Part shown: piece by piece, positions 1-64,000 of the stretch | Numbering within the stretch: the stretch's first letter is position 1 | Layout: each line of letters begins with the position of its first letter | Sequence record: LC739537.1 | Length of the DNA stretch: 64,000 bases | Direction: 5' to 3' (one strand) | Source of the DNA: Escherichia phage phiWec188 | Notes under the pieces: generated by a model | The model's database searches: none | Told to the model about the DNA's origin: nothing | Seen by the model: the letters and a program-made list of their open reading frames with translations, nothing else | Made by a program: the position numbers and the translations under genes

Positions 1-343
1 TGACAACTCTGTTGTTCAACGTGCATTGGAAGTAACTCCTTCCGATCGTGGAGAACTGGAGATCACAGATATCAATCGCAGCTACCTCGAAGACAGGAAG
101 TTACAAGTGGAAGTTCTTGGAAGAGGATTCACTTGGTTGGATACAGGGACACACGCCAGTCTAATGGAAGCAGGTCAATTCGTGCAGACTATTGAGAACT
201 GCCAAGGATTGAAGATTGCGTGCCTGGAAGAGATTGCTTTCAAAAAAGGGTGGATTTCTTTAGAGACTTTGGTGTATCATGGCAACTCATTGAAGAAAAC
301 AGAGTACGGGCAATATCTGTTAAAATTAGCGGAGGGTAAATGA
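1..343 (+). CDS. rmlA: glucose-1-phosphate thymidylyltransferase, C-terminal part (5' end lies outside window)
   Basis: In-frame ORF open to window start; C-terminal sequence pattern typical of RmlA/RfbA; stop overlaps next start (ATGA). Confidence 0.75.
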
Positions 344-900
344 AAATAAAAGAATTAAGTATTCCTGGTCTGGTTGTCTTTAAACCTCAAGTTTACAAAG
401 ATGATCGTGGTTCCTTCACGGAGACGTTTAACGAGAAGATTTACGAAGAGGTTATTGGCAAACAAACGTTTGTTCAGGATAACCATTCATTCTCTACTTT
501 AGGTGTTCTTCGCGGAATGCACTTTCAAGTAAATAACCCGCAAGGTAAGCTTGTACGTTGCACACGAGGTGAAGTTTTTGACGTGGCTGTAGATCTTCGT
601 GAAGGTAGTCCAACCTTCGGACAATGGGAAGGTGTGATTCTTAGTGGGTGTAACAATAAACAGTTGTGGATTCCACCTGGCTTTGCACATGGTTTTGTTG
701 TAACCTCTTATGAAGCCAACTTTGAATACAAGTGCACCAACTACTACGATCCGGCATCTGAACGTAGTTTGTTGTGGAACGATCCTACTGTGAATATTGA
801 TTGGGGTTTTGATATGATTTTCAATGATGAGAATTTTGTACCCATCATTTCGGAAAAGGATGCACAAGCTAAAACACTGAAGGAGCTTATGGGATCATGA
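340..900 (+). CDS. rmlC: dTDP-4-dehydrorhamnose 3,5-epimerase
   Basis: 186 aa; cupin-type RmlC motifs ([36 protein letters not shown]); ATGA overlap with neighbours. Confidence 0.9.
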
Positions 901-1739
901 AAACATATTTAGTATTGGGTGGTAATGGTCAATTAGGTCAGGCACTGCGTAAAGTGGTGCCGGAGAATGTGACTTTGGTGTATCCAGAAAAGCGTGTAGA
1001 TATCACCAGTTTTGAAGCTGTGCGGAAAGCGATCATGGAAACCCCAAATATTAACGGTGTTATCAACTGTGCGGCATACACTGCTGTGGACAAAGCCGAG
1101 ACAGATGTTGATGCAGCTATGGCTGTAAATTTACACGGGGCAGCTAATATTGCTGCCTTCTGTAAGGCTTGGGATATTGACATGGTGCATATTTCTACTG
1201 ACTATGTGTTCAACAGCGATAAACCGTTGTTCCATCAGGATGAACCCAACCCTATCAATGTTTACGGGTTATCTAAAAGTTTGGGTGAAGCTGCTGTTCG
1301 TGGTATCTACCATAAAGCTTTTATTATCCGCACGGCTTCTGTGTATAGCGAGTTTGGTAACAACTTCCTGAAGACTATGGTATCTCGTTACAACGATGGT
1401 CAAAGAAACTTCTCGGTAGTTGCAGATCAAACATCTCGACCAACTTATGCCCCAGATTTGGCTAAGATGATTTTCCAAGTGTTGGAAACAGGATATAACA
1501 CCCGTACTTTGCATTACGCTGGGAACATCACTGTTTCGTGGCACCAGTTCGCAAAAATGATATTGACACGTATGCCTGAATCTGTTATTATACACCCGAC
1601 CTCTGCTGCAACCTATAATTCGGCAGCGATGCGACCAGCAAAGTCTATACTAATTACGTCTGGTTGGAACGAACCTTCAAGCGTCGGACAAGGTATTGAA
1701 GAATCTTTAGCAGTATTACTTAATAAGGAGAGAGCATGA
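897..1739 (+). CDS. rmlD: dTDP-4-dehydrorhamnose reductase-like (RmlD family, NAD(P)-binding)
   Basis: 280 aa; N-terminal Rossmann motif LVLGGNGQLG as in RmlD; follows rmlC in an operon-like arrangement. Confidence 0.7.
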   Translation: MKTYLVLGGNGQLGQALRKVVPENVTLVYPEKRVDITSFEAVRKAIMETPNINGVINCAAYTAVDKAETDVDAAMAVNLHGAANIAAFCKAWDIDMVHISTDYVFNSDKPLFHQDEPNPINVYGLSKSLGEAAVRGIYHKAFIIRTASVYSEFGNNFLKTMVSRYNDGQRNFSVVADQTSRPTYAPDLAKMIFQVLETGYNTRTLHYAGNITVSWHQFAKMILTRMPESVIIHPTSAATYNSAAMRPAKSILITSGWNEPSSVGQGIEESLAVLLNKERA

Positions 1740-1996
1740 ATTTTGTAATTTACGGCAAACCAAATTGCCAGTTCTGTGAAATGTCCAAACAACTCTTAAC
1801 TATGCGTGAAAAAGAGTTTGAATATCTGACATTAGATCAAGATTATGATTTTGAAGTGATGACTCAAGCAGTGATCGCAGCAACAGGAATTGCACCTCGC
1901 ACCTTCCCGCAGATCTTTGTGGAAGAGCTTGGAGCAGTAACCCACGTAGGCGGTTTTACCGAACTGCGTGATTTCATGGCTCAAATTGCGGAGTAA
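1736..1996 (+). CDS. glutaredoxin/thioredoxin-like protein (T4 NrdC-like)
   Basis: 86 aa; CQFC redox motif near N-terminus; C-terminal GGF-x-ELRDF resembles T4 NrdC. Confidence 0.75.
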   Translation: MNFVIYGKPNCQFCEMSKQLLTMREKEFEYLTLDQDYDFEVMTQAVIAATGIAPRTFPQIFVEELGAVTHVGGFTELRDFMAQIAE

Positions 1997-2001
1997 TATA
2001 A

Positions 2002-2151
2002 ATGAAAAGTAAACAGAAACGTAAGATCTTTTCTCGTGCTTTAGCAAACGAGCTTAAGTCCAACACAAAGAAGACGAAACCGAAACGTGAGACTTCTCCT
2101 GAACATTTACTGTTTGACGAACTGGATCACGGAGTAGAGGACGACGAATAA
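2002..2151 (+). CDS. small basic hypothetical protein (49 aa, not in ORF track)
   Basis: ATG 6 nt after upstream stop; Lys/Arg-rich N-terminus, acidic C-terminus; fills an otherwise empty gap. Confidence 0.4.
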   Translation: MKSKQKRKIFSRALANELKSNTKKTKPKRETSPEHLLFDELDHGVEDDE

Positions 2152-2159
2152 AGGAAAAC

Positions 2160-2663
2160 ATGGCTAAAAAAGTAGTAGATGAGTTTGACATGTTGGCTGT
2201 TGATGAAGGACTGAAGCTGACTGTTTACCCAGACACCTTGGGATATTGGACAGTCGGCATTGGACACCTCTTAACTAAAAAGAAAGATAAGGCGGAAGCT
2301 ATTCGTATTCTGGATGCTCTTGTTGGTCGCAAGACTAACGGAGTTATCACAGAGAAAGAAGCCCGTGCTATCTTTGCTGACGATGTTGAAAAGGCGAAAA
2401 AACAGATTAAAAACAGTTCCATTCTTGCCCCAATTTATGATAAGGTGAGTGAAACCCGTAAACTGGCAATCATCAATATGGTGTTCCAGTTGGGGTTAAC
2501 CGGAACGGAAGGCTTTAAAAATAGCTTGACTTTAATCAGTAATTCGTACTATACTCAAGCTGGTAAAAACATGAGAGCCAGTAAATGGTACTCTCAAACG
2601 CCAAACCGTGCAGAACGAGTAATCAAGGTTCTAACATCTGGGACTCTTGATTCTTACAACTAA
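2160..2663 (+). CDS. endolysin, T4 e-type lysozyme (GH24)
   Basis: 167 aa; near-collinear with T4 lysozyme (DEGLKL, GIGHLLTK, NGVIT, INMVFQ, WYSQTPNRA). Confidence 0.93.
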   Translation: MAKKVVDEFDMLAVDEGLKLTVYPDTLGYWTVGIGHLLTKKKDKAEAIRILDALVGRKTNGVITEKEARAIFADDVEKAKKQIKNSSILAPIYDKVSETRKLAIINMVFQLGLTGTEGFKNSLTLISNSYYTQAGKNMRASKWYSQTPNRAERVIKVLTSGTLDSYN

Positions 2664-2690
2664 CAAAGGGGCGCAAGCCCCTTCTATAAG
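2664..2690 (+). terminator. intrinsic terminator/attenuator hairpin between lysozyme and phoH
   Basis: aggggcGCAAgcccct stem-loop followed by tctat; sits just before the phoH RBS. Confidence 0.45.
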
Positions 2691-2700
2691 GAGTGCTACT

Positions 2701-3456
2701 ATGGGAAAAACAGCTACCGCTAAATCACCGCGCCAGAAGTTAGCTTCTAATGCGAAAGTAGAAAGTCGTTATGCTGCAAAAGCAGTTGGAAATGATGACT
2801 ATCGTTTAGATGGGTTTTCACCAGAAGGAGATCAGCAGCAAATCGTTCAAAGTATGATCTGGAATGATCTTACAGTCGTAAATGCTCCAGCAGGGACAGG
2901 CAAGACTTCCGTGACTTTATGGAAAGCTTTGCAGATGCTTCGAGCAGGAGATTTCCGTAAGCTTCTTTTTATTAAAAACCCGACTGAAGTTGGTGATGAT
3001 CAGATTGGTTTCCTTTCGGGAGATAAAACTGATAAACTGGCGGCGCACTACGAATCAACCAAACGAATCTTCCAGCAGTTTATGACTGCAAACAAATTAG
3101 AGAATGATATTGGTTCCGGTAAGATTGAACTTAATATCCCGAACTACCTACTGGGTGCTACCCTGGACAACACTATCGTGATCATTGATGAAGCACAGCT
3201 TATGTCTCCAGAAACATTAAAACTTCTGGTAGAGCGTGCAGGGATCAACACTCATGTTGTTGTTCTTGGAGATGTTCGTCAAACCTACGCTATCAAAAAG
3301 CGTGCAAACGGTTTGAAAGATCTTCTTGACAAAGTTGCCCCTGAAGGTGAAGATGGTGTTCGTGTCCCTCTGGTAGACTTTATCGGTTATGTGCAGTTAA
3401 CCACAGATGACAACAAACGATCTCGTTTGTCTAAGTTCATCACGGAAATTTATTAA
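2701..3456 (+). CDS. phoH: PhoH-like ATPase
   Basis: Walker A (NAPAGTGKTS) and Walker B (IVIIDEAQ) in PhoH arrangement; ATG 2701 preceded by aaggag. Confidence 0.85.
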   Translation: MGKTATAKSPRQKLASNAKVESRYAAKAVGNDDYRLDGFSPEGDQQQIVQSMIWNDLTVVNAPAGTGKTSVTLWKALQMLRAGDFRKLLFIKNPTEVGDDQIGFLSGDKTDKLAAHYESTKRIFQQFMTANKLENDIGSGKIELNIPNYLLGATLDNTIVIIDEAQLMSPETLKLLVERAGINTHVVVLGDVRQTYAIKKRANGLKDLLDKVAPEGEDGVRVPLVDFIGYVQLTTDDNKRSRLSKFITEIY

Positions 3457-3494
3457 TAACAAAAAGCAAGGATGCTTTATTAAAGGGAGGGTCG

Positions 3495-3992
3495 ATGGTA
3501 CAGACAATTATAGATCGGACTGGTATTGATGAATGTTACCAAACTGGGCTTGTGAAGCCTAACGAGTTCCGACAGATTTGCGTGAATCATATTGAGAAAG
3601 AAATTGCACTAACTTTGGAGAACCTTACCCTCCGAGACAAGCTGTCAATGTTTGTGGCTTGGTGTAAAGGTGAAGATTGGTTATTGGCCCATTTTCAAGA
3701 ACTTTCTGATAGTCAAGAAGGCTTATATGAATGTATAATAGGAATAGCTGGCTCCAATCCTGAACTTCTCCATTTGGAAGAAGAAGAGGCGAAGTTACTG
3801 TTCTTAAGCAACATGTTCAATCGTAAAGCATTGCTTGTTCGTGAGTGTAGTGATCTTTTAAATCATCCACTGGCGATCACAAACGAAATACTGGTTGACA
3901 AAGAGACATTACGTGCGATAGACTATCTGCGCAAGTATGTCAACGGCGGGAAAGCAGTTCTTAAAACATTAACAGAGGAGGAAGCAGAATGA
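3495..3992 (+). CDS. hypothetical protein
   Basis: 165 aa ORF; RBS-like aaagggaggg upstream; ATGA overlap with next gene. Confidence 0.5.
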   Translation: MVQTIIDRTGIDECYQTGLVKPNEFRQICVNHIEKEIALTLENLTLRDKLSMFVAWCKGEDWLLAHFQELSDSQEGLYECIIGIAGSNPELLHLEEEEAKLLFLSNMFNRKALLVRECSDLLNHPLAITNEILVDKETLRAIDYLRKYVNGGKAVLKTLTEEEAE

Positions 3993-4675
3993 CTACAATT
4001 ATCGCAACCAAAAACAAGATCCTTAGCGACGGTAAAGTAACTTTCGGTGGTCGTGTAGATTCAACCAATTTCAAGAAAGTACGTAAGATTGGGGATTATC
4101 TCGTAGGTGGCGCAGGGCGTTTAACTTCGGTTTTAGCTTTCTTCCAGTGGTTCGAACAGAACCTGCAATGTGAAGCGGCGCGTGAGGCAGTGCCTGGGTT
4201 GATGATCAGTTCTAACCCTGATCGTGAAGATGAAGAGTTTATTGCTCTCGTTGTTCACCCAGACGGACGTATTTTCCTGCATGAAGGTAATGATCCTACC
4301 CGTGCATACCCAATCGACGAAGAATACTACGCAGTAGGCAGTGGTTCCGATTTTGCGCTCGCAGCACTGGATGGTGGTGCTTCTCCAGAAGCTGCTATGG
4401 AGGTTGCCAAGAAGCGTGACGCATACTCTGGTGGCGAAACATTCGTTGAAGAATTAGACGAGATCATCGAACTGACTGACGAAGATCTCGAAAACTTCAC
4501 CAAACAAGAACTGATCAACCTGCTTAAGTTTGGCGATCCTGCTGGTGAAGAAACTCCTCGTGACGTGGCAGGTGACGAGACGGCAGGAGAAGTTGTAGTA
4601 GAAAAAGACTTGACTTCAAAACCGGAAAATATTAATCTCGTAAATGTAGCGGATTTCGAGAATCCCGCTTCTTAA
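3989..4675 (+). CDS. HslV/proteasome-like Ntn-hydrolase peptidase with acidic C-terminal extension
   Basis: 228 aa; N-terminal MTTII (Thr nucleophile after Met), KKVRK, GGAG, AVGSGSDFALAAL match HslV pattern; acidic tail about 70 aa. Confidence 0.55.
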   Translation: MTTIIATKNKILSDGKVTFGGRVDSTNFKKVRKIGDYLVGGAGRLTSVLAFFQWFEQNLQCEAAREAVPGLMISSNPDREDEEFIALVVHPDGRIFLHEGNDPTRAYPIDEEYYAVGSGSDFALAALDGGASPEAAMEVAKKRDAYSGGETFVEELDEIIELTDEDLENFTKQELINLLKFGDPAGEETPRDVAGDETAGEVVVEKDLTSKPENINLVNVADFENPAS

Positions 4676-4680
4676 TAAAA

Positions 4681-4702
4681 CTGCCCCTTCGGGGGCATTT
4701 CT
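4681..4702 (+). terminator. intrinsic terminator
   Basis: gccccTTCGggggc hairpin followed by atttctt, right after the stop at 4675. Confidence 0.6.
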
Positions 4703-4720
4703 TACGCAGAGGAGATTACT

Positions 4721-5158
4721 ATGTTGAACGTTCCTGTTAAATTCGTCGATAGCTGTGTTAATGCTTACCAACAAACTTGTAAACGTGCCTCAAACTGTTT
4801 GCAGTCTTTGATTCAAACGCGGTACGTGATCCAAAAGAAAAGAAAGTGGTTTGGTAAGGATTCTTATAGTGTTAATGCGTTCGGGGAGTATCAACTCCAG
4901 TATGACGATAACATGCAACACATCTTAGAGTTTTTACTGATAAAAGATAAAATCTCCCCTGCGGATTACCAGTTACTTAAATTCTACGATCAGAGTTTGT
5001 CTATTGAGGAAGTTATTCAAGATATCCTTTCTCGTAAGACAGATAAGAACACTGTTGGTATTACAAACTTAGAGATGCAATTGCTCAATGAGATCTTTTT
5101 GTTTGTGGAAGATGAGTCTGTAACTAAGGAGGAGCTTTTAAATGGCTTTAAGCTATGA
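4721..5158 (+). CDS. hypothetical protein
   Basis: 145 aa ORF; gaggag RBS upstream. Confidence 0.5.
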   Translation: MLNVPVKFVDSCVNAYQQTCKRASNCLQSLIQTRYVIQKKRKWFGKDSYSVNAFGEYQLQYDDNMQHILEFLLIKDKISPADYQLLKFYDQSLSIEEVIQDILSRKTDKNTVGITNLEMQLLNEIFLFVEDESVTKEELLNGFKL

Positions 5159-5650
5159 TCGTCCAGAGTCCGATTACTATCCGACTCCGCAAAAAGCGAT
5201 TAACTCGTTATTTAGCATTATTGATTTTAAAAATTTGAAAGAGGAAGGATTTACATTTGCAGAACCGTGTAGAGGACAAGCAGCGGCTATTTACCGTCAC
5301 TTTCCTGAAGGTTCTCAGTATTGTGAGCTTGAAGAAGGTAAAGATTATTTTAGTCACGTATGGGAAAATCGTCCCGACATTATAATCACGAATCCTCCAT
5401 TCAAGCTGGCATTAGAGTTCTTGGAAAAGAGCTTGAAAGAAGCAGACGTGTCAGTCTACCTGCTTCGCCTGGGATTCCTTGAGTCAAAGAAACGTCGAGC
5501 GTTTCATCAAGAAAACCCCCTACGAATTTGATTGTACTCTCCGAACGTCCTTCGTTCGTAGCAGGTGGAACAGATAAGACAGCGTATGCTTGGTACGTAT
5601 ACGATCCAAAACAAATTTTGGGTCTAACTCAACCATTTTATTTCGTTTAA
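5142..5650 (+). CDS. putative DNA N6-adenine methyltransferase, interrupted by an apparent -1 frameshift near 5512-5520
   Basis: YYPTP and IIITNPPF motifs; ORF stops at 5531 but the -1 frame continues (LIVLSERPSFVAGGTDKTAYAWYVYD) to stop at 5650; shift falls in an A4C5 run. Confidence 0.4.
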
Positions 5651-5660
5651 GGAGCACACT

Positions 5661-5897
5661 ATGGCTAAATTTACTATGACCGTTTCTATTGATTTTGATG
5701 ATGAGGACGGAGGCATTAACTTAGGTATTGCTCAGAGCCTGGAAGGTGATTTGAACCCGACACAAGCAGCTATGGCGGTATTCTTTAAAGATACCATAAC
5801 AGTTACAGCAACACATTCTGCAAATCAAACTGTAGATTACGGTAGCATGGTTCAAGCCTTGGTTGATGCTCAAAACGGTGAAGATTGGGATGATTAA
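5661..5897 (+). CDS. hypothetical protein
   Basis: 78 aa ORF; aaggag RBS upstream. Confidence 0.5.
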   Translation: MAKFTMTVSIDFDDEDGGINLGIAQSLEGDLNPTQAAMAVFFKDTITVTATHSANQTVDYGSMVQALVDAQNGEDWDD

Positions 5898-6100
5898 TGG
5901 CTTATAATTATTATTGCGTTTACGCAAATGAAGCAAAGAAAGGCGACACTGGCACTAACGTCTATGCAGAATCAGAAACACATGCAAAAGAAATTGGTGC
6001 GATCCTTCTGTCACGTTGGACAGGTGGTAACTATTCTGCTGTGGATTTGTTCGCAGAAATGGATGATACCATCCAAGAAGATACTATCACCACAACCTGA
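5897..6100 (+). CDS. hypothetical protein
   Basis: 67 aa ORF; ATGA-type overlap with upstream gene. Confidence 0.45.
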   Translation: MAYNYYCVYANEAKKGDTGTNVYAESETHAKEIGAILLSRWTGGNYSAVDLFAEMDDTIQEDTITTT

Positions 6101-6121
6101 TATTGCTTGAAGTAGTTGGTA

Positions 6122-6152
6122 CTCTCCTTGTTTCGGCAAGGAGGGTATTTTT
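6122..6152 (+). terminator. intrinsic terminator
   Basis: ctccttgTTTCGGcaaggag hairpin followed by ggtattttt. Confidence 0.6.
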
Positions 6153-6164
6153 AAGGAGGAAGTT

Positions 6165-6356
6165 ATGCAAGAGAATGAAGAGGTAGTTGTTAAAAAGTTC
6201 CCGACACGTACACAGGCAGTCAACTTTGCTTCTGATTTGCTTGTAGATGTGGAAGGAGTTCTCATTAGACATGAAGGGGATTCCTGGAATGTCTCTTATA
6301 ACGTAAACAGATCAATTATCTATTTAGGAGAAGAGAACTTCTCTCGTATAGATTGA
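6165..6356 (+). CDS. hypothetical protein
   Basis: 63 aa ORF; aaggagg RBS upstream. Confidence 0.45.
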   Translation: MQENEEVVVKKFPTRTQAVNFASDLLVDVEGVLIRHEGDSWNVSYNVNRSIIYLGEENFSRID

Positions 6357-6370
6357 TCGAAGGAGTAGTT

Positions 6371-6943
6371 ATGCGTTCTACTTACACAGGTAAGATTAAT
6401 TCTGGTATCATTTTAGCAGTAGCAGGAATCATCAGCAAAACTTTCAAAGTGGCAAACCTACCAGAGTGTGTAGATTTTGACCACGTATTCAATCCATTAA
6501 ATCCTTCTCGTTGTGTTGTTCGTAGCAACATTGAGAATCCAAACGAGAACTTGTTTTATGTAACATCGCCTTCACAAAGTATTCTAAACCAAGTGGAGGC
6601 TAAAATTATTACCGAAGGTAGTTATTTCTCATTGCTACCTTGTAAATCGGTGGCGATTGAAGATAGTATCACCTTCGCAAATAACTTGGTCTTGACCATG
6701 TTCATGGTTTCTGATAAAGACTGTGGAGAGGATATGGTTTTAGCTGTAAGGAATGTTTATGACACATTGGGTATTGCTTATAGCTGTAAGTTGTGCGATG
6801 ATTATAAATCTTGTTCAGACTTTTACATAAATGGTGTTCGGGTATGTCGTGTTGAATCCTACTGGGTGCAAGACACATACGTAACAGTAGCGAACGTGAT
6901 CAATGAACCTATGTTCAGCCACGCTTTAGCGTTAATCATTTGA
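6371..6943 (+). CDS. hypothetical protein
   Basis: ORF 6353..6943 in track; ATG 6371 chosen because of aaggag RBS. Confidence 0.5.
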   Translation: MRSTYTGKINSGIILAVAGIISKTFKVANLPECVDFDHVFNPLNPSRCVVRSNIENPNENLFYVTSPSQSILNQVEAKIITEGSYFSLLPCKSVAIEDSITFANNLVLTMFMVSDKDCGEDMVLAVRNVYDTLGIAYSCKLCDDYKSCSDFYINGVRVCRVESYWVQDTYVTVANVINEPMFSHALALII

Positions 6944-6953
6944 GGAGGAAGGG

Positions 6954-7283
6954 ATGGAAATTACTACAGAACAGGCTCTTATCGACGAAGGGCGTAAAAT
7001 CTTAGAGAAGCATTTGGGAGATATACATCAAACCCCTGGCTACTTAGGGTGGCGCATGGTTGAAGCTGTAGATTTCCTTCCTCGCACCAAACAAGACGTT
7101 GAAATGCGTTCTCTGTTTTTGCTTGTTAAGGTAGACGGAGATACGCCTTTCAAGCTGGCAGCTTCACACATTGAGAAGGTGGAGGAGAAAGCTTATTCAG
7201 AGTTTGCCGAACTCGTATTACAGGAGGATCTCGAAGGGAAGGTAAACATTTTTATTTTTCTGGATTTTGAGGAGGAGATATGA
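6954..7283 (+). CDS. hypothetical protein
   Basis: 109 aa ORF; gaggagg RBS upstream. Confidence 0.5.
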   Translation: MEITTEQALIDEGRKILEKHLGDIHQTPGYLGWRMVEAVDFLPRTKQDVEMRSLFLLVKVDGDTPFKLAASHIEKVEEKAYSEFAELVLQEDLEGKVNIFIFLDFEEEI

Positions 7284-8017
7284 TTTTATATAAAGAGATT
7301 ACCGTGGAGCAGGATCAAGACCTCTTCATTATCGGGGACTTGCATGGTTGCTACGATCTTTACTTGAAAGGTAAGAATTATCTTGGTATCCGAGATACAG
7401 ATGTGGTTGTGTCTCTCGGAGATTTGACAGATCGTGGTAAACAAAACTTCAAATGTGTTGTAGAGTTTTGTCGCAAAGAGAATCGTTATGCTCTCTGTGG
7501 TAATCACGAAGATATGATGATTAAAGGCTTACTGGAAGGGGATCGTCGTTACTACGAATGTTGGTATCAGAATGGTGGTCATACGGTATTGGCAGAATGT
7601 GATGAAGAAGGATCTACTCTGCTCGCTACGATGGTTGAGGACAACCCTGTGATTTTGGTTGTGAACTATCGAGGTATGAAGTTAGGGTTTATTCATGGTG
7701 GATATCCTTCCTCTTTTGAATATCTTCCCCTGACAGACATACCACACCTACGTATGAGCAAAGCAAAAGAAGCTACTTTCGCTGAAGCTTTGATGTGGGA
7801 TCGTGATATGGTGGAGTGTGCCAAAGAAGGCATGAAACTTCCGGTTGTTATGGGTGTTGATTATGTGTTTCACGGGCACTCTTATGTGAAAGAACCTTTG
7901 ATCAATGCTAATCGTGTTTATATGGATACTGGGTCTGTTTTCAATAACAACTTAACGTTTGCCTATTTTGATGCAGACGGTGGACTTCAGTTTTATTCAA
8001 CTTTACAGGAGGATTAA
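7280..8017 (+). CDS. Ser/Thr protein phosphatase (lambda-PPase-like metallophosphoesterase)
   Basis: GDLHG, GDLTDRG, GNHE motifs in canonical order; 245 aa. Confidence 0.85.
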   Translation: MILYKEITVEQDQDLFIIGDLHGCYDLYLKGKNYLGIRDTDVVVSLGDLTDRGKQNFKCVVEFCRKENRYALCGNHEDMMIKGLLEGDRRYYECWYQNGGHTVLAECDEEGSTLLATMVEDNPVILVVNYRGMKLGFIHGGYPSSFEYLPLTDIPHLRMSKAKEATFAEALMWDRDMVECAKEGMKLPVVMGVDYVFHGHSYVKEPLINANRVYMDTGSVFNNNLTFAYFDADGGLQFYSTLQED

Positions 8018-8310
8018 TGTATAAAATTACAATCGTAGAATCTGTGGGCGAGATTCGTAAAGAAATTATTCTGGAGACGGAAGATCTGGAACTGGTACGT
8101 GAAATCATAATTGGGAAGGATGTAGATAAGGTTGAGTCGGACGCTCCGAATCTGATGATCGATGATCAATATGCAGAATTTCGTCGTATTTTTGAGGAGG
8201 AAAGGAAGAAGTGGGGCAAAGAACCACACGTTTTTCGTCCTTATAATCCATATCCTTCTGGTGATCCGTGGATCATGACTAACAGAAACCCGTTTGAAAT
8301 AACCTGTTGA
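8017..8310 (+). CDS. hypothetical protein
   Basis: 97 aa ORF; ATGA overlap with phosphatase gene. Confidence 0.5.
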   Translation: MYKITIVESVGEIRKEIILETEDLELVREIIIGKDVDKVESDAPNLMIDDQYAEFRRIFEEERKKWGKEPHVFRPYNPYPSGDPWIMTNRNPFEITC

Positions 8311-8318
8311 GGTGGCTT

Positions 8319-8897
8319 ATGAGCAACCTATTTTACACAGGTGTGGGAAGTCGAGAGATAACCCACGAAGAATGGGATTTAATGGTCGCTGTAGCAAAGT
8401 GGTTGGCTAACTGTGGTTTTACTTTACGTTCAGGTAATGCAAACGGTAGTGACTCTGCTTTCGAAACTGGTGTAGAAGAATCTAAAAACAAAACTCTCAA
8501 GGAGATTTATATCCCTTGGGAGAAGTTTGAAGGTAATGATATCCCAGGTGAGAAAATAGTGCTTGCTAATCCTGACAGTATGAACTATGCTATCAGTCTC
8601 CAGTGGATAAAGGAAATCCATCCAGCATTTGATAAACTTAAACAAGGTGCACGTAAATTGCATCAACGTAACGTTCATCAGGTGTTGGGACAAGACCTGG
8701 AGCATCCTGTGCCTTCCTTATTCTTATTGGCATGTTCCAAAGAGGATAAGAAGGGAGATGTTATGGGTGGAACACGGACGGCGTGGCTCATCGCTAAAGC
8801 TAATAACGTTCCATGTTTTAACTTACGTGGTAAAACAAAGGAAGAACTTTATGCTTTTCTTAAACCGTTGGTCAAGGGGGCAATCAGTGGCAATTAA
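8319..8897 (+). CDS. Rossmann-like SLOG/DprA-type protein (putative)
   Basis: ORF 8307..8897; YTGVGSR and SGNANGSDSAFETG motifs resemble the DprA/SLOG fold; start ATG 8319. Confidence 0.4.
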   Translation: MSNLFYTGVGSREITHEEWDLMVAVAKWLANCGFTLRSGNANGSDSAFETGVEESKNKTLKEIYIPWEKFEGNDIPGEKIVLANPDSMNYAISLQWIKEIHPAFDKLKQGARKLHQRNVHQVLGQDLEHPVPSLFLLACSKEDKKGDVMGGTRTAWLIAKANNVPCFNLRGKTKEELYAFLKPLVKGAISGN

Positions 8898-9411
8898 GTT
8901 AGATCGTGCAAACGTAGGTAATCGTTTTAACCTTAGTCGTATAAACGAGGACACAGATGTTACAGCAGATATTGAAAAAATCATGCAGGGTATTGTCCAT
9001 CACGGTTTGCGTTTTGCCAGAGATTTGGTAATCTTTCGTTATGACGGAGAAGATGATCGTTCAAAGAATGATGGGATTATCTTCGTAGATAAAGATTTAA
9101 CCCAAGCAGATATTGAACAGATCAACCGTTATTTTATTGGTGTAGGGGATCTTCAAGACACGCAGCTTGCACGTATGGCAGAAATTCTGGCGAATAAATT
9201 GTTGCAAGATATCGGAAAAGTTCTTGACAAAAATCCAAAACATGTTATAGTGACTATCCACAAAATGAGTTTTATTAAGTATCTTAACAAACCTGGTAAA
9301 CTGGGTTATGGGTGGATACGCACAAGTGGACCACAAACCACTCTCGAAACCGAGATGTGCTATACAATTGAAGAAGTAAAACGTGAGGAGGGAGAGAATG
9401 GCGGAATTTAA
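8885..9411 (+). CDS. hypothetical protein (start uncertain, possibly GTG)
   Basis: Track ORF 8629..9411 overlaps previous gene; GTG at 8885 follows aaggggg and gives minimal overlap. Confidence 0.35.
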
Positions 9412-9688
9412 TGAAGTGAAAAGTTACGAAAGCAACTTCGTAAGCAATTGGGAAGCATGGGATGAGATGGGTGTTGGTGAACTCTATTTCTACAATGTAA
9501 CCCTTCGTCCAGAATATCAACATCTCATTCCAGAAGGCACTGTGCAGATCGGTATGTTCATGTCTTCTCAAGACGGTGTTGTGCAGTTTGAGTTTTACTC
9601 TGACACAGAACAGAACGAATTCACTTATCGTGCATTCAATATCGTATTAGCTTTAGGAGAGGAGAAATTTTATGACGACGAAGTATAA
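9398..9688 (+). CDS. hypothetical protein
   Basis: ORF 9383..9688; ATG 9398 preceded by gaggaggg. Confidence 0.5.
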   Translation: MAEFNEVKSYESNFVSNWEAWDEMGVGELYFYNVTLRPEYQHLIPEGTVQIGMFMSSQDGVVQFEFYSDTEQNEFTYRAFNIVLALGEEKFYDDEV

Positions 9689-9869
9689 AACAGTAGCAGA
9701 AGCACTGAAAGCAGCACACGAAGCCATTGCAGAAGCTGAACAATTGGCTGATGAAACTGGCACAAGTTTTCACTTCTCAGTTGAATATGGGATGGGTGGT
9801 ACTTATGACCCAGAAGATGAGAACGAATACACTGGGACCAACTGGCACCCATCTTCCCTCGGTTGTTAA
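9672..9869 (+). CDS. hypothetical protein
   Basis: 65 aa ORF; ggagagg RBS upstream. Confidence 0.45.
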   Translation: MTTKYKTVAEALKAAHEAIAEAEQLADETGTSFHFSVEYGMGGTYDPEDENEYTGTNWHPSSLGC

Positions 9870-9883
9870 TAAGGAGAAATAAA

Positions 9884-10102
9884 ATGAGTGATCGTAATGC
9901 ACAAGCATTAGCAGACAAAGCAAAAGCTATCATGTCCTTGGTAGATGAACTTACAAAAGAAGCAGAAAAGGAAGGTTTCGGTCTTAGCTTAGAAAACAAT
10001 GCAATCTGTTTTGAAGATTGGCAATCTTCTGCTTGCTACGGCGAAGCTGATGATGGTTTCACCGTTGACTCTGACGGTGTTTGGTACAGCAGTAATTGTT
10101 AA
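9884..10102 (+). CDS. hypothetical protein
   Basis: ORF 9863..10102; ATG 9884 preceded by aaggag. Confidence 0.5.
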   Translation: MSDRNAQALADKAKAIMSLVDELTKEAEKEGFGLSLENNAICFEDWQSSACYGEADDGFTVDSDGVWYSSNC

Positions 10103-10111
10103 GGAGGGATC

Positions 10112-10381
10112 ATGTCAGAAGGTATCGCCTTAATCAAGGCAAAAGTTAAAGAGATGGAAGCATCACAACAGAAGTTCCGCAACGAGATTGAAGAACTTTG
10201 TGAGCAGTTCCAAGAACAAGCGTGGATCGGTGATTACGGGAATGGGGAAACTTATTACCCAACAGGAACAAACGCAGAAGAACATTACCTCACCTATATC
10301 TGCGGAGATTATGATGTTGAGATTGACGAAAACGGTCTGATGACCCAAGGTCTTTGGGTGTCTTCCTCGGAAATGTGCTAA
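10112..10381 (+). CDS. hypothetical protein
   Basis: 89 aa ORF; aaggaggg RBS upstream. Confidence 0.5.
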   Translation: MSEGIALIKAKVKEMEASQQKFRNEIEELCEQFQEQAWIGDYGNGETYYPTGTNAEEHYLTYICGDYDVEIDENGLMTQGLWVSSSEMC

Positions 10382-10388
10382 TAAATAA

Positions 10389-10415
10389 TAACCCGCTTCG
10401 GCGGGTTTTTTATTG
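10389..10415 (+). terminator. intrinsic terminator
   Basis: acccgcTTCGgcgggt hairpin followed by tttttatt. Confidence 0.7.
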
Positions 10416-10423
10416 TGTGAGTG

Positions 10424-10452
10424 TTGACAAGACACGAAGAACCTGGTAGACT
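10424..10452 (+). promoter_or_regulatory. sigma70-like promoter candidate
   Basis: TTGACA, 17-bp spacer, TAGACT; immediately upstream of RBS and ATG 10481. Confidence 0.35.
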
Positions 10453-10480
10453 TGTCTCATCAACTAAGAGAGGAGGATAT

Positions 10481-11425
10481 ATGAAAGTATTAATCGGTAG
10501 TCGTGCGTTGGAAATGATTTGTCGTTCTCGTGGTGTAGAACTGTATCGTGCTTGCGTAGATCTGGATTACCTCTGCACTGAAGAAGAGTGGCAAGCAGAA
10601 GCCCAGAAATTCTCGAAAGATCGTTTCGTGGAAATTGTTGAACGTAAAGGTAACAAAGGGCATATCAAAATGATCGCGGGTGCTCATCTGGAATACGATA
10701 TTGCTCAACCAGGGGATTCTACAGAAGCATTGATCGAATATATTAAAGAGAATGCAGATCATCTGCCACATATTGGTTACGATGTGGTTGCACCTTTGGA
10801 TGTTTTGTATCTCCTGAAAATGAGTCACCGTTTTAAGAAGGACAGTCCTCACTTCCTGAAAACAATGAAGGATATCCACTTCATGCGCAACCTTGGAGCG
10901 AAGATCCCTGAAGAGTTGGAAGATACATACAAACTGCGTCAGAAGGAGTCCTATAATTACGGGCACCCTAATCTGAACGTGAAAAGTAAAGATTTCTTCA
11001 AGGGTGATGAAGTGCCTTATGTGTATGATCACGATACCATCCATGAAGCTGTTGCCGTGTTGGGTGATCCCGCTTATAAATCATACATGAAAGACGATAG
11101 CGAAGTGATGACCAGTAAAGAGAAGTTCTTTGCACAACCTAAACATATCCGTTTGCTGGGTGTTTACGAAGAAGCTTGTGTCCTGGCATTAGAGCGTTCA
11201 CAGATCCCGTTTGGGGAAGATGTAGATGGTCCAACTCCTAAACAAAGTTTTATGATGGCTTTATCCAAAGTTTGTACCTCGATCACCAGTGGATGGTTTC
11301 GTGAATATGCCTGGGAAAACTTCCAAGTTGTGGTAAAACTGTATGAGCAAATGGGCCAAGATGATTACGTGGCACGTTTTAAAGCAAATCTTCACATGGT
11401 GAAACCTTACGAAGGAGGTTATTGA
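10481..11425 (+). CDS. hypothetical protein
   Basis: ORF 10421..11425; ATG 10481 preceded by agaggagg; about 314 aa. Confidence 0.55.
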   Translation: MKVLIGSRALEMICRSRGVELYRACVDLDYLCTEEEWQAEAQKFSKDRFVEIVERKGNKGHIKMIAGAHLEYDIAQPGDSTEALIEYIKENADHLPHIGYDVVAPLDVLYLLKMSHRFKKDSPHFLKTMKDIHFMRNLGAKIPEELEDTYKLRQKESYNYGHPNLNVKSKDFFKGDEVPYVYDHDTIHEAVAVLGDPAYKSYMKDDSEVMTSKEKFFAQPKHIRLLGVYEEACVLALERSQIPFGEDVDGPTPKQSFMMALSKVCTSITSGWFREYAWENFQVVVKLYEQMGQDDYVARFKANLHMVKPYEGGY

Positions 11426-11426
11426 T

Positions 11427-11825
11427 ATGGGTTGGTGTGATCAGTCCCAAAGTTACTTCAAAGTAACACATGTGGATCTCAATAAAGCAAGAGTGAAGTT
11501 GTTGAGTATTGAAAAAGAAACAGCAGCTATTGACAAACGCCTCCGAGAGAGTAAAGTGGTAATCACTTCTTGGTTCGGACTGAAACGTAAAATCCTTACG
11601 CAGCGAGAGCATGTAATTAAAAATATGCATGGTTGGGCTTGGTTCCACGACATGGCAAAACACCTGGGGTACATTTCTACTGAAGAACACGACCTCTTGG
11701 AGCTACGTTATCGCCTTCCAGATGTAGAAGATTTAGACTTGTGGATCAGTTCCGAACAAATCTTCTTAACCGAGGGCGATTGGAAGAAAGTCAATATTTG
11801 TCTTAAATGGAGGGAGAATGAGTAA
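11427..11825 (+). CDS. hypothetical protein
   Basis: 132 aa ORF; gaaggagg RBS upstream. Confidence 0.5.
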   Translation: MGWCDQSQSYFKVTHVDLNKARVKLLSIEKETAAIDKRLRESKVVITSWFGLKRKILTQREHVIKNMHGWAWFHDMAKHLGYISTEEHDLLELRYRLPDVEDLDLWISSEQIFLTEGDWKKVNICLKWRENE

Positions 11826-12501
11826 AGTAGTTTTATCAACATTTGATGGATCTGGGATCATGGTACTTCGTTACGCAGAAGCAGGGCATAAATGCTACTG
11901 TGTAAATGCTGACGAAGGTGATCACGGGGCTTATGAAGTTCGCATGAAACATCCTAACATCACTTACGTGAACGCATGGATTGATTCCAACTTCAACCCT
12001 GAAGATTACGGTATTCCTAAGCCAGATATTATCTTTGGCTTCCCTCCATGTACCATGCTTGCTGGTTGCGGTAGTAAGCACGAACGTAGCGCAGAAGAAT
12101 TGGAAGAAGCTTTGGCTAACATTCGTATCGTGGAAGCTTTAGGAAATAAATACAACGTTCCGTGGATGATTGAGAATCCAGTGGGTAAACTGTCAACATT
12201 GTGGCGTAAACCGGATTTCTATTTCGATCCTTACGAATATGGCGGGTATCTGTTTGATGAAGAAGGCAGCTTCCACCCTAAAATGCCTACCCGCGACGGT
12301 TACACAAAGAAAACCTGTATTTGGCATGGCAATGGTTTTGTTAAGCCTGTGAAGAAGCCTGTGGAACATATTGGTTGCTTCTGGGGCTGGAAAAGTTTAG
12401 GCGGAGCAAGTGCGAAAACAAAACAACTCCGATCGTTAACTGCTCGCGGTTTTGCTCGTGCTGTGTTTTTATCTAACAACCTTTTAGATAAGGAGGAATG
12501 A
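11818..12501 (+). CDS. putative DNA (cytosine-5) methyltransferase-like protein, short
   Basis: Motif I-like FDGSG, motif IV-like GFPPCT (PC dipeptide), motif VI-like ENPVGKL; 227 aa, short for a complete C5-MTase. Confidence 0.4.
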   Translation: MSKVVLSTFDGSGIMVLRYAEAGHKCYCVNADEGDHGAYEVRMKHPNITYVNAWIDSNFNPEDYGIPKPDIIFGFPPCTMLAGCGSKHERSAEELEEALANIRIVEALGNKYNVPWMIENPVGKLSTLWRKPDFYFDPYEYGGYLFDEEGSFHPKMPTRDGYTKKTCIWHGNGFVKPVKKPVEHIGCFWGWKSLGGASAKTKQLRSLTARGFARAVFLSNNLLDKEE

Positions 12502-13166
12502 TGACCCATTTAAAACCTTTTGGTGGAAAACCTATTGTGGCGTATCAAGTAGATCGTGATGATTGGGAAGGCAGTGTAGTTGTCTTTGGTAATCATTTCT
12601 TTGCTGTGCGTCGTAAAGGCGCAAGTATGTTGGATTGTGAGGAGGAGTATTGTCATGTCTCCCGCGCCAAAGAATTCGACCAGTATGCAGAAAAAGGTTT
12701 TGTGCCTGTCAAAGCTTTACTGGAGGCAGGATGGTGGATACACTCTGCTCATGATGGTGTTAGACTTGACGAGTCTGTAGATAATCTTGAGGCAGATTTT
12801 GACGAATGGGAAGATGGCATGTATATTGAGGAGGATCTTGTATTTTCCCTTGACGAGAAAAGTGTGTGGAAGAACTGGGAAGAAATGGAACGTCACGCGC
12901 ATTTTATCAACAACGCTTTGATTCGTAAAGCCTGGTTCACAGAGGCGGTGAAGGTAGCGTATCCGCAATTCACCTTTACGGAGGTTTGGGGCGGTCCACA
13001 CCACATCACCCATACAGCATTTTTCGACTTCCCTGGTTCACGTTACAAAGGTAATGTAATGTGGGACTGGGATGAGAATGAAGTACCATCTGTTCAAGAC
13101 TTTCGTTGTTATGTTTGCCAAGGCGATCAAGAAGCCCTTGACAAATACCTGCAAAGTCTGGTATAG
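12498..13166 (+). CDS. hypothetical protein
   Basis: 222 aa ORF; ATGA overlap with upstream gene. Confidence 0.5.
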   Translation: MMTHLKPFGGKPIVAYQVDRDDWEGSVVVFGNHFFAVRRKGASMLDCEEEYCHVSRAKEFDQYAEKGFVPVKALLEAGWWIHSAHDGVRLDESVDNLEADFDEWEDGMYIEEDLVFSLDEKSVWKNWEEMERHAHFINNALIRKAWFTEAVKVAYPQFTFTEVWGGPHHITHTAFFDFPGSRYKGNVMWDWDENEVPSVQDFRCYVCQGDQEALDKYLQSLV

Positions 13167-13179
13167 TGCAAGCAACTGA

Positions 13180-13212
13180 ACAAAGCCTCCTTTTCAGGGG
13201 GCTTTTCTTTTA
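13180..13212 (+). terminator. intrinsic terminator
   Basis: agcctccTTTTCAgggggctt hairpin followed by ttcttttat. Confidence 0.55.
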
Positions 13213-13224
13213 TGAGGAGGGAAT

Positions 13225-13719
13225 ATGTTTCAAGTAGAAATCCATGTGCACAACAGTTGTTCAAATTGCGAAACTTGTGGTTACAATAGTTCAACCATGA
13301 TCACTATTAGCGGAGACTTAGGACATGCCAAGTTTGGCGAAGTCGCAAGCTGCTTCAGCGGAGAGGATGCAGATTGGCATGATATTGCTTTGTGGCTATG
13401 CGGAAGACTGAATGTAAATTGTAAAGACTTCCCTGAACTGTTGAGCCGAAATCTTGTCGATAGTCGGGAACAAGCCTACAATATTTATGCCGCTTCTGTT
13501 TATGTTGATCATAAATGGGTAGAAGATGAAGAAGCTGAACGTTTGCTACGCCTCTACTATGAAGCAGAGGAAGCTTATGATAACTATTACAGCATGTCCA
13601 ACATCCTGCGTTTGTTTGCAGAGTTTGATATTTACTTTGAAGTGAGTTATTCTGAAGATGAAGTGTATGATTTTGATGACGATGATTACGAGGAGGATGA
13701 AGAATGCCAAGACGATTAA
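13225..13719 (+). CDS. hypothetical protein with Cys-rich N-terminus and acidic C-terminus
   Basis: 164 aa; gaggagg RBS; CSNCETCG motif; C-terminus DFDDDDYEEDEECQDD. Confidence 0.5.
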   Translation: MFQVEIHVHNSCSNCETCGYNSSTMITISGDLGHAKFGEVASCFSGEDADWHDIALWLCGRLNVNCKDFPELLSRNLVDSREQAYNIYAASVYVDHKWVEDEEAERLLRLYYEAEEAYDNYYSMSNILRLFAEFDIYFEVSYSEDEVYDFDDDDYEEDEECQDD

Positions 13720-14507
13720 TAGTGATCAGCGGCGCTGGTCTAAGCGCCGATAGCGGTGTACAAACATTCCGTACAGAAACAGAGAGTGGAAAAGCATTAT
13801 GGGACGAGTACGATTTAGAGGAGGTTTGTAATATTGGGGCATTCCAGGCAGGTTATCGTAGACGTACATGTCCCGATTTACCTGTTATCGGAGGTGAGGA
13901 TGAGGAAGGATACAACCTCTACAACAAGACCCATGATTTCTATAACAAGCGTCGTATAGAGTTGGATAATATAGATCCAAACGCTGCACATCGTCTGATT
14001 GCTCGTTTATACTCAGAGTATGGCGCTGATCGTATTTTAAACATTACCACTAACGTAGACGATCTTTTGGAACGTGCTGGTGTTGTTCACGAAGATGTTC
14101 TGCATGTGCATGGCTACCTACCAGAAATTGTAGTGGATCGGAAGTTTATTAAAGAAATCGGTTATGCAAGTGTGGATGTGGATAAGTACGATTACGTGAA
14201 ACCTAACGTTGTCTTCTTCGGGGAATCTGCTCCGCTGTACACAGAGATGTACCATATGCTCGATAATCTCACATCTCAGGATATGGTGATTGTTGTAGGT
14301 TGCTCTAATCAAGTGATCAACTTCAACTGGGAGTTGTTCCCAGCCCTCAATACAGGAACAAAGATGGTCGTAGTTAATCCTGGGGTTAATTACGAAGAAA
14401 CACTTCTCTATGAAGATCGTGGAGTTTTTGTTTACCGAGAAAAAGCTGCAACAGCCTTCAGTAATGAAGGTTTCATTAAAATGATCGAAGACCACTTAAA
14501 CAAATAA
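13704..14507 (+). CDS. Sir2-family NAD-dependent protein deacylase/ADP-ribosyltransferase homolog
   Basis: Sirtuin motifs GAGLSADSGVQTFR, catalytic HG (VLHVHGY), VVFFGE; 267 aa. Confidence 0.8.
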   Translation: MPRRLIVISGAGLSADSGVQTFRTETESGKALWDEYDLEEVCNIGAFQAGYRRRTCPDLPVIGGEDEEGYNLYNKTHDFYNKRRIELDNIDPNAAHRLIARLYSEYGADRILNITTNVDDLLERAGVVHEDVLHVHGYLPEIVVDRKFIKEIGYASVDVDKYDYVKPNVVFFGESAPLYTEMYHMLDNLTSQDMVIVVGCSNQVINFNWELFPALNTGTKMVVVNPGVNYEETLLYEDRGVFVYREKAATAFSNEGFIKMIEDHLNK

Positions 14508-14512
14508 ACCAA

Positions 14513-14540
14513 CCAAGGGGCTACGGCCCCTTTCTTATTA
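14513..14540 (+). terminator. intrinsic terminator
   Basis: aaggggcTACggcccctt hairpin followed by tcttatt. Confidence 0.65.
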
Positions 14541-14550
14541 GGAGATTACT

Positions 14551-14823
14551 ATGCAACAAGAAACTTTCGATTTTTATCTCGCCAATTATGTCTACTACTT
14601 CTCTAATGGTACACAGAAAGGGGAAGGCAATCTTTACTTGGCTACCAACACTGGAGCAGGTGTTCGTAAAGCCAATATTGATTTAGCAAGAGAAACAGTT
14701 CGTTCTGGACTGGAAGAGACGCTTGAAACTCCAGTTGTTGTGGTTATACAAACTATCAGTTACCTTGCAACCTGTACTAAAGAGGATTTTGAGGCTCCTC
14801 AAACGCAATCTAACGAAGCATAA
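14551..14823 (+). CDS. hypothetical protein
   Basis: 90 aa ORF; aggag RBS upstream. Confidence 0.5.
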   Translation: MQQETFDFYLANYVYYFSNGTQKGEGNLYLATNTGAGVRKANIDLARETVRSGLEETLETPVVVVIQTISYLATCTKEDFEAPQTQSNEA

Positions 14824-14858
14824 AAGAAAGGCACCCACTTGGGTGCCTTTTCTATTTG
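14824..14858. terminator. bidirectional intrinsic terminator at convergent strand switch
   Basis: aaaggcacccACTTgggtgcctttt: hairpin with A-run on one side and T-run on the other; plus genes end and minus genes begin here. Confidence 0.7.
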
Positions 14859-14892
14859 AGAGCGTCTCTGTGCGATTTAAGGGGGTTCTCGG

Positions 14893-15123
14893 CTATTTGT
14901 GAAGTGCTCTCTCGTACAACTCGATAATCAACTCGTCTTCGGCAGTAATACGGGCCATTTGATCTGTCTTCAGGATTGCTGGTTGGTAATGATGCATTTC
15001 ACTGCTCAAGATACACTCCCACTCATCTTCCCCTACTCTCTCACCTACGTGAATCTTCACAGGATACCAGAAAGGATTGTCCACCAGGAATGCCATACAA
15101 CCTTCTTCGATTTTGCTCAACAT
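14893..15123 (-). CDS. hypothetical protein
   Basis: 76 aa ORF; gaggag-type RBS on minus strand. Confidence 0.5.
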   Translation of the reverse strand: MLSKIEEGCMAFLVDNPFWYPVKIHVGERVGEDEWECILSSEMHHYQPAILKTDQMARITAEDELIIELYERALHK

Positions 15124-15144
15124 AGTAATCTCCTTTGTTCAGAT

Positions 15145-15170
15145 ATGAAAAAACCCGCCGAAGCGGGTTC
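15145..15170 (-). terminator. intrinsic terminator (minus strand)
   Basis: Minus strand reads aacccgcTTCGgcgggtttttt. Confidence 0.65.
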
Positions 15171-15213
15171 ATGTGCTGCGGTAGGATCAGTATCCTACAA
15201 CAAGAATTGTTTG

Positions 15214-15498
15214 TCAACGTTTAGAGTAGAAAAACTCCTCGTATTCTGATCGTGTGACTATTGCTGGGCGACCTTTAGTGCCGAAGAAGTTTGCGCTTGG
15301 GCCTTGTGCCATACCTTTATTGAACAAGCAGTAATCCCCACGCATATAAATCCCAGAGAATGTTTCAACAACATCGTATTTGCCAACGCTGGAGAACTTA
15401 ATTTCTCCATCTGCATCTCGAACTGCGATCACAGCTTGTTCAGGCCATTCTTCGTTGAGAGCTTTAAGACCGTTGTAAACTTCTTGTACGAGTTCCAT
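15214..15498 (-). CDS. hypothetical protein
   Basis: 94 aa ORF; aggaggt RBS. Confidence 0.5.
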   Translation of the reverse strand: MELVQEVYNGLKALNEEWPEQAVIAVRDADGEIKFSSVGKYDVVETFSGIYMRGDYCLFNKGMAQGPSANFFGTKGRPAIVTRSEYEEFFYSKR

Positions 15499-15507
15499 AT
15501 TACCTCC

Positions 15508-15681
15508 TTAAAGTACGATTTTTTCTTCGTCTGGTTTGTCATAATTTGGAGAGTAGACATGTGAAGGGTTGAAACCCTTGAAGCTACCACGTCCTTTACG
15601 AGGACAGTTGAAAGTACGAGCCTGATGATCACCGAAAGACTTACCACAATGCACACATTTGAAGTTGGTAACTTTATTCAT
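15508..15681 (-). CDS. zinc-ribbon protein (CxxC...C)
   Basis: ORF 15508..15711; ATG 15681 preceded by aaaggag; KCVHCGK ... FNCPRKG. Confidence 0.5.
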   Translation of the reverse strand: MNKVTNFKCVHCGKSFGDHQARTFNCPRKGRGSFKGFNPSHVYSPNYDKPDEEKIVL

Positions 15682-15854
15682 GTTCTTCTCCTTTAGGTTA
15701 ATAGGCTGCACCTATTAAGATGCAGCTTTTGATAGATTATTTAGATGAGTCCAGAATATCTTTTACTTTGGCGATGATAACATCTTGATACTTATGGATG
15801 TGATATCCTACTACTAAACCTACGATAAATGCAATCATTATTTTCTCCTATTAT

Positions 15855-16436
15855 TTAAAATGAAGCTTGCACTGGCATATCGAACCAGTAGAAAGATTGC
15901 GCCTGTTGCGGCGTAACTTTGCTATTGGTTGCTACAGCCAACACTCCAACATTGATACCTATCTGATCGTCGTCGATCTTATAATCTGAAGACCAGAGCT
16001 TAAGAGTCAACGGTGTTTTTCCAACGAGAAGATCAAGTCCTGCGTTTCCCCAGAGATTCACTTCAATCGCCTCGTCTTGAGATACATCTTGCTCTACTTC
16101 CTGTAGTTTGTCAAACACTTTCTGCACATCTTTTGGGTTAAGACGGATACTGTGCAGATAGTCAAACATGTTCACAAAATCTTGTGCTCGTTTTGTGTTT
16201 TTAGATACAGGATGAAGACAGTGTGGCACTAACGGCGACACACGAATATATCCGCCCTCATCATACCAACGCACAATAAACACATCTCGACTTGGTTGAC
16301 GGTCTTTTGCTAAGATCGTAACTTCTTGACCCTCTTCAATGGATGGGTAGTCTGGATCATACGCTGATGCACCATAGACCAAAGCTATGTGTCCAACATC
16401 CAAAGGTGTTTTTCCGTCCCAATAAGTTGTTTCCAT
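15855..16436 (-). CDS. hypothetical protein
   Basis: 193 aa ORF; ggaggg RBS. Confidence 0.55.
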   Translation of the reverse strand: METTYWDGKTPLDVGHIALVYGASAYDPDYPSIEEGQEVTILAKDRQPSRDVFIVRWYDEGGYIRVSPLVPHCLHPVSKNTKRAQDFVNMFDYLHSIRLNPKDVQKVFDKLQEVEQDVSQDEAIEVNLWGNAGLDLLVGKTPLTLKLWSSDYKIDDDQIGINVGVLAVATNSKVTPQQAQSFYWFDMPVQASF

Positions 16437-16444
16437 TTTCCCTC

Positions 16445-16708
16445 CTAAATAAGATCTGTGAAGTAGTGAATAACTTCAATATTATGGAAAAGCGTTTTAC
16501 GCTCTTTTGTGTATTCTGTTGTCGTGACAGTCACCTTAGCCACCCCAAAATCTTTCATAGGGAACGTGGGTGCCTCTTTCAGAATATTCTGTACTGTTTG
16601 AATGGCTTCAAATTCTGTCTCCCAATAACTGAAGTAACCTTCGTCGTCCGTGACGAGATTCCTGCCTTCCAAGTTCACGAAACAATAAAACTCTCGCGGT
16701 GTTGTCAT
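16445..16708 (-). CDS. hypothetical protein
   Basis: 87 aa ORF; ATGA overlap with upstream small gene. Confidence 0.5.
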   Translation of the reverse strand: MTTPREFYCFVNLEGRNLVTDDEGYFSYWETEFEAIQTVQNILKEAPTFPMKDFGVAKVTVTTTEYTKERKTLFHNIEVIHYFTDLI

Positions 16709-16863
16709 TCCACCTTCTCCAGAGCTTTCTTGAAGAATGTGGCATGTAATAGATGACCCTCTGCATCAAACCATGTCACTTTACAGGAGTCCCCGTAGTC
16801 CTCTGTGACGGTCATGATAACGGCTTCCCCACGTAAGGTTACAACATCACCTACTGTAATCAT
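16705..16863 (-). CDS. DUF2158-like small protein (52 aa, not in ORF track)
   Basis: MITVGDVVTLRGEAVIMTV...CKVTWFDAEGHL matches the DUF2158/YodC pattern; aggagg RBS; fills gap between 16708 and 16860. Confidence 0.45.
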   Translation of the reverse strand: MITVGDVVTLRGEAVIMTVTEDYGDSCKVTWFDAEGHLLHATFFKKALEKVE

Positions 16864-17306
16864 AAATCCTCCGGTGTGCCAGCACGTAAAGCAGCTAAAG
16901 GTTCAGCCACAGCTTCCAGGGCAGCTTCAATCTGATCTTCAATCACATCACGAACCATTGCAATACGCTCATCGATATGCACAACGAAAGCATCGTTATA
17001 AGCACCAACTAACGTATTGTAAAATGTTTCTTGTGCGCTTAACGCGCCACTAAGAATGAAATTACGTTGATCTTCAGGTAGTTGTTGGTGCTCTTCATAT
17101 TTGGCAAACGTTTCACGGTTGATTTCCAACAGAGTCCCCATCATAAGGTCAAACTGCAACTCTTTGTCTGAGGGATTTCCCATTACAATGGTATTGTAAA
17201 TGTTCAGCAAGCTGGTGCTAACACGAGCATTGTTTTCTACACCTTCCATCTGACGGAAAATAGTTAACACATCAATAGTTTCTTCAATCTTTTCGTTTTG
17301 GTTCAT
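16860..17306 (-). CDS. hypothetical protein
   Basis: 148 aa ORF; gagga RBS. Confidence 0.55.
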   Translation of the reverse strand: MNQNEKIEETIDVLTIFRQMEGVENNARVSTSLLNIYNTIVMGNPSDKELQFDLMMGTLLEINRETFAKYEEHQQLPEDQRNFILSGALSAQETFYNTLVGAYNDAFVVHIDERIAMVRDVIEDQIEAALEAVAEPLAALRAGTPEDL

Positions 17307-17484
17307 ATACGTTCTCCTCTATCATTGGAAGATATCCTGTAGTTTTACAGGGATTGCACTCATAAAGCTGGCCTACATCAACCATAACGTAGCCTAAACC
17401 TCCACAATATGGACACTCCATAGGGGTACAAGGCACAGGTGTTGTTGTGGTTACATCTGCAACACAGGCAATTCTCATTCCCAT
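17284..17484 (-). CDS. small Cys-rich protein (CPYCGG...CNPC)
   Basis: 66 aa ORF with two CxxC pairs. Confidence 0.45.
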   Translation of the reverse strand: MGMRIACVADVTTTTPVPCTPMECPYCGGLGYVMVDVGQLYECNPCKTTGYLPMIEENVYEPKRKD

Positions 17485-17726
17485 TCTCCTATAAGCTGGG
17501 GATTCAAGGCGAATTGTGACATACGTTCAGTGGGAGAGTATAAGTACGGAGGTGTAATTTGCTCCAACACCTTAGCTGCACGTACCTCATCTTCCACTCC
17601 AATATGAAGCCCACGCTCCATAGTTAATACACCATGATCGTTAAGAAGGAATAGAGATTCTACCCCATCCACCTTATCAATTGCAACATAAAGTTTAGTC
17701 ATATTGTCTCCGTTACCATTCGGCAA
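17475..17726 (-). CDS. hypothetical protein
   Basis: 83 aa ORF. Confidence 0.45.
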   Translation of the reverse strand: MPNGNGDNMTKLYVAIDKVDGVESLFLLNDHGVLTMERGLHIGVEDEVRAAKVLEQITPPYLYSPTERMSQFALNPQLIGEWE

Positions 17727-18018
17727 TCAGTTGAGGTTTGACAGCAAAAGCTTGAAAGGTAGTAATATCGTAAAGAAAAACATTATCCAATTCCTTAAGT
17801 TTAGCCGTCATGCCAGCTTTAGTTTCTCCGTCCCACGGGAAGATAGCAACACCATGTTCCCCGACCAACCACCAGTGATAATTGCCGTCACGAAGATCTT
17901 TTGCTTTATAAAGATAATTAGTAATCATTGCCACATTTCTCCCATCTTTGCATCGCCTGTAACCAGCCCTCGGCTCTTTCCCTGGTTTCGAAGTAGACAG
18001 GAATACCCGTCCCTGCAA
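17713..18018 (-). CDS. hypothetical protein
   Basis: 101 aa ORF. Confidence 0.45.
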   Translation of the reverse strand: MQGRVFLSTSKPGKEPRAGYRRCKDGRNVAMITNYLYKAKDLRDGNYHWWLVGEHGVAIFPWDGETKAGMTAKLKELDNVFLYDITTFQAFAVKPQLIAEW

Positions 18019-18119
18019 ATGTGACCCACCAAGTGAAGATCCACCAACCTGTTTTTATGCGATATCCTGTTTCATATTCGACCACTTTCATGAGTCACCT
18101 TTAAAATCGTCTCACTATA

Positions 18120-18362
18120 TCATTTACTATGTGCGTCTGTCAAGTTTTTCTTAGGGAAGAAGAGATCGCAATGATGGATGTAGAAGAGTTCCACCAAAGC
18201 TGCCTCCCTGTACGACAAACACTGCTCATACAATTGTTGTTCTTTATCTGCCGTCATGTTGTTAAGTCTTATCGCTCCGAAGAACACCAAGAGGAAAATA
18301 CAGAATGCAACTATGACTGCTTGTAACCATTCTTTCACGATGTAACTCCAAAGTTTAGACAT
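18120..18362 (-). CDS. small membrane protein
   Basis: 80 aa ORF with hydrophobic segment AVIVAFCIFLLVFFGAI; aggag RBS. Confidence 0.45.
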   Translation of the reverse strand: MSKLWSYIVKEWLQAVIVAFCIFLLVFFGAIRLNNMTADKEQQLYEQCLSYREAALVELFYIHHCDLFFPKKNLTDAHSK

Positions 18363-18421
18363 GCCTTCTCCTGTTATTTTACATTAAAGCCTGGGTAACA
18401 ACCATCAGACAAATCTTAGTA

Positions 18422-18586
18422 TCATCTTATGGCTACAAGATAGAAACATAGAACACACCCAACCACACTTACTAAGAAACTAACATAAACAACAAGCTTG
18501 TTATCGTCCACAATAGCCACAGCTAATGCGGCAGATGTTACCACGAAAAGAACCATCAGCAGAATATCCCTGTTTACTACATCCAT
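18422..18586 (-). CDS. small membrane protein (54 aa, not in ORF track)
   Basis: ATG 18586 preceded by aagaggagg; mostly hydrophobic sequence. Confidence 0.4.
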   Translation of the reverse strand: MDVVNRDILLMVLFVVTSAALAVAIVDDNKLVVYVSFLVSVVGCVLCFYLVAIR

Positions 18587-18714
18587 AGACACCTCCTCTT
18601 GTTAGTTACAGAGAGTATAATACCGGAACGTTACGATTACAACTACGAAGAACGGGTGATTTTGATTGATAGGTAGGACTTATCTGAAAGGAATAATTGA
18701 TAGGGAACGCTGTA

Positions 18715-18743
18715 TTGACTTTTGCGAAAAAACATGCTACCCT
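18715..18743 (+). promoter_or_regulatory. promoter-like motif TTGACT-N17-TACCCT with TGc extension
   Basis: Shares TTGACTTT ... ATGCTACCCTA with the site at 56383-56412; lies in a 500-bp non-coding gap. Confidence 0.3.
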
Positions 18744-18872
18744 AAACATATGTTTACGAGCGATAGCGAGTAGTGATTTGTATAGTATTATTGCATGTTA
18801 CTCACGATAGGGAGTAAGCAATGTTAGTGAGGTAGACAGACTATGATCAACCATCTACCTACTAACTATCTA

Positions 18873-19076
18873 TTACTCAGAGAAGGTACATTCGAATACA
18901 GTCCAGACTAATATTACAGTCCAAGATGCTAACAGTATTCTGAAGATAGTCCACCAACTAAACACATCTACCGTAATCCAGTGTCCAGCTACCAGTGATC
19001 CTGCTAACCAACCTCCTACAACACTAATAATCCAAATAATAAAAGCTATTACGGAATACGTAGCAAATTTCATCAT
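18873..19076 (-). CDS. small membrane protein
   Basis: 67 aa ORF, two hydrophobic helices; ATGA overlap with upstream gene. Confidence 0.45.
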   Translation of the reverse strand: MMKFATYSVIAFIIWIISVVGGWLAGSLVAGHWITVDVFSWWTIFRILLASWTVILVWTVFECTFSE

Positions 19077-19354
19077 ACACCTCCTCTGTAAAGTTTGTCT
19101 TCTCGTTTAACTTCAATCTTACCATCCTTGTCTACAAGAATCAACACTGAACATGAGTAATATCCTTCTGCAACAGTCTCGATCTGTTCTTCCAGATCCT
19201 TCGTCAATTCTTCTCCCATAAGATAGAAGGCAAACTTCGTGCAATGTAATAACTCTTCCTTGAAGTTAACCATCTTGTAGATGTTCATCCCAGTCTTATG
19301 TTCATCTACTGTCCAACCGCTTGATCGAAGTCTGACTGCTGCGTTATGTCTCAT
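19073..19354 (-). CDS. hypothetical protein
   Basis: 93 aa ORF. Confidence 0.5.
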   Translation of the reverse strand: MRHNAAVRLRSSGWTVDEHKTGMNIYKMVNFKEELLHCTKFAFYLMGEELTKDLEEQIETVAEGYYSCSVLILVDKDGKIEVKREDKLYRGGV

Positions 19355-19490
19355 CGTCCGTTACCATTCAATTGATCACGTAGCTTTTCTGCATCCCGTT
19401 TCTGTGGAAACGTGGCAACAGAGACATTGAACTCATTAACAACAGAAAAGGACTTATCCAGATTTTCACGGATAGTAAAAGGTTTCTTGC

Positions 19491-19844
19491 TCATAATCTC
19501 CCTCCATCTTTAAGACGACTCTTAACCCAGTGCAGACGATCTGGATCTGTGTGTTGTGAAGCATTTTCCGCATCCAGTAAATAAGACTTTCTTCCGAACG
19601 GATATGTTTCACATAGCTCTGCTTCAATAAACTGATTATACATCTCTTTCATAGTATCTTCGATTAAATACCAGTCACCTTCTGGAAGGTCTAAATCATA
19701 CAACCAATACTCAAGATTGCCACACAAGCCTACAGAAGAGCTAAACACGTCTTCCATAACAAGGCCCGTCTCATCTCGATTTTCAGCCCAAGATAACCAA
19801 GCCTGATAAAAATCTAAAAGCAGTTTACTTGATGCAATCTTCAT
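19491..19844 (-). CDS. paralog family A member 1 (FY-WL-W / GLC-NL / PF / RL-WV family)
   Basis: ORF 19491..19880; shares LLDFYQAWLSW, GLCGNLEYW, YPFG, RLHWVKSRL with eight other ORFs in 19-36 kb. Confidence 0.55.
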   Translation of the reverse strand: MKIASSKLLLDFYQAWLSWAENRDETGLVMEDVFSSSVGLCGNLEYWLYDLDLPEGDWYLIEDTMKEMYNQFIEAELCETYPFGRKSYLLDAENASQHTDPDRLHWVKSRLKDGGRL

Positions 19845-19846
19845 AC

Positions 19847-20032
19847 TCACTCTCCTACACTTTCTGGTGTGCCATCCCAAGCACCTAAGACTTCTTTCAG
19901 GTGTGCACGGGGTTCTTTAAAATACTCTTCCATTTTATCCAGAAGATCGTCTGTGTTTGGGCTGTATCCCAACATCCCACGTAAAACTCTTTCTTCTTGC
20001 AAGACCAACCATCTATGATAGCTTCGAATCAT
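19847..20032 (-). CDS. hypothetical protein (start uncertain)
   Basis: ORF 19847..20164 overlaps neighbour; internal ATG at 20032 gives a compact 61-aa gene. Confidence 0.35.
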   Translation of the reverse strand: MIRSYHRWLVLQEERVLRGMLGYSPNTDDLLDKMEEYFKEPRAHLKEVLGAWDGTPESVGE

Positions 20033-20447
20033 AATATTCCTCCAGGAGTTTCTCAATTCTCTGAACGGTCTTAGTATCCCAATAAACCTTCTTAAAGTCA
20101 AGTGTTCCGTGTGCATTTCTTTTTGTTTCGAAGTAATAACCACCTTCGCGCTCCAAGCGATCACGGATCACTTCTATAAGATGATTTTTAGAGTTTTTTG
20201 TCAAGCAATAGTCATACTCTCCTTTTAAGAGATCTATAGAAGGTTGACGGTTATCTCCAACCTGGGAAATCTTCCAGCTAACCAGCGATCCTTGGATACC
20301 AACATCTGTCTGCTTCACAGAGAAGCCTTTTGAACCCCAGCCTCCCAATGTGACCATTGTTAGCGGTTCTCCTGTTAGAGAGCAGCTAAGGGTGTCATTA
20401 CGTGGTCCACCTAAAGTGGAAAACCATTTGAAAATCTTCTTAAACAT
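20013..20447 (-). CDS. hypothetical protein
   Basis: ORF 20013..20486; ATG 20447 preceded by gaggag. Confidence 0.5.
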   Translation of the reverse strand: MFKKIFKWFSTLGGPRNDTLSCSLTGEPLTMVTLGGWGSKGFSVKQTDVGIQGSLVSWKISQVGDNRQPSIDLLKGEYDYCLTKNSKNHLIEVIRDRLEREGGYYFETKRNAHGTLDFKKVYWDTKTVQRIEKLLEEYYDSKLS

Positions 20448-20473
20448 TTTATGCTCCTCTCGTTCAACATGCA

Positions 20474-20504
20474 CAAACAATAACACCCTCCGAAGAGGGT
20501 GTCA
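20474..20504 (-). terminator. intrinsic terminator (minus strand)
   Basis: Minus strand reads acaccctcTTCGgagggtgttattgtttg. Confidence 0.55.
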
Positions 20505-20508
20505 ATGA

Positions 20509-20718
20509 TTACTCGATCACAAAAAACGTAGCATTCAAACGTCTGAATGTCGCAGGGCTATATCCGTGATCACACTCTTCAATGAACTGATCTGTAGTCT
20601 GATCGTAACTATAATACTGATCATTTTGGAAATGGAAGGACGCACAGAACAAATCATCTCCTACAGTCCACACTGCCACAAAGTTCTTACCGAACGGATA
20701 ACCTTCAACTGCTTTCAT
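20509..20718 (-). CDS. hypothetical protein
   Basis: ORF 20509..20736; ATG 20718 preceded by gaggaggg. Confidence 0.5.
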   Translation of the reverse strand: MKAVEGYPFGKNFVAVWTVGDDLFCASFHFQNDQYYSYDQTTDQFIEECDHGYSPATFRRLNATFFVIE

Positions 20719-20729
20719 TTTCCCTCCTC

Positions 20730-20999
20730 TTACCAAGAAACATACATAGAGTAAACAAGATCATTACAGTCTGTCGAGAACGTAGCACTGCAACCTTGAG
20801 ATCTTAATTTGTCACAAATCCCGCGTACAATCGAAGCTTGTAGTTCTTTACCTTGCGGTAGACCTAAAGCTTTCACTGGGTGTTGAATCTGTATGCTGTA
20901 GTAACCCTCTTCGGCTGCTGTTGTGATTAAGGTTTTTGCTCGTTGGATATACTCAAAGTTCACAGAGTCTGCCAAAGCGTGTAAAGAATATGCGTCCAT
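20730..20999 (-). CDS. hypothetical protein
   Basis: 89 aa ORF; gaggagg RBS. Confidence 0.5.
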   Translation of the reverse strand: MDAYSLHALADSVNFEYIQRAKTLITTAAEEGYYSIQIQHPVKALGLPQGKELQASIVRGICDKLRSQGCSATFSTDCNDLVYSMYVSW

Positions 21000-21008
21000 G
21001 TTACCTCC

Positions 21009-21344
21009 TCAAGAACGATCGAGTTTCATTAAAAATACAATCATAGCTGCACGCAGGGGCTTATCGTCTCCACGGGACGGTACACCTTCTGTTTTCGCAA
21101 GCCAACCGCGAGGAAAACCATCTTCCCCTGTTACAGGACTGATACAAATCCTGTGTTTTACTATGATAGCCCAAGCATCTGCTGGATCATTGCAGTAATC
21201 ATACCAAGTGTAATTGCCGTTGCAGTCATTTCCCACTGATCGTCCATCTGCATTGTGCGGATAACCTAAAGGCTTGACACCGTGGACTGCTGCAAACACA
21301 CGCTTGTTGATTTCAAAATCACTCATTACTCCATATTCTGTCAT
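21009..21344 (-). CDS. hypothetical protein
   Basis: 111 aa ORF; ATGA overlap with upstream gene. Confidence 0.5.
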   Translation of the reverse strand: MTEYGVMSDFEINKRVFAAVHGVKPLGYPHNADGRSVGNDCNGNYTWYDYCNDPADAWAIIVKHRICISPVTGEDGFPRGWLAKTEGVPSRGDDKPLRAAMIVFLMKLDRS

Positions 21345-21670
21345 GTTTTCTCCTTGTTTTTGGATACTGGAAGGATGTTGATCATAACTACACCGTTATA
21401 ATCATAAGTATCGTTAATTTGAGTCTCTACTTCCCGAATATCATCCAGAGTGGGAGGCCAATTTGTAAATTGTACATCAATATTCCCCACACCCAGACTC
21501 TTACCCTCCCTCGGCCTGTAGTTGTACACAAAAACCGTATTGTAGGAGAGTTTTTGATGTTTGTTACGCTTCTTAAAAGTGCGGTCTAAGGCGTAGATGC
21601 TTCCTATGACACATACCGCTACAGCAACAACCACAATGTTAAAATAGAGTTCTTGTAGAATTGCACTCAT
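21341..21670 (-). CDS. membrane protein
   Basis: 109 aa ORF with N-terminal TM helix (NIVVVAVAVCVIGSIYAL). Confidence 0.5.
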   Translation of the reverse strand: MSAILQELYFNIVVVAVAVCVIGSIYALDRTFKKRNKHQKLSYNTVFVYNYRPREGKSLGVGNIDVQFTNWPPTLDDIREVETQINDTYDYNGVVMINILPVSKNKEKT

Positions 21671-21672
21671 TG

Positions 21673-22002
21673 TTATTTACCCCCTTTCAGTTTTGATTTA
21701 ACCCATGCCAACCGTTCTTTGTTCATATGTTGCGTGCCGTGCTCATAATCCTGCATATAAGCTAAGTCACCAAATGGGTACAAGGTGTCTTGGAAATCTT
21801 TGAAAAGCATTTCTGCAAATGCTTCGGTAACTTCGTCAATTTCTTTTAATGAAAACCCTTGTTCCAGTAACCAGTAAGACAAAGAGTCGCAAAGCCCAAC
21901 AAGTGTGCTGAAGGGTTTGACATTCTCTCTTTTCGGAGCCACTTCAGCCCAGGCTAACCATGCCTTAAGAAATTGTTGGATAATCACTTCGTTCTTTGTC
22001 AT
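21673..22002 (-). CDS. paralog family A member 2
   Basis: FLKAWLAW, GLCDSLSYW, YPFG, RLAWVKSKL; 109 aa. Confidence 0.55.
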   Translation of the reverse strand: MTKNEVIIQQFLKAWLAWAEVAPKRENVKPFSTLVGLCDSLSYWLLEQGFSLKEIDEVTEAFAEMLFKDFQDTLYPFGDLAYMQDYEHGTQHMNKERLAWVKSKLKGGK

Positions 22003-22010
22003 TTTAGCTC

Positions 22011-22685
22011 CTATTTAATGTTCAGTTTGTTAAGCAGACGTTGAACCGTATAAGGGTGCCATGTGGTACTGCCACGAACAGTTTCAATTTTCTCTTCAGT
22101 AAAGATCTCTGCGATTCGAGTCAGAGATGCTCCTGCTTTCCTCATTAACGTAACTTTATCACGAAGCTTCTCGGCATACAAGGTGCTTTTATCATTTTTT
22201 CGAGATTGTCTGTAATCTTTACGAGACTCTTTATATTTTGGAGATGCAGATCCTAAGAGAATACCTTTGCTCTTAGCTACTGCCAAACCTTTTTTGATAC
22301 GATCTGCCATACCACGTACTTCCTGTTCTGCAAGGACAGATAGAAGCTGAATAACCATCTTGTCTGCATCCGGCATGATCGCAATCTTAACGTCAATCAT
22401 TTCCAAGAGGATTGCTACCGAGGCGTTGTTACGACCTAAACGGTCCACTTTAGCTACCAAAAGCGTTGCTCCTGTAGCTTTACACATCTCAACAGCCTTG
22501 ACAAGTTCTTTACGTTGCTTCCAGTCGCCTTTACCTGAATAAAATTCAGAAAACTCTCCGATCACTTCAGCCTCCGGCACAGATTCCAAGAAATAACGGA
22601 TATCGTTTTCCTGGCTCTGCATACCATACTGGGCTTCACCTTTCTTCTGTTTAGACAAACGGCTGTAAACAACAAACTTTTTCAT
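22011..22685 (-). CDS. serine recombinase (resolvase/invertase family) with C-terminal HTH
   Basis: N-terminal YSRLS with catalytic Ser context, VAKVDRLGRN motif, C-terminal HTH-like GASLTRIAEIF; about 224 aa. Confidence 0.7.
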   Translation of the reverse strand: MKKFVVYSRLSKQKKGEAQYGMQSQENDIRYFLESVPEAEVIGEFSEFYSGKGDWKQRKELVKAVEMCKATGATLLVAKVDRLGRNNASVAILLEMIDVKIAIMPDADKMVIQLLSVLAEQEVRGMADRIKKGLAVAKSKGILLGSASPKYKESRKDYRQSRKNDKSTLYAEKLRDKVTLMRKAGASLTRIAEIFTEEKIETVRGSTTWHPYTVQRLLNKLNIK

Positions 22686-22695
22686 GATCAACTCC

Positions 22696-22923
22696 TCAAT
22701 CGTTATCAGGATTCCATTTTACAAACTTGAAGCAGTTATTGTCAAGGAATTTATTGGCATCTTTTTCCTGTTTCCAAACGGTGCATTGTTCTTTAAGGGC
22801 TATCTGCTCATTCTGCACGTCTGATACCGCATTAGCAAAGAGGATCAGAAATCCAAAAAAGACCAACATCAATAACAGATTAAAGAAAGTTTGAAAACTC
22901 ATACATCCTCCCATTTGATCCAC
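22696..22923 (-). CDS. small membrane protein
   Basis: 75 aa ORF with hydrophobic core (FNLLLMLVFFGFLILFA). Confidence 0.45.
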   Translation of the reverse strand: MDQMGGCMSFQTFFNLLLMLVFFGFLILFANAVSDVQNEQIALKEQCTVWKQEKDANKFLDNNCFKFVKWNPDND

Positions 22924-23153
22924 AGAATCATTTCTTCAACGTAAACCTCTTTACCTTTGTTATTGATGAAAGTGTATTCTATGAACTCCGCTGTATACTT
23001 TTTGTTGTATTGCTCCGCTGCTGGGATCGGACACTTTGTCATACGTGTCTCAACCCATTGACGATGAATCGTTGCCTTGTTTTTGGGGTCAAACGGGTGT
23101 AAATAGTGCGGTTCTCCCTCTTGACTATGCCCCATTTTATTCTTCTTCGCCAT
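22899..23153 (-). CDS. hypothetical protein
   Basis: ORF 22899..23273; ATG 23153 preceded by ggaggagg; avoids long overlap with upstream gene. Confidence 0.45.
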   Translation of the reverse strand: MAKKNKMGHSQEGEPHYLHPFDPKNKATIHRQWVETRMTKCPIPAAEQYNKKYTAEFIEYTFINNKGKEVYVEEMILWIKWEDV

Positions 23154-23481
23154 GCTGCACCTCCTCCAGACGGTCATACACCCAAGCAAGACGATCGAAG
23201 TTTTTGTGTTGGGTGCCGGACTTCTTCTCAATCCAATAACAAGGAATCCAACCTGACAGATCCCACTCGCCATCGAACGGATAGTTCCATTCTAAACCTT
23301 CCGCTTCAAACTGCTCTACCATTTCATCAGAGAGGGAAAGATACAAATCTTGGTCTTCCCCGCAATACACTTCCACTGCATGACACAAACCGCAAGCTTT
23401 GATGTTTTCGTTCGGATCTTGGCTCATAGCCTGATCCAACCACCACTCATAAAATTCCAGTAAAGCTTCACTTGACCTCAT
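23137..23481 (-). CDS. paralog family A member 3
   Basis: LLEFYEWWL, GLCHAVEVY, YPFDG, RLAWVYDRL; ATG 23481 with RBS. Confidence 0.55.
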   Translation of the reverse strand: MRSSEALLEFYEWWLDQAMSQDPNENIKACGLCHAVEVYCGEDQDLYLSLSDEMVEQFEAEGLEWNYPFDGEWDLSGWIPCYWIEKKSGTQHKNFDRLAWVYDRLEEVQHGEEE

Positions 23482-23854
23482 TTTCTTCCCCTCCCCCTTT
23501 TCCAATAAGCGGCGAAGCCGCGATCATCGACTTATAGACAACTTCGGCTGTTCGGGTTAGCCCCGTCCAGTCCTTCGCTGCCTCCAACATTTCTGGGGTA
23601 GGCTCTTTCGGGACCAAGACATACCCTTCTGGGATACACATTCCACTCGCTTTCTTTTCAGCTTCTTCCGACATAACTTGCCACACTCCGTAGCTGCAAT
23701 TCTCGAACAAACAATAGAGTTCAGATCCTTCATCATCCACGACAATGAAACAGTTCTCATCTGCTACTTTGGCGTTGTAAATCCGACCTATGGTCAAATA
23801 GTCTCGGACATTAATAAACTTAGAGGCAAGAAACTTCACACGAATGTTTTTCAT
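23468..23854 (-). CDS. hypothetical protein
   Basis: 128 aa ORF. Confidence 0.5.
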   Translation of the reverse strand: MKNIRVKFLASKFINVRDYLTIGRIYNAKVADENCFIVVDDEGSELYCLFENCSYGVWQVMSEEAEKKASGMCIPEGYVLVPKEPTPEMLEAAKDWTGLTRTAEVVYKSMIAASPLIGKGGGEENEVK

Positions 23855-24090
23855 TTCTTAAACTCCGAAAAGCAACCCAAAGAGATGACCCCGCCATTAT
23901 AGACGATAGCAAACTGGCACCCTGTCTTTGTGTCTGTGATGATGTAATCTAAAGCCCCAGTCATGCCAGTTTGAACAAAGCGATCCTTGGTTACAACTTT
24001 TGAGTCCGAGAAGCCGTTAACTTCCGGCACAGTGTCTGCCATAACAGCAGGAGTCACCAGAAACAATGCGATCAGTAATGCCTTTTTCAT
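23851..24090 (-). CDS. small secreted protein (signal peptide)
   Basis: MKKALLIALFLVTPAVMADT signal-peptide-like N-terminus; 79 aa. Confidence 0.5.
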   Translation of the reverse strand: MKKALLIALFLVTPAVMADTVPEVNGFSDSKVVTKDRFVQTGMTGALDYIITDTKTGCQFAIVYNGGVISLGCFSEFKK

Positions 24091-24111
24091 AAACCCTCCA
24101 GTAACCTTTGG

Positions 24112-24426
24112 TTAGCCTTGAAATGAATTGCGACGACCAATACGGGCACAGCGATCACCTTCATAAGAGGTGAAATCCAAACTCACTCGGAAGCCAGGGT
24201 GGGTATCAGAGATCCCCACATTCTTCACCCACATCTCGAAACTGCCGATATGTAAGGTCATAATGTTTACATACCATTCCAGCGTCACTTCTGTGCCGTC
24301 TACACCTGTGATGTAAAACTCACGAGCGAAATGGGTGTCGTGCTTCTCTTTCTGACGCTCATACTTAGCGATTGCACCTTTCTCAACAGCCGCTTTCAGG
24401 ATCACTTCTAATTCTTCTATTTGCAT
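24112..24426 (-). CDS. hypothetical protein
   Basis: 104 aa ORF; gaggagag RBS. Confidence 0.5.
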   Translation of the reverse strand: MQIEELEVILKAAVEKGAIAKYERQKEKHDTHFAREFYITGVDGTEVTLEWYVNIMTLHIGSFEMWVKNVGISDTHPGFRVSLDFTSYEGDRCARIGRRNSFQG

Positions 24427-24481
24427 GTTCTCTCTCCTCTTGTTGTTGATGCAATCACTATAATATGTCTGACACTCTCTG

Positions 24482-24697
24482 TCAAATGTTTTCTGCTTCC
24501 AGTACTACTCTCTGGATCTGCACATCATCAATGTTTGCAAGACAAGTCCCTAAGATAAGACCTGCTCGGAAAGGGGCTTGGAATTTGGACGAAGCTCCCA
24601 CTCGGACAGAGTATTCCACACCACACATGGTGTAATCTACACGATACATATTCAAACCCATGAACATCAGTTCTTCTTCCGACTCTTCGATTTGCAT
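24482..24697 (-). CDS. hypothetical protein
   Basis: 71 aa ORF; gaggag RBS. Confidence 0.45.
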   Translation of the reverse strand: MQIEESEEELMFMGLNMYRVDYTMCGVEYSVRVGASSKFQAPFRAGLILGTCLANIDDVQIQRVVLEAENI

Positions 24698-24709
24698 TTT
24701 TATCTCCTC

Positions 24710-25264
24710 TTAGTTCCAACTTATAATGATGTGTTTGATAATCCCAAAAATACTGTGCTCTGCGTTTGCCAACGTTACATCCAAACCTTTTGCACGTAAC
24801 ATTGTAGCTACAACATTTACCCCTCTTTTCTGTTCACTTATCTGCTCATAAGAAGAAGGGCTATTGCACAAACCAAAACTGGAAGGTTCAAAGTATTTTT
24901 CAAACTTCCCTTGCTCCGCACAATCTTCGATCTCTAACAGAACGGAGTCTACCATCTCTGTAAAATGAGAATTTGCTTGCAGTGCTTTATTACGCAGTTT
25001 ATCACGTAAACTTCCCACATACGCTTCCTGACCTTCTTCCTGCTCTTCTTCGTAAAAAGGATGAAGTTCAGCCCACTCCCAAACATCTCCCTCTAAAGCA
25101 AACGTGGTGTTGTAGTTGAAGAAGGTGCAACGTGGAAGTTCCCCGTTGAAAGAGTCCTTCAGCAAAATGTATTTCTTACCATTTGCGTGGAAGAGTTCTC
25201 CTTTGATAACCTTGCCTCTCTGGATATCGCTGTTGGTGGAACGGGTGCAGATAAACTGTTTCAT
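24710..25264 (-). CDS. hypothetical protein
   Basis: 184 aa ORF; gaggag RBS. Confidence 0.55.
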   Translation of the reverse strand: MKQFICTRSTNSDIQRGKVIKGELFHANGKKYILLKDSFNGELPRCTFFNYNTTFALEGDVWEWAELHPFYEEEQEEGQEAYVGSLRDKLRNKALQANSHFTEMVDSVLLEIEDCAEQGKFEKYFEPSSFGLCNSPSSYEQISEQKRGVNVVATMLRAKGLDVTLANAEHSIFGIIKHIIISWN

Positions 25265-25318
25265 GATTTTCTCCTCTCTGTTTCGATGAGATGATTATGC
25301 CAAAGACAGATCCTTCTG

Positions 25319-25645
25319 TCAACCAATTATTTCTTCTGCTACACGTTCTTTTACCCAGTTCACACGATCCACATTCAAATGACAACGGCTTTTTTCCGCT
25401 TCTAAGGTGTACTTTCCAAAATTACTATTGAAAGGCAACACCATAACCAAATCTTTGTGGTAGAACTGCTCATGCATTTCATCCAGTACAGGTTCGTATC
25501 GTTCGCTTTCTCCCATATCGTAAAAATCATAGAGGTTCGTGCACAAACCTGTGCAACGGGTGAACGGTTTACCTTCAGGAGCACCAGCTTCCAACCATGC
25601 CAAATACGTGCGGTAAAATGTTAATAGTTCTTCGCTCATTTCCAC
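25319..25645 (-). CDS. paralog family A member 4
   Basis: LLTFYRTYLAWLEAGAP, GLCTNLYDF, LPFN, RVNWVKERV; 108 aa. Confidence 0.55.
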   Translation of the reverse strand: MEMSEELLTFYRTYLAWLEAGAPEGKPFTRCTGLCTNLYDFYDMGESERYEPVLDEMHEQFYHKDLVMVLPFNSNFGKYTLEAEKSRCHLNVDRVNWVKERVAEEIIG

Positions 25646-25848
25646 TCTCCTTCGTGATAGTAAACCTCAAAAGAATAGTAAGTGAACATGCTCATTGTAA
25701 CACCTCCCATTTCTGGATCAACGGAAGTGTTGTTATATATGTCAACTACTGCCTGACCCGCTGCTTTGGCATGTGCTGCCGAATCACAGGCACAAACATC
25801 TTTCTCCCACGGAAACTTGCCATCATACTTAAGACGGACAATCCACAT
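25636..25848 (-). CDS. hypothetical protein
   Basis: 70 aa ORF. Confidence 0.45.
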   Translation of the reverse strand: MWIVRLKYDGKFPWEKDVCACDSAAHAKAAGQAVVDIYNNTSVDPEMGGVTMSMFTYYSFEVYYHEGEWK

Positions 25849-25850
25849 GC

Positions 25851-26078
25851 TTATTCCTCCATCTCAAACCATTCAGGGAACACTTTACGGAAGACACGGG
25901 TTGTTTCCAAAAGGAATTCCAATTCTTTTTCCAGATCTGCGTTCCAATCATGCACTTTAACATTGATCGCCAATGCACTTGCACGACGACTCAATTCTTG
26001 ACAGATCGGGTCGCGCAACACTATTGAATCATAAAACTGACAAACAGCTTCAAGTTCATACCAATTATAAGCAGCCAT
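25851..26078 (-). CDS. hypothetical protein
   Basis: 75 aa ORF. Confidence 0.45.
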   Translation of the reverse strand: MAAYNWYELEAVCQFYDSIVLRDPICQELSRRASALAINVKVHDWNADLEKELEFLLETTRVFRKVFPEWFEMEE

Positions 26079-26404
26079 TATTCATCCTCCTCTGCAATAC
26101 GATCTCTCACCCAATTAATCCTGTCCACGTTCAGGTGACAGGCATCTGCGTCTGACTCTAAAACATATGCATCATAGTTCTCATTGAAAGGGAGTTCTTG
26201 ACTCAACCCTTTATAGTGGAACTGCGCGTGCATTTCATCTGATAAGGTTGTTATAATAGGATTGTAATTATCTCTGTGCACGTAATCGAACAAATTGGCA
26301 CACAAACCACAATTTGGCAGAAACGGTCTACCGTAAGGGGCACCATCTTCGATCCAGGCAAGGTACTTTTTGTAAAACTTCATCAGATCTTTACTTGTTT
26401 TCAT
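26078..26404 (-). CDS. paralog family A member 5
   Basis: LMKFYKKYLAWIEDGAP, GLCANLFDY, LPFN, RINWVRDRI; about 50 percent identical to member 4. Confidence 0.55.
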   Translation of the reverse strand: MKTSKDLMKFYKKYLAWIEDGAPYGRPFLPNCGLCANLFDYVHRDNYNPIITTLSDEMHAQFHYKGLSQELPFNENYDAYVLESDADACHLNVDRINWVRDRIAEEDE

Positions 26405-26642
26405 TTAGCCACCTCGTCAGTTTTTCTTGCTCTTTGTTTGCGCGTTCTAAGCTTCTAAACTTTGAACAAAGGGAAAGAGTATCCATACCCATGCACAAGC
26501 TTTCATCTAAACTGTGCTCCCCGACCAACCAAAGAGAATATGTTTGAACATCTAACCCGTAGTTTCTGTCTTTCCATAATCTGACCCCAACAACATCAAA
26601 AGGCGCTTCCGCGACTAAAGAAAGAAACCGATCTTTATTCAT
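26391..26642 (-). CDS. hypothetical protein
   Basis: 83 aa ORF. Confidence 0.45.
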   Translation of the reverse strand: MNKDRFLSLVAEAPFDVVGVRLWKDRNYGLDVQTYSLWLVGEHSLDESLCMGMDTLSLCSKFRSLERANKEQEKLTRWLNENK

Positions 26643-26643
26643 G

Positions 26644-26988
26644 TTACACCACCTCTACCACATGAATGGACACATCGTCACGGTAGTATTTATCATCCCC
26701 GTAAATCTGACCCAAACGTACACATGCGTCGTAGATAGAAAGGGCTGGGATCTGATAAGTTTTAATACTGCCGTTATCTTTTGTATATCGGATTTCGAAG
26801 AGACGCATCACATCTTCAGCTACCACCTCAAAAGTGGCGCACCCCATTCTCAACTCAATAACACAATCTGTTCCGTCATCACTATTGATCCAGTAGTAAT
26901 CTACATCCTCGTCCGTATTTGTCACAGGGTATTGCTTACCAACAGTGAAATATGGAACGGAAGATGATACGCACAAAAGTTTAGTCAT
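26644..26988 (-). CDS. hypothetical protein
   Basis: ORF 26644..27045; ATG 26988 preceded by aaggagag. Confidence 0.5.
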   Translation of the reverse strand: MTKLLCVSSSVPYFTVGKQYPVTNTDEDVDYYWINSDDGTDCVIELRMGCATFEVVAEDVMRLFEIRYTKDNGSIKTYQIPALSIYDACVRLGQIYGDDKYYRDDVSIHVVEVV

Positions 26989-27048
26989 TTTTCTCTCCTT
27001 ATTGTCTTGATGTGGTAAGCATACCATACAGAAATCAGGTGTCAAGCT

Positions 27049-27249
27049 TTATCGACACAGATAGTTGTAACGATCTGCTTTATCCTCTGCTTCAGCAAAG
27101 TCAGCAATCAAGGAAGTTTTGAGTTCTTCCAACTCTTTCACCCAAGAGTCGTAATCACTCTGTGTTTCCCCAATGGTTTGGAGAAAACAATCGTCGTAGC
27201 CGATAGACATGGCTAACTCGATAATACGTTCCAGTTTTTCTTCCATCAT
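27049..27249 (-). CDS. hypothetical protein
   Basis: 66 aa ORF; ATGA overlap with upstream gene. Confidence 0.45.
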   Translation of the reverse strand: MMEEKLERIIELAMSIGYDDCFLQTIGETQSDYDSWVKELEELKTSLIADFAEAEDKADRYNYLCR

Positions 27250-27770
27250 TTCTCTCCTTCTACAGATTCTTGCTTAATATGATAATAGGCACCCCGTGCC
27301 AGATACACTTCGTGTTCTACATCGCTGATCGGGAACCCATCAGGACTGGAAAGTCCTTGCTCAATAGTGAGAATAAGGCTTCGCAAACTAAGAGCCAGCA
27401 ATTCTATACGTGCTTCAAGCACACGGTTGTGTTTACGAGAAATATCGTAGTTGCGCTGCGCTTCCTTCCATTGTTCAACGGCATGTTCCAGACTACGGAG
27501 AAGGGTAGCTTTCTCCTGTTCAGCCTTAGATACTTCCCAGTTCACAGAAGTGTCAGCAGGAACAAGAATGAAAGGTTCTTCTTTCTCTCCCACAATAGAC
27601 CAACGCCCCAGCTTACTATCTTTCAATGTATCCCACGCATAGTCCCCATCGTCACAAGTAAATCGGAATACCTCTCCTTCCTTGTCCTCCCATTCAGCCT
27701 CGTAAGTTTTACCAGTGGTAACAAAGGAATGCTTAGAGAGACTACAGTAAACAGCGAATACCTTGCTCAT
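27246..27770 (-). CDS. hypothetical protein
   Basis: 174 aa ORF; gaggagg RBS. Confidence 0.55.
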   Translation of the reverse strand: MSKVFAVYCSLSKHSFVTTGKTYEAEWEDKEGEVFRFTCDDGDYAWDTLKDSKLGRWSIVGEKEEPFILVPADTSVNWEVSKAEQEKATLLRSLEHAVEQWKEAQRNYDISRKHNRVLEARIELLALSLRSLILTIEQGLSSPDGFPISDVEHEVYLARGAYYHIKQESVEGEK

Positions 27771-28012
27771 TCTACCTCCTCATTGGAGATTACAGACAAA
27801 GAGAGCGTAGCTAAACCTACAGAGATTGCTCGCCCCTCGTCAATAGCTTCGTTAATCATATAACTTACCAAACTGGTAGTGGCAAAATCACCATCTTCGG
27901 TAAGGCGAAACACTTCTTGATCCGGTTCGGTAATGAAAGGCAGAAGGTATTCTTTCTTTGTATCCAGGAAACGTACTACATGGAATAAACGGGTTTTATT
28001 TCCGTAAGACAT
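27767..28012 (-). CDS. hypothetical protein
   Basis: ORF 27767..28132; ATG 28012 preceded by aaggagag. Confidence 0.45.
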   Translation of the reverse strand: MSYGNKTRLFHVVRFLDTKKEYLLPFITEPDQEVFRLTEDGDFATTSLVSYMINEAIDEGRAISVGLATLSLSVISNEEVE

Positions 28013-28277
28013 TCTTTCTCTCCTTTGCTTTGGGATACTCCCAACCCTCTGGGAGATCTTCGTTAAGCATCCACTCAAAAGGCCAGCGACAATAGCTATG
28101 CCACTTTCCATCCAAGTAGAGGCAATCTTCATCTACTGGTCCACAAGGATTGATAACTACAACACACCCTTTTGCTCGCCAATACTGAACTATTTCAGGG
28201 TAAAAACAAGAAACGTCAGTCCACTCCCAAACACGTTCATCATTCAGACGATATGCTGCTGGTAATGTTTCTTTCAT
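27996..28277 (-). CDS. hypothetical protein (start uncertain)
   Basis: ORF 27996..28463 overlaps 28282..28728 in another frame; internal ATG 28277 removes the conflict. Confidence 0.4.
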   Translation of the reverse strand: MKETLPAAYRLNDERVWEWTDVSCFYPEIVQYWRAKGCVVVINPCGPVDEDCLYLDGKWHSYCRWPFEWMLNEDLPEGWEYPKAKERKNVLRK

Positions 28278-28281
28278 AGTA

Positions 28282-28728
28282 TTAAACCTGAACCAAGGAA
28301 TCACGCCAATCTTTACTGCTACCCACGCCAAGGAAGTAATAGTCTGAGGTACTAACAGAAGTACGCCAAGCATGAATCCAATCAGGAACCTCCGGCTTAT
28401 GGCTGTAGCCATAGCGATCACCACTTGAGTCTGTTGCGATGTAATTGACAAACTCTGGCACATCTAAAGTTTCACCTTGATACTCTACACGCTTGAAGCC
28501 ATCTTCCACTTGTTCCTCCCCTTCCACCAGAAGGGCAAGAAGCTGAATATGTGGACAAGTGAAGTCTTGCCCTGGATAACGGGAGCGAATATCTGTTAAC
28601 AGTGCGATCACTGCCTTCGACAGGGTTTCATAATCTTCATACTTCACATATGTCCCTTCTGTCGGATCATCCGAACACATAAGCCAAGCGTCGTTGGGAT
28701 TTACACCATAATGTTTCACTTTACTCAT
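28282..28728 (-). CDS. hypothetical protein
   Basis: 148 aa ORF; aggagg RBS. Confidence 0.55.
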   Translation of the reverse strand: MSKVKHYGVNPNDAWLMCSDDPTEGTYVKYEDYETLSKAVIALLTDIRSRYPGQDFTCPHIQLLALLVEGEEQVEDGFKRVEYQGETLDVPEFVNYIATDSSGDRYGYSHKPEVPDWIHAWRTSVSTSDYYFLGVGSSKDWRDSLVQV

Positions 28729-28809
28729 TTAAACCTCCTACTCGTACATTAAGAAACCTAAAATAATAATCAGGACAACGAAAATAATAGTCTCTATCAT
28801 ACCACATTC

Positions 28810-29022
28810 TCACTTATTCATAGAAGCAGGAAGAATCGAGTGACACTTCCTGCACACTTTCACTTTAACAAGATTATCACTACATTCTGCGTAAATCAAG
28901 GCTTCTTTCAACTTATTCCCACATGAACAATACCCTGTTAGGTCCAGAGGAACATCAAAAAGCCCATAATCACTCTCATATTGCTTTTCACACAACGAAA
29001 TAACTCTTGTAAAGTAAGACAT
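28810..29022 (-). CDS. small zinc-ribbon-like protein
   Basis: 70 aa; CSCGNK ... CRKCH cysteine pairs. Confidence 0.45.
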   Translation of the reverse strand: MSYFTRVISLCEKQYESDYGLFDVPLDLTGYCSCGNKLKEALIYAECSDNLVKVKVCRKCHSILPASMNK

Positions 29023-29185
29023 TTCCTATCCTTCTGCTTGATTAATTAATTCTTTACACCTTAAGGCAAACTCTCGTGTAGACTGGAAGTGGACGTAAGC
29101 TGTTGACCACTTTTGGAGTTCTTCTCTACCAAGGGCTATCAACTCTTTATCTGTAAGTTTCATAGCTTCTTGTACTGTCATCGCG

Positions 29186-29407
29186 TTATTCCTCGATCAC
29201 TTCCACATCCCAAGAGAAGAATACATAGTCGCAACCTTCCCAAACATCATCTTCCAGGATCTCACAACCTTCCACTTTAGCCATCTCCTCTTGGGAAACG
29301 AAGAATGTTTGCAAATCATCGCTGAAAAGGTGTGCTTCAACAACAAAAGGAAGTTGAACATTTTCAAAACCTACGTAACCTGTAACATCGATAACTTTAA
29401 TCTTCAT
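29186..29407 (-). CDS. hypothetical acidic protein
   Basis: 73 aa ORF. Confidence 0.45.
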   Translation of the reverse strand: MKIKVIDVTGYVGFENVQLPFVVEAHLFSDDLQTFFVSQEEMAKVEGCEILEDDVWEGCDYVFFSWDVEVIEE

Positions 29408-29619
29408 GAGGGTTCTCCTTTATAAAGTAAACCTCTTAGTTCACATTCCGCAACCAATAGACGGTTAGCTTGATTGTCCATAGACACGTCTATCTCCACA
29501 CTCCAAGCATTAATATACACTTCGTTGATCTTTGCGTCAAGCATTTGTGCAACTAAAGCTACCGCTCCGGCGTACTCCAGTTTAATCTCTATAATCATTT
29601 GAGATGATCCCTTACCCAT
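29404..29619 (-). CDS. hypothetical protein
   Basis: 71 aa ORF. Confidence 0.45.
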   Translation of the reverse strand: MGKGSSQMIIEIKLEYAGAVALVAQMLDAKINEVYINAWSVEIDVSMDNQANRLLVAECELRGLLYKGEPS

Positions 29620-29882
29620 TGGATACGGACAGCATTGAGATGAGAACCATCTTCCTTATACTCTCTCGCGTAATCATCCCAATCTTTATTGAACGGGAGT
29701 TCTGGGTCCAACCCCGCAGCTTCGAACTGCTTTGACATTTCATATAGCAAATCATCATCACAATAACCGAAGAAATAGAGATTAGTGCATAAACCCCATT
29801 CACGGCGGAAAGGATTGCCGTCTGGCGCTCCCGCGTCCACCCAATCTGCGTAAGCTTGATAGAACTCTCGTAATGTTTTCAT
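29595..29882 (-). CDS. paralog family A member 6
   Basis: FYQAYADWVDAGAP, GLCTNLYFF, LPFN, RIQWVRDHL; 95 aa. Confidence 0.55.
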   Translation of the reverse strand: MKTLREFYQAYADWVDAGAPDGNPFRREWGLCTNLYFFGYCDDDLLYEMSKQFEAAGLDPELPFNKDWDDYAREYKEDGSHLNAVRIQWVRDHLK

Positions 29883-30235
29883 CGTTTAATGTTCTCCATC
29901 AAAAATTTGATAGCCTCTGCCTGGTCTTGACGGTGATCCAGGTACTCTTTATCCCAATTTATATTGTAACCGCCCTGAATACAAGGGTGAATGACCCCAC
30001 GAATCAGATCGTAGTTATCAATCAGACGGATAACCTTAATATCATCGATCAGAATCCTCCAACCTGGCGGCAAATCTACAGGAACGCCGAGAAACAATGG
30101 CAGATCCTTCGCAGGTTCTTGATAAAGAGCGATCAGGTCTTCCAGGGTTTCAATTAAAAGCTGTGCAGTGACCGATGGATTTGAGAGGCTCATATAAGCA
30201 TCACGTAGGTTTTCGTAGTAAGCTAATGTTTTCAT
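29879..30235 (-). CDS. hypothetical protein
   Basis: ORF 29879..30271; ATG 30235 preceded by aaaggagaaa. Confidence 0.5.
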   Translation of the reverse strand: MKTLAYYENLRDAYMSLSNPSVTAQLLIETLEDLIALYQEPAKDLPLFLGVPVDLPPGWRILIDDIKVIRLIDNYDLIRGVIHPCIQGGYNINWDKEYLDHRQDQAEAIKFLMENIKR

Positions 30236-30543
30236 TGGTTTTCTCCTTTTTCTAAGTGGTTTCTTACCCAAGCAATACGATTAAGGTCAAGGTGCATGTT
30301 GTTTTGGTCCAAACATAAATCAAAAGCTTCTTCCCCGAAAGGATAGGCAGCAGAGAGTCCCGCATCTTCAAACTGATCGGCAAGTTGACGCTCTAAGCGA
30401 GTAAGTATCGAGATATTGTCAGCGCCAGTGTAATATCGAAGATTGCTACACAGCCCTACACCACGGGAGAAAGGTCGGTAAGGCGGAGCGCCATTATCTA
30501 ACCAATCTGCGTATGCCTTGTAATACCCTTCTAATGTTTTCAT
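30232..30543 (-). CDS. paralog family A member 7
   Basis: YYKAYADWLDNGAP, GLCSNLRYY, YPFG, RIAWVRNHL; ATG at 30543. Confidence 0.55.
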   Translation of the reverse strand: MKTLEGYYKAYADWLDNGAPPYRPFSRGVGLCSNLRYYTGADNISILTRLERQLADQFEDAGLSAAYPFGEEAFDLCLDQNNMHLDLNRIAWVRNHLEKGENQ

Positions 30544-30698
30544 AACCACCCCTTATCTTGATAACCTTTAGAAAACCCTTCTTCCCACTCTTGAAACTTT
30601 TCAGGATGTTTATTGGGATCGTAAGGATTGTGGCGGCAAAACATACCGAATTTATAACCCTGTGCGTAGCCTTTATCGAATGCGTTCTTACTCTCCAT
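30540..30698 (-). CDS. small hypothetical protein (52 aa, not in ORF track)
   Basis: ATG 30698 preceded by gaggagaga; stop overlaps family A member 7 start (ATGA). Confidence 0.4.
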   Translation of the reverse strand: MESKNAFDKGYAQGYKFGMFCRHNPYDPNKHPEKFQEWEEGFSKGYQDKGWL

Positions 30699-30710
30699 TG
30701 TTCTCTCCTC

Positions 30711-30983
30711 TTATTCAACGTTCCAGAAAACACCACGTTTGTCTGTAATGTCTATATGATACTCCTCCCACATCTTAGTTACAAGAGGTCTTTCCACATA
30801 ACCATGAAAATAAACTTCAGAATGCACCCCGTAAGCTGTGTAATTGTCAACAGTCCCTTCTACCTTGAAGATCACCATGTCCCCACCTAAAAATCTTTCA
30901 AAGACCAAGGTGAAACAGTCGAACTTAACAACGTCTCCCTCGAAGAGGGAGATATCTTTCACCTTACAGAAATGTCCGATCAT
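30711..30983 (-). CDS. hypothetical protein
   Basis: 90 aa ORF; aaggagag RBS. Confidence 0.5.
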   Translation of the reverse strand: MIGHFCKVKDISLFEGDVVKFDCFTLVFERFLGGDMVIFKVEGTVDNYTAYGVHSEVYFHGYVERPLVTKMWEEYHIDITDKRGVFWNVE

Positions 30984-30992
30984 TTTCTCTCC

Positions 30993-31184
30993 TTAATACA
31001 CATCACCTACAAACCAGATTTCTGGATCGCCATACTGATCCTTCTCGTAAGATTTGTAGACACTACAGCAATATTTCAAAACACCGTCCACAAGGATTGT
31101 TGATCTTTCTTCTGGAATCTCTGTGATCTCCCCTTTACGGGTTTCGAAGATGGTATCACCCTTTTCAATCAGTCGGATTTTCAT
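30993..31184 (-). CDS. hypothetical protein
   Basis: 63 aa ORF; aggagg RBS. Confidence 0.45.
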   Translation of the reverse strand: MKIRLIEKGDTIFETRKGEITEIPEERSTILVDGVLKYCCSVYKSYEKDQYGDPEIWFVGDVY

Positions 31185-31185
31185 A

Positions 31186-31383
31186 TCATGCCTCCTTCAG
31201 TGCGATTAGTGCGTTCACCAGATTATCAACACCTTGATCATCCAGTGCAATAACATCAAAGTTAAACCCTGTATCAGTTGGTACTTTACGTGTTATGGTG
31301 TAATAGTCCCCTGCATGACGTTCAACATATGCGTATGGGTAACTGGTGTTCGGATCATGTTTTACGCGAATAGATGTTTTCAT
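31186..31383 (-). CDS. hypothetical protein
   Basis: 65 aa ORF. Confidence 0.45.
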   Translation of the reverse strand: MKTSIRVKHDPNTSYPYAYVERHAGDYYTITRKVPTDTGFNFDVIALDDQGVDNLVNALIALKEA

Positions 31384-31853
31384 GTTTTGTTCTCCTCTTT
31401 AGTTGCAACACGGAACTTATTAGCTTCTCTCACCTGGAACATGAAGTCTTTCTTCTTCATAATCCCGATGGACATTTCATCCAGTTCTTCTGGGTGGATC
31501 TGGAGATTACGGCGATCAGACAGGAACCAAGTTTTCTCCCACCAGAAGCGTTGATCCTCTTCTTCGTGATACCTGTATGCCTCTTTCTCTTCTTCGGTGA
31601 GAAGTTTGAAGCGATTCTTTCCTTCCCAACGCATTGCTGTGTTAAAAGGAATACCGTTATCCCCATTATACACTGCGGAAGTAGGAAGGCAATAGCCAGT
31701 TTCTGCGTCGATCATTTGGTAGTGAAATTCACATCCCAGTTCAACGTACTCTAAATCCCCATAAAAATCACTGATCAAGAAAGCAATGTAAGTTTCACCA
31801 TGTTCGGGAACAAATTCTTGCTTTGTCAACATTTCCAGTTTCAAACCTGCCAT
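31380..31853 (-). CDS. hypothetical protein
   Basis: 157 aa ORF; aaggagaaag RBS. Confidence 0.55.
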   Translation of the reverse strand: MAGLKLEMLTKQEFVPEHGETYIAFLISDFYGDLEYVELGCEFHYQMIDAETGYCLPTSAVYNGDNGIPFNTAMRWEGKNRFKLLTEEEKEAYRYHEEEDQRFWWEKTWFLSDRRNLQIHPEELDEMSIGIMKKKDFMFQVREANKFRVATKEENKT

Positions 31854-31865
31854 TGCTTTCTCCTT

Positions 31866-32117
31866 TTAGTCGAACCAGTTATATTCGGAAGGGTAACGCG
31901 CATAGTTTGGCTTATACCCCAGCCTTTTCATCTTAACAGACATACGAGTGAAGCCAAAGGTTTTTTTGCCCTTAGACATAAACTTCTTCCCACTCTTCAT
32001 TGGCTTCTTAGGATCTTTGATCGTCTGGTTTAACGCTCGCGCAAGCCACAAAGTGTATGCGCTCGGCACTTGATTAACTTTCATCTTGTTACCTTTCATT
32101 ATTTCACCTCCGACCAA
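31866..32117 (-). CDS. small basic protein
   Basis: 83 aa Lys-rich ORF. Confidence 0.45.
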   Translation of the reverse strand: MVGGEIMKGNKMKVNQVPSAYTLWLARALNQTIKDPKKPMKSGKKFMSKGKKTFGFTRMSVKMKRLGYKPNYARYPSEYNWFD

Positions 32118-32398
32118 TCAACAGTGATCCACTCATATGCTCCATCAGAGTCCATTTCTCTATAAACAACAAGCCCACGCTCACGAAGAATTGCTACTGC
32201 TTCATCCATCCACTTCACTTGATTGGAGATCGCCTCTGGATGGATAGGCGAATTAGCCAAACCAAAATCAGAGGGCGTGAAATTCTTTGAGAAGTTTCCC
32301 GCCCGTGCTTCAGAAAAACAGGTTTCAATCACCTCTTCAATAGGGAATTGGAAGGAAGCCTCTTTTGCAATACGGCGCAGTTGATCAGTCAAATTCAT
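32099..32398 (-). CDS. hypothetical protein
   Basis: 99 aa ORF; gaggagaaatg context. Confidence 0.5.
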   Translation of the reverse strand: MNLTDQLRRIAKEASFQFPIEEVIETCFSEARAGNFSKNFTPSDFGLANSPIHPEAISNQVKWMDEAVAILRERGLVVYREMDSDGAYEWITVDWSEVK

Positions 32399-32463
32399 TT
32401 CATTTCTCCTCTCATTTGTGTATGCAATGATTATCTACCAACGTGATCCTTATGTCAAGCTAT

Positions 32464-32976
32464 TTATTCAAAATAAACTTTAACTTGTGCCGTGCTGTAG
32501 CGATTGTAAATCTCAACCACGGCTTTAGCGTTATCTTCTTTATAGGATTGTGCCAGATCTTCCGCATCTCGGATATTTCCGGCAACACCCACGAGAACAA
32601 GATCCACCATTACAAGATATTTTTTATCTTCTGGACTCTCTTGAGAAGGCTCTTGTACTGGCTCTTCCTTTGGTTCTGGTGGCAAACCAACCTCTGCCTC
32701 AACATAAGAGTCAAACCAAGTGATATCGTTAAAATGCTTTAACTCATGTTTGGACAGCAACATACCACAATCAACGAAAGCACCTGCATTAGCTTCAAAG
32801 ACATGTCCTTCAAATGTTTGGAACTTAACCACATCCCCTTTTTCTGTTGTCTCCAACACCAGGAAGTGTTTTGGACCCAGCAGATCTGAAATCTTACGGT
32901 TCAGATTGACAGCTTCACGGAACGCATTGTACTCTTTTGTATTTTTGAATTTATAGGAATGCCCTTGAATAAACAT
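32464..32976 (-). CDS. paralog family B member 1
   Basis: 170 aa; C-terminal half (VGLPP..., LVMVDLVLVGV, EIYNRYSTAQVKV) aligns with adjacent 32989..33507. Confidence 0.55.
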   Translation of the reverse strand: MFIQGHSYKFKNTKEYNAFREAVNLNRKISDLLGPKHFLVLETTEKGDVVKFQTFEGHVFEANAGAFVDCGMLLSKHELKHFNDITWFDSYVEAEVGLPPEPKEEPVQEPSQESPEDKKYLVMVDLVLVGVAGNIRDAEDLAQSYKEDNAKAVVEIYNRYSTAQVKVYFE

Positions 32977-32988
32977 AATAGTCTCCTC

Positions 32989-33507
32989 TTAGTCAAATAT
33001 CACATTACTTACGAGTTTCGCTGTGCTACGCAGAGTATAAATCTCCACAAGCTTCCCTGGACTCTCTTTCTTCGCTTTCGTGGCTCTTTCTTGCGCCTCT
33101 GAAAAAGATGATACAGTATGCACTACTACGTAGTCAACAATAACTGCAAACTTTTTAGGCACAATATCTGCATCAGGGCGATCGTCGTGTGCGGAAACCT
33201 CCTTGCCTGGCTGCGGTGCCAGCGGCGGCAAGCCCACCATTAACAACGGACCTCCGTCAAAGAAATATCCGATCTCATCGTGCCCAATAAGGAAGCGATC
33301 CATTTGAGCATCACCTACTCCCTGATCCCAGAACAGCTTCTTATCTTCTACGAAGATGATAAGAGATAGGACATTCCCGTAAGCGTCTGTTTTGACTACT
33401 TCAAACCAAAACTCTCCGATCGCTTCAGCCAACTTTTTAGAAATTGATTGAAACAACTCTTGGTACGTGCCTTGTCTGAAACGATAGATATTACCTGGTT
33501 TAAACAT
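32989..33507 (-). CDS. paralog family B member 2
   Basis: 172 aa; VGLPPLAPQP, AVIVDYVVVHTV, EIYTLRSTAKLV shared with 32464..32976. Confidence 0.55.
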   Translation of the reverse strand: MFKPGNIYRFRQGTYQELFQSISKKLAEAIGEFWFEVVKTDAYGNVLSLIIFVEDKKLFWDQGVGDAQMDRFLIGHDEIGYFFDGGPLLMVGLPPLAPQPGKEVSAHDDRPDADIVPKKFAVIVDYVVVHTVSSFSEAQERATKAKKESPGKLVEIYTLRSTAKLVSNVIFD

Positions 33508-33529
33508 TAGTGTCTCCTCTTATGTTAAA

Positions 33530-33988
33530 TTATTGTTCTACTTCACGCAACCACGCTAAAGCCTCTTCTGGAGATTTATCGAAGTCGTTGAGCAGTTCCT
33601 GCTCCAACTCCTCTTTCATTTCATTCAGCACTTGTAGTTGACGTGCCTTTTTCCACAAGGCTACACGATAATCAACACCTTGTGGTGCTTCTTCTGCCAC
33701 TTTTACATTACCTGTCGGGCAGCGAGGAAGATAGTCTTCAATATCTTCCAAGGCACGGCGATAATTGGGGTCCATGTAGTTCACACGAACACGATTACAT
33801 TCTAACAAAGTGGCACGGAACACTTCATAACGTGTTTCGGATAGAATGTGTTTCACACAGACAGCACCAGTATCTTCTGAAATTACACTATACACTTCCA
33901 GTAGGCTGGAGTTTCTCTTGACATAATCTGTAACACATTGCACATATGCTCCCAATATTGTGGAAGCTCTCACTGGTTTTTCGCTCAT
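33530..33988 (-). CDS. hypothetical protein
   Basis: 152 aa ORF; ggggagg RBS. Confidence 0.55.
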   Translation of the reverse strand: MSEKPVRASTILGAYVQCVTDYVKRNSSLLEVYSVISEDTGAVCVKHILSETRYEVFRATLLECNRVRVNYMDPNYRRALEDIEDYLPRCPTGNVKVAEEAPQGVDYRVALWKKARQLQVLNEMKEELEQELLNDFDKSPEEALAWLREVEQ

Positions 33989-34224
33989 TTTCTACCTCCC
34001 CATAATGCCACCATTTTATTAAAGATGGAAGCGCGTCGTGCACGAGATGCTAACATACGATTGGCTTCTTCGTAGCCATCGAACAAACGATCTGTCAATA
34101 CCAACGCCAGTGTCTTCTCTTGCAGAGACTGGCAATTATGTTCAGGACGACAGTCGTGCCCTGCATCGAAGTACAGATTGTTCAGATAATTGTTTGCTCT
34201 CTCATTCTGCTTTGCAGTGATCAC
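33985..34224 (-). CDS. hypothetical protein
   Basis: 79 aa ORF; aaggaggg RBS. Confidence 0.5.
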   Translation of the reverse strand: MITAKQNERANNYLNNLYFDAGHDCRPEHNCQSLQEKTLALVLTDRLFDGYEEANRMLASRARRASIFNKMVALWGGRK

Positions 34225-34233
34225 AATCCCTCC

Positions 34234-34464
34234 TTAGTGAACAATTTCATATTCATGAGGAAGGAAAACATAATCTTCCCCTTCACCTGCATCTTCTTCA
34301 TCCCAGAAGAAACCTGGTATCTCAATCATCTTCGAAAAGCGCACATGGGCCAGCCCACTATACCCTATTTGTGCATTCAGCACAACGGGTAACTCTGCAC
34401 CAATCAGACCTACATACCCACAAGCGGTTTCAATACGAATTTTCATACGTTTCATGTTATGCAT
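34234..34464 (-). CDS. hypothetical protein
   Basis: 76 aa ORF. Confidence 0.45.
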   Translation of the reverse strand: MHNMKRMKIRIETACGYVGLIGAELPVVLNAQIGYSGLAHVRFSKMIEIPGFFWDEEDAGEGEDYVFLPHEYEIVH

Positions 34465-34666
34465 CTTTCATATTCTCCACGAAGTGACGAGCAACAGGAT
34501 TCCCGTAGAAATATTCATTGATGAAATCGATCACACACGTTTCACTGCCTGTCACAACGGACGGTGCGAAGTTTCGGAACTGCACGAGTACACGACTTGC
34601 GTTAGCAAGGGTGTGCACACGATCAGTGTTAGCTAAATACAAGGATACAGTTTTCATATTTGACAT
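34457..34666 (-). CDS. hypothetical protein
   Basis: 69 aa ORF; gaggag RBS. Confidence 0.45.
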   Translation of the reverse strand: MSNMKTVSLYLANTDRVHTLANASRVLVQFRNFAPSVVTGSETCVIDFINEYFYGNPVARHFVENMKDA

Positions 34667-34725
34667 TTCAATCTCCTCATTGGCTATCTGTTATGCGCGG
34701 TATGCAAACCACTATACAGACATTT

Positions 34726-35088
34726 TTATTCAATGCAAGCATTATTTACATCTTCGATACGATCTTCCACCCATTGCACACGCAGTTTGTTGAGATGACA
34801 TTTTCTGTTTTCACATTCTTCCTCGTAGTCGAAGAAGTCAGTATTGAAAGGTGTGCTTTTAGACAACCCTGCATAGATAAACTGTATCATCATTTCATCA
34901 CCTAAAGCTTCACGCATCTCCCAGAACATATCCACATCAGCCCCATGCTTCGGATATAATACTTCCCATGCAAAATTGCCTAAACATACGCACAAGCCAT
35001 TCGCTGTGTTCGCCAACTCACTACGGTTAGCCATCCAATTCTTATAGAACATCAGAAGAGTATCACTACTCAAGGGAATATTTTTCAT
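34726..35088 (-). CDS. paralog family A member 8
   Basis: LLMFYKNWMA, GLCVCLGNF, TPFN, RVQWVEDRI; 120 aa. Confidence 0.55.
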   Translation of the reverse strand: MKNIPLSSDTLLMFYKNWMANRSELANTANGLCVCLGNFAWEVLYPKHGADVDMFWEMREALGDEMMIQFIYAGLSKSTPFNTDFFDYEEECENRKCHLNKLRVQWVEDRIEDVNNACIE

Positions 35089-35089
35089 A

Positions 35090-35557
35090 TCAGGCTCCTT
35101 TACGATTATGCAAACAATCTTTCACTCGTTCTTGCACCCACTCTACACGAAGCTTGTTTTCATGCGCTCTGCTGTGGTTATACTCTCGCACATATTCTTC
35201 GTAGTTCACATTAAAGGGAACACTGACAGACAATCCTGCGCAACGGAATTGTTTCTTCATTTCTTTTAATGTTGCATCACTTATGGCACAAAGCTGTTTT
35301 GCCTGTTCCTCACTGAAATTACGGTCCCACATCTCATCCCAGATAAAGGTATCCAAGCATACACATAACCCATTCCTTGTGCGCTCTTTGGTATGATGAT
35401 CAGCAAGCCAACTTTCATAGAAGGCTAACAACATTGGACTACTCAACGGAACATTTTTACTCTCTTGCATGATAATCTCCTCTCTTGGTTTCATGACAAA
35501 CATCGTAACTCTCAACGAGGAACATCTTACGATCAATCCTCGGCAATTACAATTCAT
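35090..35557 (-). CDS. paralog family A member 9 (start uncertain)
   Basis: LLAFYESWLA, GLCVCLDTF, VPFN, RVEWVQERV; likely starts at internal Met (MQESKN...). Confidence 0.5.
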   Translation of the reverse strand: MNCNCRGLIVRCSSLRVTMFVMKPREEIIMQESKNVPLSSPMLLAFYESWLADHHTKERTRNGLCVCLDTFIWDEMWDRNFSEEQAKQLCAISDATLKEMKKQFRCAGLSVSVPFNVNYEEYVREYNHSRAHENKLRVEWVQERVKDCLHNRKGA

Positions 35558-35814
35558 TTATCATTGGTATTCCCTATCAATTATTCCATATATACCTGTT
35601 ATTTTTGACACCCCTTTGGTCAAATATTAATCGGCAAAATATCTGGGGGGAGAGATTATTTCGATACCCTCTGTTCCTGCGATTTATCGGCAAGAATATC
35701 ATCGGCAAAGAGACAGAAAAGCCTTTGGTAGCAAGGATTTATGGCGAGTACGTCAGGACTGCTGAACGCGAATTTTCCGGCCCCTCCACTTCTGCGCGCC
35801 GGAATCTTCAAATA

Positions 35815-36020
35815 TCAATGAGAATAATTATCATTATCATTCGCATTCAATAACTTAGGCGATCTTTTCCCCTGCTATAAGGTTGGGCCTAACTTAAGCA
35901 CTACTTTTTAAACAATCCTTTATCAATCAACTACTTAACAACCTAAACATATGATTACTACGGTGTAAAGGTGCCGCCCATAACAGACTACCTATAAAAT
36001 AAATGAGAATGATTATTATT
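35815..36020. repeat. two copies of a TGAGAAT-N-ATTCTCA-type palindrome (Fur-box-like)
   Basis: atgagaataattatcattatcattcg near 35817 and aatgagaatgattattattc near 35998; same motif recurs six times at 48.85-49.07 kb. Confidence 0.45.
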
Positions 36021-36317
36021 CAGACAATTCTTACAACAAATCGACCAATAAATCAAGATTTTTCTGATTTTATTTACGTTTAAGAGAACGTGCTCAACAT
36101 ATCCGCCATAGGCGGCTATCTTTCCCCCGCAAACATTAAGCCTTTATCTTTCATCTTTCTGTATATCTGTACACTATGCAACCTGTCGCTATTCGCTCAT
36201 GTTGCTACGTGCTAATCCTTCACCATGCTAATGATGATCACACTGAACGATAGTGATAACTCATGTAATAATTACATTGATTATTATATTACGCTTAACT
36301 ATTCTTACATACAATGC

Positions 36318-36440
36318 TAATAATAAGCCAGCGTAATTAGTGTAAGCGTAATACGCTTGCAATAATTGCAAGCTACATAATCACAAGAAATAACTATCAC
36401 CGATAGTTATGATTGTGGGGGTGTAGTTGGCTTATTATTA
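36318..36440. repeat. large imperfect palindrome with a perfect 19-bp core
   Basis: gcttgcaatAattgcaagc (36355-36373) flanked by inverted 11-mers aataataagcc / ggcttattatt about 110 bp apart. Confidence 0.5.
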
Positions 36441-36519
36441 GCTCGCTACGTGTCCGGCGTAGCGTGCTAATGATGAGGCTTGGAATGATTCATTTTACAA
36501 TTATTACAGTCTTCACTAT

Positions 36520-36990
36520 TTCGGCAATAGGCACTATTTTACTAATAGTTGTTATTTTAATGATTTCATTTGTTATCGTTAGTTAGTTGGTTGTTTTGTC
36601 GTGTTATCGTTATCTTGCTTAGTATTCATCATGGTTTGATTGTTTGTCGTTATCAATCATCTTTCTATTATTCCTTTGATTATGATTAGTTTGCTTATTG
36701 TTTTAGGTTGTTGGTTGGTTAGTTGTTGCGAACTATTATCAACATTATAGTTATGCACTTATATTGCATAGATACGCAAGGTTAGATGATAATGGTTATC
36801 ATTGCACTGGAAAGGAGGAAAACAGCCTTTTTCGGTTGTTTGTTGTTGGTTGTTGATCGATTTTAACCGCTCTAAATAGCTCTCTAACAGCCTGTTGCCC
36901 TGGGAGGTATGGTTATTCGTTTGCTGGTTGATTAGCTCGATACCGCGATTTATTCATTTTTGTTCTGTGTCGGTTTTTCATAGGCGGAAG
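36520..36990. repeat. G+T-rich low-complexity region with iterated gttatcgtt / ttggttgtt motifs
   Basis: Plus strand almost devoid of C/A runs; repeated gttatcgtt, ggttggtt; no ORF of 60 aa or more across 35.85-36.9 kb. Confidence 0.5.
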
Positions 36991-37009
36991 CTATCAACAT
37001 TATTTGGAC

Positions 37010-37040
37010 AAAAAGAAAGGGCGCTTAGTGCGCCCCTTGT
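37010..37040 (-). terminator. intrinsic terminator (minus strand)
   Basis: Minus strand: ggggcgcACTAAgcgccc then tttcttttt; just 3' of gene 37052..37471. Confidence 0.7.
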
Positions 37041-37051
37041 TTTGTTGTCGA

Positions 37052-37471
37052 TTATAAAGCTTCATAGATTGAGTATATCCGGTTCGCCAGGTCATTACGA
37101 AAGCGGAATTTTTCATCACGTTTAATCATCAGATCCTTAAAACCGCATTCTTTCAATGCTTCGTTAACTTTACTGCGGCATACTTTCATATTGTCCTGCG
37201 CGTCACCAATAAACTTATTGCTATGATGCATTGCTTTGATCTCTTCTTCCAGGACCAGGGCAACTACACGGATCGGATCAAGCTGATACGCGGTAACATC
37301 CATGCGGCATTGTAAACGGCTTTTAACGTCTGCCACCGGATATACTGCAACCTCTTCCCCGTCAACGTTCACGATAACCAGTTTACCATCAATTTCGAAG
37401 CCTTTAGCGGCGCTACCGTGACAAAAAGCGTTGTCGAAGGAGTAAGCTGGATTATTTGATTTAATGTTCAT
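37052..37471 (-). CDS. hypothetical protein
   Basis: 139 aa ORF; aaggacaacacc ATG context. Confidence 0.55.
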   Translation of the reverse strand: MNIKSNNPAYSFDNAFCHGSAAKGFEIDGKLVIVNVDGEEVAVYPVADVKSRLQCRMDVTAYQLDPIRVVALVLEEEIKAMHHSNKFIGDAQDNMKVCRSKVNEALKECGFKDLMIKRDEKFRFRNDLANRIYSIYEAL

Positions 37472-37577
37472 GGTGTTGTCCTTTGTTTCGTTTCGTTGTT
37501 TGCTGCCAGTGAGTTAAATATAATATAACGCCGATCCCCTGTCAATAGGGGATAGCGCATTATTTACATTTCTTTAC

Positions 37578-37605
37578 GTTAAAGGGCGCTTAGTGCGCCC
37601 TTGTA
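37578..37605 (-). terminator. intrinsic terminator (minus strand)
   Basis: Same gggcgcTTAGTgcgccc hairpin as at 37010; 3' of gene 37611..37979. Confidence 0.55.
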
Positions 37606-37610
37606 CAATC

Positions 37611-37979
37611 TTACTTTGTGCGGTTGTAAACGTTATCGCGTTCAACCATCAAGGCAAGGCGGATCAGTTGATCAGTTGTATCGCGTAAGCTGTCAGGCCA
37701 TGTTTTATTGTTCCAGCTATCTAAATTTGATTGAATATAGGTTTCAATGGCTTGATCCATATTGTCGAACAAGTTTGCCTCCAGGCTCTCGGCTGTTTCA
37801 CACTGGAAAGCATCAGCGACACTATTAATCAATAAGCAAGCCAGTAGATCAGCGTTGCGCCAATTTTTACGGATAGTTTCATCTTTCAGATAACCAACGA
37901 GATCAACCTTTGCGCCAGTGGTGGACGTTGCGATCACTTCTTGCGCTTTTTCAACTGCTTTAATTGCTGATTTGCTCAT
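37611..37979 (-). CDS. hypothetical protein
   Basis: 122 aa ORF; gaggaaaag RBS. Confidence 0.55.
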   Translation of the reverse strand: MSKSAIKAVEKAQEVIATSTTGAKVDLVGYLKDETIRKNWRNADLLACLLINSVADAFQCETAESLEANLFDNMDQAIETYIQSNLDSWNNKTWPDSLRDTTDQLIRLALMVERDNVYNRTK

Positions 37980-38057
37980 CTTCTTTTCCTCTTTGTGGGC
38001 TTGCTGTATTGCTCGCCCTACGCAATAACTATAAGTTAACAGGGTGTATAAAGCAAG

Positions 38058-38291
38058 CTATTTTTTATAAAATTTTTCTGCTGTGATATTCTTCCCTGTA
38101 GGCTTAACCGCTTGCAAGATCTTATCATGCGCCGGACGTCCAAAGGAATAAGATCCATAAACGGTAAACCAATAATCCCCGTCAGGTTGAACGGTTACGG
38201 CGGCGTAGGGTGTACCTCTCTCATTATCACCGATAAAGTGTGAAACATTGCCGTTAACGTTCGATTTAGTGCTTTTAATTTGTCCGATCAT
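38058..38291 (-). CDS. hypothetical protein
   Basis: 77 aa ORF; followed upstream by promoter-hairpin cassette at 38310-38370. Confidence 0.5.
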   Translation of the reverse strand: MIGQIKSTKSNVNGNVSHFIGDNERGTPYAAVTVQPDGDYWFTVYGSYSFGRPAHDKILQAVKPTGKNITAEKFYKK

Positions 38292-38309
38292 GGTGTTATT
38301 CCTATATTA

Positions 38310-38370
38310 GACGGGAAACATTCCCGCCCTACGTGATAAATAATAATATAAGCGTGATCCGGTGTCAATA
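38310..38370 (-). promoter_or_regulatory. promoter plus 5' hairpin cassette (copy 1 of 24)
   Basis: Minus strand: TTGACA, 17 bp, TATTAT, then cgggaaTGTTtcccg hairpin, then RBS/ATG of 38058..38291. Confidence 0.5.
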
Positions 38371-38542
38371 GGTAGAATTGTAAAGATTTGATAGTTTATC
38401 TCTTTGATGTTTTGTTGTTTGATAGGTGTTAGCTATCAATATATAGCGGGGTCGTCCGGTGATTACCTCCCCCGTTGCCAGTGCCGCCCGTTCAATAAGC
38501 ATAACAAAAAACAGGACAAAAACAAGCCCTGTTTTGTAAAGA

Positions 38543-38746
38543 TTAGATGATCTGCATATCCTCCACGATAATTTCTAATTTCCAAACAAGATGATCTAAG
38601 CTCCCTGATAAAAATGATTCCGATACATAACCGCCATCGGACACCGTAGCAAGGATCTCGCCATTTGCTTGCTCTTTGATTTGAACATCCAGGCGGTTAG
38701 CCTTTGCTTTATTCAGGACGGCGATCAGGCGGTTAGCTGTAGTCAT
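38543..38746 (-). CDS. hypothetical protein
   Basis: ORF 38543..38779; ATG 38746 lies after the hairpin and ggaagg RBS. Confidence 0.5.
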   Translation of the reverse strand: MTTANRLIAVLNKAKANRLDVQIKEQANGEILATVSDGGYVSESFLSGSLDHLVWKLEIIVEDMQII

Positions 38747-38765
38747 GGTGTTTTTCCTTCCAGTT

Positions 38766-38826
38766 GTGAGCGGCACCATTGCCGCCCTACGAAATACATC
38801 TTACACTATCCGGCACATCATGCAAG
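38766..38826 (-). promoter_or_regulatory. promoter plus 5' hairpin cassette
   Basis: Minus strand: TTGCAT, 16 bp, TGtaAGAT, then ggcggcAATGgtgccgc hairpin. Confidence 0.5.
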
Positions 38827-38831
38827 CTATT

Positions 38832-39023
38832 TTATACTTCGTCACCTATATAATCAGATCTGTTCTTCTCTGTCATACGCTTAAGCAATTCCTGCATATG
38901 GCTTATAGCTTGCAATGTGTCTTCTTCCAGGCTTGAATCCACATAATCAGGATCATTCTTTACCTTGCTATGGTTGTGATAACGCAACGCTGCTAATACC
39001 TTTCTAACTTGTTCTGCATTCAT
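38832..39023 (-). CDS. hypothetical protein
   Basis: 63 aa ORF; aggag RBS. Confidence 0.45.
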   Translation of the reverse strand: MNAEQVRKVLAALRYHNHSKVKNDPDYVDSSLEEDTLQAISHMQELLKRMTEKNRSDYIGDEV

Positions 39024-39035
39024 TTTTATTACTCC

Positions 39036-39170
39036 TTAAAACCAGGTGCCAACCGTTTCCAATAGGTCACTGACTACCAGAACAACACCGATTAGCACAT
39101 ATTTAACCAGGAAGGGGATTAGCGCCAGCGTTGCTACTATGATCCCCATTGTCATGATTACCTTTCTCAT
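39036..39170 (-). CDS. small membrane peptide (44 aa, not in ORF track)
   Basis: Hydrophobic (GIIVATLALIPFLVKYVLIGVVLVV); start overlaps stop of 39167..39457 (ATGA). Confidence 0.35.
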   Translation of the reverse strand: MRKVIMTMGIIVATLALIPFLVKYVLIGVVLVVSDLLETVGTWF

Positions 39171-39457
39171 TGTTGGCGGTTTACGTAAGCTTTACCGTTT
39201 ACGGTCATCGGTATGGCCTCAAGGTCTGGATCTTCCTTAAGGTCGCGTGCAAGCTCACCGCACCGGACACCCTCGAATCCGTGGTATTCTGTTTCCCCGT
39301 CCTTAAAAGTTTTAGCGGCAAGGCATAGGCGATAATTAACCCCGATCCGGTTTACTGCGTTGATATCGGTTAACGTGATCGATTCAGGCAAATCGTTAGC
39401 CATTACAGGCGCGTTAATACCAACAACCAGGGCAACTACTGCGATCATCTTTTTCAT
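39167..39457 (-). CDS. small secreted protein (signal peptide)
   Basis: MKKMIAVVALVVGINAPVMA signal-peptide-like N-terminus; 96 aa. Confidence 0.5.
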   Translation of the reverse strand: MKKMIAVVALVVGINAPVMANDLPESITLTDINAVNRIGVNYRLCLAAKTFKDGETEYHGFEGVRCGELARDLKEDPDLEAIPMTVNGKAYVNRQQ

Positions 39458-39508
39458 GTTGTCTATCCTCTTCCTATTGCGTTTAATGGGGCGTTGCCGC
39501 CCCGCTGA

Positions 39509-39733
39509 TTAATTACGTTGGCTGTTTTCTACTATCGACTTTAAAATAAAGTCAGTTACGCCCTTTGTGTCATCCGGCGGGAAGTTATCAGCATAGCACC
39601 AGGCATAAGCGCCATCAACTGGAAGCGGGAAGATATGCACGCTTAGATCCCCATAATCATATTCAGTTATTTCTACCTTGAGATCCGACAATTCAGCCAG
39701 TTTAATAGCTTGTAACATTCTAACAATACTCAT
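39509..39733 (-). CDS. hypothetical protein
   Basis: 74 aa ORF; preceded by ggggcg..cgcccc hairpin element. Confidence 0.5.
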   Translation of the reverse strand: MSIVRMLQAIKLAELSDLKVEITEYDYGDLSVHIFPLPVDGAYAWCYADNFPPDDTKGVTDFILKSIVENSQRN

Positions 39734-39772
39734 AATCTTTTCCTTTCTGATAGTGGGGCGTTGCCGCCCTTT

Positions 39773-40018
39773 TTAGAATTGACGCGTTACGCGATCGGTG
39801 TTTTCTTCCTTTACAACCTTACCTGTTGCTACCATTTCGCTGATTTTTTCATCGTTGATAATGTTGTTATTCTCTTTGATCCAGGTCCAACGATTACCCA
39901 TCAAAGTATTCCCTTTTAACGCATAATACCAAATGTTGTTAGGCATTTTGATCCAAGCCATACCGCGCGAATTTTTCGGGTCGTGGTAGATATTGCCAAT
40001 TTTAGTTGTCTGGTACAT
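39773..40018 (-). CDS. hypothetical protein
   Basis: 81 aa ORF; cassette at 40042-40098 upstream. Confidence 0.5.
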   Translation of the reverse strand: MYQTTKIGNIYHDPKNSRGMAWIKMPNNIWYYALKGNTLMGNRWTWIKENNNIINDEKISEMVATGKVVKEENTDRVTRQF

Positions 40019-40041
40019 GATGTTTTACCTTTTTCCAGGAA

Positions 40042-40098
40042 GCGGGAACTATTCCCGCCCTACGTGGTAAATATTATCATATTGACGATCCGTGTCAA
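40042..40098 (-). promoter_or_regulatory. promoter plus 5' hairpin cassette
   Basis: TTGACA, then TGATAATAT-type -10, then gcgggaATAGTtcccgc hairpin. Confidence 0.5.
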
Positions 40099-40118
40099 TA
40101 GTTTTTTGGAGTTTTTAC

Positions 40119-40520
40119 TTACAGGCCCAAGATAGCCCGTGCATCGTTACGCTGTTTAGTCTCAGTCATGATCATATTTAAAATGGTCGGATTAATATAA
40201 CCTTTCTCCATAGCTTCGCGGACTGGTACATCATAAGCACCGAAACCAGTGCGAACGATACGCACATCATTCAGATTAGTGTTATAGATCCCGCCTAAAT
40301 CAACCGACTGGAAAACGGCATCAACACTATATTCAGTGTTGCCATCGTTGACGTTTTCGATCTCAATGTTGCGAGACACCGCCCAACGTTTACAGCCTCC
40401 AATCAGGTAGCATTGTTCCTTTGTCAGATTACCATTGGAAACCGCATATTTCAGGGCTTCAGCGCCGAAAGTTTTAGCAATGTTAACAACGTCAGTATAA
40501 GAAAGGATCGTAATGTTCAT
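40119..40520 (-). CDS. hypothetical protein
   Basis: 133 aa ORF; cassette at 40541-40597 upstream. Confidence 0.55.
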   Translation of the reverse strand: MNITILSYTDVVNIAKTFGAEALKYAVSNGNLTKEQCYLIGGCKRWAVSRNIEIENVNDGNTEYSVDAVFQSVDLGGIYNTNLNDVRIVRTGFGAYDVPVREAMEKGYINPTILNMIMTETKQRNDARAILGL

Positions 40521-40540
40521 GGTTATAACTCCAAATGGTG

Positions 40541-40597
40541 AGCGGCACCATTGCCGCCCTACGTGGTAAATATTATCACACTGGTGATCTGTGTCAA
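40541..40597 (-). promoter_or_regulatory. promoter plus 5' hairpin cassette
   Basis: Minus strand TTGACA ... -10 ... ggcggcAATGgtgccgc ... RBS. Confidence 0.5.
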
Positions 40598-40622
40598 TAC
40601 TATTTATTCAATATAAATAAAA

Positions 40623-40847
40623 TTATGATGTGCGCTCAATTATGATAATGGTCTGTGGGATCTCGTTTTCTGCCACTATCAGGGCTTTTTTCTGCGTGAT
40701 AGTTATTTTAACACGTTGCAACGATGCGGTAAAGTCTTTCATTTCGTTATGTGCGGACTTGCTGCAATGCCAGATCTCAGGCTTACCAACTTGTAAGCCG
40801 CGTAAAAATTCCGTTTTGCCTGCTTTGTTCGTGAACATTTGTTTCAC
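40623..40847 (-). CDS. hypothetical protein
   Basis: 74 aa ORF. Confidence 0.45.
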   Translation of the reverse strand: MKQMFTNKAGKTEFLRGLQVGKPEIWHCSKSAHNEMKDFTASLQRVKITITQKKALIVAENEIPQTIIIIERTS

Positions 40848-40848
40848 C

Positions 40849-40953
40849 TTAACCGATACCGTGAGAAGATAGGATCATATTAGCCATAGTTGCAACCACT
40901 CCAACCGATAACGCCAGGCCAACTATTGCAACCGTGAAAATTTTCTCTAACAT
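40849..40953 (-). CDS. small membrane peptide (34 aa; start uncertain)
   Basis: ORF 40849..41052; ATG 40953 preceded by gaggg and located after the hairpin element. Confidence 0.3.
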   Translation of the reverse strand: MLEKIFTVAIVGLALSVGVVATMANMILSSHGIG

Positions 40954-41036
40954 GATGCTACCCTCTTTAATGGGCGTTGCCTTATTGCCCCGCCCTACGT
41001 GATACACTTTACCAGAAAACAAAATACTGTCAAGAT

Positions 41037-41174
41037 TTATTTTACTTCCCAAACGGAAAATTCACTACCTGGCGGGATCATTCTTTTAATCTTGTTTGCT
41101 GCTGCTACCAGGTCCACGGCTTGCACTGTAATAATATAACCAATTGTCGAGGCTGTTGCATTGAAAGTTTTCAT
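41037..41174 (-). CDS. small hypothetical protein (45 aa, not in ORF track)
   Basis: ATG 41174 preceded by gaggg; cassette hairpin at 41193-41210 just upstream. Confidence 0.35.
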   Translation of the reverse strand: MKTFNATASTIGYIITVQAVDLVAAANKIKRMIPPGSEFSVWEVK

Positions 41175-41232
41175 TATATTACCCTCACCATCGGCGGCAC
41201 CATTGCCGCCCTACAAGATGAATACTACGCGC

Positions 41233-41415
41233 TTACTTTGCTGTTGTCAACAAGGGGCGAAAAAACTTTTTGATCTGGCTTGCTGTTAGGCGCATATCTG
41301 CTTTGAGCGTTGCCAGGCGATAAGCCTTACCCTTAATCAGTTTATGGTGTCCGGTGCCGTTGCCGATGATAACATCAATTTCACACAATACACGGGAAGA
41401 ATCAATCTTTTTCAT
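41233..41415 (-). CDS. hypothetical protein
   Basis: 60 aa ORF. Confidence 0.45.
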   Translation of the reverse strand: MKKIDSSRVLCEIDVIIGNGTGHHKLIKGKAYRLATLKADMRLTASQIKKFFRPLLTTAK

Positions 41416-41463
41416 CTTGTTACCTTTCTTGTTATGGGGCGCTTGTCGCCCCTGGTTTATGGT

Positions 41464-41649
41464 TTATTTGACTATGTGACGATCATTATATTCAGTGTAA
41501 AACTCGCAACCATCGTCACGACTATCAAGTTTAACAATGTAACCAGTTTGATAACGTTCAATAGATACCATTGCATAAAACTTACCATTCAGGATATTTC
41601 TAACCAGATCGCCTTTTACCAATTCTTTCGTTTTCTTGTAAGTAGTCAT
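41464..41649 (-). CDS. hypothetical protein
   Basis: ORF 41464..41700; ATG 41649 downstream of hairpin. Confidence 0.5.
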   Translation of the reverse strand: MTTYKKTKELVKGDLVRNILNGKFYAMVSIERYQTGYIVKLDSRDDGCEFYTEYNDRHIVK

Positions 41650-41669
41650 GATGTTTTCTCTTCTGTTAG

Positions 41670-41726
41670 GCGGGGCGCTTGTCGCCCCTATGTGATACAT
41701 CTTATCAGGTTGATTCAGCTTGTCAA
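41670..41726 (-). promoter_or_regulatory. promoter plus 5' hairpin cassette (stem variant ggggcg/cgcccc)
   Basis: TTGACA, spacer, TGATAAGAT, then ggggcgACAAGcgcccc hairpin. Confidence 0.5.
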
Positions 41727-41727
41727 A

Positions 41728-41907
41728 CTATTTGTTAGCCGGATTATATGCCAGGACCGCGCCACTTGCTTTCACGCTTTCCGCTTCATAGTTGCGCAGA
41801 TCGTTTTCTGTAAGATTGAGCGCGATCACTTCCTCGATCTCAATACCAGTGGCAAGGGCGATCTCTTTAATGATGTTTGATGATCTGATAACGTTTACTG
41901 TTTTCAT
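41728..41907 (-). CDS. hypothetical protein
   Basis: ORF 41728..41964; ATG 41907 chosen (MKTVNV...). Confidence 0.45.
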   Translation of the reverse strand: MKTVNVIRSSNIIKEIALATGIEIEEVIALNLTENDLRNYEAESVKASGAVLAYNPANK

Positions 41908-41917
41908 GGTGTGCACC

Positions 41918-42037
41918 TTATAAGATGATTGATAAGATAGTGATAACGAAAGCGATAACACCAACGGCGATCGTAGTCTTACGCCCTTCGGATACTGCCG
42001 GATTCTCTACCGTGTATTCTACTGTGTATTTGTTCAT
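41918..42037 (-). CDS. small membrane peptide (39 aa, not in ORF track)
   Basis: ATG 42037 preceded by gagagga; C-terminal TM segment IAVGVIAFVITILSII. Confidence 0.3.
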   Translation of the reverse strand: MNKYTVEYTVENPAVSEGRKTTIAVGVIAFVITILSIIL

Positions 42038-42136
42038 TGTGTTATCCTCTCGCTTGCTTTGGGAACTATTCCCGCCGCCCTATGAATTAAATATACACTA
42101 TCTCAAAATGATTGCAAACCTTTTTCTAAATTATTT

Positions 42137-42421
42137 TTATGCAGTAAATAAACCATCGTTTACAACGGCGGCGATGATCTCCCGTGCCATTGATTCAGGG
42201 AACGGGGCGCTATAGTCCTGGCTTGTCTCGTCGCTGTCTGTTACCCAATGATAAGCCAACGAGTAAAAGCCTTTACTCCCTGTTTTCAGTGAAACGATGA
42301 TCACTCGGTTAAGTCCATCGGTAAACGTTGCCGTTAATGTGCTATCATCTTGCGTCATGTTGGACAAGTAAGCGGCATCATTAACCAGGGAAAACAGTAG
42401 CACCGTGTTAGCTTTAACCAT
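42137..42421 (-). CDS. hypothetical protein
   Basis: ORF 42137..42451; ATG 42421 after hairpin. Confidence 0.5.
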   Translation of the reverse strand: MVKANTVLLFSLVNDAAYLSNMTQDDSTLTATFTDGLNRVIIVSLKTGSKGFYSLAYHWVTDSDETSQDYSAPFPESMAREIIAAVVNDGLFTA

Positions 42422-42440
42422 AGTTTGATCCTCAAACGAG

Positions 42441-42497
42441 CGCGGTACCATTGCCGCCCTACGTGATACATCTTATCAGGTCTGATTATGGTGTCAA
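42441..42497 (-). promoter_or_regulatory. promoter plus 5' hairpin cassette
   Basis: TTGACA, 16 bp, TGATAAGAT, gtatcacgtag, then ggcggcAATGgtaccgc hairpin. Confidence 0.55.
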
Positions 42498-42503
42498 CCA
42501 CTT

Positions 42504-42689
42504 TTAAAGATATTTTATACTGATAACATTTTCAGGTTTAACCTGGTTATGATAAGCATCAATGTAAATCAAACCATCATTAGATAAGCCCAGGATCACG
42601 CCTTGCGCAATAAATCCGTATTCGTCGCGGTAACGGGCTGCTACTTTGTTCGTTGCGTTGTAGGCGGTTTTAATCTCGTTTAAGGTCAT
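42504..42689 (-). CDS. hypothetical protein
   Basis: 61 aa ORF. Confidence 0.45.
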   Translation of the reverse strand: MTLNEIKTAYNATNKVAARYRDEYGFIAQGVILGLSNDGLIYIDAYHNQVKPENVISIKYL

Positions 42690-42713
42690 GTGCTGTTATC
42701 CTCTCGTTAGATA

Positions 42714-42745
42714 TAAGAAAGGGCGCTATTTGCGCCCTTGTTTTG
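42714..42745 (-). terminator. intrinsic terminator (minus strand)
   Basis: gggcgcAAATAgcgccc hairpin with flanking A/T runs; third copy of this terminator type. Confidence 0.5.
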
Positions 42746-42892
42746 TTAGTCTTCCAGGTCCAGCCATGCACGTTTATCGGTGCGGTCGCGCTTAGTCTTG
42801 TTGCGCTTGTCGCCCTTGCGGACCACTTCTTCATTCCACGCTGCGCGAGTTTTGGAAGATTGGATTTTTTCGGCGCGATTAGATGTATTCAT
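42746..42892 (-). CDS. small basic protein (48 aa, not in ORF track)
   Basis: ATG 42892 preceded by agagga and the cassette at 42914-42972; replaces shadow plus ORF 42743..42982. Confidence 0.4.
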   Translation of the reverse strand: MNTSNRAEKIQSSKTRAAWNEEVVRKGDKRNKTKRDRTDKRAWLDLED

Positions 42893-42913
42893 GATGTTTC
42901 CTCTTTTTGTTGT

Positions 42914-42972
42914 GAGCGGCACCATTGCCGCCCTACGTGTTTAAATTTACTTTATTGTTTGATGCCTGTCAA
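42914..42972 (-). promoter_or_regulatory. promoter plus 5' hairpin cassette
   Basis: TTGACA ... -10 ... ggcggcAATGgtgccgc. Confidence 0.5.
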
Positions 42973-42988
42973 CTACTTTTAAAACTTT

Positions 42989-43342
42989 TTATTCGTGGGA
43001 AAGTGCAAGGATCACTCCTGCAAGGTATAGCCAATAGTTTTCCCTTTCTTTCTGGATCTTGCTTTCGCTGCTACGCTCGCTAATGTATCCCCAGGATGTT
43101 AACAACCGATCTACTTCCCAATATTCGAAAGCGATATTGATATCTGACGGTAAACCTTGTAACCATGAGGCTATTGCTCTGATAACGTTATGATTGTAGT
43201 ATTCTTGGTTATAGGGATACCAGTACTCATTCTTAAAACGTCGCATCAATTCCGCGATCTTCTCTTTCTCTTCTGTGATGCTATACTCGCTATAATCAAT
43301 TGAGGCCAGAATATAAAGTTTAATTGCATTTTGTGCTTTCAT
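42989..43342 (-). CDS. hypothetical protein
   Basis: 117 aa ORF; cassette upstream at 43362-43420. Confidence 0.55.
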   Translation of the reverse strand: MKAQNAIKLYILASIDYSEYSITEEKEKIAELMRRFKNEYWYPYNQEYYNHNVIRAIASWLQGLPSDINIAFEYWEVDRLLTSWGYISERSSESKIQKERENYWLYLAGVILALSHE

Positions 43343-43361
43343 GGTGTCTCTCTTCTGTTGT

Positions 43362-43420
43362 GAGCGGCACCATTGCCGCCCTACGTGTTACATCTTACCG
43401 GATTTTTAAAACTTGTCAAT
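43362..43420 (-). promoter_or_regulatory. promoter plus 5' hairpin cassette
   Basis: TTGACA, spacer, TAAGAT, then canonical hairpin. Confidence 0.5.
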
Positions 43421-43641
43421 CATTTTTCTACTATCATTTGATATCCTGTTTCAATGTTAGTAAACACCGTGATCCCGTCCTGGCGTTCACTCATAAGGAA
43501 GCAAGGCGCTAACATCCTTCCTACTTCCTTGCACTCGTTATAAGCGGCGGTGATATCTCCTGCTGCTTTGTCTTCGGTGGTGAATGTATCGTTCACGTAA
43601 ACTTGACCAGCGACAACGGCGACAATAGCGAAAGTGATCAT
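43420..43641 (-). CDS. hypothetical protein
   Basis: 73 aa ORF. Confidence 0.45.
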   Translation of the reverse strand: MITFAIVAVVAGQVYVNDTFTTEDKAAGDITAAYNECKEVGRMLAPCFLMSERQDGITVFTNIETGYQMIVEK

Positions 43642-43721
43642 GATGTTTTCTCTCTTTGTGATAAGTGGTTTCTCTTCTCAATAGCGCCTATTGAGCGGGG
43701 CGCTATTACGAAGGGCTAACC

Positions 43722-43889
43722 TTATTTGTTACGGCTTAACGTGCCCAAGTTATCAGCATGACGCAGACCAGGGAAGATCCACGCGCCTGATGTATCTTTT
43801 ACAGGGGCTTTAAGCGTAGCGCCCAGGTTGGCGGCGTTAACTTTACGTGCAACGTTGCGAGCGGCTTCACGGGTAGTAAAAGTAATCAT
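43722..43889 (-). CDS. small hypothetical protein (55 aa, not in ORF track)
   Basis: ATG 43889 preceded by agaggaaaa; hairpin variant ggcggtgg..ccgccgcc upstream. Confidence 0.4.
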   Translation of the reverse strand: MITFTTREAARNVARKVNAANLGATLKAPVKDTSGAWIFPGLRHADNLGTLSRNK

Positions 43890-43978
43890 GATGTTTTCCT
43901 CTTCTCTTTGTTAGGCGGTGGACCATTCCGCCGCCTTGATGTAATACAGTTTACTTTATTTTATGGGGATTGCAAGCT

Positions 43979-44194
43979 TTAATTTAAGATTGTTAGTGTA
44001 AAATTGTAATCCCCTGCCTGATATACTACCTTGTTGCTAAAAGTTCCAACACGTTTCACATTGCAATATATACCCATAACACTTTTTACATCTTTGATGT
44101 TCTTAACGCCTGTAATGTCTTTATTGAAATAATCGTGATCGGAAAATAAAACTCGACTTGCATTTTTTAACAGTGTGCGGATATTAGCCATCAT
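43979..44194 (-). CDS. hypothetical protein
   Basis: ORF 43979..44224; ATG 44194 after hairpin. Confidence 0.5.
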   Translation of the reverse strand: MMANIRTLLKNASRVLFSDHDYFNKDITGVKNIKDVKSVMGIYCNVKRVGTFSNKVVYQAGDYNFTLTILN

Positions 44195-44213
44195 GATAAT
44201 CTCTCTTCTTGCT

Positions 44214-44270
44214 GGCGGCACCATTGCCGCCCTACGTAATACAGTTTACTCTTTTTCTTTCCCGTGTCAA
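44214..44270 (-). promoter_or_regulatory. promoter plus 5' hairpin cassette
   Basis: TTGACA ... ggcggcAATGgtgccgcc. Confidence 0.5.
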
Positions 44271-44279
44271 CAATCTTTT

Positions 44280-44507
44280 TCAGATTAATTCGTCCAGGCA
44301 TAACAGGCGATCAACGTTGAGATCGGTCAGGCTGATGGTTGGCACCTGATAAGATTCGATGTACTCAACGCTCGCATATTCCCCAAAATTAGCAATAGCC
44401 CACTTATTCAAGATCTCACATACATCATTAATCTTTTTATTTGTTACAACGGCTATAACCTGGGAAGTGCCAACGGTGCCGGATACGCGAACAATATTGA
44501 TAGCCAT
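44280..44507 (-). CDS. hypothetical protein
   Basis: 75 aa ORF. Confidence 0.5.
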   Translation of the reverse strand: MAINIVRVSGTVGTSQVIAVVTNKKINDVCEILNKWAIANFGEYASVEYIESYQVPTISLTDLNVDRLLCLDELI

Positions 44508-44594
44508 GATTTTTCTCTCTTCTGTTAGGCGGGGCGCTTGTCGCCCCTATGTGATACATCTTACACTAATTTAAAACGTTGTCAACTGTTTTTA

Positions 44595-44834
44595 TTACAT
44601 TCCGACCATCGCGGCGCGGATCGCAGTAGTGCTATATTTGAAACCGTCTGGAGTCTTATCTTGTCCAGTCTCTTGTAAAAATAGCATCATATGACGGGCC
44701 GCATCATTGCGATTAGTGCTATCGTTAATAAAGTCCAGGGCCAACCGATACAATGATTCATCGTTGTTAATCCAAAGGCTTACATTCCAATGATTTTTAT
44801 TTTTGTGACCTAAGAACATTTTTGATTTAGCCAT
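44595..44834 (-). CDS. hypothetical protein
   Basis: 79 aa ORF. Confidence 0.5.
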   Translation of the reverse strand: MAKSKMFLGHKNKNHWNVSLWINNDESLYRLALDFINDSTNRNDAARHMMLFLQETGQDKTPDGFKYSTTAIRAAMVGM

Positions 44835-44923
44835 GATGTTAATCTCTCTTTGAGTGGGGCGGGAACTATTCCCGCGCCCTATGTAATACAGTTTACTCTT
44901 TTTATTCGTGCTGTCAACGTCTT

Positions 44924-45289
44924 TTATAAATCTTTTTTACGCTTAACATCGCTTGCATGACTGTATACAGCGATCCCATTGTCACGGCAAAAACGGGAAA
45001 GATAGCTGCCGCGTGAAAATTCTTTGCCTTCAAGGTTGATAACCTTGCTAAATTCTTCCAGGGCGACGGTATCAAAATGATCACCATAGCCATATTGAAA
45101 CGGAACGTTAACCACTTCAATCAATTTACCGCAGATCTCGACGTCCACACTTAAAGAAAAATATGTATTACCGTAGGACTGTTGAAACCAGCGACGGGCG
45201 CTAATGTGCACTGCTTCAATGCTGGATAGTTCGATTTTAGCAGTGTTAGCCAGGGTAGCATAAGCGGACACATTGATATTTTTAGCCAT
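44924..45289 (-). CDS. hypothetical protein
   Basis: 121 aa ORF. Confidence 0.55.
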   Translation of the reverse strand: MAKNINVSAYATLANTAKIELSSIEAVHISARRWFQQSYGNTYFSLSVDVEICGKLIEVVNVPFQYGYGDHFDTVALEEFSKVINLEGKEFSRGSYLSRFCRDNGIAVYSHASDVKRKKDL

Positions 45290-45386
45290 GTTCTTACTCT
45301 CTCTTTTTGGTTAGTGGGAAGTATTCCCGATAAAAGTTATTATGCTTGTACTATCGCCTATTGTCAATAGCACAAGACTAAAACTT

Positions 45387-45566
45387 TTAACGATAATCAT
45401 TATAGGCTTGATTGACCTGACGAATGTAACATTCGAAAGCAAGATCAATATATTCGTATTCATGCACATAATCCCCATAGGTTACTACATACATTCCTAA
45501 CGTTTCCTTATATGTCAGAAGAATGGAATCTAAGCCCACGATTTCAGTTTTTGCAATGATAGCCAT
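45387..45566 (-). CDS. small hypothetical protein (59 aa, not in ORF track)
   Basis: ATG 45566 located after cassette hairpin 45588-45605. Confidence 0.4.
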   Translation of the reverse strand: MAIIAKTEIVGLDSILLTYKETLGMYVVTYGDYVHEYEYIDLAFECYIRQVNQAYNDYR

Positions 45567-45587
45567 GATGATAACCTTTTTATTGTT

Positions 45588-45644
45588 GGCGGCACCATTG
45601 CCGCCCTACGTGATAAACTATAACAGAATTTTAAACAGTGTCAA
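45588..45644 (-). promoter_or_regulatory. promoter plus 5' hairpin cassette
   Basis: TTGACA, spacer, TAGTTTATCAC -10 region, then ggcggcAATGgtgccgcc. Confidence 0.5.
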
Positions 45645-45655
45645 ACGTTTTTTTC

Positions 45656-45901
45656 TTAGTTTGCGAAATATGGTGCGGCGGCTGATGCCGTTAAGCTCCA
45701 AGTGATTTGGCTATCGATCAAGTATTCTTCATTCTTGATCCGCACGGTATCAATCGAGAAGTTACTAAAAGGCTTGCTTTTAATTTTACGAACAACCGTT
45801 ACACGACGGTTATTTTTCATCTCTTTTAACTGAATCCAGGCGTAACCTTTTTCATTAACAAAGATTTCATTGTGATTGGTGATAGATGATAAGTGTTTCA
45901 T
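45656..45901 (-). CDS. hypothetical protein
   Basis: 81 aa ORF. Confidence 0.5.
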   Translation of the reverse strand: MKHLSSITNHNEIFVNEKGYAWIQLKEMKNNRRVTVVRKIKSKPFSNFSIDTVRIKNEEYLIDSQITWSLTASAAAPYFAN

Positions 45902-45991
45902 GATATTCTCTCTTCTGTTTTGAGCGGTGGACCATTCCGCCGCCCTATGTGATACAGCTTACTACTTTTTGAAACGTTGTCAAGGATATTT

Positions 45992-46273
45992 TTAACTGTA
46001 TGATCCGCACCGCTCGCAATAGTGATCATCGTCGTCATCTGCCGCCTGGCTGATAAAGTGATCAACCTTTGATTTCAGGCTTTTATAATTGTTCTCAACT
46101 TCCTGTAGTCGTCGCTGGTAATATTCCAGGGCTTGCACATATGCCGCTTGTTCGGTTTTCGCTTGCATCGATAAATTCATGCCGCGCGTTTCATCGTATA
46201 GCCAATAACCATCGTTGCATTCACTGATCGATAGGGTAGGGCTTAGTTTTTCGTGACTAATTACCTTGCTCAT
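45992..46273 (-). CDS. hypothetical protein (C-terminal CxxC)
   Basis: 93 aa ORF. Confidence 0.5.
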   Translation of the reverse strand: MSKVISHEKLSPTLSISECNDGYWLYDETRGMNLSMQAKTEQAAYVQALEYYQRRLQEVENNYKSLKSKVDHFISQAADDDDDHYCERCGSYS

Positions 46274-46283
46274 AGTGTCCGCC

Positions 46284-46475
46284 TTATAGAATGACTACGT
46301 TATCTTTTTCGTGCAATGTGGCGGTAATGTTACGCCCCTTGTTGCAAGTTAGCGAGATCTTGCGGTGATGCGGTGGCACTTTTTCAATGTGCGCTACTGT
46401 CATTGTGATCCGGTGCAATTCTACCTTGTCACCTGCTTTCAATGTTGCTACGTTGCCAGTGATATTTTTAAACAT
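46284..46475 (-). CDS. hypothetical protein
   Basis: 63 aa ORF. Confidence 0.45.
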   Translation of the reverse strand: MFKNITGNVATLKAGDKVELHRITMTVAHIEKVPPHHRKISLTCNKGRNITATLHEKDNVVIL

Positions 46476-46485
46476 GGTGTGCCCC

Positions 46486-46596
46486 TTACTTGAAAATGAT
46501 TGTTGTGATAACTGCTACGGTGATCCAAAATGGAACAACCAAGATAATAGCGTTAATCGTTCCAACTGTCAAACTGTTTTCTTTCTTGATCATCAT
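46486..46596 (-). CDS. small membrane peptide (36 aa; start uncertain)
   Basis: ORF 46486..46716 trimmed to ATGATG at 46596; a second 27-aa hydrophobic ORF (46604..46687) lies just upstream. Confidence 0.3.
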   Translation of the reverse strand: MMIKKENSLTVGTINAIILVVPFWITVAVITTIIFK

Positions 46597-46761
46597 GTTT
46601 TCCTTACAGTGTCCAAAGAATGATTTCAAGTGCAGCACGGAAACCAGGAATAAAATTGATTGCAAAAAACAGGGAAGTAGTAAACATTTTTCTATCCTTT
46701 CGGTTGTGAGCGGCACCGTTGCCGCCCTATGAGTTAACTATAAGTGATCACGTTTTACCTG

Positions 46762-47319
46762 TCAACCTAAATCATCAAAATAAAGATAATTTTTTTCGGC
46801 TTCTTTCTTCTCTTCTTGTGATGCCTCAAAGACTGGAAGGAAGTGATCAAAGGTGATGCACTCAACCGCGTGATCGTCTTCCTCTTCCTGGTCTTCCTCC
46901 TGGGCTATGGCTGCAATTTTGGCCAATTTCCTTTCAGCTTGGATCAGCTTACCATCTAATACGCTTTTTGCAGTACTGTACGCCGTCCAGGTGATGCGCT
47001 TACTTTCGAGCGCGGCATCAAGCGCCGCTATCTTGCTGGGGTATTCATCCAGGACACGAAAAGCCGGATCTACCTTGTACAGCGGATTATCTTTCGCGCC
47101 GTCGCTATCATCTGCGGCGCTTGCAATGTCAGCGTTACCATTTGCCAGCCAACCAGGGCGATCGCTGCGTGTTTTGGTATTCCCATGACTACGCGCCGAT
47201 CTGTTGCCTACTTGCTCGCCACTATAGCCAGGAGCATGATCGATCATGTCGTCCGGTATAATGCGCGGATCATTAACGTCATGTTTTACCCAGGACTGGA
47301 TCACATATTCGCGCCCCAT
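46762..47319 (-). CDS. hypothetical acidic protein
   Basis: 185 aa ORF; acidic C-terminal third. Confidence 0.55.
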   Translation of the reverse strand: MGREYVIQSWVKHDVNDPRIIPDDMIDHAPGYSGEQVGNRSARSHGNTKTRSDRPGWLANGNADIASAADDSDGAKDNPLYKVDPAFRVLDEYPSKIAALDAALESKRITWTAYSTAKSVLDGKLIQAERKLAKIAAIAQEEDQEEEDDHAVECITFDHFLPVFEASQEEKKEAEKNYLYFDDLG

Positions 47320-47579
47320 TATACACCCCTTTTAACAATCATTTCACACACAAAAAATAAGCTGGCGGAATCACGGCAAGGATAGAAAGATGTACGATAA
47401 TCTCTCACCCCTCCTTTTATGATCTCCGTGGTTTTACCTGATAGCACATTGTAAATAGTGTAACTTGTCGGACTGTTTTTATATACCTTGCCAGGGTAGA
47501 TCATAACATAACGAGCAAGGTTATAAAATTCCTCATTACGAAAGGCTATGATCTTCCCGCATACCTTAAGAAAGTGCAC
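47319..47579 (-). CDS. hypothetical protein
   Basis: 86 aa ORF. Confidence 0.45.
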   Translation of the reverse strand: MHFLKVCGKIIAFRNEEFYNLARYVMIYPGKVYKNSPTSYTIYNVLSGKTTEIIKGGVRDYRTSFYPCRDSASLFFVCEMIVKRGV

Positions 47580-47589
47580 GTTAGCCCCC

Positions 47590-47862
47590 TTACAGCAAAA
47601 AGTTTACTTGTCTTGCTGTTAATGTAGTATCAACCATTTTCGGGCTTTTATAATCCACAAAGCGCGCGGTTTTTTCAATAGCGAAACCTAAATAATCTTG
47701 CTTGTTGAAATTACATTCTTTCTTAAATGTTTCCCGCGCTACGGCGATCGCTGCGTCCAGGGATAAGCGCCCGTCAATATTGATGTTAGCGAAAGATCCG
47801 CCACCGCTCATAGGTTTGCCAGTGGTGCCAGTTACGATCATTGTTGCGCTATATGATGCCAT
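47590..47862 (-). CDS. hypothetical protein
   Basis: ORF 47590..47898; ATG 47862 follows the hairpin. Confidence 0.5.
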   Translation of the reverse strand: MASYSATMIVTGTTGKPMSGGGSFANINIDGRLSLDAAIAVARETFKKECNFNKQDYLGFAIEKTARFVDYKSPKMVDTTLTARQVNFLL

Positions 47863-47884
47863 GATGATAATCTCTCTTAGTTGT

Positions 47885-47946
47885 GAGCGGTGGACCATTC
47901 CGCCGCTCTACGTGATACATCTTATCAGGTTGTTGCGTATTGTCAA
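47885..47946 (-). promoter_or_regulatory. promoter plus 5' hairpin cassette
   Basis: TTGACA, 16 bp, TGATAAGAT, gtatcacgtag, then gagcggcggAATGGtccaccgctc hairpin. Confidence 0.55.
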
Positions 47947-47952
47947 TACTTT

Positions 47953-48150
47953 TTATTCTTCACCCGCGATACGGCGGACACGTTCGGATTTAGTAGCGTG
48001 TTGGTCTTCTGTAATGACTCCCATTTCTAACAGGGAATCAATGAAAGATAGCACCGTTTCATGATCATCTTGAGGATGACTAAATTCAGTAAAGCCGTTT
48101 ACCACTACGTTGATTTGTCCTGCTTTCGCTACTATGTGCAATGTTGCCAT
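47953..48150 (-). CDS. hypothetical protein
   Basis: ORF 47953..48240; ATG 48150 downstream of cassette. Confidence 0.5.
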   Translation of the reverse strand: MATLHIVAKAGQINVVVNGFTEFSHPQDDHETVLSFIDSLLEMGVITEDQHATKSERVRRIAGEE

Positions 48151-48169
48151 GATCTTAACTCCAGATAGT

Positions 48170-48230
48170 GAGCAGCACCATTGCCGCCCTACGTGATGAA
48201 TAGTACGCCGCCACCTGGCGAACGTCAACC
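48170..48230 (-). promoter_or_regulatory. promoter plus 5' hairpin cassette (last copy)
   Basis: TTGACG -35 variant; hairpin with one G-U pair (ggcggcAATGgtgctgc). Confidence 0.45.
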
Positions 48231-48337
48231 ACTTTTTCAATCTTTTTCATTTCTTTTTTGCTTGCTATATATAAAGGAAAGGGCTATTATCTTTCTACCG
48301 CGCCAACCAGGGCGCACAACAAAGAAAGGGCGACACC

Positions 48338-48604
48338 ATGACAACTACTACATTACACCTTATGCACTCTTTAGGCTGGCAAGGCGGCACGGTCCACCAG
48401 GTAGCAAGCGCAACGGGCTTAAAGGTTGAAACCGTTCTCACCTTGGGCGATCATAAAGTGGAAGATATAGACCATTTTGATCCGTTCGCTGATGGTTATT
48501 TATGGGCTTGCAGTGGCGGCGGTGAAAACAAGATACCGCCAGGGGCGCGGGGTGATATGTATTTTTGGTTAGGCGTTCTTGCCTGGCAAGAAGACAAAAA
48601 ATAG
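48338..48604 (+). CDS. hypothetical protein
   Basis: 88 aa ORF on plus strand; agaaaggg RBS. Confidence 0.5.
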   Translation: MTTTTLHLMHSLGWQGGTVHQVASATGLKVETVLTLGDHKVEDIDHFDPFADGYLWACSGGGENKIPPGARGDMYFWLGVLAWQEDKK

Positions 48605-48606
48605 TC

Positions 48607-48635
48607 TTGACAAGCCCAGGGATCGGGCTTATACT
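48607..48635 (+). promoter_or_regulatory. near-consensus sigma70 promoter (TTGACA-N17-TATACT) with no ORF downstream
   Basis: Perfect -35, 17-bp spacer, TATACT -10, right after the stop at 48604. Confidence 0.5.
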
Positions 48636-48649
48636 GTTTTACATACAGA

Positions 48650-48740
48650 AGAGGAAGCGCCACCCCCCACGGCGTAAAGGCGGGGCTAACATACCAGGGG
48701 CACCGGTTGGAAGGTCGATCGCCGGGAGGCTGGGCGCTAT
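48650..48740 (+). ncRNA. candidate structured small RNA (GC-rich, ends gcgcc/ggcgc can pair)
   Basis: About 90 nt of locally high GC with several self-complementary segments directly downstream of the promoter; no RBS/ATG. Confidence 0.25.
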
Positions 48741-48847
48741 ATATTTGTAAAGAAATGTAAAGATAAAATAATCGCTTGCTTTCCTGGCTGGATCTGTTAT
48801 TCTTATTACATGGCGAGGGGACACGGGAGCGCGAGATAATCACCGGA

Positions 48848-49070
48848 CCTGCCCGTCATTCTCTAAATGAGAATGATTATCATTTACCTTATTGAATAAA
48901 AATCAATCTTATTTGGATAGTTGAATGAGAATCAATCTCATTCGCAAGGTGAGAATAAATCTCATTTACGCTATTGAATGCGAATCATTCGTATTTACCA
49001 TGTTAAATGAGAATCATTATCATTCTCATTCGTATTTCGATTTTAAGTGAGAATAATTCTCATTTCGGTA
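48848..49070. repeat. six tandem copies of the TGAGAAT-N-ATTCTCA palindrome (Fur-box-like)
   Basis: aatgagaatgattatcattta, aatgagaatcaatctcattcg, ggtgagaataaatctcattta, aatgcgaatcattcgtattta, aatgagaatcattatcattctcattcg, agtgagaataattctcatttcgg. Confidence 0.55.
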
Positions 49071-49080
49071 ATTTTCACGC

Positions 49081-49330
49081 AAACTTTAGAATTTGCTTTT
49101 CAACTTTCACTTTTGTAAAAGCAAAAAAACTTTAAATACCTGGTGCGCGCGACTTTTTTAAAAATTTTTCTCGGTTTTTTGTTTTGCAATCTGGTCCACC
49201 CATTTGAGATAATGTGTGTAAACTTTAGAATTTGGTTTTGGATTCTCGTTTTTGTAAACTCATAAAAAGTTTAAATAATTGTAGGGATTTTTGAGATAGT
49301 TTGCTTGTAAGATTTGAGATAATCTTTCCT
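49081..49330. repeat. direct repeats (about 40 bp, two copies) plus three tttgagata motifs
   Basis: aaactttagaatttgcttttcaactttcacttttgtaaaagc (49081) versus aaactttagaatttggttttggattctcgtttttgtaaactc (49224); tttgagata at about 49203, 49291, 49313. Confidence 0.5.
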
Positions 49331-49517
49331 GAAGATGCTACGCAGCCTACAACCTACCTGAATGCTCGTCTAACGAGGTTAACTCTAAAAGATGAGTGTT
49401 GGTGTAGCTAAAGAGAAAAAGGCTCTCTACGGAGGTTGTAGGAGCCTTTTTCTGTGGCACAAAGTTGACGTATTCTTTTTAAAAACGAATTTTTTCAAAA
49501 TATCACGAATATCGCCT

Positions 49518-50045
49518 TTATGGTATTTTGGCTGGGAACAGGATTTTAATCAGATTGTTGTGGTATTGTCCTAAAAGATTCTGCCCTTTCCAGTTGGCAG
49601 GATTAAGCACCCCTGGTTCATACATACCCATTCCAATTCCGTAAACCTTATCGTAAGGGCTGGCCTCAACGAATGTTTTGAATTGATACAGGCGCAAGTC
49701 AGAGTAAAGATCAGGGTTCTGTGTATACTTCAAGCATAAGCCTCGCATTACGATACGCTCTCGGTGCTCTTCCCACACGTCATTATTAAAACCAGACACC
49801 GCTCGACCCATACGTTTGTAGTACGCCTGTCCCTTCTCGTCGTCACGCTTCATTGAGTGATAAAGGATAGCTGCTGCGATTACCTGATCCTTGAACAGCA
49901 AAGCCTTACGCCACATCATGTATTGCTCTACACAACAGAAAGTGTCACTGTACCCTGGTTCCGTCTCTGTAAATGGCGCAATGTACCAATTGCTAAACAC
50001 ATCTTTATGTGAAAAGAAGAATACATATTCATCAGTTATTCGCAT
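49518..50045 (-). CDS. NADAR-domain protein (YbiA/DUF1768-like)
   Basis: 175 aa; FSNW, VEQYMMWRKA, NLLGQY segments parallel the conserved NADAR blocks of E. coli YbiA. Confidence 0.6.
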   Translation of the reverse strand: MRITDEYVFFFSHKDVFSNWYIAPFTETEPGYSDTFCCVEQYMMWRKALLFKDQVIAAAILYHSMKRDDEKGQAYYKRMGRAVSGFNNDVWEEHRERIVMRGLCLKYTQNPDLYSDLRLYQFKTFVEASPYDKVYGIGMGMYEPGVLNPANWKGQNLLGQYHNNLIKILFPAKIP

Positions 50046-50256
50046 TTTTCATACCTCTTAAGACTTCAGCTTGCCCGTCTTGAAAAGCTTTCATCAGAAC
50101 TATCTTAAGATTGACTTCCAAGCGTTCTTCATCCTCTTTATAACAATCCAACACTGCCTTAAGTTCATTATAGTGGTTCAGAATAGGTTTAAAGATTTCA
50201 TGATCTGCTAAACGTGCCATAGTTTCTCCTTTGTTAGTCCATCCACCAGTAGCCAT
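50032..50256 (-). CDS. hypothetical protein
   Basis: 74 aa ORF. Confidence 0.45.
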   Translation of the reverse strand: MATGGWTNKGETMARLADHEIFKPILNHYNELKAVLDCYKEDEERLEVNLKIVLMKAFQDGQAEVLRGMKNANN

Positions 50257-50599
50257 AAACTGCGTCTGCGTCGATGAGTTTGTGTTTGTTGTTCCGCATG
50301 TAGTCTAAGATAAGTAGACGTTTATTGTATCTGGAGAGATTATGACCCTCTTTTCCGCCATAGTCAAAATATTTTGCAAGATCTTTACACTCAAACAAAA
50401 TCAGTTCTGGAGTTTCTTCACATTGGTCTGTCTGGTACACTTGACGGATGATCATGTATACGTCATCGTCTTCCGTTAAGTGCTCTACTGGTCCACACCC
50501 AGCAGGAATAAATTCATAGTCCCATCGAATCAGATGTTTCTCTACTGCTTCAAAGAAATCCATTTTTTCGTTACGCATGATTTGAACATCAACTAACAT
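50234..50599 (-). CDS. hypothetical protein
   Basis: 121 aa ORF; ggaggaaa RBS. Confidence 0.5.
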   Translation of the reverse strand: MLVDVQIMRNEKMDFFEAVEKHLIRWDYEFIPAGCGPVEHLTEDDDVYMIIRQVYQTDQCEETPELILFECKDLAKYFDYGGKEGHNLSRYNKRLLILDYMRNNKHKLIDADAVYGYWWMD

Positions 50600-50644
50600 A
50601 ATTTTCCTCCGTATATGAGAAATGCCCCTTGCGGGGCATCTTTA

Positions 50645-51784
50645 TCAGAACACACTGCTCAGTGTTGCAGATCGTGTAGTGGTTGGTTCCAGAACCACGC
50701 GGAACGTATCTCCAGGTTTATCGCTCACTACTACAATCTTACCACCTTCAATCAGGTCACACTTCAAACCTTCGGCGGTAGCTTTCAGGTCGATGCGTGG
50801 ATCACCATCATCATCCAGGATGACGTAGCTGCTATCTTCGAGAGGCTCCAGTTCTTCGTCCTTCACTGCTTCCAGGTAGATGTTCAGTTCACATGCACCA
50901 GACAAGAACTTGGTAGGAGTGAACTCATGCCAGTTGTTGACCCAGTTAGGCTTGATAGCTTTACCGTTGACAACAATAGAGCTAATCGTCCAGCGTGCAT
51001 CGTTACCCAGAGAGATACCCATCATCTCCAGACAGGTCTTGAACGTCATTTTCGGATAGAAGTTTAACTCTTCTACGATCCCTTGAATAACATCGAAAGA
51101 CAGTTCAGTGCTAACATCCCACAAACGTTGGAAGCTTTCAACATGTTTGCGATTCTTCAGATTCTTGTCCAAGTAGTCCAGCATAGTTTCAATAGACAGC
51201 TTGTCGTAGTTGAAGCTATAGAAGATACGGCTCGGACGGTTGACGAAGTATTCCGAGATGTATCCACTGTTCTTTGTCAGCATGAACAGTTTGTTACCGC
51301 TACCTGTGCCATCCAGCAGAGTCAGCAGTGCTTCCTGATCTTCCTTCTTGGAATACACTTTGTCGAACTCATCGAACAGTACTACTGCGCGTTCAGAGAT
51401 CTTACTCATGAACTCCAGGAAGTTGGCATCAGAATATGGCTGCGTTACCAGAATAGTTGGGATTCCCAGGTCTTCCGCTTCCAACAGAGTGTTACTGATC
51501 AGTTTTGCCAGCATTGTCTTGCCACTGCCTTTTGTACCCGACAACAGGACACCTGTGTTCTTACCTTCTTTACTACGACGAGCGAAGGTACGGATAACGT
51601 GGGCTGCACGTTCTTTGGTTTCCCCGTACAGGCGATCAGGAATCGTGAACTTATCAGCACGACTAAGAGAGTAGTTACCATGTGGATCACAATTGACAGT
51701 CCAAACGCCAGCGGGGAGTTTATCAACCTCTACACCGAAGTCTTTATTAACAATAGCAACATCCCCGTACACTGTGTATTTCAT
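50645..51784 (-). CDS. AAA+ family ATPase
   Basis: 379 aa; Walker A GTKGSGKT, Walker B VVLFDEFDK; agaggagag RBS. Confidence 0.75.
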   Translation of the reverse strand: MKYTVYGDVAIVNKDFGVEVDKLPAGVWTVNCDPHGNYSLSRADKFTIPDRLYGETKERAAHVIRTFARRSKEGKNTGVLLSGTKGSGKTMLAKLISNTLLEAEDLGIPTILVTQPYSDANFLEFMSKISERAVVLFDEFDKVYSKKEDQEALLTLLDGTGSGNKLFMLTKNSGYISEYFVNRPSRIFYSFNYDKLSIETMLDYLDKNLKNRKHVESFQRLWDVSTELSFDVIQGIVEELNFYPKMTFKTCLEMMGISLGNDARWTISSIVVNGKAIKPNWVNNWHEFTPTKFLSGACELNIYLEAVKDEELEPLEDSSYVILDDDGDPRIDLKATAEGLKCDLIEGGKIVVVSDKPGDTFRVVLEPTTTRSATLSSVF

Positions 51785-51852
51785 TTAATCTCTCCTCTTC
51801 TGTTGGAATAGACGTATTATCTCTTGTCTAATACGTCTTGTCAATACTTATT

Positions 51853-52212
51853 TTAGATCCCTTCGCCTTTAGTGATGATAGCTTCCATCACCACAGCTTT
51901 CTTCTTCTGTTGAACATCTTGACGGATCAGGAGGCTACCGCCTTGATCATCCTTATACTGCTTCATGATGATGAAGTTGTTGCCACACACAGCGCCGATA
52001 GCCACGTATGGGCGATTAGAATTATCCACATCCACAGACGGGGTTACATCCGTGCAAGTAAAGAACTTGCCATCAGGATCAGTATAAGCAAAGTGGCCTT
52101 TAGCAGTTACTGCAACTTCTCCGGTGCTTGTGGACTGTGCAGCCACAAACGGCGCAGCAGATGCTACGAAACTTGCAGACAGCAGGGCTACAGCTAAAAT
52201 AATCTTTTTCAT
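51853..52212 (-). CDS. secreted protein (signal peptide)
   Basis: MKKIILAVALLSASFVASAA signal peptide; 119 aa. Confidence 0.55.
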   Translation of the reverse strand: MKKIILAVALLSASFVASAAPFVAAQSTSTGEVAVTAKGHFAYTDPDGKFFTCTDVTPSVDVDNSNRPYVAIGAVCGNNFIIMKQYKDDQGGSLLIRQDVQQKKKAVVMEAIITKGEGI

Positions 52213-52224
52213 GGTGATCTCCTC

Positions 52225-52386
52225 TTATTCCAACAACATACACAATGCAGCTACAACCAAGAACAGAGTAGCCACGCTTAAAGCGATAAACATTCCTAAT
52301 TGAGAATGAAATTCGCCTATGATAGGTGCAGACAACGCACTTAGCAAACAACCTGTCAAACTTGATTTGATAATAAGATCTAACAT
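52225..52386 (-). CDS. small membrane protein (53 aa, not in ORF track)
   Basis: ATG 52386 preceded by gtaggaggta; two hydrophobic stretches; replaces Cys-rich shadow ORF 52100..52351. Confidence 0.4.
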   Translation of the reverse strand: MLDLIIKSSLTGCLLSALSAPIIGEFHSQLGMFIALSVATLFLVVAALCMLLE

Positions 52387-52394
52387 ATTACCTC

Positions 52395-52646
52395 CTACAA
52401 TTCCACAATAGTTTTATCTAAGTGGTGTGCCTCAACTTGAGATAAGGTTAGCACTTCAACCAAACCTCTGTCAATGCCTAATTTGATCACTTGCAAATAA
52501 TCACCGAAAAGATCAGAGATTTCAATCTGGTGTTCAGTAACCACCACGACCTCGTTACCCTTGGTATACTCTCTCCAGATTCGTCCACACTTATAAATGA
52601 AATCTTTCTGGTCTTCACTAATCATCTTAGGCTTAACGCTTAACAT
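52395..52646 (-). CDS. hypothetical protein
   Basis: 83 aa ORF. Confidence 0.5.
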   Translation of the reverse strand: MLSVKPKMISEDQKDFIYKCGRIWREYTKGNEVVVVTEHQIEISDLFGDYLQVIKLGIDRGLVEVLTLSQVEAHHLDKTIVEL

Positions 52647-52984
52647 TACATACTCCCGTAGTCTGGTTCAATATGGTGTTTACGACAAACAGCATCCCAA
52701 CGTTCACTACCGAAACCCCGTCCGTGTAGTGCATCGTAGGCGAAATGTTCTGCCAACCACAATACTACACCATCTGGTTCAGTGTCAAGAGGAATTCGAA
52801 ATTCTCGATCATAACGCATACGGAGAACAAACTCATTACCGTCTTCCAACAGGTGCATATGACTTTTAGCTCGTGATGCCAAGTCAAAGAAAGGTGCTTC
52901 ATCTTTCCAAACCTGGCGCTCAACCTCAATACCGTGATCAACTACCAGGGTAGCAATCACATCTTTCATTTCTTTACTAAACAT
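52646..52984 (-). CDS. hypothetical protein
   Basis: 112 aa ORF; aaggaggg RBS. Confidence 0.5.
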   Translation of the reverse strand: MFSKEMKDVIATLVVDHGIEVERQVWKDEAPFFDLASRAKSHMHLLEDGNEFVLRMRYDREFRIPLDTEPDGVVLWLAEHFAYDALHGRGFGSERWDAVCRKHHIEPDYGSM

Positions 52985-52993
52985 ATTCCCTCC

Positions 52994-53182
52994 TTAACTA
53001 ATTAGTTGAACTGCCTTGCAGATGTAAATCCAAACAGGACTAAGCATAAGAGCTATACCGAATGTACAAGCCCACTTAATTCCCATATTCTCTATTAGAG
53101 ACATGATTAAGCCAACAGCATTAATAACCAGATAAATCCCTAAGAAAACCACTGTAAAAAATTCAGACATAGTTAGCTCCAC
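52994..53182 (-). CDS. small membrane protein
   Basis: 62 aa, two hydrophobic helices. Confidence 0.45.
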   Translation of the reverse strand: MELTMSEFFTVVFLGIYLVINAVGLIMSLIENMGIKWACTFGIALMLSPVWIYICKAVQLIS

Positions 53183-53505
53183 AAGTTATGAAAGTATTCA
53201 GCAAACAGGCAACGACCTTCCATTTTATCTGTTTTGGTCATAACTGATTCAGGTTTAAAACCTTCGATCATTTGATCAATAATGGATAACCACTCCACTG
53301 TAGCTTCCCGCTCCTGCTCTTCTGTTAGTTTACGGTAATCTGACACATATTTAGCCCAAATCTTAGATGGGATAAGGATATCCCCTCGTTCCACAATACG
53401 TGCCTTGAACGCATACAGTCCAGCACAGATAATCGCGGAGAACGTATCGTCCAAATCTTGCAGATCTTCTACGTCAAACTGTAATTCATCATGGATAAGT
53501 TTCAT
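53173..53505 (-). CDS. hypothetical protein
   Basis: 110 aa ORF. Confidence 0.5.
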   Translation of the reverse strand: MKLIHDELQFDVEDLQDLDDTFSAIICAGLYAFKARIVERGDILIPSKIWAKYVSDYRKLTEEQEREATVEWLSIIDQMIEGFKPESVMTKTDKMEGRCLFAEYFHNLWS

Positions 53506-53789
53506 TTTGTTTCTCCTCGTTCTGCGTCCAATTTCAATAAGAAGGCTGCATACTCTTCCGAGCCTTTGTGTAAGAACATACGATAAGAACTCACCAGTTT
53601 CTTCGTTGTCGTATAACGTTCCATTTCCCCAACAACACCTCCGCCCAGAGTGTAGAGAACAACGCCTTCAACCCCGACATGGGTTACTACTTCAACCATG
53701 TCCGTGTTATCCCAGTGATATTTAGGGGATACAATAAGATCGCCAACTGCTAATTTGATGTTTGCCACTTCGTCTTGTGAATAGTACAT
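53502..53789 (-). CDS. hypothetical protein
   Basis: ORF 53502..53888; ATG 53789 preceded by agaggagaa. Confidence 0.5.
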   Translation of the reverse strand: MYYSQDEVANIKLAVGDLIVSPKYHWDNTDMVEVVTHVGVEGVVLYTLGGGVVGEMERYTTTKKLVSSYRMFLHKGSEEYAAFLLKLDAERGETK

Positions 53790-53826
53790 TTTGTTCTCCT
53801 CTCTTAGTTGATGGAAGTAGTATACC

Positions 53827-54318
53827 TTACCACATAATCTCGCGCAACTCTTTTTCTTCTTTAAAATTACGTAAGTTCTCGATCGCACGGTTTAATTCTT
53901 GTTCAGTCTCTGCTTTCTGAACTTTTTCCATCATTTTTGCAACAATATCTTTCTTAACTTGAAGATCTGGAATAGGCATACGTTTTTCCATTTCATAAAC
54001 TTCTCGTCTGTGACGTTCCTCCATCTCTGCCTTTTCTTTCACCCAATCCGCCTCGTCCATTGCGCCTTTGCAGACACAAGTGTAACCTTTAATATCATAA
54101 TCCCCATGCTCAATACCAGGCTGAAGGGATAAGGCTTCATTTCCGCAATACGCGCACAATGGACGACCTGGCATTTTCAAAGTTTTGGTGGCCTTAGCAC
54201 CACATTGACTATCCCAGCTTGTTTTATAACTGGAACCACCATCCCCGTGAGAACGACCAACCAAGAAGTTACGGAAGAAGCCAGTAGCACGTTCGTCGAT
54301 GTAGTCAGGGTAAGCCAT
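53827..54318 (-). CDS. hypothetical protein (Cys-containing, C-terminal coiled-coil-like)
   Basis: 163 aa ORF; gaggagaaatac RBS. Confidence 0.55.
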   Translation of the reverse strand: MAYPDYIDERATGFFRNFLVGRSHGDGGSSYKTSWDSQCGAKATKTLKMPGRPLCAYCGNEALSLQPGIEHGDYDIKGYTCVCKGAMDEADWVKEKAEMEERHRREVYEMEKRMPIPDLQVKKDIVAKMMEKVQKAETEQELNRAIENLRNFKEEKELREIMW

Positions 54319-54331
54319 TGTATTTCTCCTC

Positions 54332-54622
54332 TCACATTAAGACACGTTTTGTGTCGATGGGTGCATTATCAAACATCCGAAGAACGTTGTCAAGCAGTTT
54401 TACTAATTCATTTGTAATTTGTTCCTCTGAACGAGAAGAAGTAAGTACCTTACTCTCACCAACGATGTGCATCACCTTGATAGGAGCATTCAGGATAACA
54501 TTGTGCTTTTCATCTTCTTCGAAAGATGCTAACCACTTCTCATTATTCCCGTGCAAAGCCACGATAACACCAAAACCGTTGATAGTTTGTGAAATGTTCT
54601 TAGTTGCTAATGTAATATTCAT
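54332..54622 (-). CDS. hypothetical protein
   Basis: 96 aa ORF; agaggtgaac RBS. Confidence 0.5.
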   Translation of the reverse strand: MNITLATKNISQTINGFGVIVALHGNNEKWLASFEEDEKHNVILNAPIKVMHIVGESKVLTSSRSEEQITNELVKLLDNVLRMFDNAPIDTKRVLM

Positions 54623-54681
54623 TGTTCACCTCTCTTAATAATGTAGGGCTATTGTACACTAAAAATATTTCAGGTCAAGTG

Positions 54682-54709
54682 TTGACAAGCTTTTTGGTTC
54701 TGTTATGAT
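54682..54709 (+). promoter_or_regulatory. sigma70 promoter at divergent strand switch (TTGACA-N16-TATGAT)
   Basis: Consensus -35 and good -10, 30 bp upstream of RBS/ATG of 54740..55156. Confidence 0.55.
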
Positions 54710-54739
54710 TAGCTCATACCAAATGAGAGGAGAAAACAA

Positions 54740-55156
54740 ATGCAAAACATCAAACTGACTTGGACCGAAGCTAAAGAAGCAATGAAGGAAGGTAGACGTG
54801 TGGAGCACCGCCATTTTTGTGGTGGCGAATGGTTTGAGATGCGAGATGGTGTTATTCTCGACGAACAAGGTTATAACATGGAAACTTGGTTCAGAGGGGA
54901 AGCTTGGCAGGAAGAGGGTTGGTCTGTAATTGAGGAAGAAGACAATAAGGAAGAACGCGAAATGCGTGAAACAAAGATGCCTGAACTGGACTACCATTGC
55001 CTGGAACTTCTTGTGGCAGCATCTTTCGCTACTGGAGATACAATGTGGCAAACTCCGGTGTCCCGTGTCGATAACCAAAATAAACCGTCTGCCCGTAATC
55101 ACAAGCTTTACAAAGGTAAAGGTCATAACAAACTGAAGAAAGGAAAGAAGAAATGA
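54740..55156 (+). CDS. hypothetical protein with basic C-terminal tail
   Basis: 138 aa; gagaggag RBS; N-terminus LTWTEAKEAMKEGRRV resembles DUF2829-type phage proteins (from memory). Confidence 0.5.
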   Translation: MQNIKLTWTEAKEAMKEGRRVEHRHFCGGEWFEMRDGVILDEQGYNMETWFRGEAWQEEGWSVIEEEDNKEEREMRETKMPELDYHCLELLVAASFATGDTMWQTPVSRVDNQNKPSARNHKLYKGKGHNKLKKGKKK

Positions 55157-55299
55157 TCTACAAAAACAAGTTCACTGGTTGTCTACGTAAGTTTGTCGAT
55201 AAGAAAGGTTATGTTTCGCTTGACAACGGGACTACATGGGTGCAGAATGGGACTTCAGAACAATTGATCAAGGCTCTGCCTTACTACGAGGAGGTTTAA
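55153..55299 (+). CDS. small hypothetical protein (48 aa, not in ORF track)
   Basis: ATGA overlap with upstream stop and TAAATG junction with downstream start. Confidence 0.4.
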   Translation: MIYKNKFTGCLRKFVDKKGYVSLDNGTTWVQNGTSEQLIKALPYYEEV

Positions 55300-55623
55300 A
55301 TGTCCAACAATCTGTTTAGCGTGTCAATCGCACCGCGTGTTAATATTCGCTGCCAGTTTGTTACCTTACCAGGCGTGACACACATTACTTTAGAGTATGA
55401 TCCTCGTTCACGAGAGAACCCAATTACAGGTAAGATTGATTCAGCCTACGGCGACTTCCTGATGGATCACCAAGCGATCTTATGTTGTGTGCAACGCTTA
55501 CAGGCAGGGTCTTTATACATCTTTAAGAAGTCTGTGTTCCAAGAGATTGCTCAAGCAGTTGAAAGCGGTATGGAGACTCTTAACGCTATGATTGAAGCAG
55601 CCAACAAGAAGGAGGTTTTATGA
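55300..55623 (+). CDS. hypothetical protein
   Basis: 107 aa ORF; gaggagg RBS. Confidence 0.5.
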   Translation: MSNNLFSVSIAPRVNIRCQFVTLPGVTHITLEYDPRSRENPITGKIDSAYGDFLMDHQAILCCVQRLQAGSLYIFKKSVFQEIAQAVESGMETLNAMIEAANKKEVL

Positions 55624-55880
55624 CACTTTATCACGTAACTACAGAAGGTGACTGTGAAGGCCGCACTACAAAAGATTTGGGGTATGTTGAAGCAGATTCA
55701 CCTGAACATGCTATCAAATACCTGCATTCCATCGGGAAGTATGCGGGTTATGAGTATACTATCTACGAGGTTGAAATTATTAACCTTATACAAGTGGCAA
55801 CTCCTGTGGCAGAGTTGAAACATCTTAAGGCAAAAGTAAGACCTGGTATAGTGTCCGATTACAAAGGGGAAGTAAAATGA
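55620..55880 (+). CDS. hypothetical protein
   Basis: 86 aa ORF; aaggagg RBS. Confidence 0.5.
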   Translation: MTLYHVTTEGDCEGRTTKDLGYVEADSPEHAIKYLHSIGKYAGYEYTIYEVEIINLIQVATPVAELKHLKAKVRPGIVSDYKGEVK

Positions 55881-56086
55881 GTGGATGGATTAAAGTATCT
55901 GGCACCGAGGATGTTCCTGTCGGAGAGTGGTTTGTAATCATGGCAAACGGTAAGAAGGGATTCTGTGAAGTTAACAAAACACGCAATGGCACGATAGCTG
56001 TTATCAATGGTCATTTTTATTTTGACTTGGCACCTGTGATCGCATATCATGAACTACCAACTTATGAAGAGGAGACTAACAAATGA
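55877..56086 (+). CDS. hypothetical protein
   Basis: 69 aa ORF; ATGA overlap. Confidence 0.5.
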   Translation: MSGWIKVSGTEDVPVGEWFVIMANGKKGFCEVNKTRNGTIAVINGHFYFDLAPVIAYHELPTYEEETNK

Positions 56087-56379
56087 GCCTTACCACTATG
56101 CACAAAACACTGCTCAAACTATTTAACAATCAACGTAATCTTTTGATCGAAGATTTCCGTAGCTTTAAACGTAACAAGATCAATCGTGCCTACATGCCTC
56201 ATTCAGCCTTTGATGCCACGTTAAAAGAGTTTCGTAACCGTATCTCTGAAATGGATGCTTACATCCGTGGCACAAAGCTTGCACGCACAGTAACTATCCA
56301 AACAGGGTTGTTGCACTTTTATGATGGAACTACCGGATCGATCTACAATCCAGACAGCATAGAGAATTATTTAAAATAG
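56083..56379 (+). CDS. hypothetical protein
   Basis: 98 aa ORF; ATGA overlap. Confidence 0.5.
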   Translation: MSLTTMHKTLLKLFNNQRNLLIEDFRSFKRNKINRAYMPHSAFDATLKEFRNRISEMDAYIRGTKLARTVTIQTGLLHFYDGTTGSIYNPDSIENYLK

Positions 56380-56382
56380 TTG

Positions 56383-56412
56383 TTGACTTTGATATACGAA
56401 GTATGCTACCCT
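56383..56412 (+). promoter_or_regulatory. promoter-like motif TTGACT-N18-TACCCT with TGc extension
   Basis: Shares TTGACTTT ... ATGCTACCCTA with the site at 18715-18743; upstream of plus gene 56580..56777. Confidence 0.35.
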
Positions 56413-56579
56413 ACCCACGAAGTGCCGAGCGGGAGCGAGGTATAAGTGTTACCCTCCCGTTAGGGTAGAGGGTAGTAATTATAGTTTCTATCGTTAGATT
56501 GTTCGAAGAACAGAAACTTAGATCTTGTTCTTATCGTTAGATGATCGTAAGATCAAGAACATAATATAGAGGAGGTGCT

Positions 56580-56777
56580 ATGTTAATTAATGGTATACTG
56601 CCCGACTCGAATGGTAATAGGATCACTGTGGATTGGTTCCCTGGGACTGGCGTATTAGATCTTACTGCTGAATGGGCTGGTGATATTTATGGTGAAGGTG
56701 TGCTCTCATTGTCTACAGAACAAATGATTATCCTTCGTGACTTCTTAAACTGTTTAAACTTAGGAGATAAAGAATGA
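56580..56777 (+). CDS. hypothetical protein
   Basis: 65 aa ORF; gaggagg RBS. Confidence 0.5.
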   Translation: MLINGILPDSNGNRITVDWFPGTGVLDLTAEWAGDIYGEGVLSLSTEQMIILRDFLNCLNLGDKE

Positions 56778-57310
56778 AATTGTTAGACTATGCGATGGTT
56801 ATGGATCTTAGTGTGCTTCGTGACGATGCTCAATACATGACACAGAACCAGGATGGCACCTTAAACCTGTATTCTGCCTATCCACGTAATCATGGCCCAG
56901 TTACAACTTACGGTTGGGGTGATAGCAACTTCCTGGATTACTACCCAGCGCCACGTAGCTTGGAAACTGCTGAAGATTGGTTCCACTCTATTATCAACTT
57001 GCAAGCAATCCGTGACTACCAAGAGAGTGGGTCAGATAGCAACCTGGCAAATACATTGGGAACATTGAATACCATCTCTTACACAGAGAAGCCACCTAAG
57101 CTTTACTTCCTGCGGGATATTCCAGAAGGCACTTTCTTTGTCTATGGCGGTGCTGACGCTTCTGGTGAGCCTCCTATCTGGCAGAAAGTAGATGGCGGTT
57201 TAGCAGTTATGTTTGATACGGGGATCACTTCTCCGCAAGATACCTTCTCTCAAGATCGTGTGTGGAAAATCTTGAAAGCGCATCTGACTGTCAGCCCTAT
57301 CCGAGAATAA
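56774..57310 (+). CDS. hypothetical protein
   Basis: 178 aa ORF; ATGA overlap. Confidence 0.55.
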   Translation: MKLLDYAMVMDLSVLRDDAQYMTQNQDGTLNLYSAYPRNHGPVTTYGWGDSNFLDYYPAPRSLETAEDWFHSIINLQAIRDYQESGSDSNLANTLGTLNTISYTEKPPKLYFLRDIPEGTFFVYGGADASGEPPIWQKVDGGLAVMFDTGITSPQDTFSQDRVWKILKAHLTVSPIRE

Positions 57311-57388
57311 TCTTAATCTGCAAATAAGTCTTGATCACGAGGTTGTATTCTGATAGAATGCAATCTCACTAAACAAAAGGAGATTTAA

Positions 57389-57586
57389 ATGGCTACGAAG
57401 AAACAAAAAATGAAATGTCTGTCACTGACTCAACTGGGGCACAGTGCAGGTTGTGTGACGATCGGTAAAACCTACTCTACCACTTTGAATAAAGAGAACA
57501 ATAGCTTTACATTCAAAGATGACAATGGTAATATGCAGGTGGGGATTTACCCTGAGTGTGCATTCGGCACTTGGGAAAAAGTGTAA
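57389..57586 (+). CDS. hypothetical protein
   Basis: 65 aa ORF; aaggag RBS. Confidence 0.5.
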   Translation: MATKKQKMKCLSLTQLGHSAGCVTIGKTYSTTLNKENNSFTFKDDNGNMQVGIYPECAFGTWEKV

Positions 57587-57605
57587 TTAACTGATCGGAG
57601 GGAGT

Positions 57606-57779
57606 ATGCAAGACAAGAAAAATAATGTTCGTTATGCTTTGTACGGACGTATGGGCGTAGACTGCGAATGGAGACTTCTGTTACAGCGTATTCCCTCTTA
57701 TCAAGAAGCTATGACGAAGCGAGAATATTACAAGAAGACGTGGAGACACGTTGTTTGCAAACATTACGAGGAGGCATAA
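57606..57779 (+). CDS. small basic protein (57 aa, not in ORF track)
   Basis: ATG 57606 preceded by ggaggg; stop overlaps ATG of next gene (TAATG); contradicts N-terminal part of track ORF 57668..58087. Confidence 0.45.
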   Translation: MQDKKNNVRYALYGRMGVDCEWRLLLQRIPSYQEAMTKREYYKKTWRHVVCKHYEEA

Positions 57780-58087
57780 TGAGCACATTATCAACAGCAG
57801 TCAAGTTTCACCAGGATTATGAAGAAGCTGTCAAAGATGCTGACAATCCTTCCTCGTTAGTGTTTGAGGATCGTACAGGTTTAAAGTGGGTTAAATCTTT
57901 CGATGAGATCTATTTCTGGTATCCGCAGGGAGCCACAAGCAATAGTTCTCTGTATAGCTACGAACTGGAATACCGTGGCCCTGTAGACGAAGATGAAAAC
58001 TTTATCATGTATTTCGTAAATAATGGTTGCGGTGAAACGTTTAATGTTGTATTCTCTAAAGCAGATGAGTCTGACGAGGAGGTGTAA
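57779..58087 (+). CDS. paralog family C member 1
   Basis: ATG 57779 preceded by gaggagg; C-terminal block ELEYRGPVDEDENFIMYFVNNGCGETFNVVF matches the next gene. Confidence 0.5.
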   Translation: MSTLSTAVKFHQDYEEAVKDADNPSSLVFEDRTGLKWVKSFDEIYFWYPQGATSNSSLYSYELEYRGPVDEDENFIMYFVNNGCGETFNVVFSKADESDEEV

Positions 58088-58392
58088 TGCAGTACAATAC
58101 GACTTTAAGTTTGGCAGTTGCAGCCCACATGCTGTACAATGATTCTGTGAAGGATGAGTTGTCGCCTGTGAGTTTAGCTTTCTATCTGATAGACAGGGAT
58201 TGGATGTTCTCTGGTGAGGATGAAATCTACTACGTAAATTCGCGTGGTTTTATTGAAAGTTTTGAACTTGAACATCGCGCACCAACAGCAGAAGATGATC
58301 GTTTTATCATGTTCTCTGTAAACGATGGTTACGGAGATGTATATGACGTAGTATTCTTCAAAAACCGACAGAAGACTGAAGAGGAATTCTAA
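58087..58392 (+). CDS. paralog family C member 2
   Basis: ELEHRAPTAEDDRFIMFSVNDGYGDVYDVVF aligns with upstream paralog; same length. Confidence 0.5.
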   Translation: MQYNTTLSLAVAAHMLYNDSVKDELSPVSLAFYLIDRDWMFSGEDEIYYVNSRGFIESFELEHRAPTAEDDRFIMFSVNDGYGDVYDVVFFKNRQKTEEEF

Positions 58393-58755
58393 ATGAAAAA
58401 GCTACTTTGTGTCCTGATGTTGATGATTGCCACCAATGCTACAGCCGCCCGTGACGGTTTCAAGATTGGGGTGGAAGGTAGCCAATTCTTCACTTGGTAC
58501 GGTGGTGAAGCTGTCTACCAGGTGGATGATAAAAAGTATAACTGTAAGTTTGATCGTATAGATCGTGGAGTAGATAATTGGGGCGACGCTTATAAAGCAA
58601 CAGGTTTTTATTGCACCAAAGAAATCTACATTACGGTCAAAGAACCACAAGATAACCGAAAAGTGTTGTTTATTGTGATAAACCCTGCTAAGTTTGAAGA
58701 ACGTAAAGCTTATTATGCAGATATGTTCATTGAATACAAAAAGGAGGAAAAATGA
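58393..58755 (+). CDS. secreted protein (signal peptide)
   Basis: MKKLLCVLMLMIATNATAARD signal peptide; 120 aa. Confidence 0.55.
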   Translation: MKKLLCVLMLMIATNATAARDGFKIGVEGSQFFTWYGGEAVYQVDDKKYNCKFDRIDRGVDNWGDAYKATGFYCTKEIYITVKEPQDNRKVLFIVINPAKFEERKAYYADMFIEYKKEEK

Positions 58756-59114
58756 GAGAAACAATCGTAGATGTTGTTATTAATGGTCAACGTTATGTGC
58801 CTGTTGTAGAGAAAGCTGAACCAGACGCTTTAGATGTTGTCTTTGAGGATGATGATCTTGGCACTGTTACTGTACGTGAATATTTCAGACGACTGCTCTC
58901 TACACTTTGGGAAGAAGAAGACAGTTTCAGTGGAAAACGACCTTTTGGTAACTCTTGCTGGCAGTTCGATTTGATTATCGGTTTGATCGATGCTGGCTAC
59001 CTGGAGGGTAAAGTTTATCGTGACGAAGATGGCGGTATAGAAGATACTGATTATGATCGTGAAGAAGCAGATAAACTTATTCAAGGTCTAATTTCACGTA
59101 TGTGTTTGGGGTAA
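58752..59114 (+). CDS. hypothetical protein
   Basis: 120 aa ORF; ATGA overlap. Confidence 0.5.
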   Translation: MRETIVDVVINGQRYVPVVEKAEPDALDVVFEDDDLGTVTVREYFRRLLSTLWEEEDSFSGKRPFGNSCWQFDLIIGLIDAGYLEGKVYRDEDGGIEDTDYDREEADKLIQGLISRMCLG

Positions 59115-59115
59115 T

Positions 59116-59484
59116 ATGAAAGTCTTGAACTTCTACCATTTAGGTAAAGTTGTTCCCGACACTGCAACATACATTGGACGCGCGATGCCCCACTTCGGGT
59201 TGAAAGCGTCAAAGTTTGCCAACCCGTTCAAACTGAAAGAGGACGAACCAAGAGGTGCTACCATTCAAAGATACAAAGAGTGGTTGTGGGATCAGATTCG
59301 TTCTGGTAAGATAACTCTTGAAGATTTGTTGGAGTTGGAAGGTAAAGATGTAGTCTGCTTTTGCTCGCCACAACCGTGCCACGGAGATGTGCTCGTTGCA
59401 GCCGTGACATGGGCGAGAAGGGAATACGATAGACGTAATCCACCGTTTGTGGATGGGTATTGGAACTGGGAGGAGAATCTATGA
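59116..59484 (+). CDS. DUF4326-domain protein
   Basis: YIGR, NPF, Y-x-EWLW and CFCSPQPCHGDVL motifs match the DUF4326 pattern (from memory). Confidence 0.6.
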   Translation: MKVLNFYHLGKVVPDTATYIGRAMPHFGLKASKFANPFKLKEDEPRGATIQRYKEWLWDQIRSGKITLEDLLELEGKDVVCFCSPQPCHGDVLVAAVTWARREYDRRNPPFVDGYWNWEENL

Positions 59485-59834
59485 AGAACATTGTTGCGGT
59501 GGATGTATTTGGTGCAAGCGTCTTGCAAGACAAGCAAGCTCTACTGTACCACTATGAAGAAGACAAGCTTACGTACATTTATGTCGGGTCAGAAAAGTAT
59601 CGTATCTTTGATTTGGCTTTGTTGAAAGAGGGTGATCTACCTTTAACAGAGAAGCTATACGGCTTCAAATTCAGACGAGATGTAAAGCTTGATGGGAAGA
59701 TTGCAGTGATTCAAGTTGACGCGTATTATATCATTACCTTTGTCACCCCTGTGTTCAGCGATCTGAACGGAGAAGGTGCTATTAATGATGTGATCGTCCT
59801 GAAAGTAGGTAATGCACTGCACGATGTGAAATAA
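59481..59834 (+). CDS. hypothetical protein
   Basis: ORF 59460..59834; ATG 59481 preceded by ggaggag. Confidence 0.5.
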   Translation: MKNIVAVDVFGASVLQDKQALLYHYEEDKLTYIYVGSEKYRIFDLALLKEGDLPLTEKLYGFKFRRDVKLDGKIAVIQVDAYYIITFVTPVFSDLNGEGAINDVIVLKVGNALHDVK

Positions 59835-59845
59835 CAGGAGGTAGT

Positions 59846-60355
59846 ATGTTCTTTGACGTAGATTCCTTATTCGTTGCCACTGCTGGACAATCTGCGGTTA
59901 ACGCAGAGTTTGAAGAAAGGGAGGCGTGGATTGATGCTCATAACTATGATCCTACAAACCTAAACTGGTGCCGTATGGATATCAAAGGTATGAGCAGGGA
60001 TAGTGCGTTTAGGGCATACTACGCTGTATATACTCTTGACAATCTTTATCAGTATTTTGTATTCCGTAATATGATTGTCAACCTTAATCTTGCTGGGAGG
60101 CTCAAGAACAAGAAAGAGTTTACCCTGGGTCACTACATACCGTTCAAAAAAGGTGGTGAACATTTTCCTTCCAATTGGACAGTGCAAATAAGAGTTGAAA
60201 ATAACCATGCAGGTGATACAATACCAAAAGTCAAAACAAAATGGTCATGGGAGAAACAGGAACGTTATATACGTTCCCATCTCCCACCAAACTTGAGAGA
60301 GCCGTATGCGAGTCGGGCCTTTCATTTAATGAATATTGTCAAGAGTTTTTACTAA
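59846..60355 (+). CDS. hypothetical protein
   Basis: 169 aa ORF; aggaggt RBS. Confidence 0.55.
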   Translation: MFFDVDSLFVATAGQSAVNAEFEEREAWIDAHNYDPTNLNWCRMDIKGMSRDSAFRAYYAVYTLDNLYQYFVFRNMIVNLNLAGRLKNKKEFTLGHYIPFKKGGEHFPSNWTVQIRVENNHAGDTIPKVKTKWSWEKQERYIRSHLPPNLREPYASRAFHLMNIVKSFY

Positions 60356-60365
60356 GGAGGATTTA

Positions 60366-61967
60366 GTGTCTAATAATTTGAGTTTCACTCCAACCGAAGA
60401 GCAATTTGCTATTGAGCGTGCTTTCGGGGAAAACCGTTTTGTAACTATTCAAGCAAAATCTGGTTCGGGGAAAACATCTACCCTATACATGCTGGCAAAT
60501 GGCACAGACAAGAGCATCCTGTACCTGGCATTCAACAAAAGCATGGCAGAAGAAGCGCGTCGTAAGATGCCGAGTAATGTAGAGTGTCGAACTCTGCACT
60601 CAATCTGCTATCAGAAGCTTCCGCAAAATTTACGTCACAAACTCTCACGTCCTGAAGGAAAATATGTGAATGTGGCGGGAACAGGTAGCGAAATCGCCAA
60701 GAAGTTTAAGATCCAAAACCTTATTGATAAAAACGGAAAGACTTTGGTCACTCGTGCTATGATCGGTTTAATGGTTAAACAAACTTTGGCTAAATATGAG
60801 TTTTCAGATGATGAGCATATCTCTTTGAAACACTTCCCTAAAATGCACATTTCTGACCTTAAACGTAAGAATGTGAATGAGAATAAGCTGATCGCAGAAG
60901 TCGTTAAATATGCAAAACAATTGTGGCGTGAGCGTATTGATCCTAACTCGGAAACGATCATGACTCATGACACCTATGTGAAACTGTTCGAACTATCGGG
61001 CGAAGATTTAGGGTATGATATCATCTTTGGGGATGAGTTCCAGGATGTTAACCCTGCGTTTCTGTCTATCCTGCGTAACGCAGAAAAGGCCAGTCGTATT
61101 GTGGTTGTAGGTGATGAGTTCCAGAGTATTTATCAGTTCCGAGGTAGTCAGAACATGATGAAAGAGACGGCTCAATATGGTGTAGAATTACCATTGACAG
61201 CATGTTTCCGTTTTGGTCCTAAAGTGGCAGACATTGCTAATGCGATCCTTAGCGATAAAACTCCGCTGGCCCATCCGCTGGTAGGGAAAGGGTATAACAC
61301 GGTGACAGGTAGCTTCCACTCGGATATAGTGGACTTCTCCAAGCCGTACACAATCATCTTCCGTAAAAACCTGACGTTGCTTATGGATGCAATGGATCGT
61401 ATTGCGAACGGAGAAGATATCAATATTAACGTTGATACCAAAGATTTTATTGCTATGGTGGACAGTGTGAATGCATTGCGTCGCGGAGATATTGATAAAG
61501 TGAAGCATGAGACTGTCCTCCCTTATGCAGACTGGCAGGAGTTTGTGGATTGTGCAGAATCAGATCCAGACGCTAAACGTCTACTGAATATTGTTGTTTC
61601 AGGTAAAGCTAACAACATTGCGTACACACTCCGTATGCACCGTAACTCACCTACAGCAAAGGTGACGCTGACCACAGCACACAAATCGAAAGGTTTGGAA
61701 TGGGACCAAGTTATCGTTGCAAATGACTTCCCTTCGAACTATGATAAGAAGACACGCGAGTGGGTAGGACTGGAAGAATCTGAACGTAACCTTCTATATG
61801 TTGCTCACACACGTTGTATTAAATGTTTGCAGTGGAATGAGACAGTGCATGAGATCTTAACCATGCAGCAATTAGGGGGAGACACATCTCCTAAAATGAC
61901 TGAAGAAGATGAGATGGTTGCAGCATTGGCTCGTAAGATCAAGCAGATTCGATGTGAGGAGTATTAA
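60366..61967 (+). CDS. UvrD/Rep-family (SF1) DNA helicase
   Basis: Walker A AKSGSGKTS, DEFQD (Walker B) and QSIYQFRG (motif III) in SF1 order; likely GTG start at 60366 after taaggagg. Confidence 0.75.
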   Translation: MSNNLSFTPTEEQFAIERAFGENRFVTIQAKSGSGKTSTLYMLANGTDKSILYLAFNKSMAEEARRKMPSNVECRTLHSICYQKLPQNLRHKLSRPEGKYVNVAGTGSEIAKKFKIQNLIDKNGKTLVTRAMIGLMVKQTLAKYEFSDDEHISLKHFPKMHISDLKRKNVNENKLIAEVVKYAKQLWRERIDPNSETIMTHDTYVKLFELSGEDLGYDIIFGDEFQDVNPAFLSILRNAEKASRIVVVGDEFQSIYQFRGSQNMMKETAQYGVELPLTACFRFGPKVADIANAILSDKTPLAHPLVGKGYNTVTGSFHSDIVDFSKPYTIIFRKNLTLLMDAMDRIANGEDININVDTKDFIAMVDSVNALRRGDIDKVKHETVLPYADWQEFVDCAESDPDAKRLLNIVVSGKANNIAYTLRMHRNSPTAKVTLTTAHKSKGLEWDQVIVANDFPSNYDKKTREWVGLEESERNLLYVAHTRCIKCLQWNETVHEILTMQQLGGDTSPKMTEEDEMVAALARKIKQIRCEEY

Positions 61968-61968
61968 T

Positions 61969-62220
61969 ATGGCGGGTTATCATTTAATAGATATTGAGAA
62001 ACAACCTTACGGCAGTATTGAAAAGATTCAAGAAGAAGTTTATGAACTTTTTGATGCTGTCGAACAGGATTGCAGACTTATGCAATTGGTTGAATTGTCT
62101 GATATTGTGGGTGCTGTTGAAGGTGTGCTGGAGACACAGTTTCCTGGGATGACGTTGCAAGATTTGATCACTATGTCAGATCTTACCAAACGTGCTTTCC
62201 GCACAGGAGGAAGATCATGA
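61969..62220 (+). CDS. small all-alpha protein, possibly MazG/HisE-like NTP pyrophosphohydrolase
   Basis: ORF 61909..62220; ATG 61969 preceded by gaggag; EEVYELFDAVE ... ELSDIVGAVEGVL resembles the MazG-like fold (weak, from memory). Confidence 0.3.
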   Translation: MAGYHLIDIEKQPYGSIEKIQEEVYELFDAVEQDCRLMQLVELSDIVGAVEGVLETQFPGMTLQDLITMSDLTKRAFRTGGRS

Positions 62221-62780
62221 ATGGGGAAGTCATTGCCAATGCGATCCACTATTACGGACGCTACGCACAAATGATTCAAGTACCTTACCTGGTAGATGCA
62301 GATATTCTTGCATACACACTACCAGAAGGTAAAGAGGATCGCCCTTTGGGGCATCCTAATGGGAGATTCTATGTTGCCAGCGCAGAACAATCCTTCCTCC
62401 AGATGGAGAAAGATGGTTTTGAGTTTGTAGCAGAACACCCTTATATGGCATTGACCCCATGTTATCGCACAGAAGATGTTCTTGATGAAAGTCATTTTAA
62501 CATCTTTCTGAAACTGGAATTGATTGAGTTTTATCCGAAACATGGACCTATAGCATATGCAAAGGATATGTGTAATTTTCTTTGGACCTATTATAGTCTG
62601 GAAACACGTATAGTAAAAACTGAAATAGGGTTTGACGTGGAAGACAAATATGGGTTAGAATTAGGGTCATTCGGAATGAGGAATTCTCCGAAAGGTCATC
62701 CGTATATGTATGCCACAGGCATAGCAGAACCACGAGCATCTATTGCTCTTAACCACAGAGAGGGGTTTATTTATGAATAA
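62217..62780 (+). CDS. hypothetical protein
   Basis: 187 aa ORF; ATGA overlap with upstream gene. Confidence 0.5.
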   Translation: MNGEVIANAIHYYGRYAQMIQVPYLVDADILAYTLPEGKEDRPLGHPNGRFYVASAEQSFLQMEKDGFEFVAEHPYMALTPCYRTEDVLDESHFNIFLKLELIEFYPKHGPIAYAKDMCNFLWTYYSLETRIVKTEIGFDVEDKYGLELGSFGMRNSPKGHPYMYATGIAEPRASIALNHREGFIYE

Positions 62781-64000
62781 GTCGATGGAAGAATTGGTTA
62801 AATATTATGTCCACACAGAAGACCTGACAGATGCAGAGTTTACCAAGATCTATGATCTTTGCGAGCAGATTCAGCAAGGTCCGTGGGACAACGAAGAAGA
62901 TTTTCGTAATGATGTAGGCGCAGAGACAGGGTTTTTGTTCTTTGATCCGTCTAATGGTATTGATGCTACACACTCCGAGGATTATCTGCCAGCAGGTGTT
63001 TCTTCTGTTACCACTACCGAACATTTTATTGATCTGCTTTTGGAGACAGCCTGGTGTGATTCGAAGCCTATCTACTACTGCATGAAGGATACGCTTCGTA
63101 TGGCAGCAAGTCGCCTGTATGACGGGAACTCCCGCTTATATACGGCTGTAGCCGAACTTTACGGTAATGGTTGGACTGCCGATCAACTCCAAAAAGCTTG
63201 GGAAGAAGGACGTGGTGGGCGTGACGTTGTTATTTTCTCTGAAGTTTTAGGGGTGGATTCTATCGCCTATGAAAATATTCCACGCTTAGGGACAAAACCA
63301 GAAATCATTGATGGAGAAGAAATGTTAGATCTTATTTTAGCTAAAGTGGCAGGGCGATCTATTCACGAAGTGTGCGTACCTACCAGAAAGATCTCCACAA
63401 GTCAAGTGGAGTCTCTTTTAAAGATTTTCAGCTTAGTTACTGGTGAAGGATATTGGAAAGATGCTGAACACTTCCTATCTTACAGTCGTGGTCTGTCCGA
63501 ACACTACTCTTTTTATAGTTCTAAGTCGGGGATTGATGGTCACAACTCTCCACAAGGATCAAAAGTAGGTGTTGACGAATTTATCGAGATGTTTTTGAAA
63601 CATTTAGGTATTGACAATACCGAGAAATCATTGGAAGATATCATTGCTGACTTAACAAAAGAAGGAGAAGAAGTGGAAGAGAATACTTTTGAAGTTGAAG
63701 AATATGTGGAAGAATACCTTCCGAACCCTGGGTTCCCTCCAGAGGGTAATCCTTACGTGAAGATCGTCTGCCGTAACGGGCAAACTTTCACAGGCCCAGC
63801 CGACGACATGGGTTGGAGAGTCGATGAGAACCATCCTGATAATTGGGATCTGGTGAAATACATGATTGTTCCGCGTGTAGCTAAAGTGGGGGCTGTTCGA
63901 GATGATGTGGTTGCTCCGGTATATGCACCTAAACCACGTTATCGCAAGACTCGCCAAAAACCTCCTGTAGGCAAGAAGCCAGTTGTGCGTATTCTCTACA
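62773..64000 (+). CDS. hypothetical protein, 3' end lies outside window
   Basis: ATG 62773 begins an ORF that stays open to the window end (over 400 codons). Confidence 0.55.
   Translation, partial: MNKSMEELVKYYVHTEDLTDAEFTKIYDLCEQIQQGPWDNEEDFRNDVGAETGFLFFDPSNGIDATHSEDYLPAGVSSVTTTEHFIDLLLETAWCDSKPIYYCMKDTLRMAASRLYDGNSRLYTAVAELYGNGWTADQLQKAWEEGRGGRDVVIFSEVLGVDSIAYENIPRLGTKPEIIDGEEMLDLILAKVAGRSIHEVCVPTRKISTSQVESLLKIFSLVTGEGYWKDAEHFLSYSRGLSEHYSFYSSKSGIDGHNSPQGSKVGVDEFIEMFLKHLGIDNTEKSLEDIIADLTKEGEEVEENTFEVEEYVEEYLPNPGFPPEGNPYVKIVCRNGQTFTGPADDMGWRVDENHPDNWDLVKYMIVPRVAKVGAVRDDVVAPVYAPKPRYRKTRQKPPVGKKPVVRILY

Follow-up and report, generated by a model that had tools for sequence, protein, structure and literature searches.

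How a DNA cytosine-C5 methyltransferase chooses its target when it has no room for the domain usually devoted to that task is the question raised by a short gene of Escherichia phage phiWec188. The gene lies at positions 11818..12501 (+ strand) of the 64,000-nucleotide stretch of record LC739537.1 that was analysed here (hereafter the window), starts with an ATG codon, and encodes a protein of 227 amino acids that is orthologous to phAPEC8 gp194. The original prediction was of a C5-methyltransferase-like protein, either a minimal methyltransferase or a related pyrimidine-modifying enzyme, that would form a DNA-modification block with a second methyltransferase-like gene and with dTDP-sugar genes. 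Target choice by a 227-residue enzyme without a recognition domain is a fair question, but one that is not unique to this window. Very probably, the gene product is a SAM-dependent DNA cytosine-C5 methyltransferase that the phage carries as an orphan, unaccompanied by a restriction enzyme, and that belongs to the short 'Dcm-like' proteins of PHROG 757.

The ORF is genuine, and its occurrence by chance is contradicted by a full-length match to PHROG 757, annotated 'DNA methyltransferase' (E 1.1e-82, residues 1-223 against profile positions 13-221 of 247), by 807 homologues matched in a search of 5.8 billion proteins, and by 1,797 clusters (defined at 50% identity) recovered at E<=0.001 when 1.84 billion representatives were searched exhaustively with a profile. 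The sequence GGAGGGAG, a strong ribosome-binding site, can be read directly just 5' of the ATG codon (11809..11816, + strand). The gene begins within the last 8 nt of the ORF that precedes it, and its stop codon overlaps the start of the downstream ORF in the arrangement ATGA; with overlaps at both ends, the gene is embedded in an operon. It is probably the third gene of a four-gene unit spanning 10481-13166. The two upstream genes, both on the + strand, encode a 314-aa DUF7277+DUF7275 protein (10481-11425) and a 132-aa PHROG 16551 protein (11427-11825), and the gene directly downstream encodes a 222-aa PHROG 8514 protein (12498..13166, + strand). A terminator-like hairpin (10390..10407, + strand) and a promoter-like site, TTGACA-17-TAGACT with a TG (10424..10452, + strand), each recognised by consensus scan only, are likely to mark the 5' boundary of the unit at 10390..10452, and a second terminator-like hairpin found by consensus scan (13182..13205, + strand) would close it.

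The family to which the methyltransferase gene belongs is abundant. A homologue was found by tblastn in 1,489 phage records, from the Drexlerviridae (including T1-like phages and Webervirus), Dhillonvirus, Vequintavirus, the phAPEC8-like phages, and others. Full-length relatives in PHROG 757 are nearly all 200-260 aa long, and this near uniformity indicates that shortness is a fixed trait of the family rather than the result of truncation. Gene neighbours of the methyltransferase differ among phage families, the bacterial copies examined (in Serratia and Bdellovibrio) lie in prophage replication modules, and no nuclease partner was seen in any phage or bacterial context examined. The differing neighbours, and prophage copies with no nuclease nearby, argue for an orphan, stand-alone module.

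Close relatives of the window carry the same gene under various names. By megablast, the window is 100% identical to phiWec190 (LC739539.1) over positions 10000-14600, 96% identical to 'Pseudomonas' phage PsgM04F, and ~77% identical to phAPEC8. Phage phiWec190, with a GC content of 42%, has been assigned to a proposed new genus of the Stephanstirmvirinae in a paper that does not mention methyltransferases (PMC12695924), and its record labels the gene 'hypothetical protein'. Orthologues that are 93-99.6% identical are labelled 'DNA methyltransferase', 'Dcm' or 'site-specific DNA methylase' in phAPEC8, PsgM04F, and dozens of further records. The window gene belongs with its orthologues to an abundant phage family that has already been annotated and of which one member has been characterised by experiment, and is therefore a gene of a known kind: one further example in a family that spans ~1,500 sequenced phages and ~1,800 sequence clusters.

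Profile searches gave a divided answer as to the predicted C5-methyltransferase character of the protein. The match to PHROG 757 is strong, whereas the Pfam model PF00145 scored 11.4 bits against a gathering cut-off of 22 (E 0.22) and aligned with residues 5-95 only, and no NCBIfam model matched the 227-aa protein. At E<0.01, PF00145 recognises just one of 31 close relatives and one of 65 distant relatives. Searches of PDB sequences with phmmer, and with hmmsearch using two family profiles, returned M.HaeIII or Dnmt2 at non-significant E values of about 0.2-0.5. Alignment by hhalign to E. coli Dcm gave a probability of ~1.3-1.5% and covered only the motif IV-VI stretch, with Dcm represented by a single sequence and by a 12-sequence profile that is too shallow, the Dcm homologues returned by the search all being at least 74% identical. 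Within that stretch, FPPCT is placed over the FPCQ of Dcm, and IENP over LENV. Kinship to the C5-methyltransferases is not provable by sequence alone; the relationship was established by a fold search, and the C5-methyltransferase catalytic-domain fold is present in the 227-aa protein. For the phiWec188 protein, homology, fold, and conservation of catalytic residues are established, and the fold and conserved residues, together with a 50%-identical homologue that forms 5mC (see below), bear out the minimal-methyltransferase reading.

The three motifs named in the original prediction, FDGSG, GFPPCT and ENPVGKL, are located exactly as had been stated. By sequence and alignment, motif I, FDGSG (residues 9-13; 11842..11856, + strand), corresponds to the SAM-binding glycine loop. 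Motif IV, GFPPCT (residues 74-79; 12037..12054, + strand), aligns in register with PPCQ of M.HaeIII and FPCQ of E. coli Dcm, and contains Cys78, the predicted catalytic nucleophile. Motif VI is ENPVGKL (residues 119-125; 12172..12192, + strand), an ENV-type motif with an inserted Pro, the ENPV of residues 119-122 being aligned with the ENV of both E. coli Dcm and M.HaeIII. The remaining features, also placed by alignment, depart further from the canonical pattern. A motif VIII-like segment, YTKKTCIW (residues 162-169; 12301..12324, + strand), stands in for QxRxR, with the family pattern YxKxT keeping a basic residue at one of the two Arg positions. It is followed by the sole segment at the position of a target-recognition domain, ~30 residues long (171-200; 12328..12417, + strand), and by motif IX/X-like C-terminal helices, TKQLRSLTARGFARAVF (residues 201-217; 12418..12468, + strand). 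The last helix starts R210-G211-F212-A213, with no Asn, and the hhalign alignment stops short of the C-terminus; in canonical enzymes a Gly-Asn pair (Asn304) of motif X opens this helix, and Arg210 would be the putative counterpart of the Asn. The claim that a normal target-recognition domain could not be accommodated is thus upheld.

Conservation was assessed mainly in an alignment of 65 representatives that are 31-58% identical to the phiWec188 protein, and also in a second set of 31 relatives from the close clade. All 65 share C78, G85, E119, P121, P138, Y162, W169 and P177, and the phiWec188 protein carries all eight of these invariant positions; F75, P76, T79, N120 (62 of 65), K164, T166, R205, S206, P209, G211 and A215 are near-invariant. 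At three of 16 near-invariant positions (K92 left out) the phiWec188 protein departs from the family, having Thr8 where 61 of 65 have Leu, Asn30 in motif II where distant relatives have Asp, and Ala209 where 62 of 65 have Pro. In motif I, F9, D10 and G13 are largely conserved, and the first Gly, G11, varies in distant relatives. A loss of the catalytic Cys context among homologues, which would have counted against the assignment, was not found, since Cys78 is present in 65 of 65. The 'PC' dipeptide that had been pointed out in motif IV fared less evenly: the Cys is constant, but the adjacent Pro77, present in the phiWec188 protein and in 51 of the 65 distant relatives, is replaced in 23 of the 31 close relatives (15 Asp, 7 Ser and 1 Gln, with 8 retaining Pro), so that the constant pattern is F-P-x-C-T. 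The segment that substitutes for the target-recognition domain, which joins the motif VIII strand to the C-terminal helices, is 23-43 residues long across the family, and no other part of the protein varies as much as its core, residues 183-193.

The one characterised member of the family comes from work on the retron Ec86 defence system, in which Wang et al. obtained escapers of phage K42, a member of the Drexlerviridae (bioRxiv 10.1101/2023.08.16.553469). All four escapers carried lesions in a 711-bp 'Dcm-like' gene, and expression of K42 dcm was toxic only alongside the retron, identifying it as the Ec86 trigger (bioRxiv 10.1101/2023.08.16.553469). In the dcm+ host MG1655, where 5mC on the Ec86 msDNA was low without the phage enzyme, K42 Dcm raised msDNA 5mC as measured by LC-MS, and a C82A/E128A/K175A/K176A quadruple mutant, in which the four residues were tested only in combination, was inert and gave no rise in 5mC; in addition, CCTGG mutants of the msDNA lose defence and triggering (bioRxiv 10.1101/2023.08.16.553469). 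A reference list gives the later version of this study as Cell Rep 2024 43:114857.

For comparison with the phiWec188 protein, the homologue tuinn_35 from phage tuinn was used as a proxy for the K42 Dcm sequence; when read from Met22 it is 236 aa long and has C82, E128, K175 and K176 at exactly the positions described for K42 Dcm. It is 50% identical to the phiWec188 protein over the full length (E 7e-71), and the four residues mutated in K42 correspond to C78, E119, K164 and K165. Because K42 Dcm makes 5mC, the family is already known to contain an active 5mC-forming DNA methyltransferase. That the phiWec188 protein is instead not a DNA enzyme, being a Dnmt2-type RNA or tRNA m5C methyltransferase, or a dead DNA- or SAM-binding protein with a role in anti-defence or SAM sequestration, is very unlikely.

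For the phiWec188 protein itself, activity, target sequence, role in biology and possible oligomerisation are inferred, and the following mechanism is suggested. The protein would amount to little more than a C5-methyltransferase catalytic domain of the Rossmann type, with motifs I-III binding SAM. Cys78 of motif IV would attack C6 of a flipped-out cytosine, Glu119 of motif VI would protonate N3, and the methyl group would be transferred to C5. The loop of ~30 residues (171-200) would occupy the place of the large target-recognition domain, and as a consequence DNA recognition must depend on this loop together with the catalytic loop, and possibly on oligomerisation of the DNMT3 kind. During infection, the enzyme would most likely methylate phage DNA, and host DNA incidentally, at CCWGG as a probable target or at another short site, and the methylation would blunt restriction. 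As a side effect, methyltransferase activity could be sensed by retron Ec86-type defences.

The odds that CCWGG is indeed the target are roughly even. The assignment of CCWGG to K42 Dcm rests on the name 'Dcm' and on the msDNA CCTGG mutants, which could act through effector contacts; the K42 work was, moreover, carried out in a dcm+ host. In addition, the putative recognition loop is not conserved, reading EHIGCFWGWKS in the phiWec188 protein and KEEDKDNPGWAKT in the K42 type (residues 183-193), and with this difference the specificity of one may not transfer to the other. An indirect hint at CCWGG comes from a second homologue, gp74 of Klebsiella phage KP36, 59% identical to the phiWec188 protein. 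The DNA of KP36 contains 155 EcoRII sites but resisted digestion by EcoRII, a result that the authors credited to host Dcm (PMC3620542). They were unaware of the gp74 methyltransferase gene. Host Dcm can account for the EcoRII resistance of KP36.

Site frequencies in the window are another indirect hint at CCWGG. The least avoided palindromes are CCWGG (127 observed, 113 expected) and GATC (417 observed, 372 expected), and CTAG, GGCC, GTAC, CCGG, CCSGG and several hexamers are either heavily depleted or absent; as a pointer to enzyme specificity, this pattern is only suggestive. Orthologue-bearing phages have been isolated on the mcrBC+ strain MG1655. Frequent RmC methylation makes DNA a substrate of McrBC, and CmCWGG is not an RmC site, so that growth of the orthologue phages on this strain fits CmCWGG. 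No base-resolution methylome data for these phages were found in the literature searched.

The same observations bear on the possibility that the protein is an active DNA C5-methyltransferase with a different target: a DNMT3-style minimal loop would read a relaxed or very short site of the kind of CpG, GpC or CC. Similarity to E. coli Dcm is non-significant, with only the catalytic motifs shared, and the phiWec188 protein has neither the N-terminal PF18284 domain of Dcm nor its recognition domain. The recognition loop of only ~30 residues differs among subfamilies, and the low 5mC on msDNA in dcm+ MG1655 lacking the K42 enzyme would be odd if the two enzymes had a site in common. However, phage DNA with a frequent RmC target would be cut by McrBC, yet orthologue phages were isolated on an mcrBC+ host; CCWGG is not avoided in the window, while CCSGG, CCGG and GGCC are; KP36 DNA resists EcoRII; and the CCTGG mutants of msDNA lose triggering. 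A target other than CCWGG is possible, though on the doubtful side. In its boldest form, which is rather unlikely, the family would represent the smallest natural self-sufficient DNA C5-methyltransferase, whose loop of ~30 residues, perhaps with DNMT3-like oligomerisation, sets a non-Dcm specificity of 2-3 bases or a relaxed one that varies among clades with residues 183-193. If specificity is non-Dcm, then the 'Dcm-like/CCWGG' label used in phage annotations and in the retron literature is wrong for many members, the phiWec188 protein included.

Two other readings concern what the enzyme transfers and whether it acts alone. It might transfer a group other than methyl, such as a carboxymethyl group from Cx-SAM as CmoX does, or its 5mC might be the first step of a hypermodification, for instance with dTDP-rhamnose. 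A match to CmoX and the conserved Arg210 point this way, and in a rarer version Arg210 could let some family members use Cx-SAM. However, DNMT3A and DNMT3B, true methyltransferases that gave the best structural matches, presumably also have an Arg at this position (GRSW). K42 Dcm made 5mC in E. coli, which has CmoA; the annotation of the 66 kb of PsgM04F shows no cmoA, CmoY-like ligase, TET/JBP, hydroxymethylase or glycosyltransferase; the rml genes belong to another transcription unit at a distance of 10 kb, and the methyltransferase family occurs mostly in phages without rml genes. A non-methyl product or hypermodification is accordingly highly improbable. The ATGA overlap with the next gene, and the missing recognition domain, would suit a split enzyme of the M.AquI or M.EcoHK31I kind, with a neighbour such as the 222-aa ORF (12498-13166) providing a recognition domain in trans. 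The 222-aa family comprises 22 clusters and is confined to related phAPEC8-like phages, the model of the protein has no significant structural match and no recognised fold, and K42 Dcm works alone; the downstream gene is not a conserved partner of the methyltransferase, and the split enzyme, extremely unlikely on this evidence, was rejected.

The stand-alone methyltransferase is the preferred reading, and the proposed block of two methyltransferases and dTDP-sugar genes is not supported. The 66 kb of the near-identical PsgM04F has no gene annotated as a glycosyltransferase, hydroxymethylase or TET-like enzyme, members of the methyltransferase family have unrelated neighbours in many phage families, and the rml genes are at the distance noted above. 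The adenine-methyltransferase-like gene at 5142, which has an NPPF motif and belongs to PHROG 799, had been put forward as a second modification candidate, but is frameshifted in the window: a 1-nt deletion, evident by comparison with phAPEC8, PsgM04F and the record of phiWec190 (601 against 602 nt), leaves a truncated product of 129 aa in place of 169. Genuine dTDP-rhamnose genes do lie at the start of the window, and nothing ties them to the methyltransferase gene. Such genes are a known unexplained feature of phapecoctaviruses (PMC7552041).

The gene may be of practical consequence. Retron Ec86 is known to be triggered by this kind of methyltransferase activity, so that a phage with the enzyme may be expected to be sensitive to Ec86, and the enzyme probably helps therapeutic-candidate coliphages to evade restriction.

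Among known systems, the closest structural match of the phiWec188 protein is DNMT3, with 14-18% identity to the catalytic domains of DNMT3A and DNMT3B. DNMT3 has a recognition loop region of ~50 residues, a tetrameric organisation and regulatory domains, as against the ~30-residue loop of the phage protein. In comparison with M.HhaI and M.HaeIII (PF00145), the phage protein is ~100 residues shorter and lacks the small domain that is the target-recognition domain, and where canonical C5 enzymes have a Gln after the catalytic Cys, ENV, and QxRxR, it has Thr, ENP, and YxKxT. The spacing of motifs I-VIII is almost equal to that of M.HhaI, and we take Cys78 and Glu119 to correspond to Cys81 and Glu119 of M.HhaI; the difference in length arises after motif VIII, where 60 residues remain in the phage protein and ~160 in M.HhaI.

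The phage carboxymethyltransferase CmoX (PDB 8yf3), which acts on C5 of DNA cytosine, is ~333 aa long, has an SPPC motif, and is encoded beside cmoA and cmoY, and none of these features is found for the phiWec188 protein. E. coli Dcm is a protein of 472 aa with a PF18284 N-terminus, a large recognition domain and a partner gene, vsr. What the phage protein possibly has in common with Dcm and M.EcoRII is the CCWGG target, hence the names 'Dcm' and 'Dcm-like' in GenBank and BASEL; the name denotes a presumed function and not ancestry. The nearest characterised counterpart is K42 Dcm, which shares with the phiWec188 protein its membership of PHROG 757, its short architecture, the invariant residues, and its orphan status, but is found in another phage family and in another genomic context.

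Not a single CTAG tetranucleotide occurs in the 64 kb of the window, versus 112 occurrences by Markov expectation, and 100 dinucleotide shuffles of the window contain a mean of 180 (sd 12). CTAG is likewise missing across 66 kb of the near-identical phage PsgM04F (L001, L006), whereas phAPEC8 (L002) carries 31 CTAG sites in 28.5 kb. The loss of CTAG looks like the complete purging of a single site in a lineage-specific manner. Palindromes are also broadly avoided throughout the window (1-64000): GGATCC, CTGCAG, CACGTG, TCCGGA and GGCGCC have no sites, with 9-13 expected for each, and observed/expected ratios are low for CTSAG (0.22), GGCC (0.31), GTAC (0.49) and CCGG (0.50). In the case of CCSGG, 16.5 sites are expected versus the one observed, at 48722. 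CCWGG and GATC are slightly over-represented, each with a ratio of 1.12.

The probable four-gene unit containing the methyltransferase gene opens with a gene (10481-11425) whose 314-aa product is kept across phAPEC8-like phages and matches DUF7277 and DUF7275 (E 1.7e-76). Two genes downstream of the methyltransferase lies a Sir2-family gene (13704-14507; PF02146, E 7e-21; PHROG 2162) resembling NAD-dependent deacylases. Genes of the dTDP-rhamnose pathway, already a known feature of phapecoctaviruses (PMC7552041), occupy 26-1739: RmlC lies at 340-900, preceded by the end portion of a gene resembling RmlA and followed by one resembling RmlD (897-1739); no glycosyltransferase is found among the annotations around them.

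The second methyltransferase-like gene (5142-5651; NPPF motif, PHROG 799) encodes a protein of 169 aa in phAPEC8 (gp177) and in PsgM04F. In the window, a 1-nt deletion near 5519 (AAAACCC-CCT versus AAAACCCACCT) causes the ORF to stop at 5531, after 129 aa. The deposited phiWec190 record, LC739539.1, is 1 nt longer over this stretch, and the window is therefore not byte-identical to it. The deletion is either a genuine variant or a sequence error.

Methyltransferases with 93-99.6% identity to the window's enzyme are encoded in records named for Pseudomonas phage PsgM04F (OR584014.1), Campylobacter phage B15 (MG065650.1) and Acinetobacter phage vB_AbaM_ABPW7 (OP562383.1). All three are coliphage genomes of the phAPEC8/phiWec type, and their Pseudomonas, Campylobacter and Acinetobacter host labels look doubtful.

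A more distant homologue, with 59% identity to the window's methyltransferase, is gp74 of Klebsiella phage KP36 (17553-18245 in the comparison sequence L007). The 2013 description of KP36 stated that a cytosine methyltransferase is missing from this phage, and credited the resistance of its DNA to EcoRII to the host (PMC3620542). The gp74 gene offers an alternative explanation for the EcoRII-resistant DNA of KP36.

Follow-up and report, generated by a model that had tools for sequence, protein, structure and literature searches.

Sirtuin genes have reportedly been known in phages for about twenty years, beginning with the genome papers on KVP40 and T5. A phage Sir2/CobB family was described in 2016 from KVP40, T5, SPC35, GAP32 and other phages, with missing zinc ligands already reported for the members from KVP40, phiSt2 and phiGrn1 (PMC5107563), and a survey published in 2022 assigned most viral sirtuins to one distinct clade (PMC9503650). 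Our full-text search of the literature turned up no study of any phage sirtuin, whether biochemical, structural or genetic. T5 and several phage-therapy candidates are among the phages that carry the gene, and the function of the family is a long-recognised question. Here we describe the member encoded by a 64,000-nt stretch of Escherichia phage phiWec188 (LC739537.1), hereafter referred to as the window.

Occurrence and organization of the sirtuin gene

The 2.2 kb around the gene (positions 13000-15200 of the window) are 100% identical to Escherichia phage phiWec190 (LC739539.1), a Phapecoctavirus of the Stephanstirmvirinae in which the corresponding copy is annotated 'cobB, NAD-dependent protein deacylase' (BDU13633.1). 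The whole window matches the phiWec190 record at 99.95-100% identity with a few indels. Using tblastn, we found homologues in 980 of 50,697 phage records (about 2%), with identities of 70-100% in Phapecoctavirus and Justusliebigvirus, 50-60% in T5-like Demerecviridae and Vequintavirinae, 37-40% in KVP40-like Vibrio phages and 30-39% in jumbo phages, and most of these homologues carry the annotation Sir2-like or NAD-dependent deacetylase. Already annotated publicly and belonging to a catalogued family, the gene is not novel, and the window provides one more copy of it rather than a new object. The closest cellular relatives share about 40% identity and a zinc-less TTNVD signature (see below), and are chromosomal across the genus Marinobacterium, where their neighbours are genes for a TonB receptor and an oxidoreductase. 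This metabolic setting is an ordinary one, of the kind that a housekeeping deacylase would be expected to have. Since representative genomes from 185,579 species of bacteria and archaea yielded no relative of at least 50% identity, the close clade is restricted to phages. Comparison with three homologues gave dN/dS values of 0.11-0.14, and the sirtuin gene is therefore under purifying selection. The gene and its flanking signals are arranged as follows.

13138..13167, + strand: sigma-70-like promoter match (11/12, extended -10 TG; consensus match only)
13225..13719, + strand: upstream gene of 164 aa (PHROG 9509), acidic at its C-terminus and sharing 16 nt with the start of the sirtuin gene
13690..13696, + strand: ribosome-binding site GAGGAGG, 7 nt before the sirtuin ATG, read directly from the sequence
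13704..14507, + strand: sirtuin coding sequence, ATG start, 267 aa plus stop
14515..14532, + strand: terminator-like GC-rich hairpin followed by a T-rich tail (consensus match only)

The Shine-Dalgarno sequence of the sirtuin gene lies within the 3' end of the upstream gene, the promoter match precedes both genes, and the hairpin starts 8 nt past the sirtuin stop codon. By its signals, the sirtuin gene is thus apparently the second gene of a two-gene unit that runs from the promoter match through the 164-aa gene and the sirtuin gene to the hairpin. Searches of Pfam and the PDB with the 164-aa product returned zero matches, and the gene occurs in 130 phage records, only in Stephanstirmvirinae, where it adjoins sir2. 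Because it has no match in either database and is restricted to this subfamily, the upstream gene is uninformative on function and was dropped as a clue to the role of the sirtuin. Farther upstream lie genes for a PHROG 8514 protein, a small methyltransferase-like protein (PHROG 757) and a DUF7275/DUF7277 protein with no sequence match in the PDB, and the region also holds a DprA-like protein and a phosphatase gene. The latter (7280-8017, + strand) had been pointed out, along with a NADAR gene (49518-50045, - strand), as sitting in the same genome segment as the sirtuin. Both are real, the former coding for a calcineurin-like metallophosphoesterase or NinI-like Ser/Thr phosphatase and the latter matching PF08719 (E=4.6e-34), but they lie about 6 and 35 kb away, respectively, and neither has a conserved linkage to the sirtuin gene. 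The window contains no tRNA genes; the tRNA cluster of the phage is located outside it.

Family assignment, active site and small domain

The sequence-only reading had assigned the 267-aa ORF to the Sir2 family on the basis of a sirtuin signature (GAGLSADSGVQTFR), a catalytic HG and a VVFFGE block, and had proposed an HMM search, a careful alignment of the catalytic His and a check for the zinc-binding Cys tetrad. All of the motifs are present, and profile, sequence and fold tests agree on membership in the Sir2 family. The HMM search matched Pfam PF02146 (SIR2) with E=7.1e-21 and 75.4 bits against a gathering cutoff of 24, and the protein is a full-length match (residues 2-267, E=7e-100) to PHROG 2162, 'Sir2 (NAD-dependent deacetylase)'. 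The best sequence match in the PDB was E. coli CobB (1s5p, E=1.6e-17), followed by Sir2Af2, Sir2Af1 and SIRT5. An AlphaFold2 model of the protein reached a pLDDT of 90.7 and a pTM of 0.88, with low confidence only in the cofactor-binding loop (residues 21-40). Foldseek comparison of this model with the PDB again ranked CobB 1s5p first (E=4.5e-16, TM 0.84 on the target), followed by Sir2Af1, Sir2Af2 and SIRT5; out of 283 matches at E<=0.001, the best 50 were all sirtuins, in keeping with the two-domain sirtuin fold. These results support the view that the protein is a phage-encoded enzyme of the Sir2 superfamily whose predicted catalytic site is intact. The best NCBIfam models were all CobB-type deacylases, and seven of the seven CobB models (NF001753, NF040867 and related) scored under their curated cutoffs (best, 101.4 bits against 243). 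Orthology to CobB was rejected on these grounds; the protein is therefore CobB-like rather than a CobB orthologue, and the deposited name cobB overstates the relationship.

We aligned the protein to CobB of E. coli MG1655 and scored conservation in 55 homologues of 53-94% identity, which revealed the following elements.

13731..13772, + strand: Rossmann NAD+-binding loop, residues 10-23, aligned to CobB G48-R61
13827..13829, + strand: Cys42, invariant in the phage clade, aligned to CobB Ala76
13941..13952, + strand: class-III Y-x-x-R motif, residues 80-83 (Y-N-K-R), aligned to CobB Y92/R95
14046..14060, + strand: TTNVD, residues 115-119, counterpart of the canonical TQNID nicotinamide-ribose pocket
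14109..14114, + strand: catalytic His136-Gly137, invariant
14115..14201, + strand: small domain in place of the zinc ribbon, residues 138-166, with no cysteine
14208..14225, + strand: FGE loop VVFFGE, residues 169-174, lining the acyl-lysine tunnel, aligned to CobB V187-E192
14298..14330, + strand: GCSNQVINFNW, residues 199-209, clade-specific form of the GTSxxVYP loop

The catalytic His is conserved, with H136 corresponding to CobB H147. Within the NAD+-binding loop, G10, A11, G12, S17, F22 and R23 are invariant in the 55 homologues, as are Y80 and R83 of the class-III motif and F171, F172 and E174 of the FGE loop, whose FFGE aligns to CobB W189-E192. The TTNVD element retains N117 and D119 (CobB N130 and D132), the Gln being replaced by an invariant Thr116. 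Further positions that are invariant in the same alignment are W33, V41, F47, R84, P92, N93, H96, N113, V118, G137, K166, P167, G199, S201, V204, F207 and N225. The GTSxxVYP loop of sirtuins binds the NAD phosphate and the substrate peptide; in the phage protein, Ile-Asn stands where this loop has Tyr-Pro. Cys42 occupies an acyl-pocket position, that of CobB A76, which is changed in engineered acyl-selectivity variants of CobB (PDB entry titles).

The check for the zinc-binding cysteines came out negative. The protein contains three cysteines in all (C42, C56 and C200), each of them outside residues 138-166, and as no cysteine lies between HG and FGE the zinc tetrad is absent. The zinc module is normally required for sirtuin stability. 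In the AlphaFold2 model, the zinc-less small domain folds as three beta-strands (residues 137-144, 148-151 and 165-169) with a pLDDT of about 95. We also surveyed 1.84 billion cluster representatives, which yielded 2,169 proteins at E<=1e-3, and inspected the best 140 of these 2,169. The zinc cysteines were missing from 50 of the 140, 35 of which have Thr at position 116, and were kept in the other 90, of which 76 have Gln at that position; Cys42 was kept in 117 of the 140.

Candidate activities of the phage sirtuin

We put at about an even chance that the protein is a zinc-independent, CobB-like enzyme, a putative NAD+-dependent protein-lysine deacylase that would act during infection. This explanation is the best supported because the residues that deacylation requires are all invariant (G10, A11, G12, S17, F22, R23, N117, D119 and H136, together with F172, E174, Y80 and R83) and because the closest relatives are bona fide deacylases. 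Each of these residues aligns with its CobB counterpart, and the top sequence and structural neighbours are all class-III protein deacylases. The two-gene unit, with a putative promoter of its own, would probably allow the sirtuin to be co-expressed with its small acidic partner gene during infection. NAD+ would bind in the Rossmann cleft and an acyl-lysine on a protein of the host or the phage would enter the tunnel made by the FGE loop, whereupon the acyl oxygen would attack C1' of the nicotinamide ribose and nicotinamide would be released. His136 would activate the 2'-OH, and the reaction would yield O-acyl-ADP-ribose together with the deacylated lysine. The outcome would be a remodelled acylation state of the target proteins. 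The retained Y80-x-x-R83 motif suggests that acidic acyl groups (succinyl, malonyl) may be accepted besides acetyl, and Cys42 together with the GCSNQVINFNW loop suggests that the substrate range may differ from that of host CobB. If the targets prove to be host proteins, this enzyme would provide one of the few documented examples of a phage that reshapes the acyl-proteome of its bacterial host.

Several observations count against protein deacylation. As the zinc module is missing and both the Gln of TQNID and the Tyr-Pro are replaced, the substrate may be something other than an acyl-peptide. Sirtuins are also reported, in the abstract of PMC4271551, as evolutionarily conserved viral restriction factors, which makes a phage-borne copy puzzling. 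Finally, in Vequintavirinae the sirtuin gene is surrounded by genes for RNA ligase, kinase and phosphoesterase. From gene neighbourhoods of this sort, Iyer, Burroughs, Anantharaman and Aravind proposed in 2022 a role similar to that of KptA/Tpt1 in RNA-end repair (PMC9503650, section 3.7.3). The enzyme would transfer ADP-ribose from NAD+ onto the 2'-phosphate left where an RNA (tRNA) has been broken or ligated, and the phosphate would leave as ADP-ribose 1''-2'' cyclic phosphate, thereby countering host anticodon nucleases. Inspection of reported lineages bore out this linkage. The Vequintavirus RudolfGeigy has the order RNA ligase, 116-aa ORF and sirtuin, with a divergent polynucleotide kinase and a phosphoesterase, beside a tRNA cluster. 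In the Mydovirus KpS8, the order is phosphoesterase, RNA ligase, hypothetical ORF, kinase-like ATPase, hypothetical ORF, Sir2, DNA ligase and MazG, with NAMPT and PRPP synthetase genes 5 kb from the sirtuin. We found an RNA-repair arrangement in about 13 loci of an IMG/VR sample of 59 sirtuin loci with 10-kb flanks, and the invariant Y80/R83 pair could in principle hold a phosphate rather than a carboxylate.

We nonetheless consider this role unlikely. As every linked locus comes from a single subfamily, the gene order may simply be inherited. In about 32 loci of the T5 type and about 10 of the Stephanstirmvirinae type, none of these genes lies within 10 kb of the sirtuin. The rV5-type and KpS8-type RNA ligase, polynucleotide kinase, 116-aa ORF, phosphoesterase, MazG, NAMPT and PRPP synthetase were used as tblastn queries. 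The RNA ligase, kinase, NAMPT and PRPP synthetase had no homologue in the window or in the whole phiWec190 genome (E<0.01 for the ligase and the kinase). Counterparts of the 116-aa ORF, phosphoesterase, MazG and DNA ligase do occur in phiWec190, clustered outside the window at a distance of 29-32 kb from sir2. Likewise, no RNA ligase, kinase, cREC, or 2H or HAD phosphoesterase adjoins the sirtuin gene within the window. RNA-repair linkage was consequently rejected for the present genome: such linkage occurs only in one phage subfamily and in the jumbo phages that PMC9503650 describes, and is absent here. The Marinobacterium homologues are also devoid of RNA-repair neighbours. The phage protein is strongly acidic (pI 4.79, net charge of about -17; family median pI 4.95), which makes it unlike a typical RNA-binding enzyme and argues against a role in RNA repair; short CobB is also acidic (pI 5.42). 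Our full-text literature search found no experiment on the KptA-like role. The modest value of the genome is that of one negative case to set against the RNA-repair hypothesis, in that it retains the sirtuin but has no detectable RNA ligase or kinase homologue.

Less probable still, in our judgement, is that the clade defined by the zinc-less small domain, Thr in place of Gln and Cys42 comprises NAD+-dependent ADP-ribosyl transferases acting on a non-protein acceptor instead of protein deacylases. The acceptor could be the 2'-phosphate on cleaved tRNA or RNA, as Iyer et al. predicted, or a modification that the host imposes on nucleic acid or protein of the phage, and the sirtuin would then be a counter-defence enzyme of an uncharacterised kind. 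If this were true, the persistence of the gene in Phapecoctavirus and T5-like phages without a nearby RNA ligase would point to a target other than a ligation junction, and activity on RNA or on a defence-imposed modification would be new chemistry for sirtuins.

Transfer of a single ADP-ribose to host proteins, for instance transcription or translation factors, by analogy with Alt, ModA and ModB of T4 or with SirTM, would be compatible with the intact NAD site, and the altered peptide-binding loop would leave room for a non-canonical acceptor. Some sirtuins are indeed ADP-ribosyltransferases (reviewed in PMC9503650). We regard this activity as decidedly improbable for the phage protein, as its nearest relatives are all deacylases and the full deacylase pocket is conserved, H136 and the Y-x-x-R motif included. 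Moreover, no macro-domain partner is adjacent to the sirtuin: no Macro match was found in the ten flanking proteins, and the upstream neighbour proteins contain no macro domain, RNA ligase, kinase or NAD-salvage domain. SirTM, the macro-domain-linked ADP-ribosylating sirtuin, was accordingly rejected as the group to which the protein belongs, since it has no macro-domain operon partner.

The sequence-only reading had also likened the protein to the Sir2 effectors of NAD-depleting defence, a comparison for which we found no support. Sir2 domains of ThsA, DSR and Sir2-HerA are NADases, and in several other phage lineages the sirtuin lies 2-8 kb from NAMPT/NMNAT salvage genes, an NAD-centred context; however, such salvage genes fit nicotinamide recycling from any sirtuin reaction equally well, and their proximity therefore does not discriminate between the possible activities. 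That the protein is an NAD+ glycohydrolase or manipulates the NAD pool, e.g. to exclude superinfecting phages or to shut off the host by depleting NAD+, is highly improbable, given that PADLOC returned noise-level matches only (best E=0.0022 over 35 residues), on which a defence-type Sir2 was rejected, that no defence Sir2 is among the best 50 of the 283 Foldseek matches and the top neighbours are class-III protein deacylases, that phiWec190 has no NAMPT or PRPP synthetase homologue by tblastn, and that draining NAD+ would gain a lytic phage little. No fused or adjacent sensor domain (TIR/SLOG, HerA, pAgo, etc.) was found in the neighbour proteins.

Comparison with known systems

Canonical sirtuins of classes I-IV and U have a CxxC...CxxC zinc tetrad in the small domain, which the phage sirtuin lacks. 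Among them, the class-III enzyme CobB of E. coli (1s5p, 6rxj) is the best match in both sequence and fold, with 31.6% identity over 225 aligned positions. The two proteins have in common the GAGxS loop, the F/R pair, Y-x-x-R, N-x-D, the catalytic His and the FGE loop. The phage protein differs from CobB by the absence of the zinc-binding cysteines and of the basic N-terminal extension of the long CobB isoform, by the replacement of Gln129 by Thr, of Ala76 and Thr215 by Cys and of VYP by VIN, and by a 22-residue insertion (residues 52-73) in the helical module. The desuccinylase-type class-III enzymes SIRT5 and Sir2Af1 share Y-x-x-R and the overall fold with it; they bind zinc, unlike the phage protein, and their identity to it is only 21-25%.

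More distant are the defence Sir2 NADases (ThsA, DSR1/2, Sir2-HerA and SPARSA), with which the phage protein shares the Sir2 superfamily and NAD+ as the substrate. In contrast to these, it is a single-domain protein with no sensor or partner, has deacylase-type pocket residues and gives no match to their profiles. The RNA 2'-phosphotransferase KptA/Tpt1 is unrelated in fold; the only things in common are the proposed NAD+-dependent ADP-ribosyl transfer and, in some phages, an RNA-repair context (PMC9503650), a linkage not seen in the present genome.

The closest described system is the phage Sir2/CobB family itself (PHROG 2162), represented by the proteins of T5, KVP40 and rV5 and by the 'Sir2-like protein' of phAPEC8. 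The protein described here is a full-length member of this family and differs from it in nothing essential; it belongs to the Stephanstirmvirinae branch, which is 51-57% identical to the T5-like and Vequintavirinae members and has a gene neighbourhood of its own.

Gene neighbourhood of the sirtuin

Several genes precede the 267-aa zinc-less, CobB-like sirtuin gene (13704-14507, + strand):

8319-8897, + strand, DprA-like protein (PHROG 768, E=7e-63)
10481-11425, + strand, 314-aa DUF7277+DUF7275 protein (E=1.7e-76)
11818-12501, + strand, 227-aa protein matching PHROG 757, 'DNA methyltransferase'
12501-13166, PHROG 8514 gene

The PHROG 757 and PHROG 8514 genes lie together upstream of the sirtuin gene in Stephanstirmvirinae-type IMG/VR loci, including the more distant L056 and L058, while L062 carries PHROG 757 without PHROG 8514. 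By eye, the PHROG 757 protein contains FDGSG, FPPC and ENPVG motifs resembling those of C5-methyltransferases; a Pfam search with it returned no match. The N-terminus of the DUF7277+DUF7275 protein (LIGSRAL...VDLDYL) looks, by eye, like a Pol-beta-type nucleotidyltransferase motif, and a PDB sequence search with this protein returned no match. The DprA-like protein, which matches Pfam DNA_processg_A weakly (E=0.0016), could represent one of the SLOG-type nucleotide-binding domains that have been discussed in connection with phage NAD/ADP-ribose conflicts.

Two further features lie elsewhere:

340-1739, extending past the window start, + strand, phage-encoded dTDP-L-rhamnose pathway genes
49518-50045, - strand, NADAR-domain protein (PF08719, E=4.6e-34)

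The NADAR gene proposed in the sequence-only reading was borne out by this Pfam match; GenBank labels the ORF only 'hypothetical protein'. The sirtuin gene is 35 kb away, and no conserved linkage between the two was seen. The epimerase RfbC (E=5.8e-70) and the reductase RmlD (E=7.9e-74) are encoded among the rhamnose genes, and glucose-1-phosphate thymidylyltransferase and dTDP-glucose 4,6-dehydratase genes are found immediately outside the window in LC739539.1, the GenBank record of the near-identical phage phiWec190.

Differences from LC739539.1

The ORF starting at 5142 codes for 129 aa in the window compared to 169 aa in LC739539.1, because the homopolymer at 5516-5520 is C5 rather than C6; the lost C reflects either a mistake in sequencing or frameshifting by phase variation. 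Approximately 800 bp of the record (129122-129922) are absent from the window. The junction (~41645-41697) falls inside an array of very small genes and is flanked by a ~50-bp repeat, suggesting deletion between repeated intergenic sequences.

Sirtuin relatives in other phages and in bacteria

Among the matches to the sirtuin region or protein, 'Pseudomonas phage PsgM04F' shares 96.5% nucleotide identity with the coliphage sirtuin region and several 'Campylobacter phage' records contain Justusliebigvirus-like sirtuins; the host labels look doubtful. In T5-like chee24 and in 28 T5-type IMG/VR loci, the T5-type sirtuin gene is followed after ~400 bp by a 98-aa ORF:

7192-7488 of the chee24 locus (L008), labelled 'Sir2 (NAD-dependent deacetylase)' in RefSeq

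This ORF is possibly a fragment, or its PHROG may have been wrongly assigned.

Zinc-less sirtuins are also encoded on the chromosomes of Marinobacterium spp. and Haliea (loci L071-L093), and the gene is kept throughout the genus Marinobacterium. These proteins exhibit ~40% identity to the phage clade and share its EDVC(H/N) and TTNVDD signatures. The phage gene may derive from, or have passed into, such bacterial chromosomes.

Follow-up and report, generated by a model that had tools for sequence, protein, structure and literature searches.

The window analysed here, a stretch of 64,000 nucleotides from Escherichia phage phiWec188 (LC739537.1), comes from a Phapecoctavirus, an rV5-like coliphage, and is about 100% identical to phiWec190 (LC739539.1). 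A first-pass annotation had listed 15 short reading frames between the longer ORFs, and the coordinates of each of the 15 delimit exactly an ORF from ATG to stop, 27-59 codons in length. Three lie on the plus strand (at 2002, 55153 and 57606) and 12 on the minus strand, always the locally coding strand. The ORF track omits them solely because its cut-off is 60 codons. The claim that such genes were missing holds for the track and not for public annotation, which has nearly all of them: the GenBank record of phiWec190 already carries 12 of the 15, and with two more annotated among relatives the count reaches 14. The finding is therefore ordinary and holds nothing new in this respect. For rV5, "88 mainly small ORFs" and sigma-70-type promoters genome-wide have been described (PMC3606486).

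Several of these candidate genes are located outside the array of promoter cassettes described below. The ORF 2002-2151, with a GGAG SD, would encode a 49-aa basic/acidic small protein (BDU13658.1 in phiWec190, G377_gp171 in phAPEC8; phrog_14981, E 8e-35). Of the changes relative to phAPEC8/DE16, 13 are synonymous and 3 non-synonymous; the pN/pS of 0.06 is lower than in the other five frames, and no null ORF reaches the codon-usage score of 0.37 for this ORF. ATGA coupling is found on both sides of 16705-16863, whose putative 52-aa product had been called DUF2158-like; Pfam bears this out (PF09926, 26.8 bits, cut-off 22.3), with a further match to phrog_3261. It is annotated as BDU13626.1 and, in DE16, as "DUF2158 domain-containing protein"; pN/pS is 0.04 in close relatives, and against phAPEC8 pN is 0.26 and pS 0.77. 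A 54-aa protein with two TM-like segments is predicted at 18422-18586 (AGGAGG SD; BDU13619.1 in phiWec190). No match was found for it in the PHROG search, and both PsgM04F (80% aa identity) and phiWec181 carry the frame uninterrupted, with a pN/pS of 0.26, the lowest of its frames. The 52-aa hydrophilic product of 30540-30698 (BDU13871.1; phrog_26347, E 3e-21) would be translated from a gene ATGA-coupled to its downstream neighbor. Its pN/pS against DE16/phAPEC8 is 0.24-0.26, with 0.40-1.78 in the remaining frames, and the overlapping 80-aa GTG ORF 30494-30736 was rejected because the substitution pattern favors the shorter frame. The 53-aa hydrophobic protein predicted from 52225-52386 (AGGAGG SD; BDU13814.1; phrog_27459) has relatives at 47-62% aa identity, indel-free, with pN/pS 0.40-0.49 in the lowest frame. 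The two remaining plus-strand genes are paralogues matching phrog_2381: 55153-55299 (48 aa, ATGA-coupled; BDU13805.1; E 3e-10; pN/pS 0.14) and 57606-57779 (57 aa, basic, TAATG overlap with the next gene; BDU13797.1; E 3e-19; pN/pS 0.23).

The region 38300-48228 contains, on the minus strand, an array of about 18-20 promoter-hairpin cassettes. Each unit consists of TTGACA-N16/17-TAnnnT, 7-8 nt, a TAGGG-stem-loop, an AG-rich SD and an ATG, and the stems differ with compensating changes. In an independent scan for sigma-70-like sites, 21 of the top 22 fell on the minus strand, and 45 sites were observed versus 28.4 +/- 4.7 in shuffles. The same elements are annotated in phAPEC8 as "MEME host-dependent promoter" and "PHIRE promoter" 20-mer, and the closest described analogue is the PeSL-plus-ORFan cassettes of T4-type phages (PMC2839356). 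The first-pass annotation held that the small array genes are preceded by this cassette. A cassette is directly 5' of six of the eight candidates (41174, 42037, 42892, 43889, 45566 and 46687); the other two, 39170 and 46593, are second cistrons. The cassette was also taken as evidence of expression, a reading with which the ATGs, in fixed register 3' of about 18 such units, are consistent. Relative to the phiWec190 record in GenBank, about 800 bp are missing from the window, and this deletion is flanked by a 53-nt cassette repeat; this speaks for exchange through the cassettes, as does the replacement, in the phAPEC8 clade, of the segment 46604-46687 and its cassette by a different cassette copy. 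No transcriptomic work on Phapecoctavirus infection turned up in our search of the literature.

Among the array genes, 39036-39170 would encode a 44-aa single-pass hydrophobic peptide as a second cistron. No SD was found for it, and it is coupled by ATGA to the upstream gene 39167-39457. It is not in the phiWec190 annotation, appears in PsgM04F as 135 bp and in phAPEC8 and DE16 as a 114-bp version, matches phrog_16005 (E 1e-26), occurs in 69 phage records and is intact with its ATG in seven of seven relatives. The 45-aa product of 41037-41174 (BDU13846.1; phrog_29854, E 3e-36) is predicted from a first cistron whose cassette starts at 41250; 7 synonymous and 2 non-synonymous changes give a pN/pS of 0.08. 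Also 3' of a cassette, 41918-42037 (BDU13839.1; phrog_10979; pN/pS 0.39) would specify a 39-aa peptide with a C-terminal TM-like segment (residues 23-39), and is annotated as "membrane protein" in PsgM04F, phAPEC8, Schickermooser and tuntematon. The ORF 42746-42892 (BDU13836.1), with its own promoter, hairpin and SD (cassette 42972) and its own terminator (42739-42719), makes up a self-contained unit; its 48-aa basic product belongs to the T7 gp1.1 family (PF08200, 45.9 bits, cut-off 21, E 8e-12; phrog_2490), and pN/pS is 0.18 (86 synonymous, 62 non-synonymous). A 55-aa basic protein is predicted from 43722-43889 (BDU13833.1; phrog_13689, E 2e-32), which follows a cassette variant, TTGCAA-N16-TAAACT and then the hairpin, and is intact in seven of seven relatives (pN/pS 0.23). 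Finally, 45387-45566 (BDU13828.1; phrog_9374, E 2e-34; pN/pS 0.20), with its cassette at 45644, would encode a 59-aa acidic protein.

Over the whole set, 14 of the 15 frames are intact in up to seven relatives, with equal length, no indels and 47-98% aa identity. The pN/pS in the proposed frame of these ORFs is 0.04-0.49, lowest or tied-lowest among the six frames, where pooled substitution counts re-use shared branches and are therefore not independent. Ties with the antisense wobble frame occur for 41918-42037 and for 39036-39170 (pN/pS 0.35), where the antisense frame contains stops. Frame conservation and synonymous versus non-synonymous change had been proposed as the check, and its outcome is favorable for 14 ORFs. 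PHROG families were matched by 12 of the 15 and Pfam families, above curated cut-offs, by two (16705-16863 and 42746-42892). SD cores (AGGAGG, GAGGA, AAGGA and similar) stand 5-10 nt 5' of 14 of the 15 ATGs, and the remaining one, 39036-39170, is ATGA-coupled, in agreement with the good RBS spacing and coupling first described. ATGA overlaps are found at 16863, 16705, 30540, 39170 and 55153, a TAATG overlap at 57779, and a stop codon inside the SD of the next gene at 39036, 41918, 46486, 46604 and 52225. Several products had been described as hydrophobic single-pass peptides. This stands for 39036, 41918 and 46486, with one TM-like segment each; 18422 has two and 52225 one or two, and the 46604 product is hydrophobic in composition.

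Chance ORFs in spacers or 5'/3' UTRs, with conservation reflecting regulatory DNA or RNA elements and not translation, would be another explanation. The frames are very short, the cassettes are non-coding and yet highly conserved, a sigma-70-like site with a score of 11 of 12 falls within 46486-46593, and the PHANOTATE-type annotation of PsgM04F does include spurious small ORFs (for example 37468-37560, pN/pS 3.2). However, the synonymous excess is particular to the proposed frame in 14 ORFs, and frames are free of indels even at up to 50% aa divergence. In the 9.8 kb outside coding-strand ORFs of at least 60 aa, 11 SD-bearing ATG-ORFs of at least 27 aa were found on the coding strand and none on the opposite strand; 500 dinucleotide shuffles gave 2.1 +/- 1.4 (maximum 8), and the short-ORF pattern exceeds chance. 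Codon usage also separates these frames from off-frame ORFs. All but 39036-39170, the weakest of the set, are within the in-frame range and in the top 4% or better against a stop-free off-frame null; 39036-39170 scores below all but a few percent of in-frame windows and is at 8% against the null (p about 0.08). In addition, the cassette hairpin is the only structure that the leader 46570-46731 shows (z = -0.31). We regard chance ORFs as a highly improbable explanation. Comparative evidence supports 14 of the 15 frames as conserved small protein-coding genes, and the listed frames are very probably real small genes of this rV5-like Phapecoctavirus coliphage, omitted from the track by its 60-codon limit.

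The segment 46486-46716 appears to hold two tiny genes. The downstream one would encode a 35-aa single-pass hydrophobic peptide from 46486-46593. The start at 46596 given in the first-pass annotation is off by one codon in the upstream direction: relatives keep the second ATG (46593) and have ATC or ACA in place of the first. This ORF is without annotation in phiWec190 and phAPEC8; Schickermooser, tuntematon and DE16 list it as a CDS of 96 bp, and it is found in 108 phage records including phi92, with a pN/pS of 0.24 in the lowest frame. The first cistron would be the 27-codon hydrophobic ORF 46604-46687, with a cassette-register ATG and an AAAGGA SD. Alternatively, 46486-46716 could be one 76-aa GTG-initiated gene, as annotated in PsgM04F. 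No stop interrupts that frame in the window or in phiWec190, phiWec181 and PsgM04F, and its N-terminal part (46597-46716, minus strand) has 5 synonymous and 1 non-synonymous pooled changes from about 3 independent events. But its GTG lacks an SD and is inside the 5' hairpin of the cassette, some 10-15 nt from where the transcript is predicted to start, and a 1-nt insertion in IMG/VR contig L008 disrupts the frame and leaves both small ORFs whole. Codon usage of the N-terminal part is null-like (62% of null ORFs score at least as high), the phAPEC8 clade has a 31-35-aa gene alone, immediately 3' of its own cassette, and four other genes have an in-frame hairpin-loop ATG upstream of the true start given by PHROG profile alignment. 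The N-terminal part was judged an artefact, and a single 76-aa gene is very unlikely.

The ORF 46604-46687 may be a leader imported with a cassette insertion, so that only 46486-46593 is translated from the transcript. It is present in only five near-identical records and has no match in the PHROG search; in the phAPEC8 clade a different cassette copy replaces this segment and its cassette and adjoins the downstream gene. Its sole substitution, F2S, changes an amino acid in its own frame and is silent in the 76-aa frame. Against a leader, its ATG and SD are in a register identical to that of the first genes of 17 other cassettes, its codon-usage score is matched or beaten by just one of 134 null ORFs, and its stop is inside the SD of the next gene, as at other coupled junctions. 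An imported leader is possible but the less likely reading, and 46604-46687 is probably a gene, as cassette position, SD and codon usage suggest.

Beyond the 15 frames, eight more genes under 60 codons were found, all on the minus strand. A 34-aa single-pass peptide gene (40849-40953) is 3' of a cassette and hidden in the 67-aa TTG ORF 40849-41052 of the track; positions 1-34 of the phrog_14631 profile align to residues 34-67 of the long ORF. It is intact in all fetched relatives (pN/pS 0.11-0.35), occurs in 166 phage records, with 91-97% identity across Phapecoctavirus and Justusliebigvirus, and lacks annotation in about half of the sampled records, phiWec190 among them. The ORF 15737-15838 (33 aa, AGGAG SD; phrog_11666; pN/pS 0.14-0.16) is annotated in phAPEC8, DE16 and PsgM04F and not in phiWec190. 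The ORF 19351-19494 (47 aa, BDU13616.1; phrog_27860; pN/pS 0.22) has a 4-nt overlap with each neighbor. Three others are in the track in longer versions: 41728-41907 (59 aa, BDU13840.1; phrog_35944; pN/pS 0.07-0.65; 78-aa TTG version), 52994-53170 (58 aa, two TM-like segments, BDU13811.1; phrog_22639, E 4e-35; pN/pS 0.37-0.81; 62-aa GTG version) and 15508-15681 (57 aa, CxxC motif, BDU13629.1; phrog_10623, E 8e-32; pN/pS 0.10 against DE16; 67-aa GTG version). The 51-aa product of 29026-29181 (BDU13877.1; GAGGA SD; codon-usage p about 0.02) seems lineage-specific; no homologue of it turned up in the fetched relatives, nor any match in the PHROG search. The annotated 57-aa ORF 17918-18091 (BDU13621.1) is weakly supported as a gene; it has no PHROG match, and the sole relative found differs by one non-synonymous change.

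One plus-strand ORF and the N-terminal part of another had been suspected as artefacts, and both suspicions were confirmed. The plus-strand TTG ORF 42743-42982 lies antisense to 42746-42892 and to the cassette of that gene. Frameshifts interrupt it in PsgM04F and L008; it has the codon usage of the off-frame null and no PHROG or Pfam match, and is annotated in none of the records examined. In the plus-strand ORF 57668-58087, the N-terminal extension 57668-57778 has a pN/pS of 2.07 in its own frame versus 0.19 in that of 57606-57779; the phrog_7812 alignment begins at residue 38, the ATG at 57779, which is also the GenBank start. Four N-terminal over-extensions are common to the track and GenBank, with the start ATG within the cassette hairpin loop.

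These features suggest that in the 38-48 kb array every gene or gene pair would be its own transcription unit, in which a host sigma-70 promoter close to consensus precedes a stem-loop (about +5 to +25 of the transcript), an AG-rich SD and an ATG at a set distance. Second cistrons would be translated by coupling, through an ATGA overlap or a stop inside the next SD. Outside the array, small genes would be packed in long operons via ATGA or TAATG overlaps. We infer early timing, membrane localisation and host-directed function from promoter type and composition only. Host RNA polymerase may transcribe the array immediately after infection, and the products, among them the T7 gp1.1-family and the DUF2158 protein, would be accessory early proteins, about one third of them small membrane peptides. 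Their targets may be host physiology or competing phages, and the repeated cassettes may serve as homology patches for gene gain, loss and exchange.

The evidence supports 14 of the 15 short ORFs (below 60 codons) that the first-pass annotation had listed as missing from the 60-codon ORF track as predicted protein-coding genes. Each of the 15 coordinate pairs delimits exactly one ORF from ATG to stop, 27-59 codons long, and each ORF lies on the strand that is coding at its position, namely + up to ~14.9 kb, - up to ~48.3 kb and at 49.4-54.6 kb, and + afterwards. The good RBS spacing described for them was found in 14, with a Shine-Dalgarno (SD) core 5-10 nt 5' of the start; in 39036-39170 the start overlaps the upstream stop as ATGA instead. 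The proposed coupling is seen as ATGA or TAATG overlaps at several junctions, and elsewhere the stop lies inside the SD of the next gene. In the 9.8 kb outside long coding-strand ORFs, the number of ATG-ORFs that reach 27 aa and have an SD site is 11 on the coding strand and 0 on the opposite strand, against 2.1 +/- 1.4 in 500 dinucleotide shuffles. The short-ORF observation is therefore real and not due to chance.

The window belongs to the genus Phapecoctavirus (Stephanstirmvirinae), among the rV5-like coliphages. In megablast, phiWec190 (LC739539.1) is ~100% identical to it, in reverse orientation and circularly permuted. Identity is ~94% for phiWec179, phiWec181, phiWec186 and the 'Pseudomonas' phage PsgM04F, and 83-89% over the alignable parts for phAPEC8, ESCO13, Schickermooser, tuntematon and DE16. 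Public records with other hosts, namely PsgM04F (Pseudomonas), ABPW7 (Acinetobacter) and ~20 'Campylobacter phage' entries, share 84-94% identity with these coliphages, which suggests wrongly assigned hosts or contamination. A tRNA search and an Rfam family search across the window gave no matches.

An IMG/VR scan for related loci gave one contig, and annotated GenBank relatives were used in its place. For each ORF, the six frames were scored for synonymous and non-synonymous differences (Nei-Gojobori) against the homologous regions of seven relatives. Both checks suggested earlier, conservation in related phages and the type of substitution, point to coding. Every relative that has them keeps 14 of the 15 ORFs intact, at equal length and with no indels, down to 47-65% amino acid identity. 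In these same 14, pN/pS (0.04-0.49) is lowest, or ties for lowest, in the proposed frame; the pooled counts re-use shared branches, so that they give a direction and do not amount to independent tests. The values are 0.06 for 2002-2151, 0.04 for 16705-16863, 0.26 for 18422-18586, 0.24 for 30540-30698, 0.35 for 39036-39170, 0.08 for 41037-41174, 0.39 for 41918-42037, 0.18 for 42746-42892, 0.23 for 43722-43889, 0.20 for 45387-45566, 0.24 for the ORF at 46486, 0.40-0.49 for 52225-52386, 0.14 for 55153-55299 and 0.23 for 57606-57779. The only frame to come near is the antisense one that shares wobble positions, and it has stops. Codon-usage log-odds were trained on 75 long window genes and compared with a null of 134 stop-free off-frame ATG-ORFs of 25-60 codons; all candidates fall in the top 4% of this null except 39036-39170 (8%).

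Full-length hmmscan matches to PHROG profiles were obtained for 12 of the 15 candidates (E 1e-9 to 1e-36); 18422-18586, 46486-46596 and 46604-46687 gave none. The guess that 16705-16863 is DUF2158-like proved right (PF09926; score 26.8 bits where the cut-off is 22.3, E-value 4.4e-6, covering positions 2-47 of the 50 in the profile). Its DE16 homologue bears that name, and the family itself is without known function. The ORF 42746-42892 is a member of the T7 gene 1.1 family PF08200 (Phage_1_1; score 45.9 bits where the cut-off is 21, E-value 7.7e-12, covering positions 2-39 of the 40 in the profile), whose function is unknown (PMC7064336). Like that family its product is small, very basic (48 aa, net charge +5, GRAVY -1.78) and encoded by an early-type unit; unlike the T7 class I/II early operon, the unit is monocistronic, from cassette to terminator, and lies in a large myovirus. 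PDB sequence searches with 16705-16863, 42746-42892 and 57606-57779 returned nothing significant. The ORFs 55153-55299 and 57606-57779 are paralogous members of phrog_2381. Several products had been described as hydrophobic, and by hydropathy 18422-18586, 39036-39170, 41918-42037, 52225-52386 and the ORF at 46486 are indeed of small membrane type. Homologues of 30540-30698 and 52225-52386 stand side by side in phAPEC8 (20300-20638 of its sequence), Schickermooser and DE16; since the two are 22 kb apart in the window, one of them was relocated or duplicated.

About 18 copies of a promoter-hairpin cassette are repeated on the - strand at 38.3-48.2 kb. Each consists of TTGACA-N16/17-TAnnnT, 7-8 nt, a TAGGG-stem-loop, an AG-rich SD and ATG, in fixed register; the fold energies range from -12 to -17 kcal/mol. 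An independent consensus scan placed 21 of the 22 best sigma-70-like sites on the - strand, and the stems show compensating changes between copies (e.g. GCGGCA/TGCCGC, GCGGGAA/TTCCCGC and GGGGCG/CGCCCC). Small genes of the array had been said to be preceded by this cassette. This is so for six of the eight array candidates, which are first cistrons; the other two, 39036-39170 and 46486-46593, come second and are coupled. The cassette is not a new element; the phAPEC8 record of 2012 already annotates its promoter part as 'MEME host-dependent promoter' and its hairpin 20-mer as 'PHIRE promoter'. Its closest described analogue is the PeSL (promoter-early stem-loop) plus ORFan cassette, described by Arbiol et al. 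(2010, PMC2839356) in the T4-type phages RB49 and phi1; in one PeSL subclass the stem-loop also lies 3' of the -10 box. This is an analogy and not membership. Both are repeated strong sigma-70-like promoters with a GC-rich stem-loop and an SD and ATG at the end, placed before small orphan genes in a plastic region, and in the window array, as with PeSLs, the repeats bound indels between close relatives. Unlike the phages with PeSLs, the phage is a Phapecoctavirus, of an unrelated lineage, and not a T4-type (Straboviridae) genome. Its stem-loop also differs in being uniformly placed, inside the predicted transcript and without a U-tract, which would make the terminator role shown for PeSLs unlikely here. 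The stems come after the -10 box, the sequence behind them is ACAAC or AG-rich with no T-run, and a terminator scan detected other hairpins and not these.

Two changes are bounded by cassettes. Relative to GenBank phiWec190 (LC739539.1 129070-129974), the window has a deletion of ~800 bp at 41645-41697 that removes three CDSs. Both ends fall in the promoter-hairpin cassette, which forms a direct repeat of 53 nt there, and the event resembles PeSL-type recombination between cassettes. The second is a cassette replacement at 46.6 kb.

At this locus the candidate 46486-46596 is an ORF as proposed, with its start to be moved; the conserved one is the second ATG, at 46593. The resulting downstream peptide of 35 aa (46486-46593) is well supported as a gene product; 108 phage records contain it, and several annotate a CDS of 96 bp for it. 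PsgM04F has instead a single GTG gene of 76 aa over 46486-46716 (231 bp). This reading was rejected: its GTG falls within the cassette hairpin, a 1-nt insertion in the IMG/VR relative destroys the frame and spares both small ORFs, the phAPEC8 clade has the downstream peptide only, right behind a different cassette copy, and codon usage is null-like in the N-terminal part. The upstream ORF 46604-46687 (27 codons) was found in 5 near-identical records only, with one substitution (tblastn of the 27-aa peptide, E up to 10), and no selection test is possible for it because these are so similar and so few. It is probably a gene, judging from its cassette register, SD site and codon usage (p about 0.007 against the null). 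A structured-leader reading of the same segment was dropped, as the fold of the leader 46570-46731 adds nothing beyond the cassette hairpin (z = -0.31). It is a speculative and rather unlikely proposal that 46604-46687 is a newly arisen, lineage-restricted micro-gene of 27 aa brought by cassette exchange and, more broadly, that at least nine tiny hydrophobic peptides of the window, including the 34-aa product of 40849-40953, are cassette-shuffled membrane-acting early effectors (host takeover, superinfection exclusion or anti-defence). A sigma-70-like site at 46544-46572 (- strand; TTGACA-17-TATTAT, 11 of 12) lies inside the 35-aa peptide CDS and upstream of 46284-46475; it could serve as an internal promoter or have arisen by chance.

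Eight more genes of less than 60 codons, annotated or supported, were found beyond the 15, giving ~23 in 64 kb. These are 15508-15681, 15737-15838, 17918-18091 (weakly supported), 19351-19494, 29026-29181 (lineage-specific), 40849-40953, 41728-41907 and 52994-53170. The most notable is 40849-40953 (- strand), which lies behind a cassette, encodes a single-pass hydrophobic peptide of 34 aa (phrog_14631) and is masked in the track by a 67-aa TTG ORF. The peptide occurs in 166 records in all. Its identity is 91-97% over 150+ Phapecoctavirus and Justusliebigvirus records and 56% in those of Vequintavirus type, a conservation far above that of its neighbours. About half of the sampled records, phiWec190 included, lack its annotation. 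A further hydrophobic ORF of 20 codons, MIETIIFVVLIIILGFLMYE, at 28738-28800 (- strand) takes up exactly the 81-nt space that separates two genes, and its stop lies in the next SD; it is intact in PsgM04F and phiWec181 with 3 aa changes, evidence too thin to call it a gene. Two other short ORFs were rejected, 37468-37560 (30 aa, annotated in PsgM04F only; pN/pS 3.2) and 38365-38502 (45 aa; pN/pS 0.73, without an SD site), both with null-like codon usage.

Some longer ORFs are artefacts or start too early. The plus ORF 42743-42982, suspected to be spurious, carries a frameshift in two relatives, has no family match and shows null-like codon usage. The same suspicion about the N-terminal part of track ORF 57668-58087 was borne out, since its first 37 codons have a pN/pS of 2.07, the family profile begins at residue 38 and the GenBank start is 57779. 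A rival 80-aa ORF (30494-30736) and a rival 59-aa reading (42746-42925) were also rejected. The cassette hairpin loop holds ATGGTG, and when this is in frame the track ORF and the phiWec190 GenBank CDS both begin there, at 38779, 42451, 44224 and 47898 (- strand) and also at 42925 and 41700. PHROG profiles start 10-12 residues further down, at the cassette-register ATGs 38746, 42421, 44191 and 47862; the hairpin-loop starts are a systematic N-terminal over-extension.

The small-gene array is flanked by ORF-free stretches at 35558-37051 and 48751-49517. These hold 11 copies (35817-36803 and 48866-49064) of a 19-bp palindrome, AATGAGAATnATTmTCATT, against 0.22 expected. It is similar to the Fur box of E. 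coli, GATAATGATAATCATTATC, from which the closest copy (35820-35838) differs by 2 mismatches where 0 matches are expected, and the copies could be host Fur sites, operators of a phage regulator or origin iterons. A comparable layout is known from rV5, described with '88 mainly small ORFs', an adjoining 2.6-kb stretch without ORFs and E. coli-type promoters (Kropinski et al. 2013, PMC3606486). Like that region, the window array adjoins ORF-free stretches, of 1.5 kb and 0.8 kb; unlike the window phage, rV5 is of another genus, and the small genes are common to both only in part.

The 15 ORFs are absent from the ORF track, by construction of its 60-aa cut, and to this extent they were rightly called missing; most are present in public annotation. 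The phiWec190 GenBank record has 12 of the 15 as hypothetical proteins. The ORFs 39036-39170 and 46486-46593 have no phiWec190 annotation and are supplied by PsgM04F, phAPEC8, DE16, Schickermooser and tuntematon, which makes 14 of 15, and 46604-46687 is the only candidate without annotation in any record. Start choice varies by record, so that 39036-39170 is given 114 or 135 bp and the ORF at 46486 is given 96 or 231 bp. The short-ORF finding is thus correct and already known, because the GenBank record has 12 of the ORFs, relatives have two more and the rV5 small ORFs are published (PMC3606486). Its weight is minor: a 60-codon cut-off conceals roughly one gene in eight in such phage genomes, and gene callers and public annotation have mostly coped with genes below 60 codons since phAPEC8 (2012). 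The shortest genes are annotated unevenly across records, as with the 34-aa (166 records) and 35-aa (108 records) peptides. The fixed cassette register is usable for choosing true starts and reveals GenBank CDS over-extensions from the hairpin-loop ATG.

Gene structure, conservation and the promoter and SD architecture are what can be read from the sequence. No transcriptomic study of Phapecoctavirus-infected cells came up in a literature search. The array would be transcribed by the host RNA polymerase directly after infection, the 5' stem-loop may stabilize the mRNA or bind a regulator, and the small-gene products would have accessory, host-directed functions. Such small, presumably early proteins are natural candidates for host-takeover or anti-defence screens.
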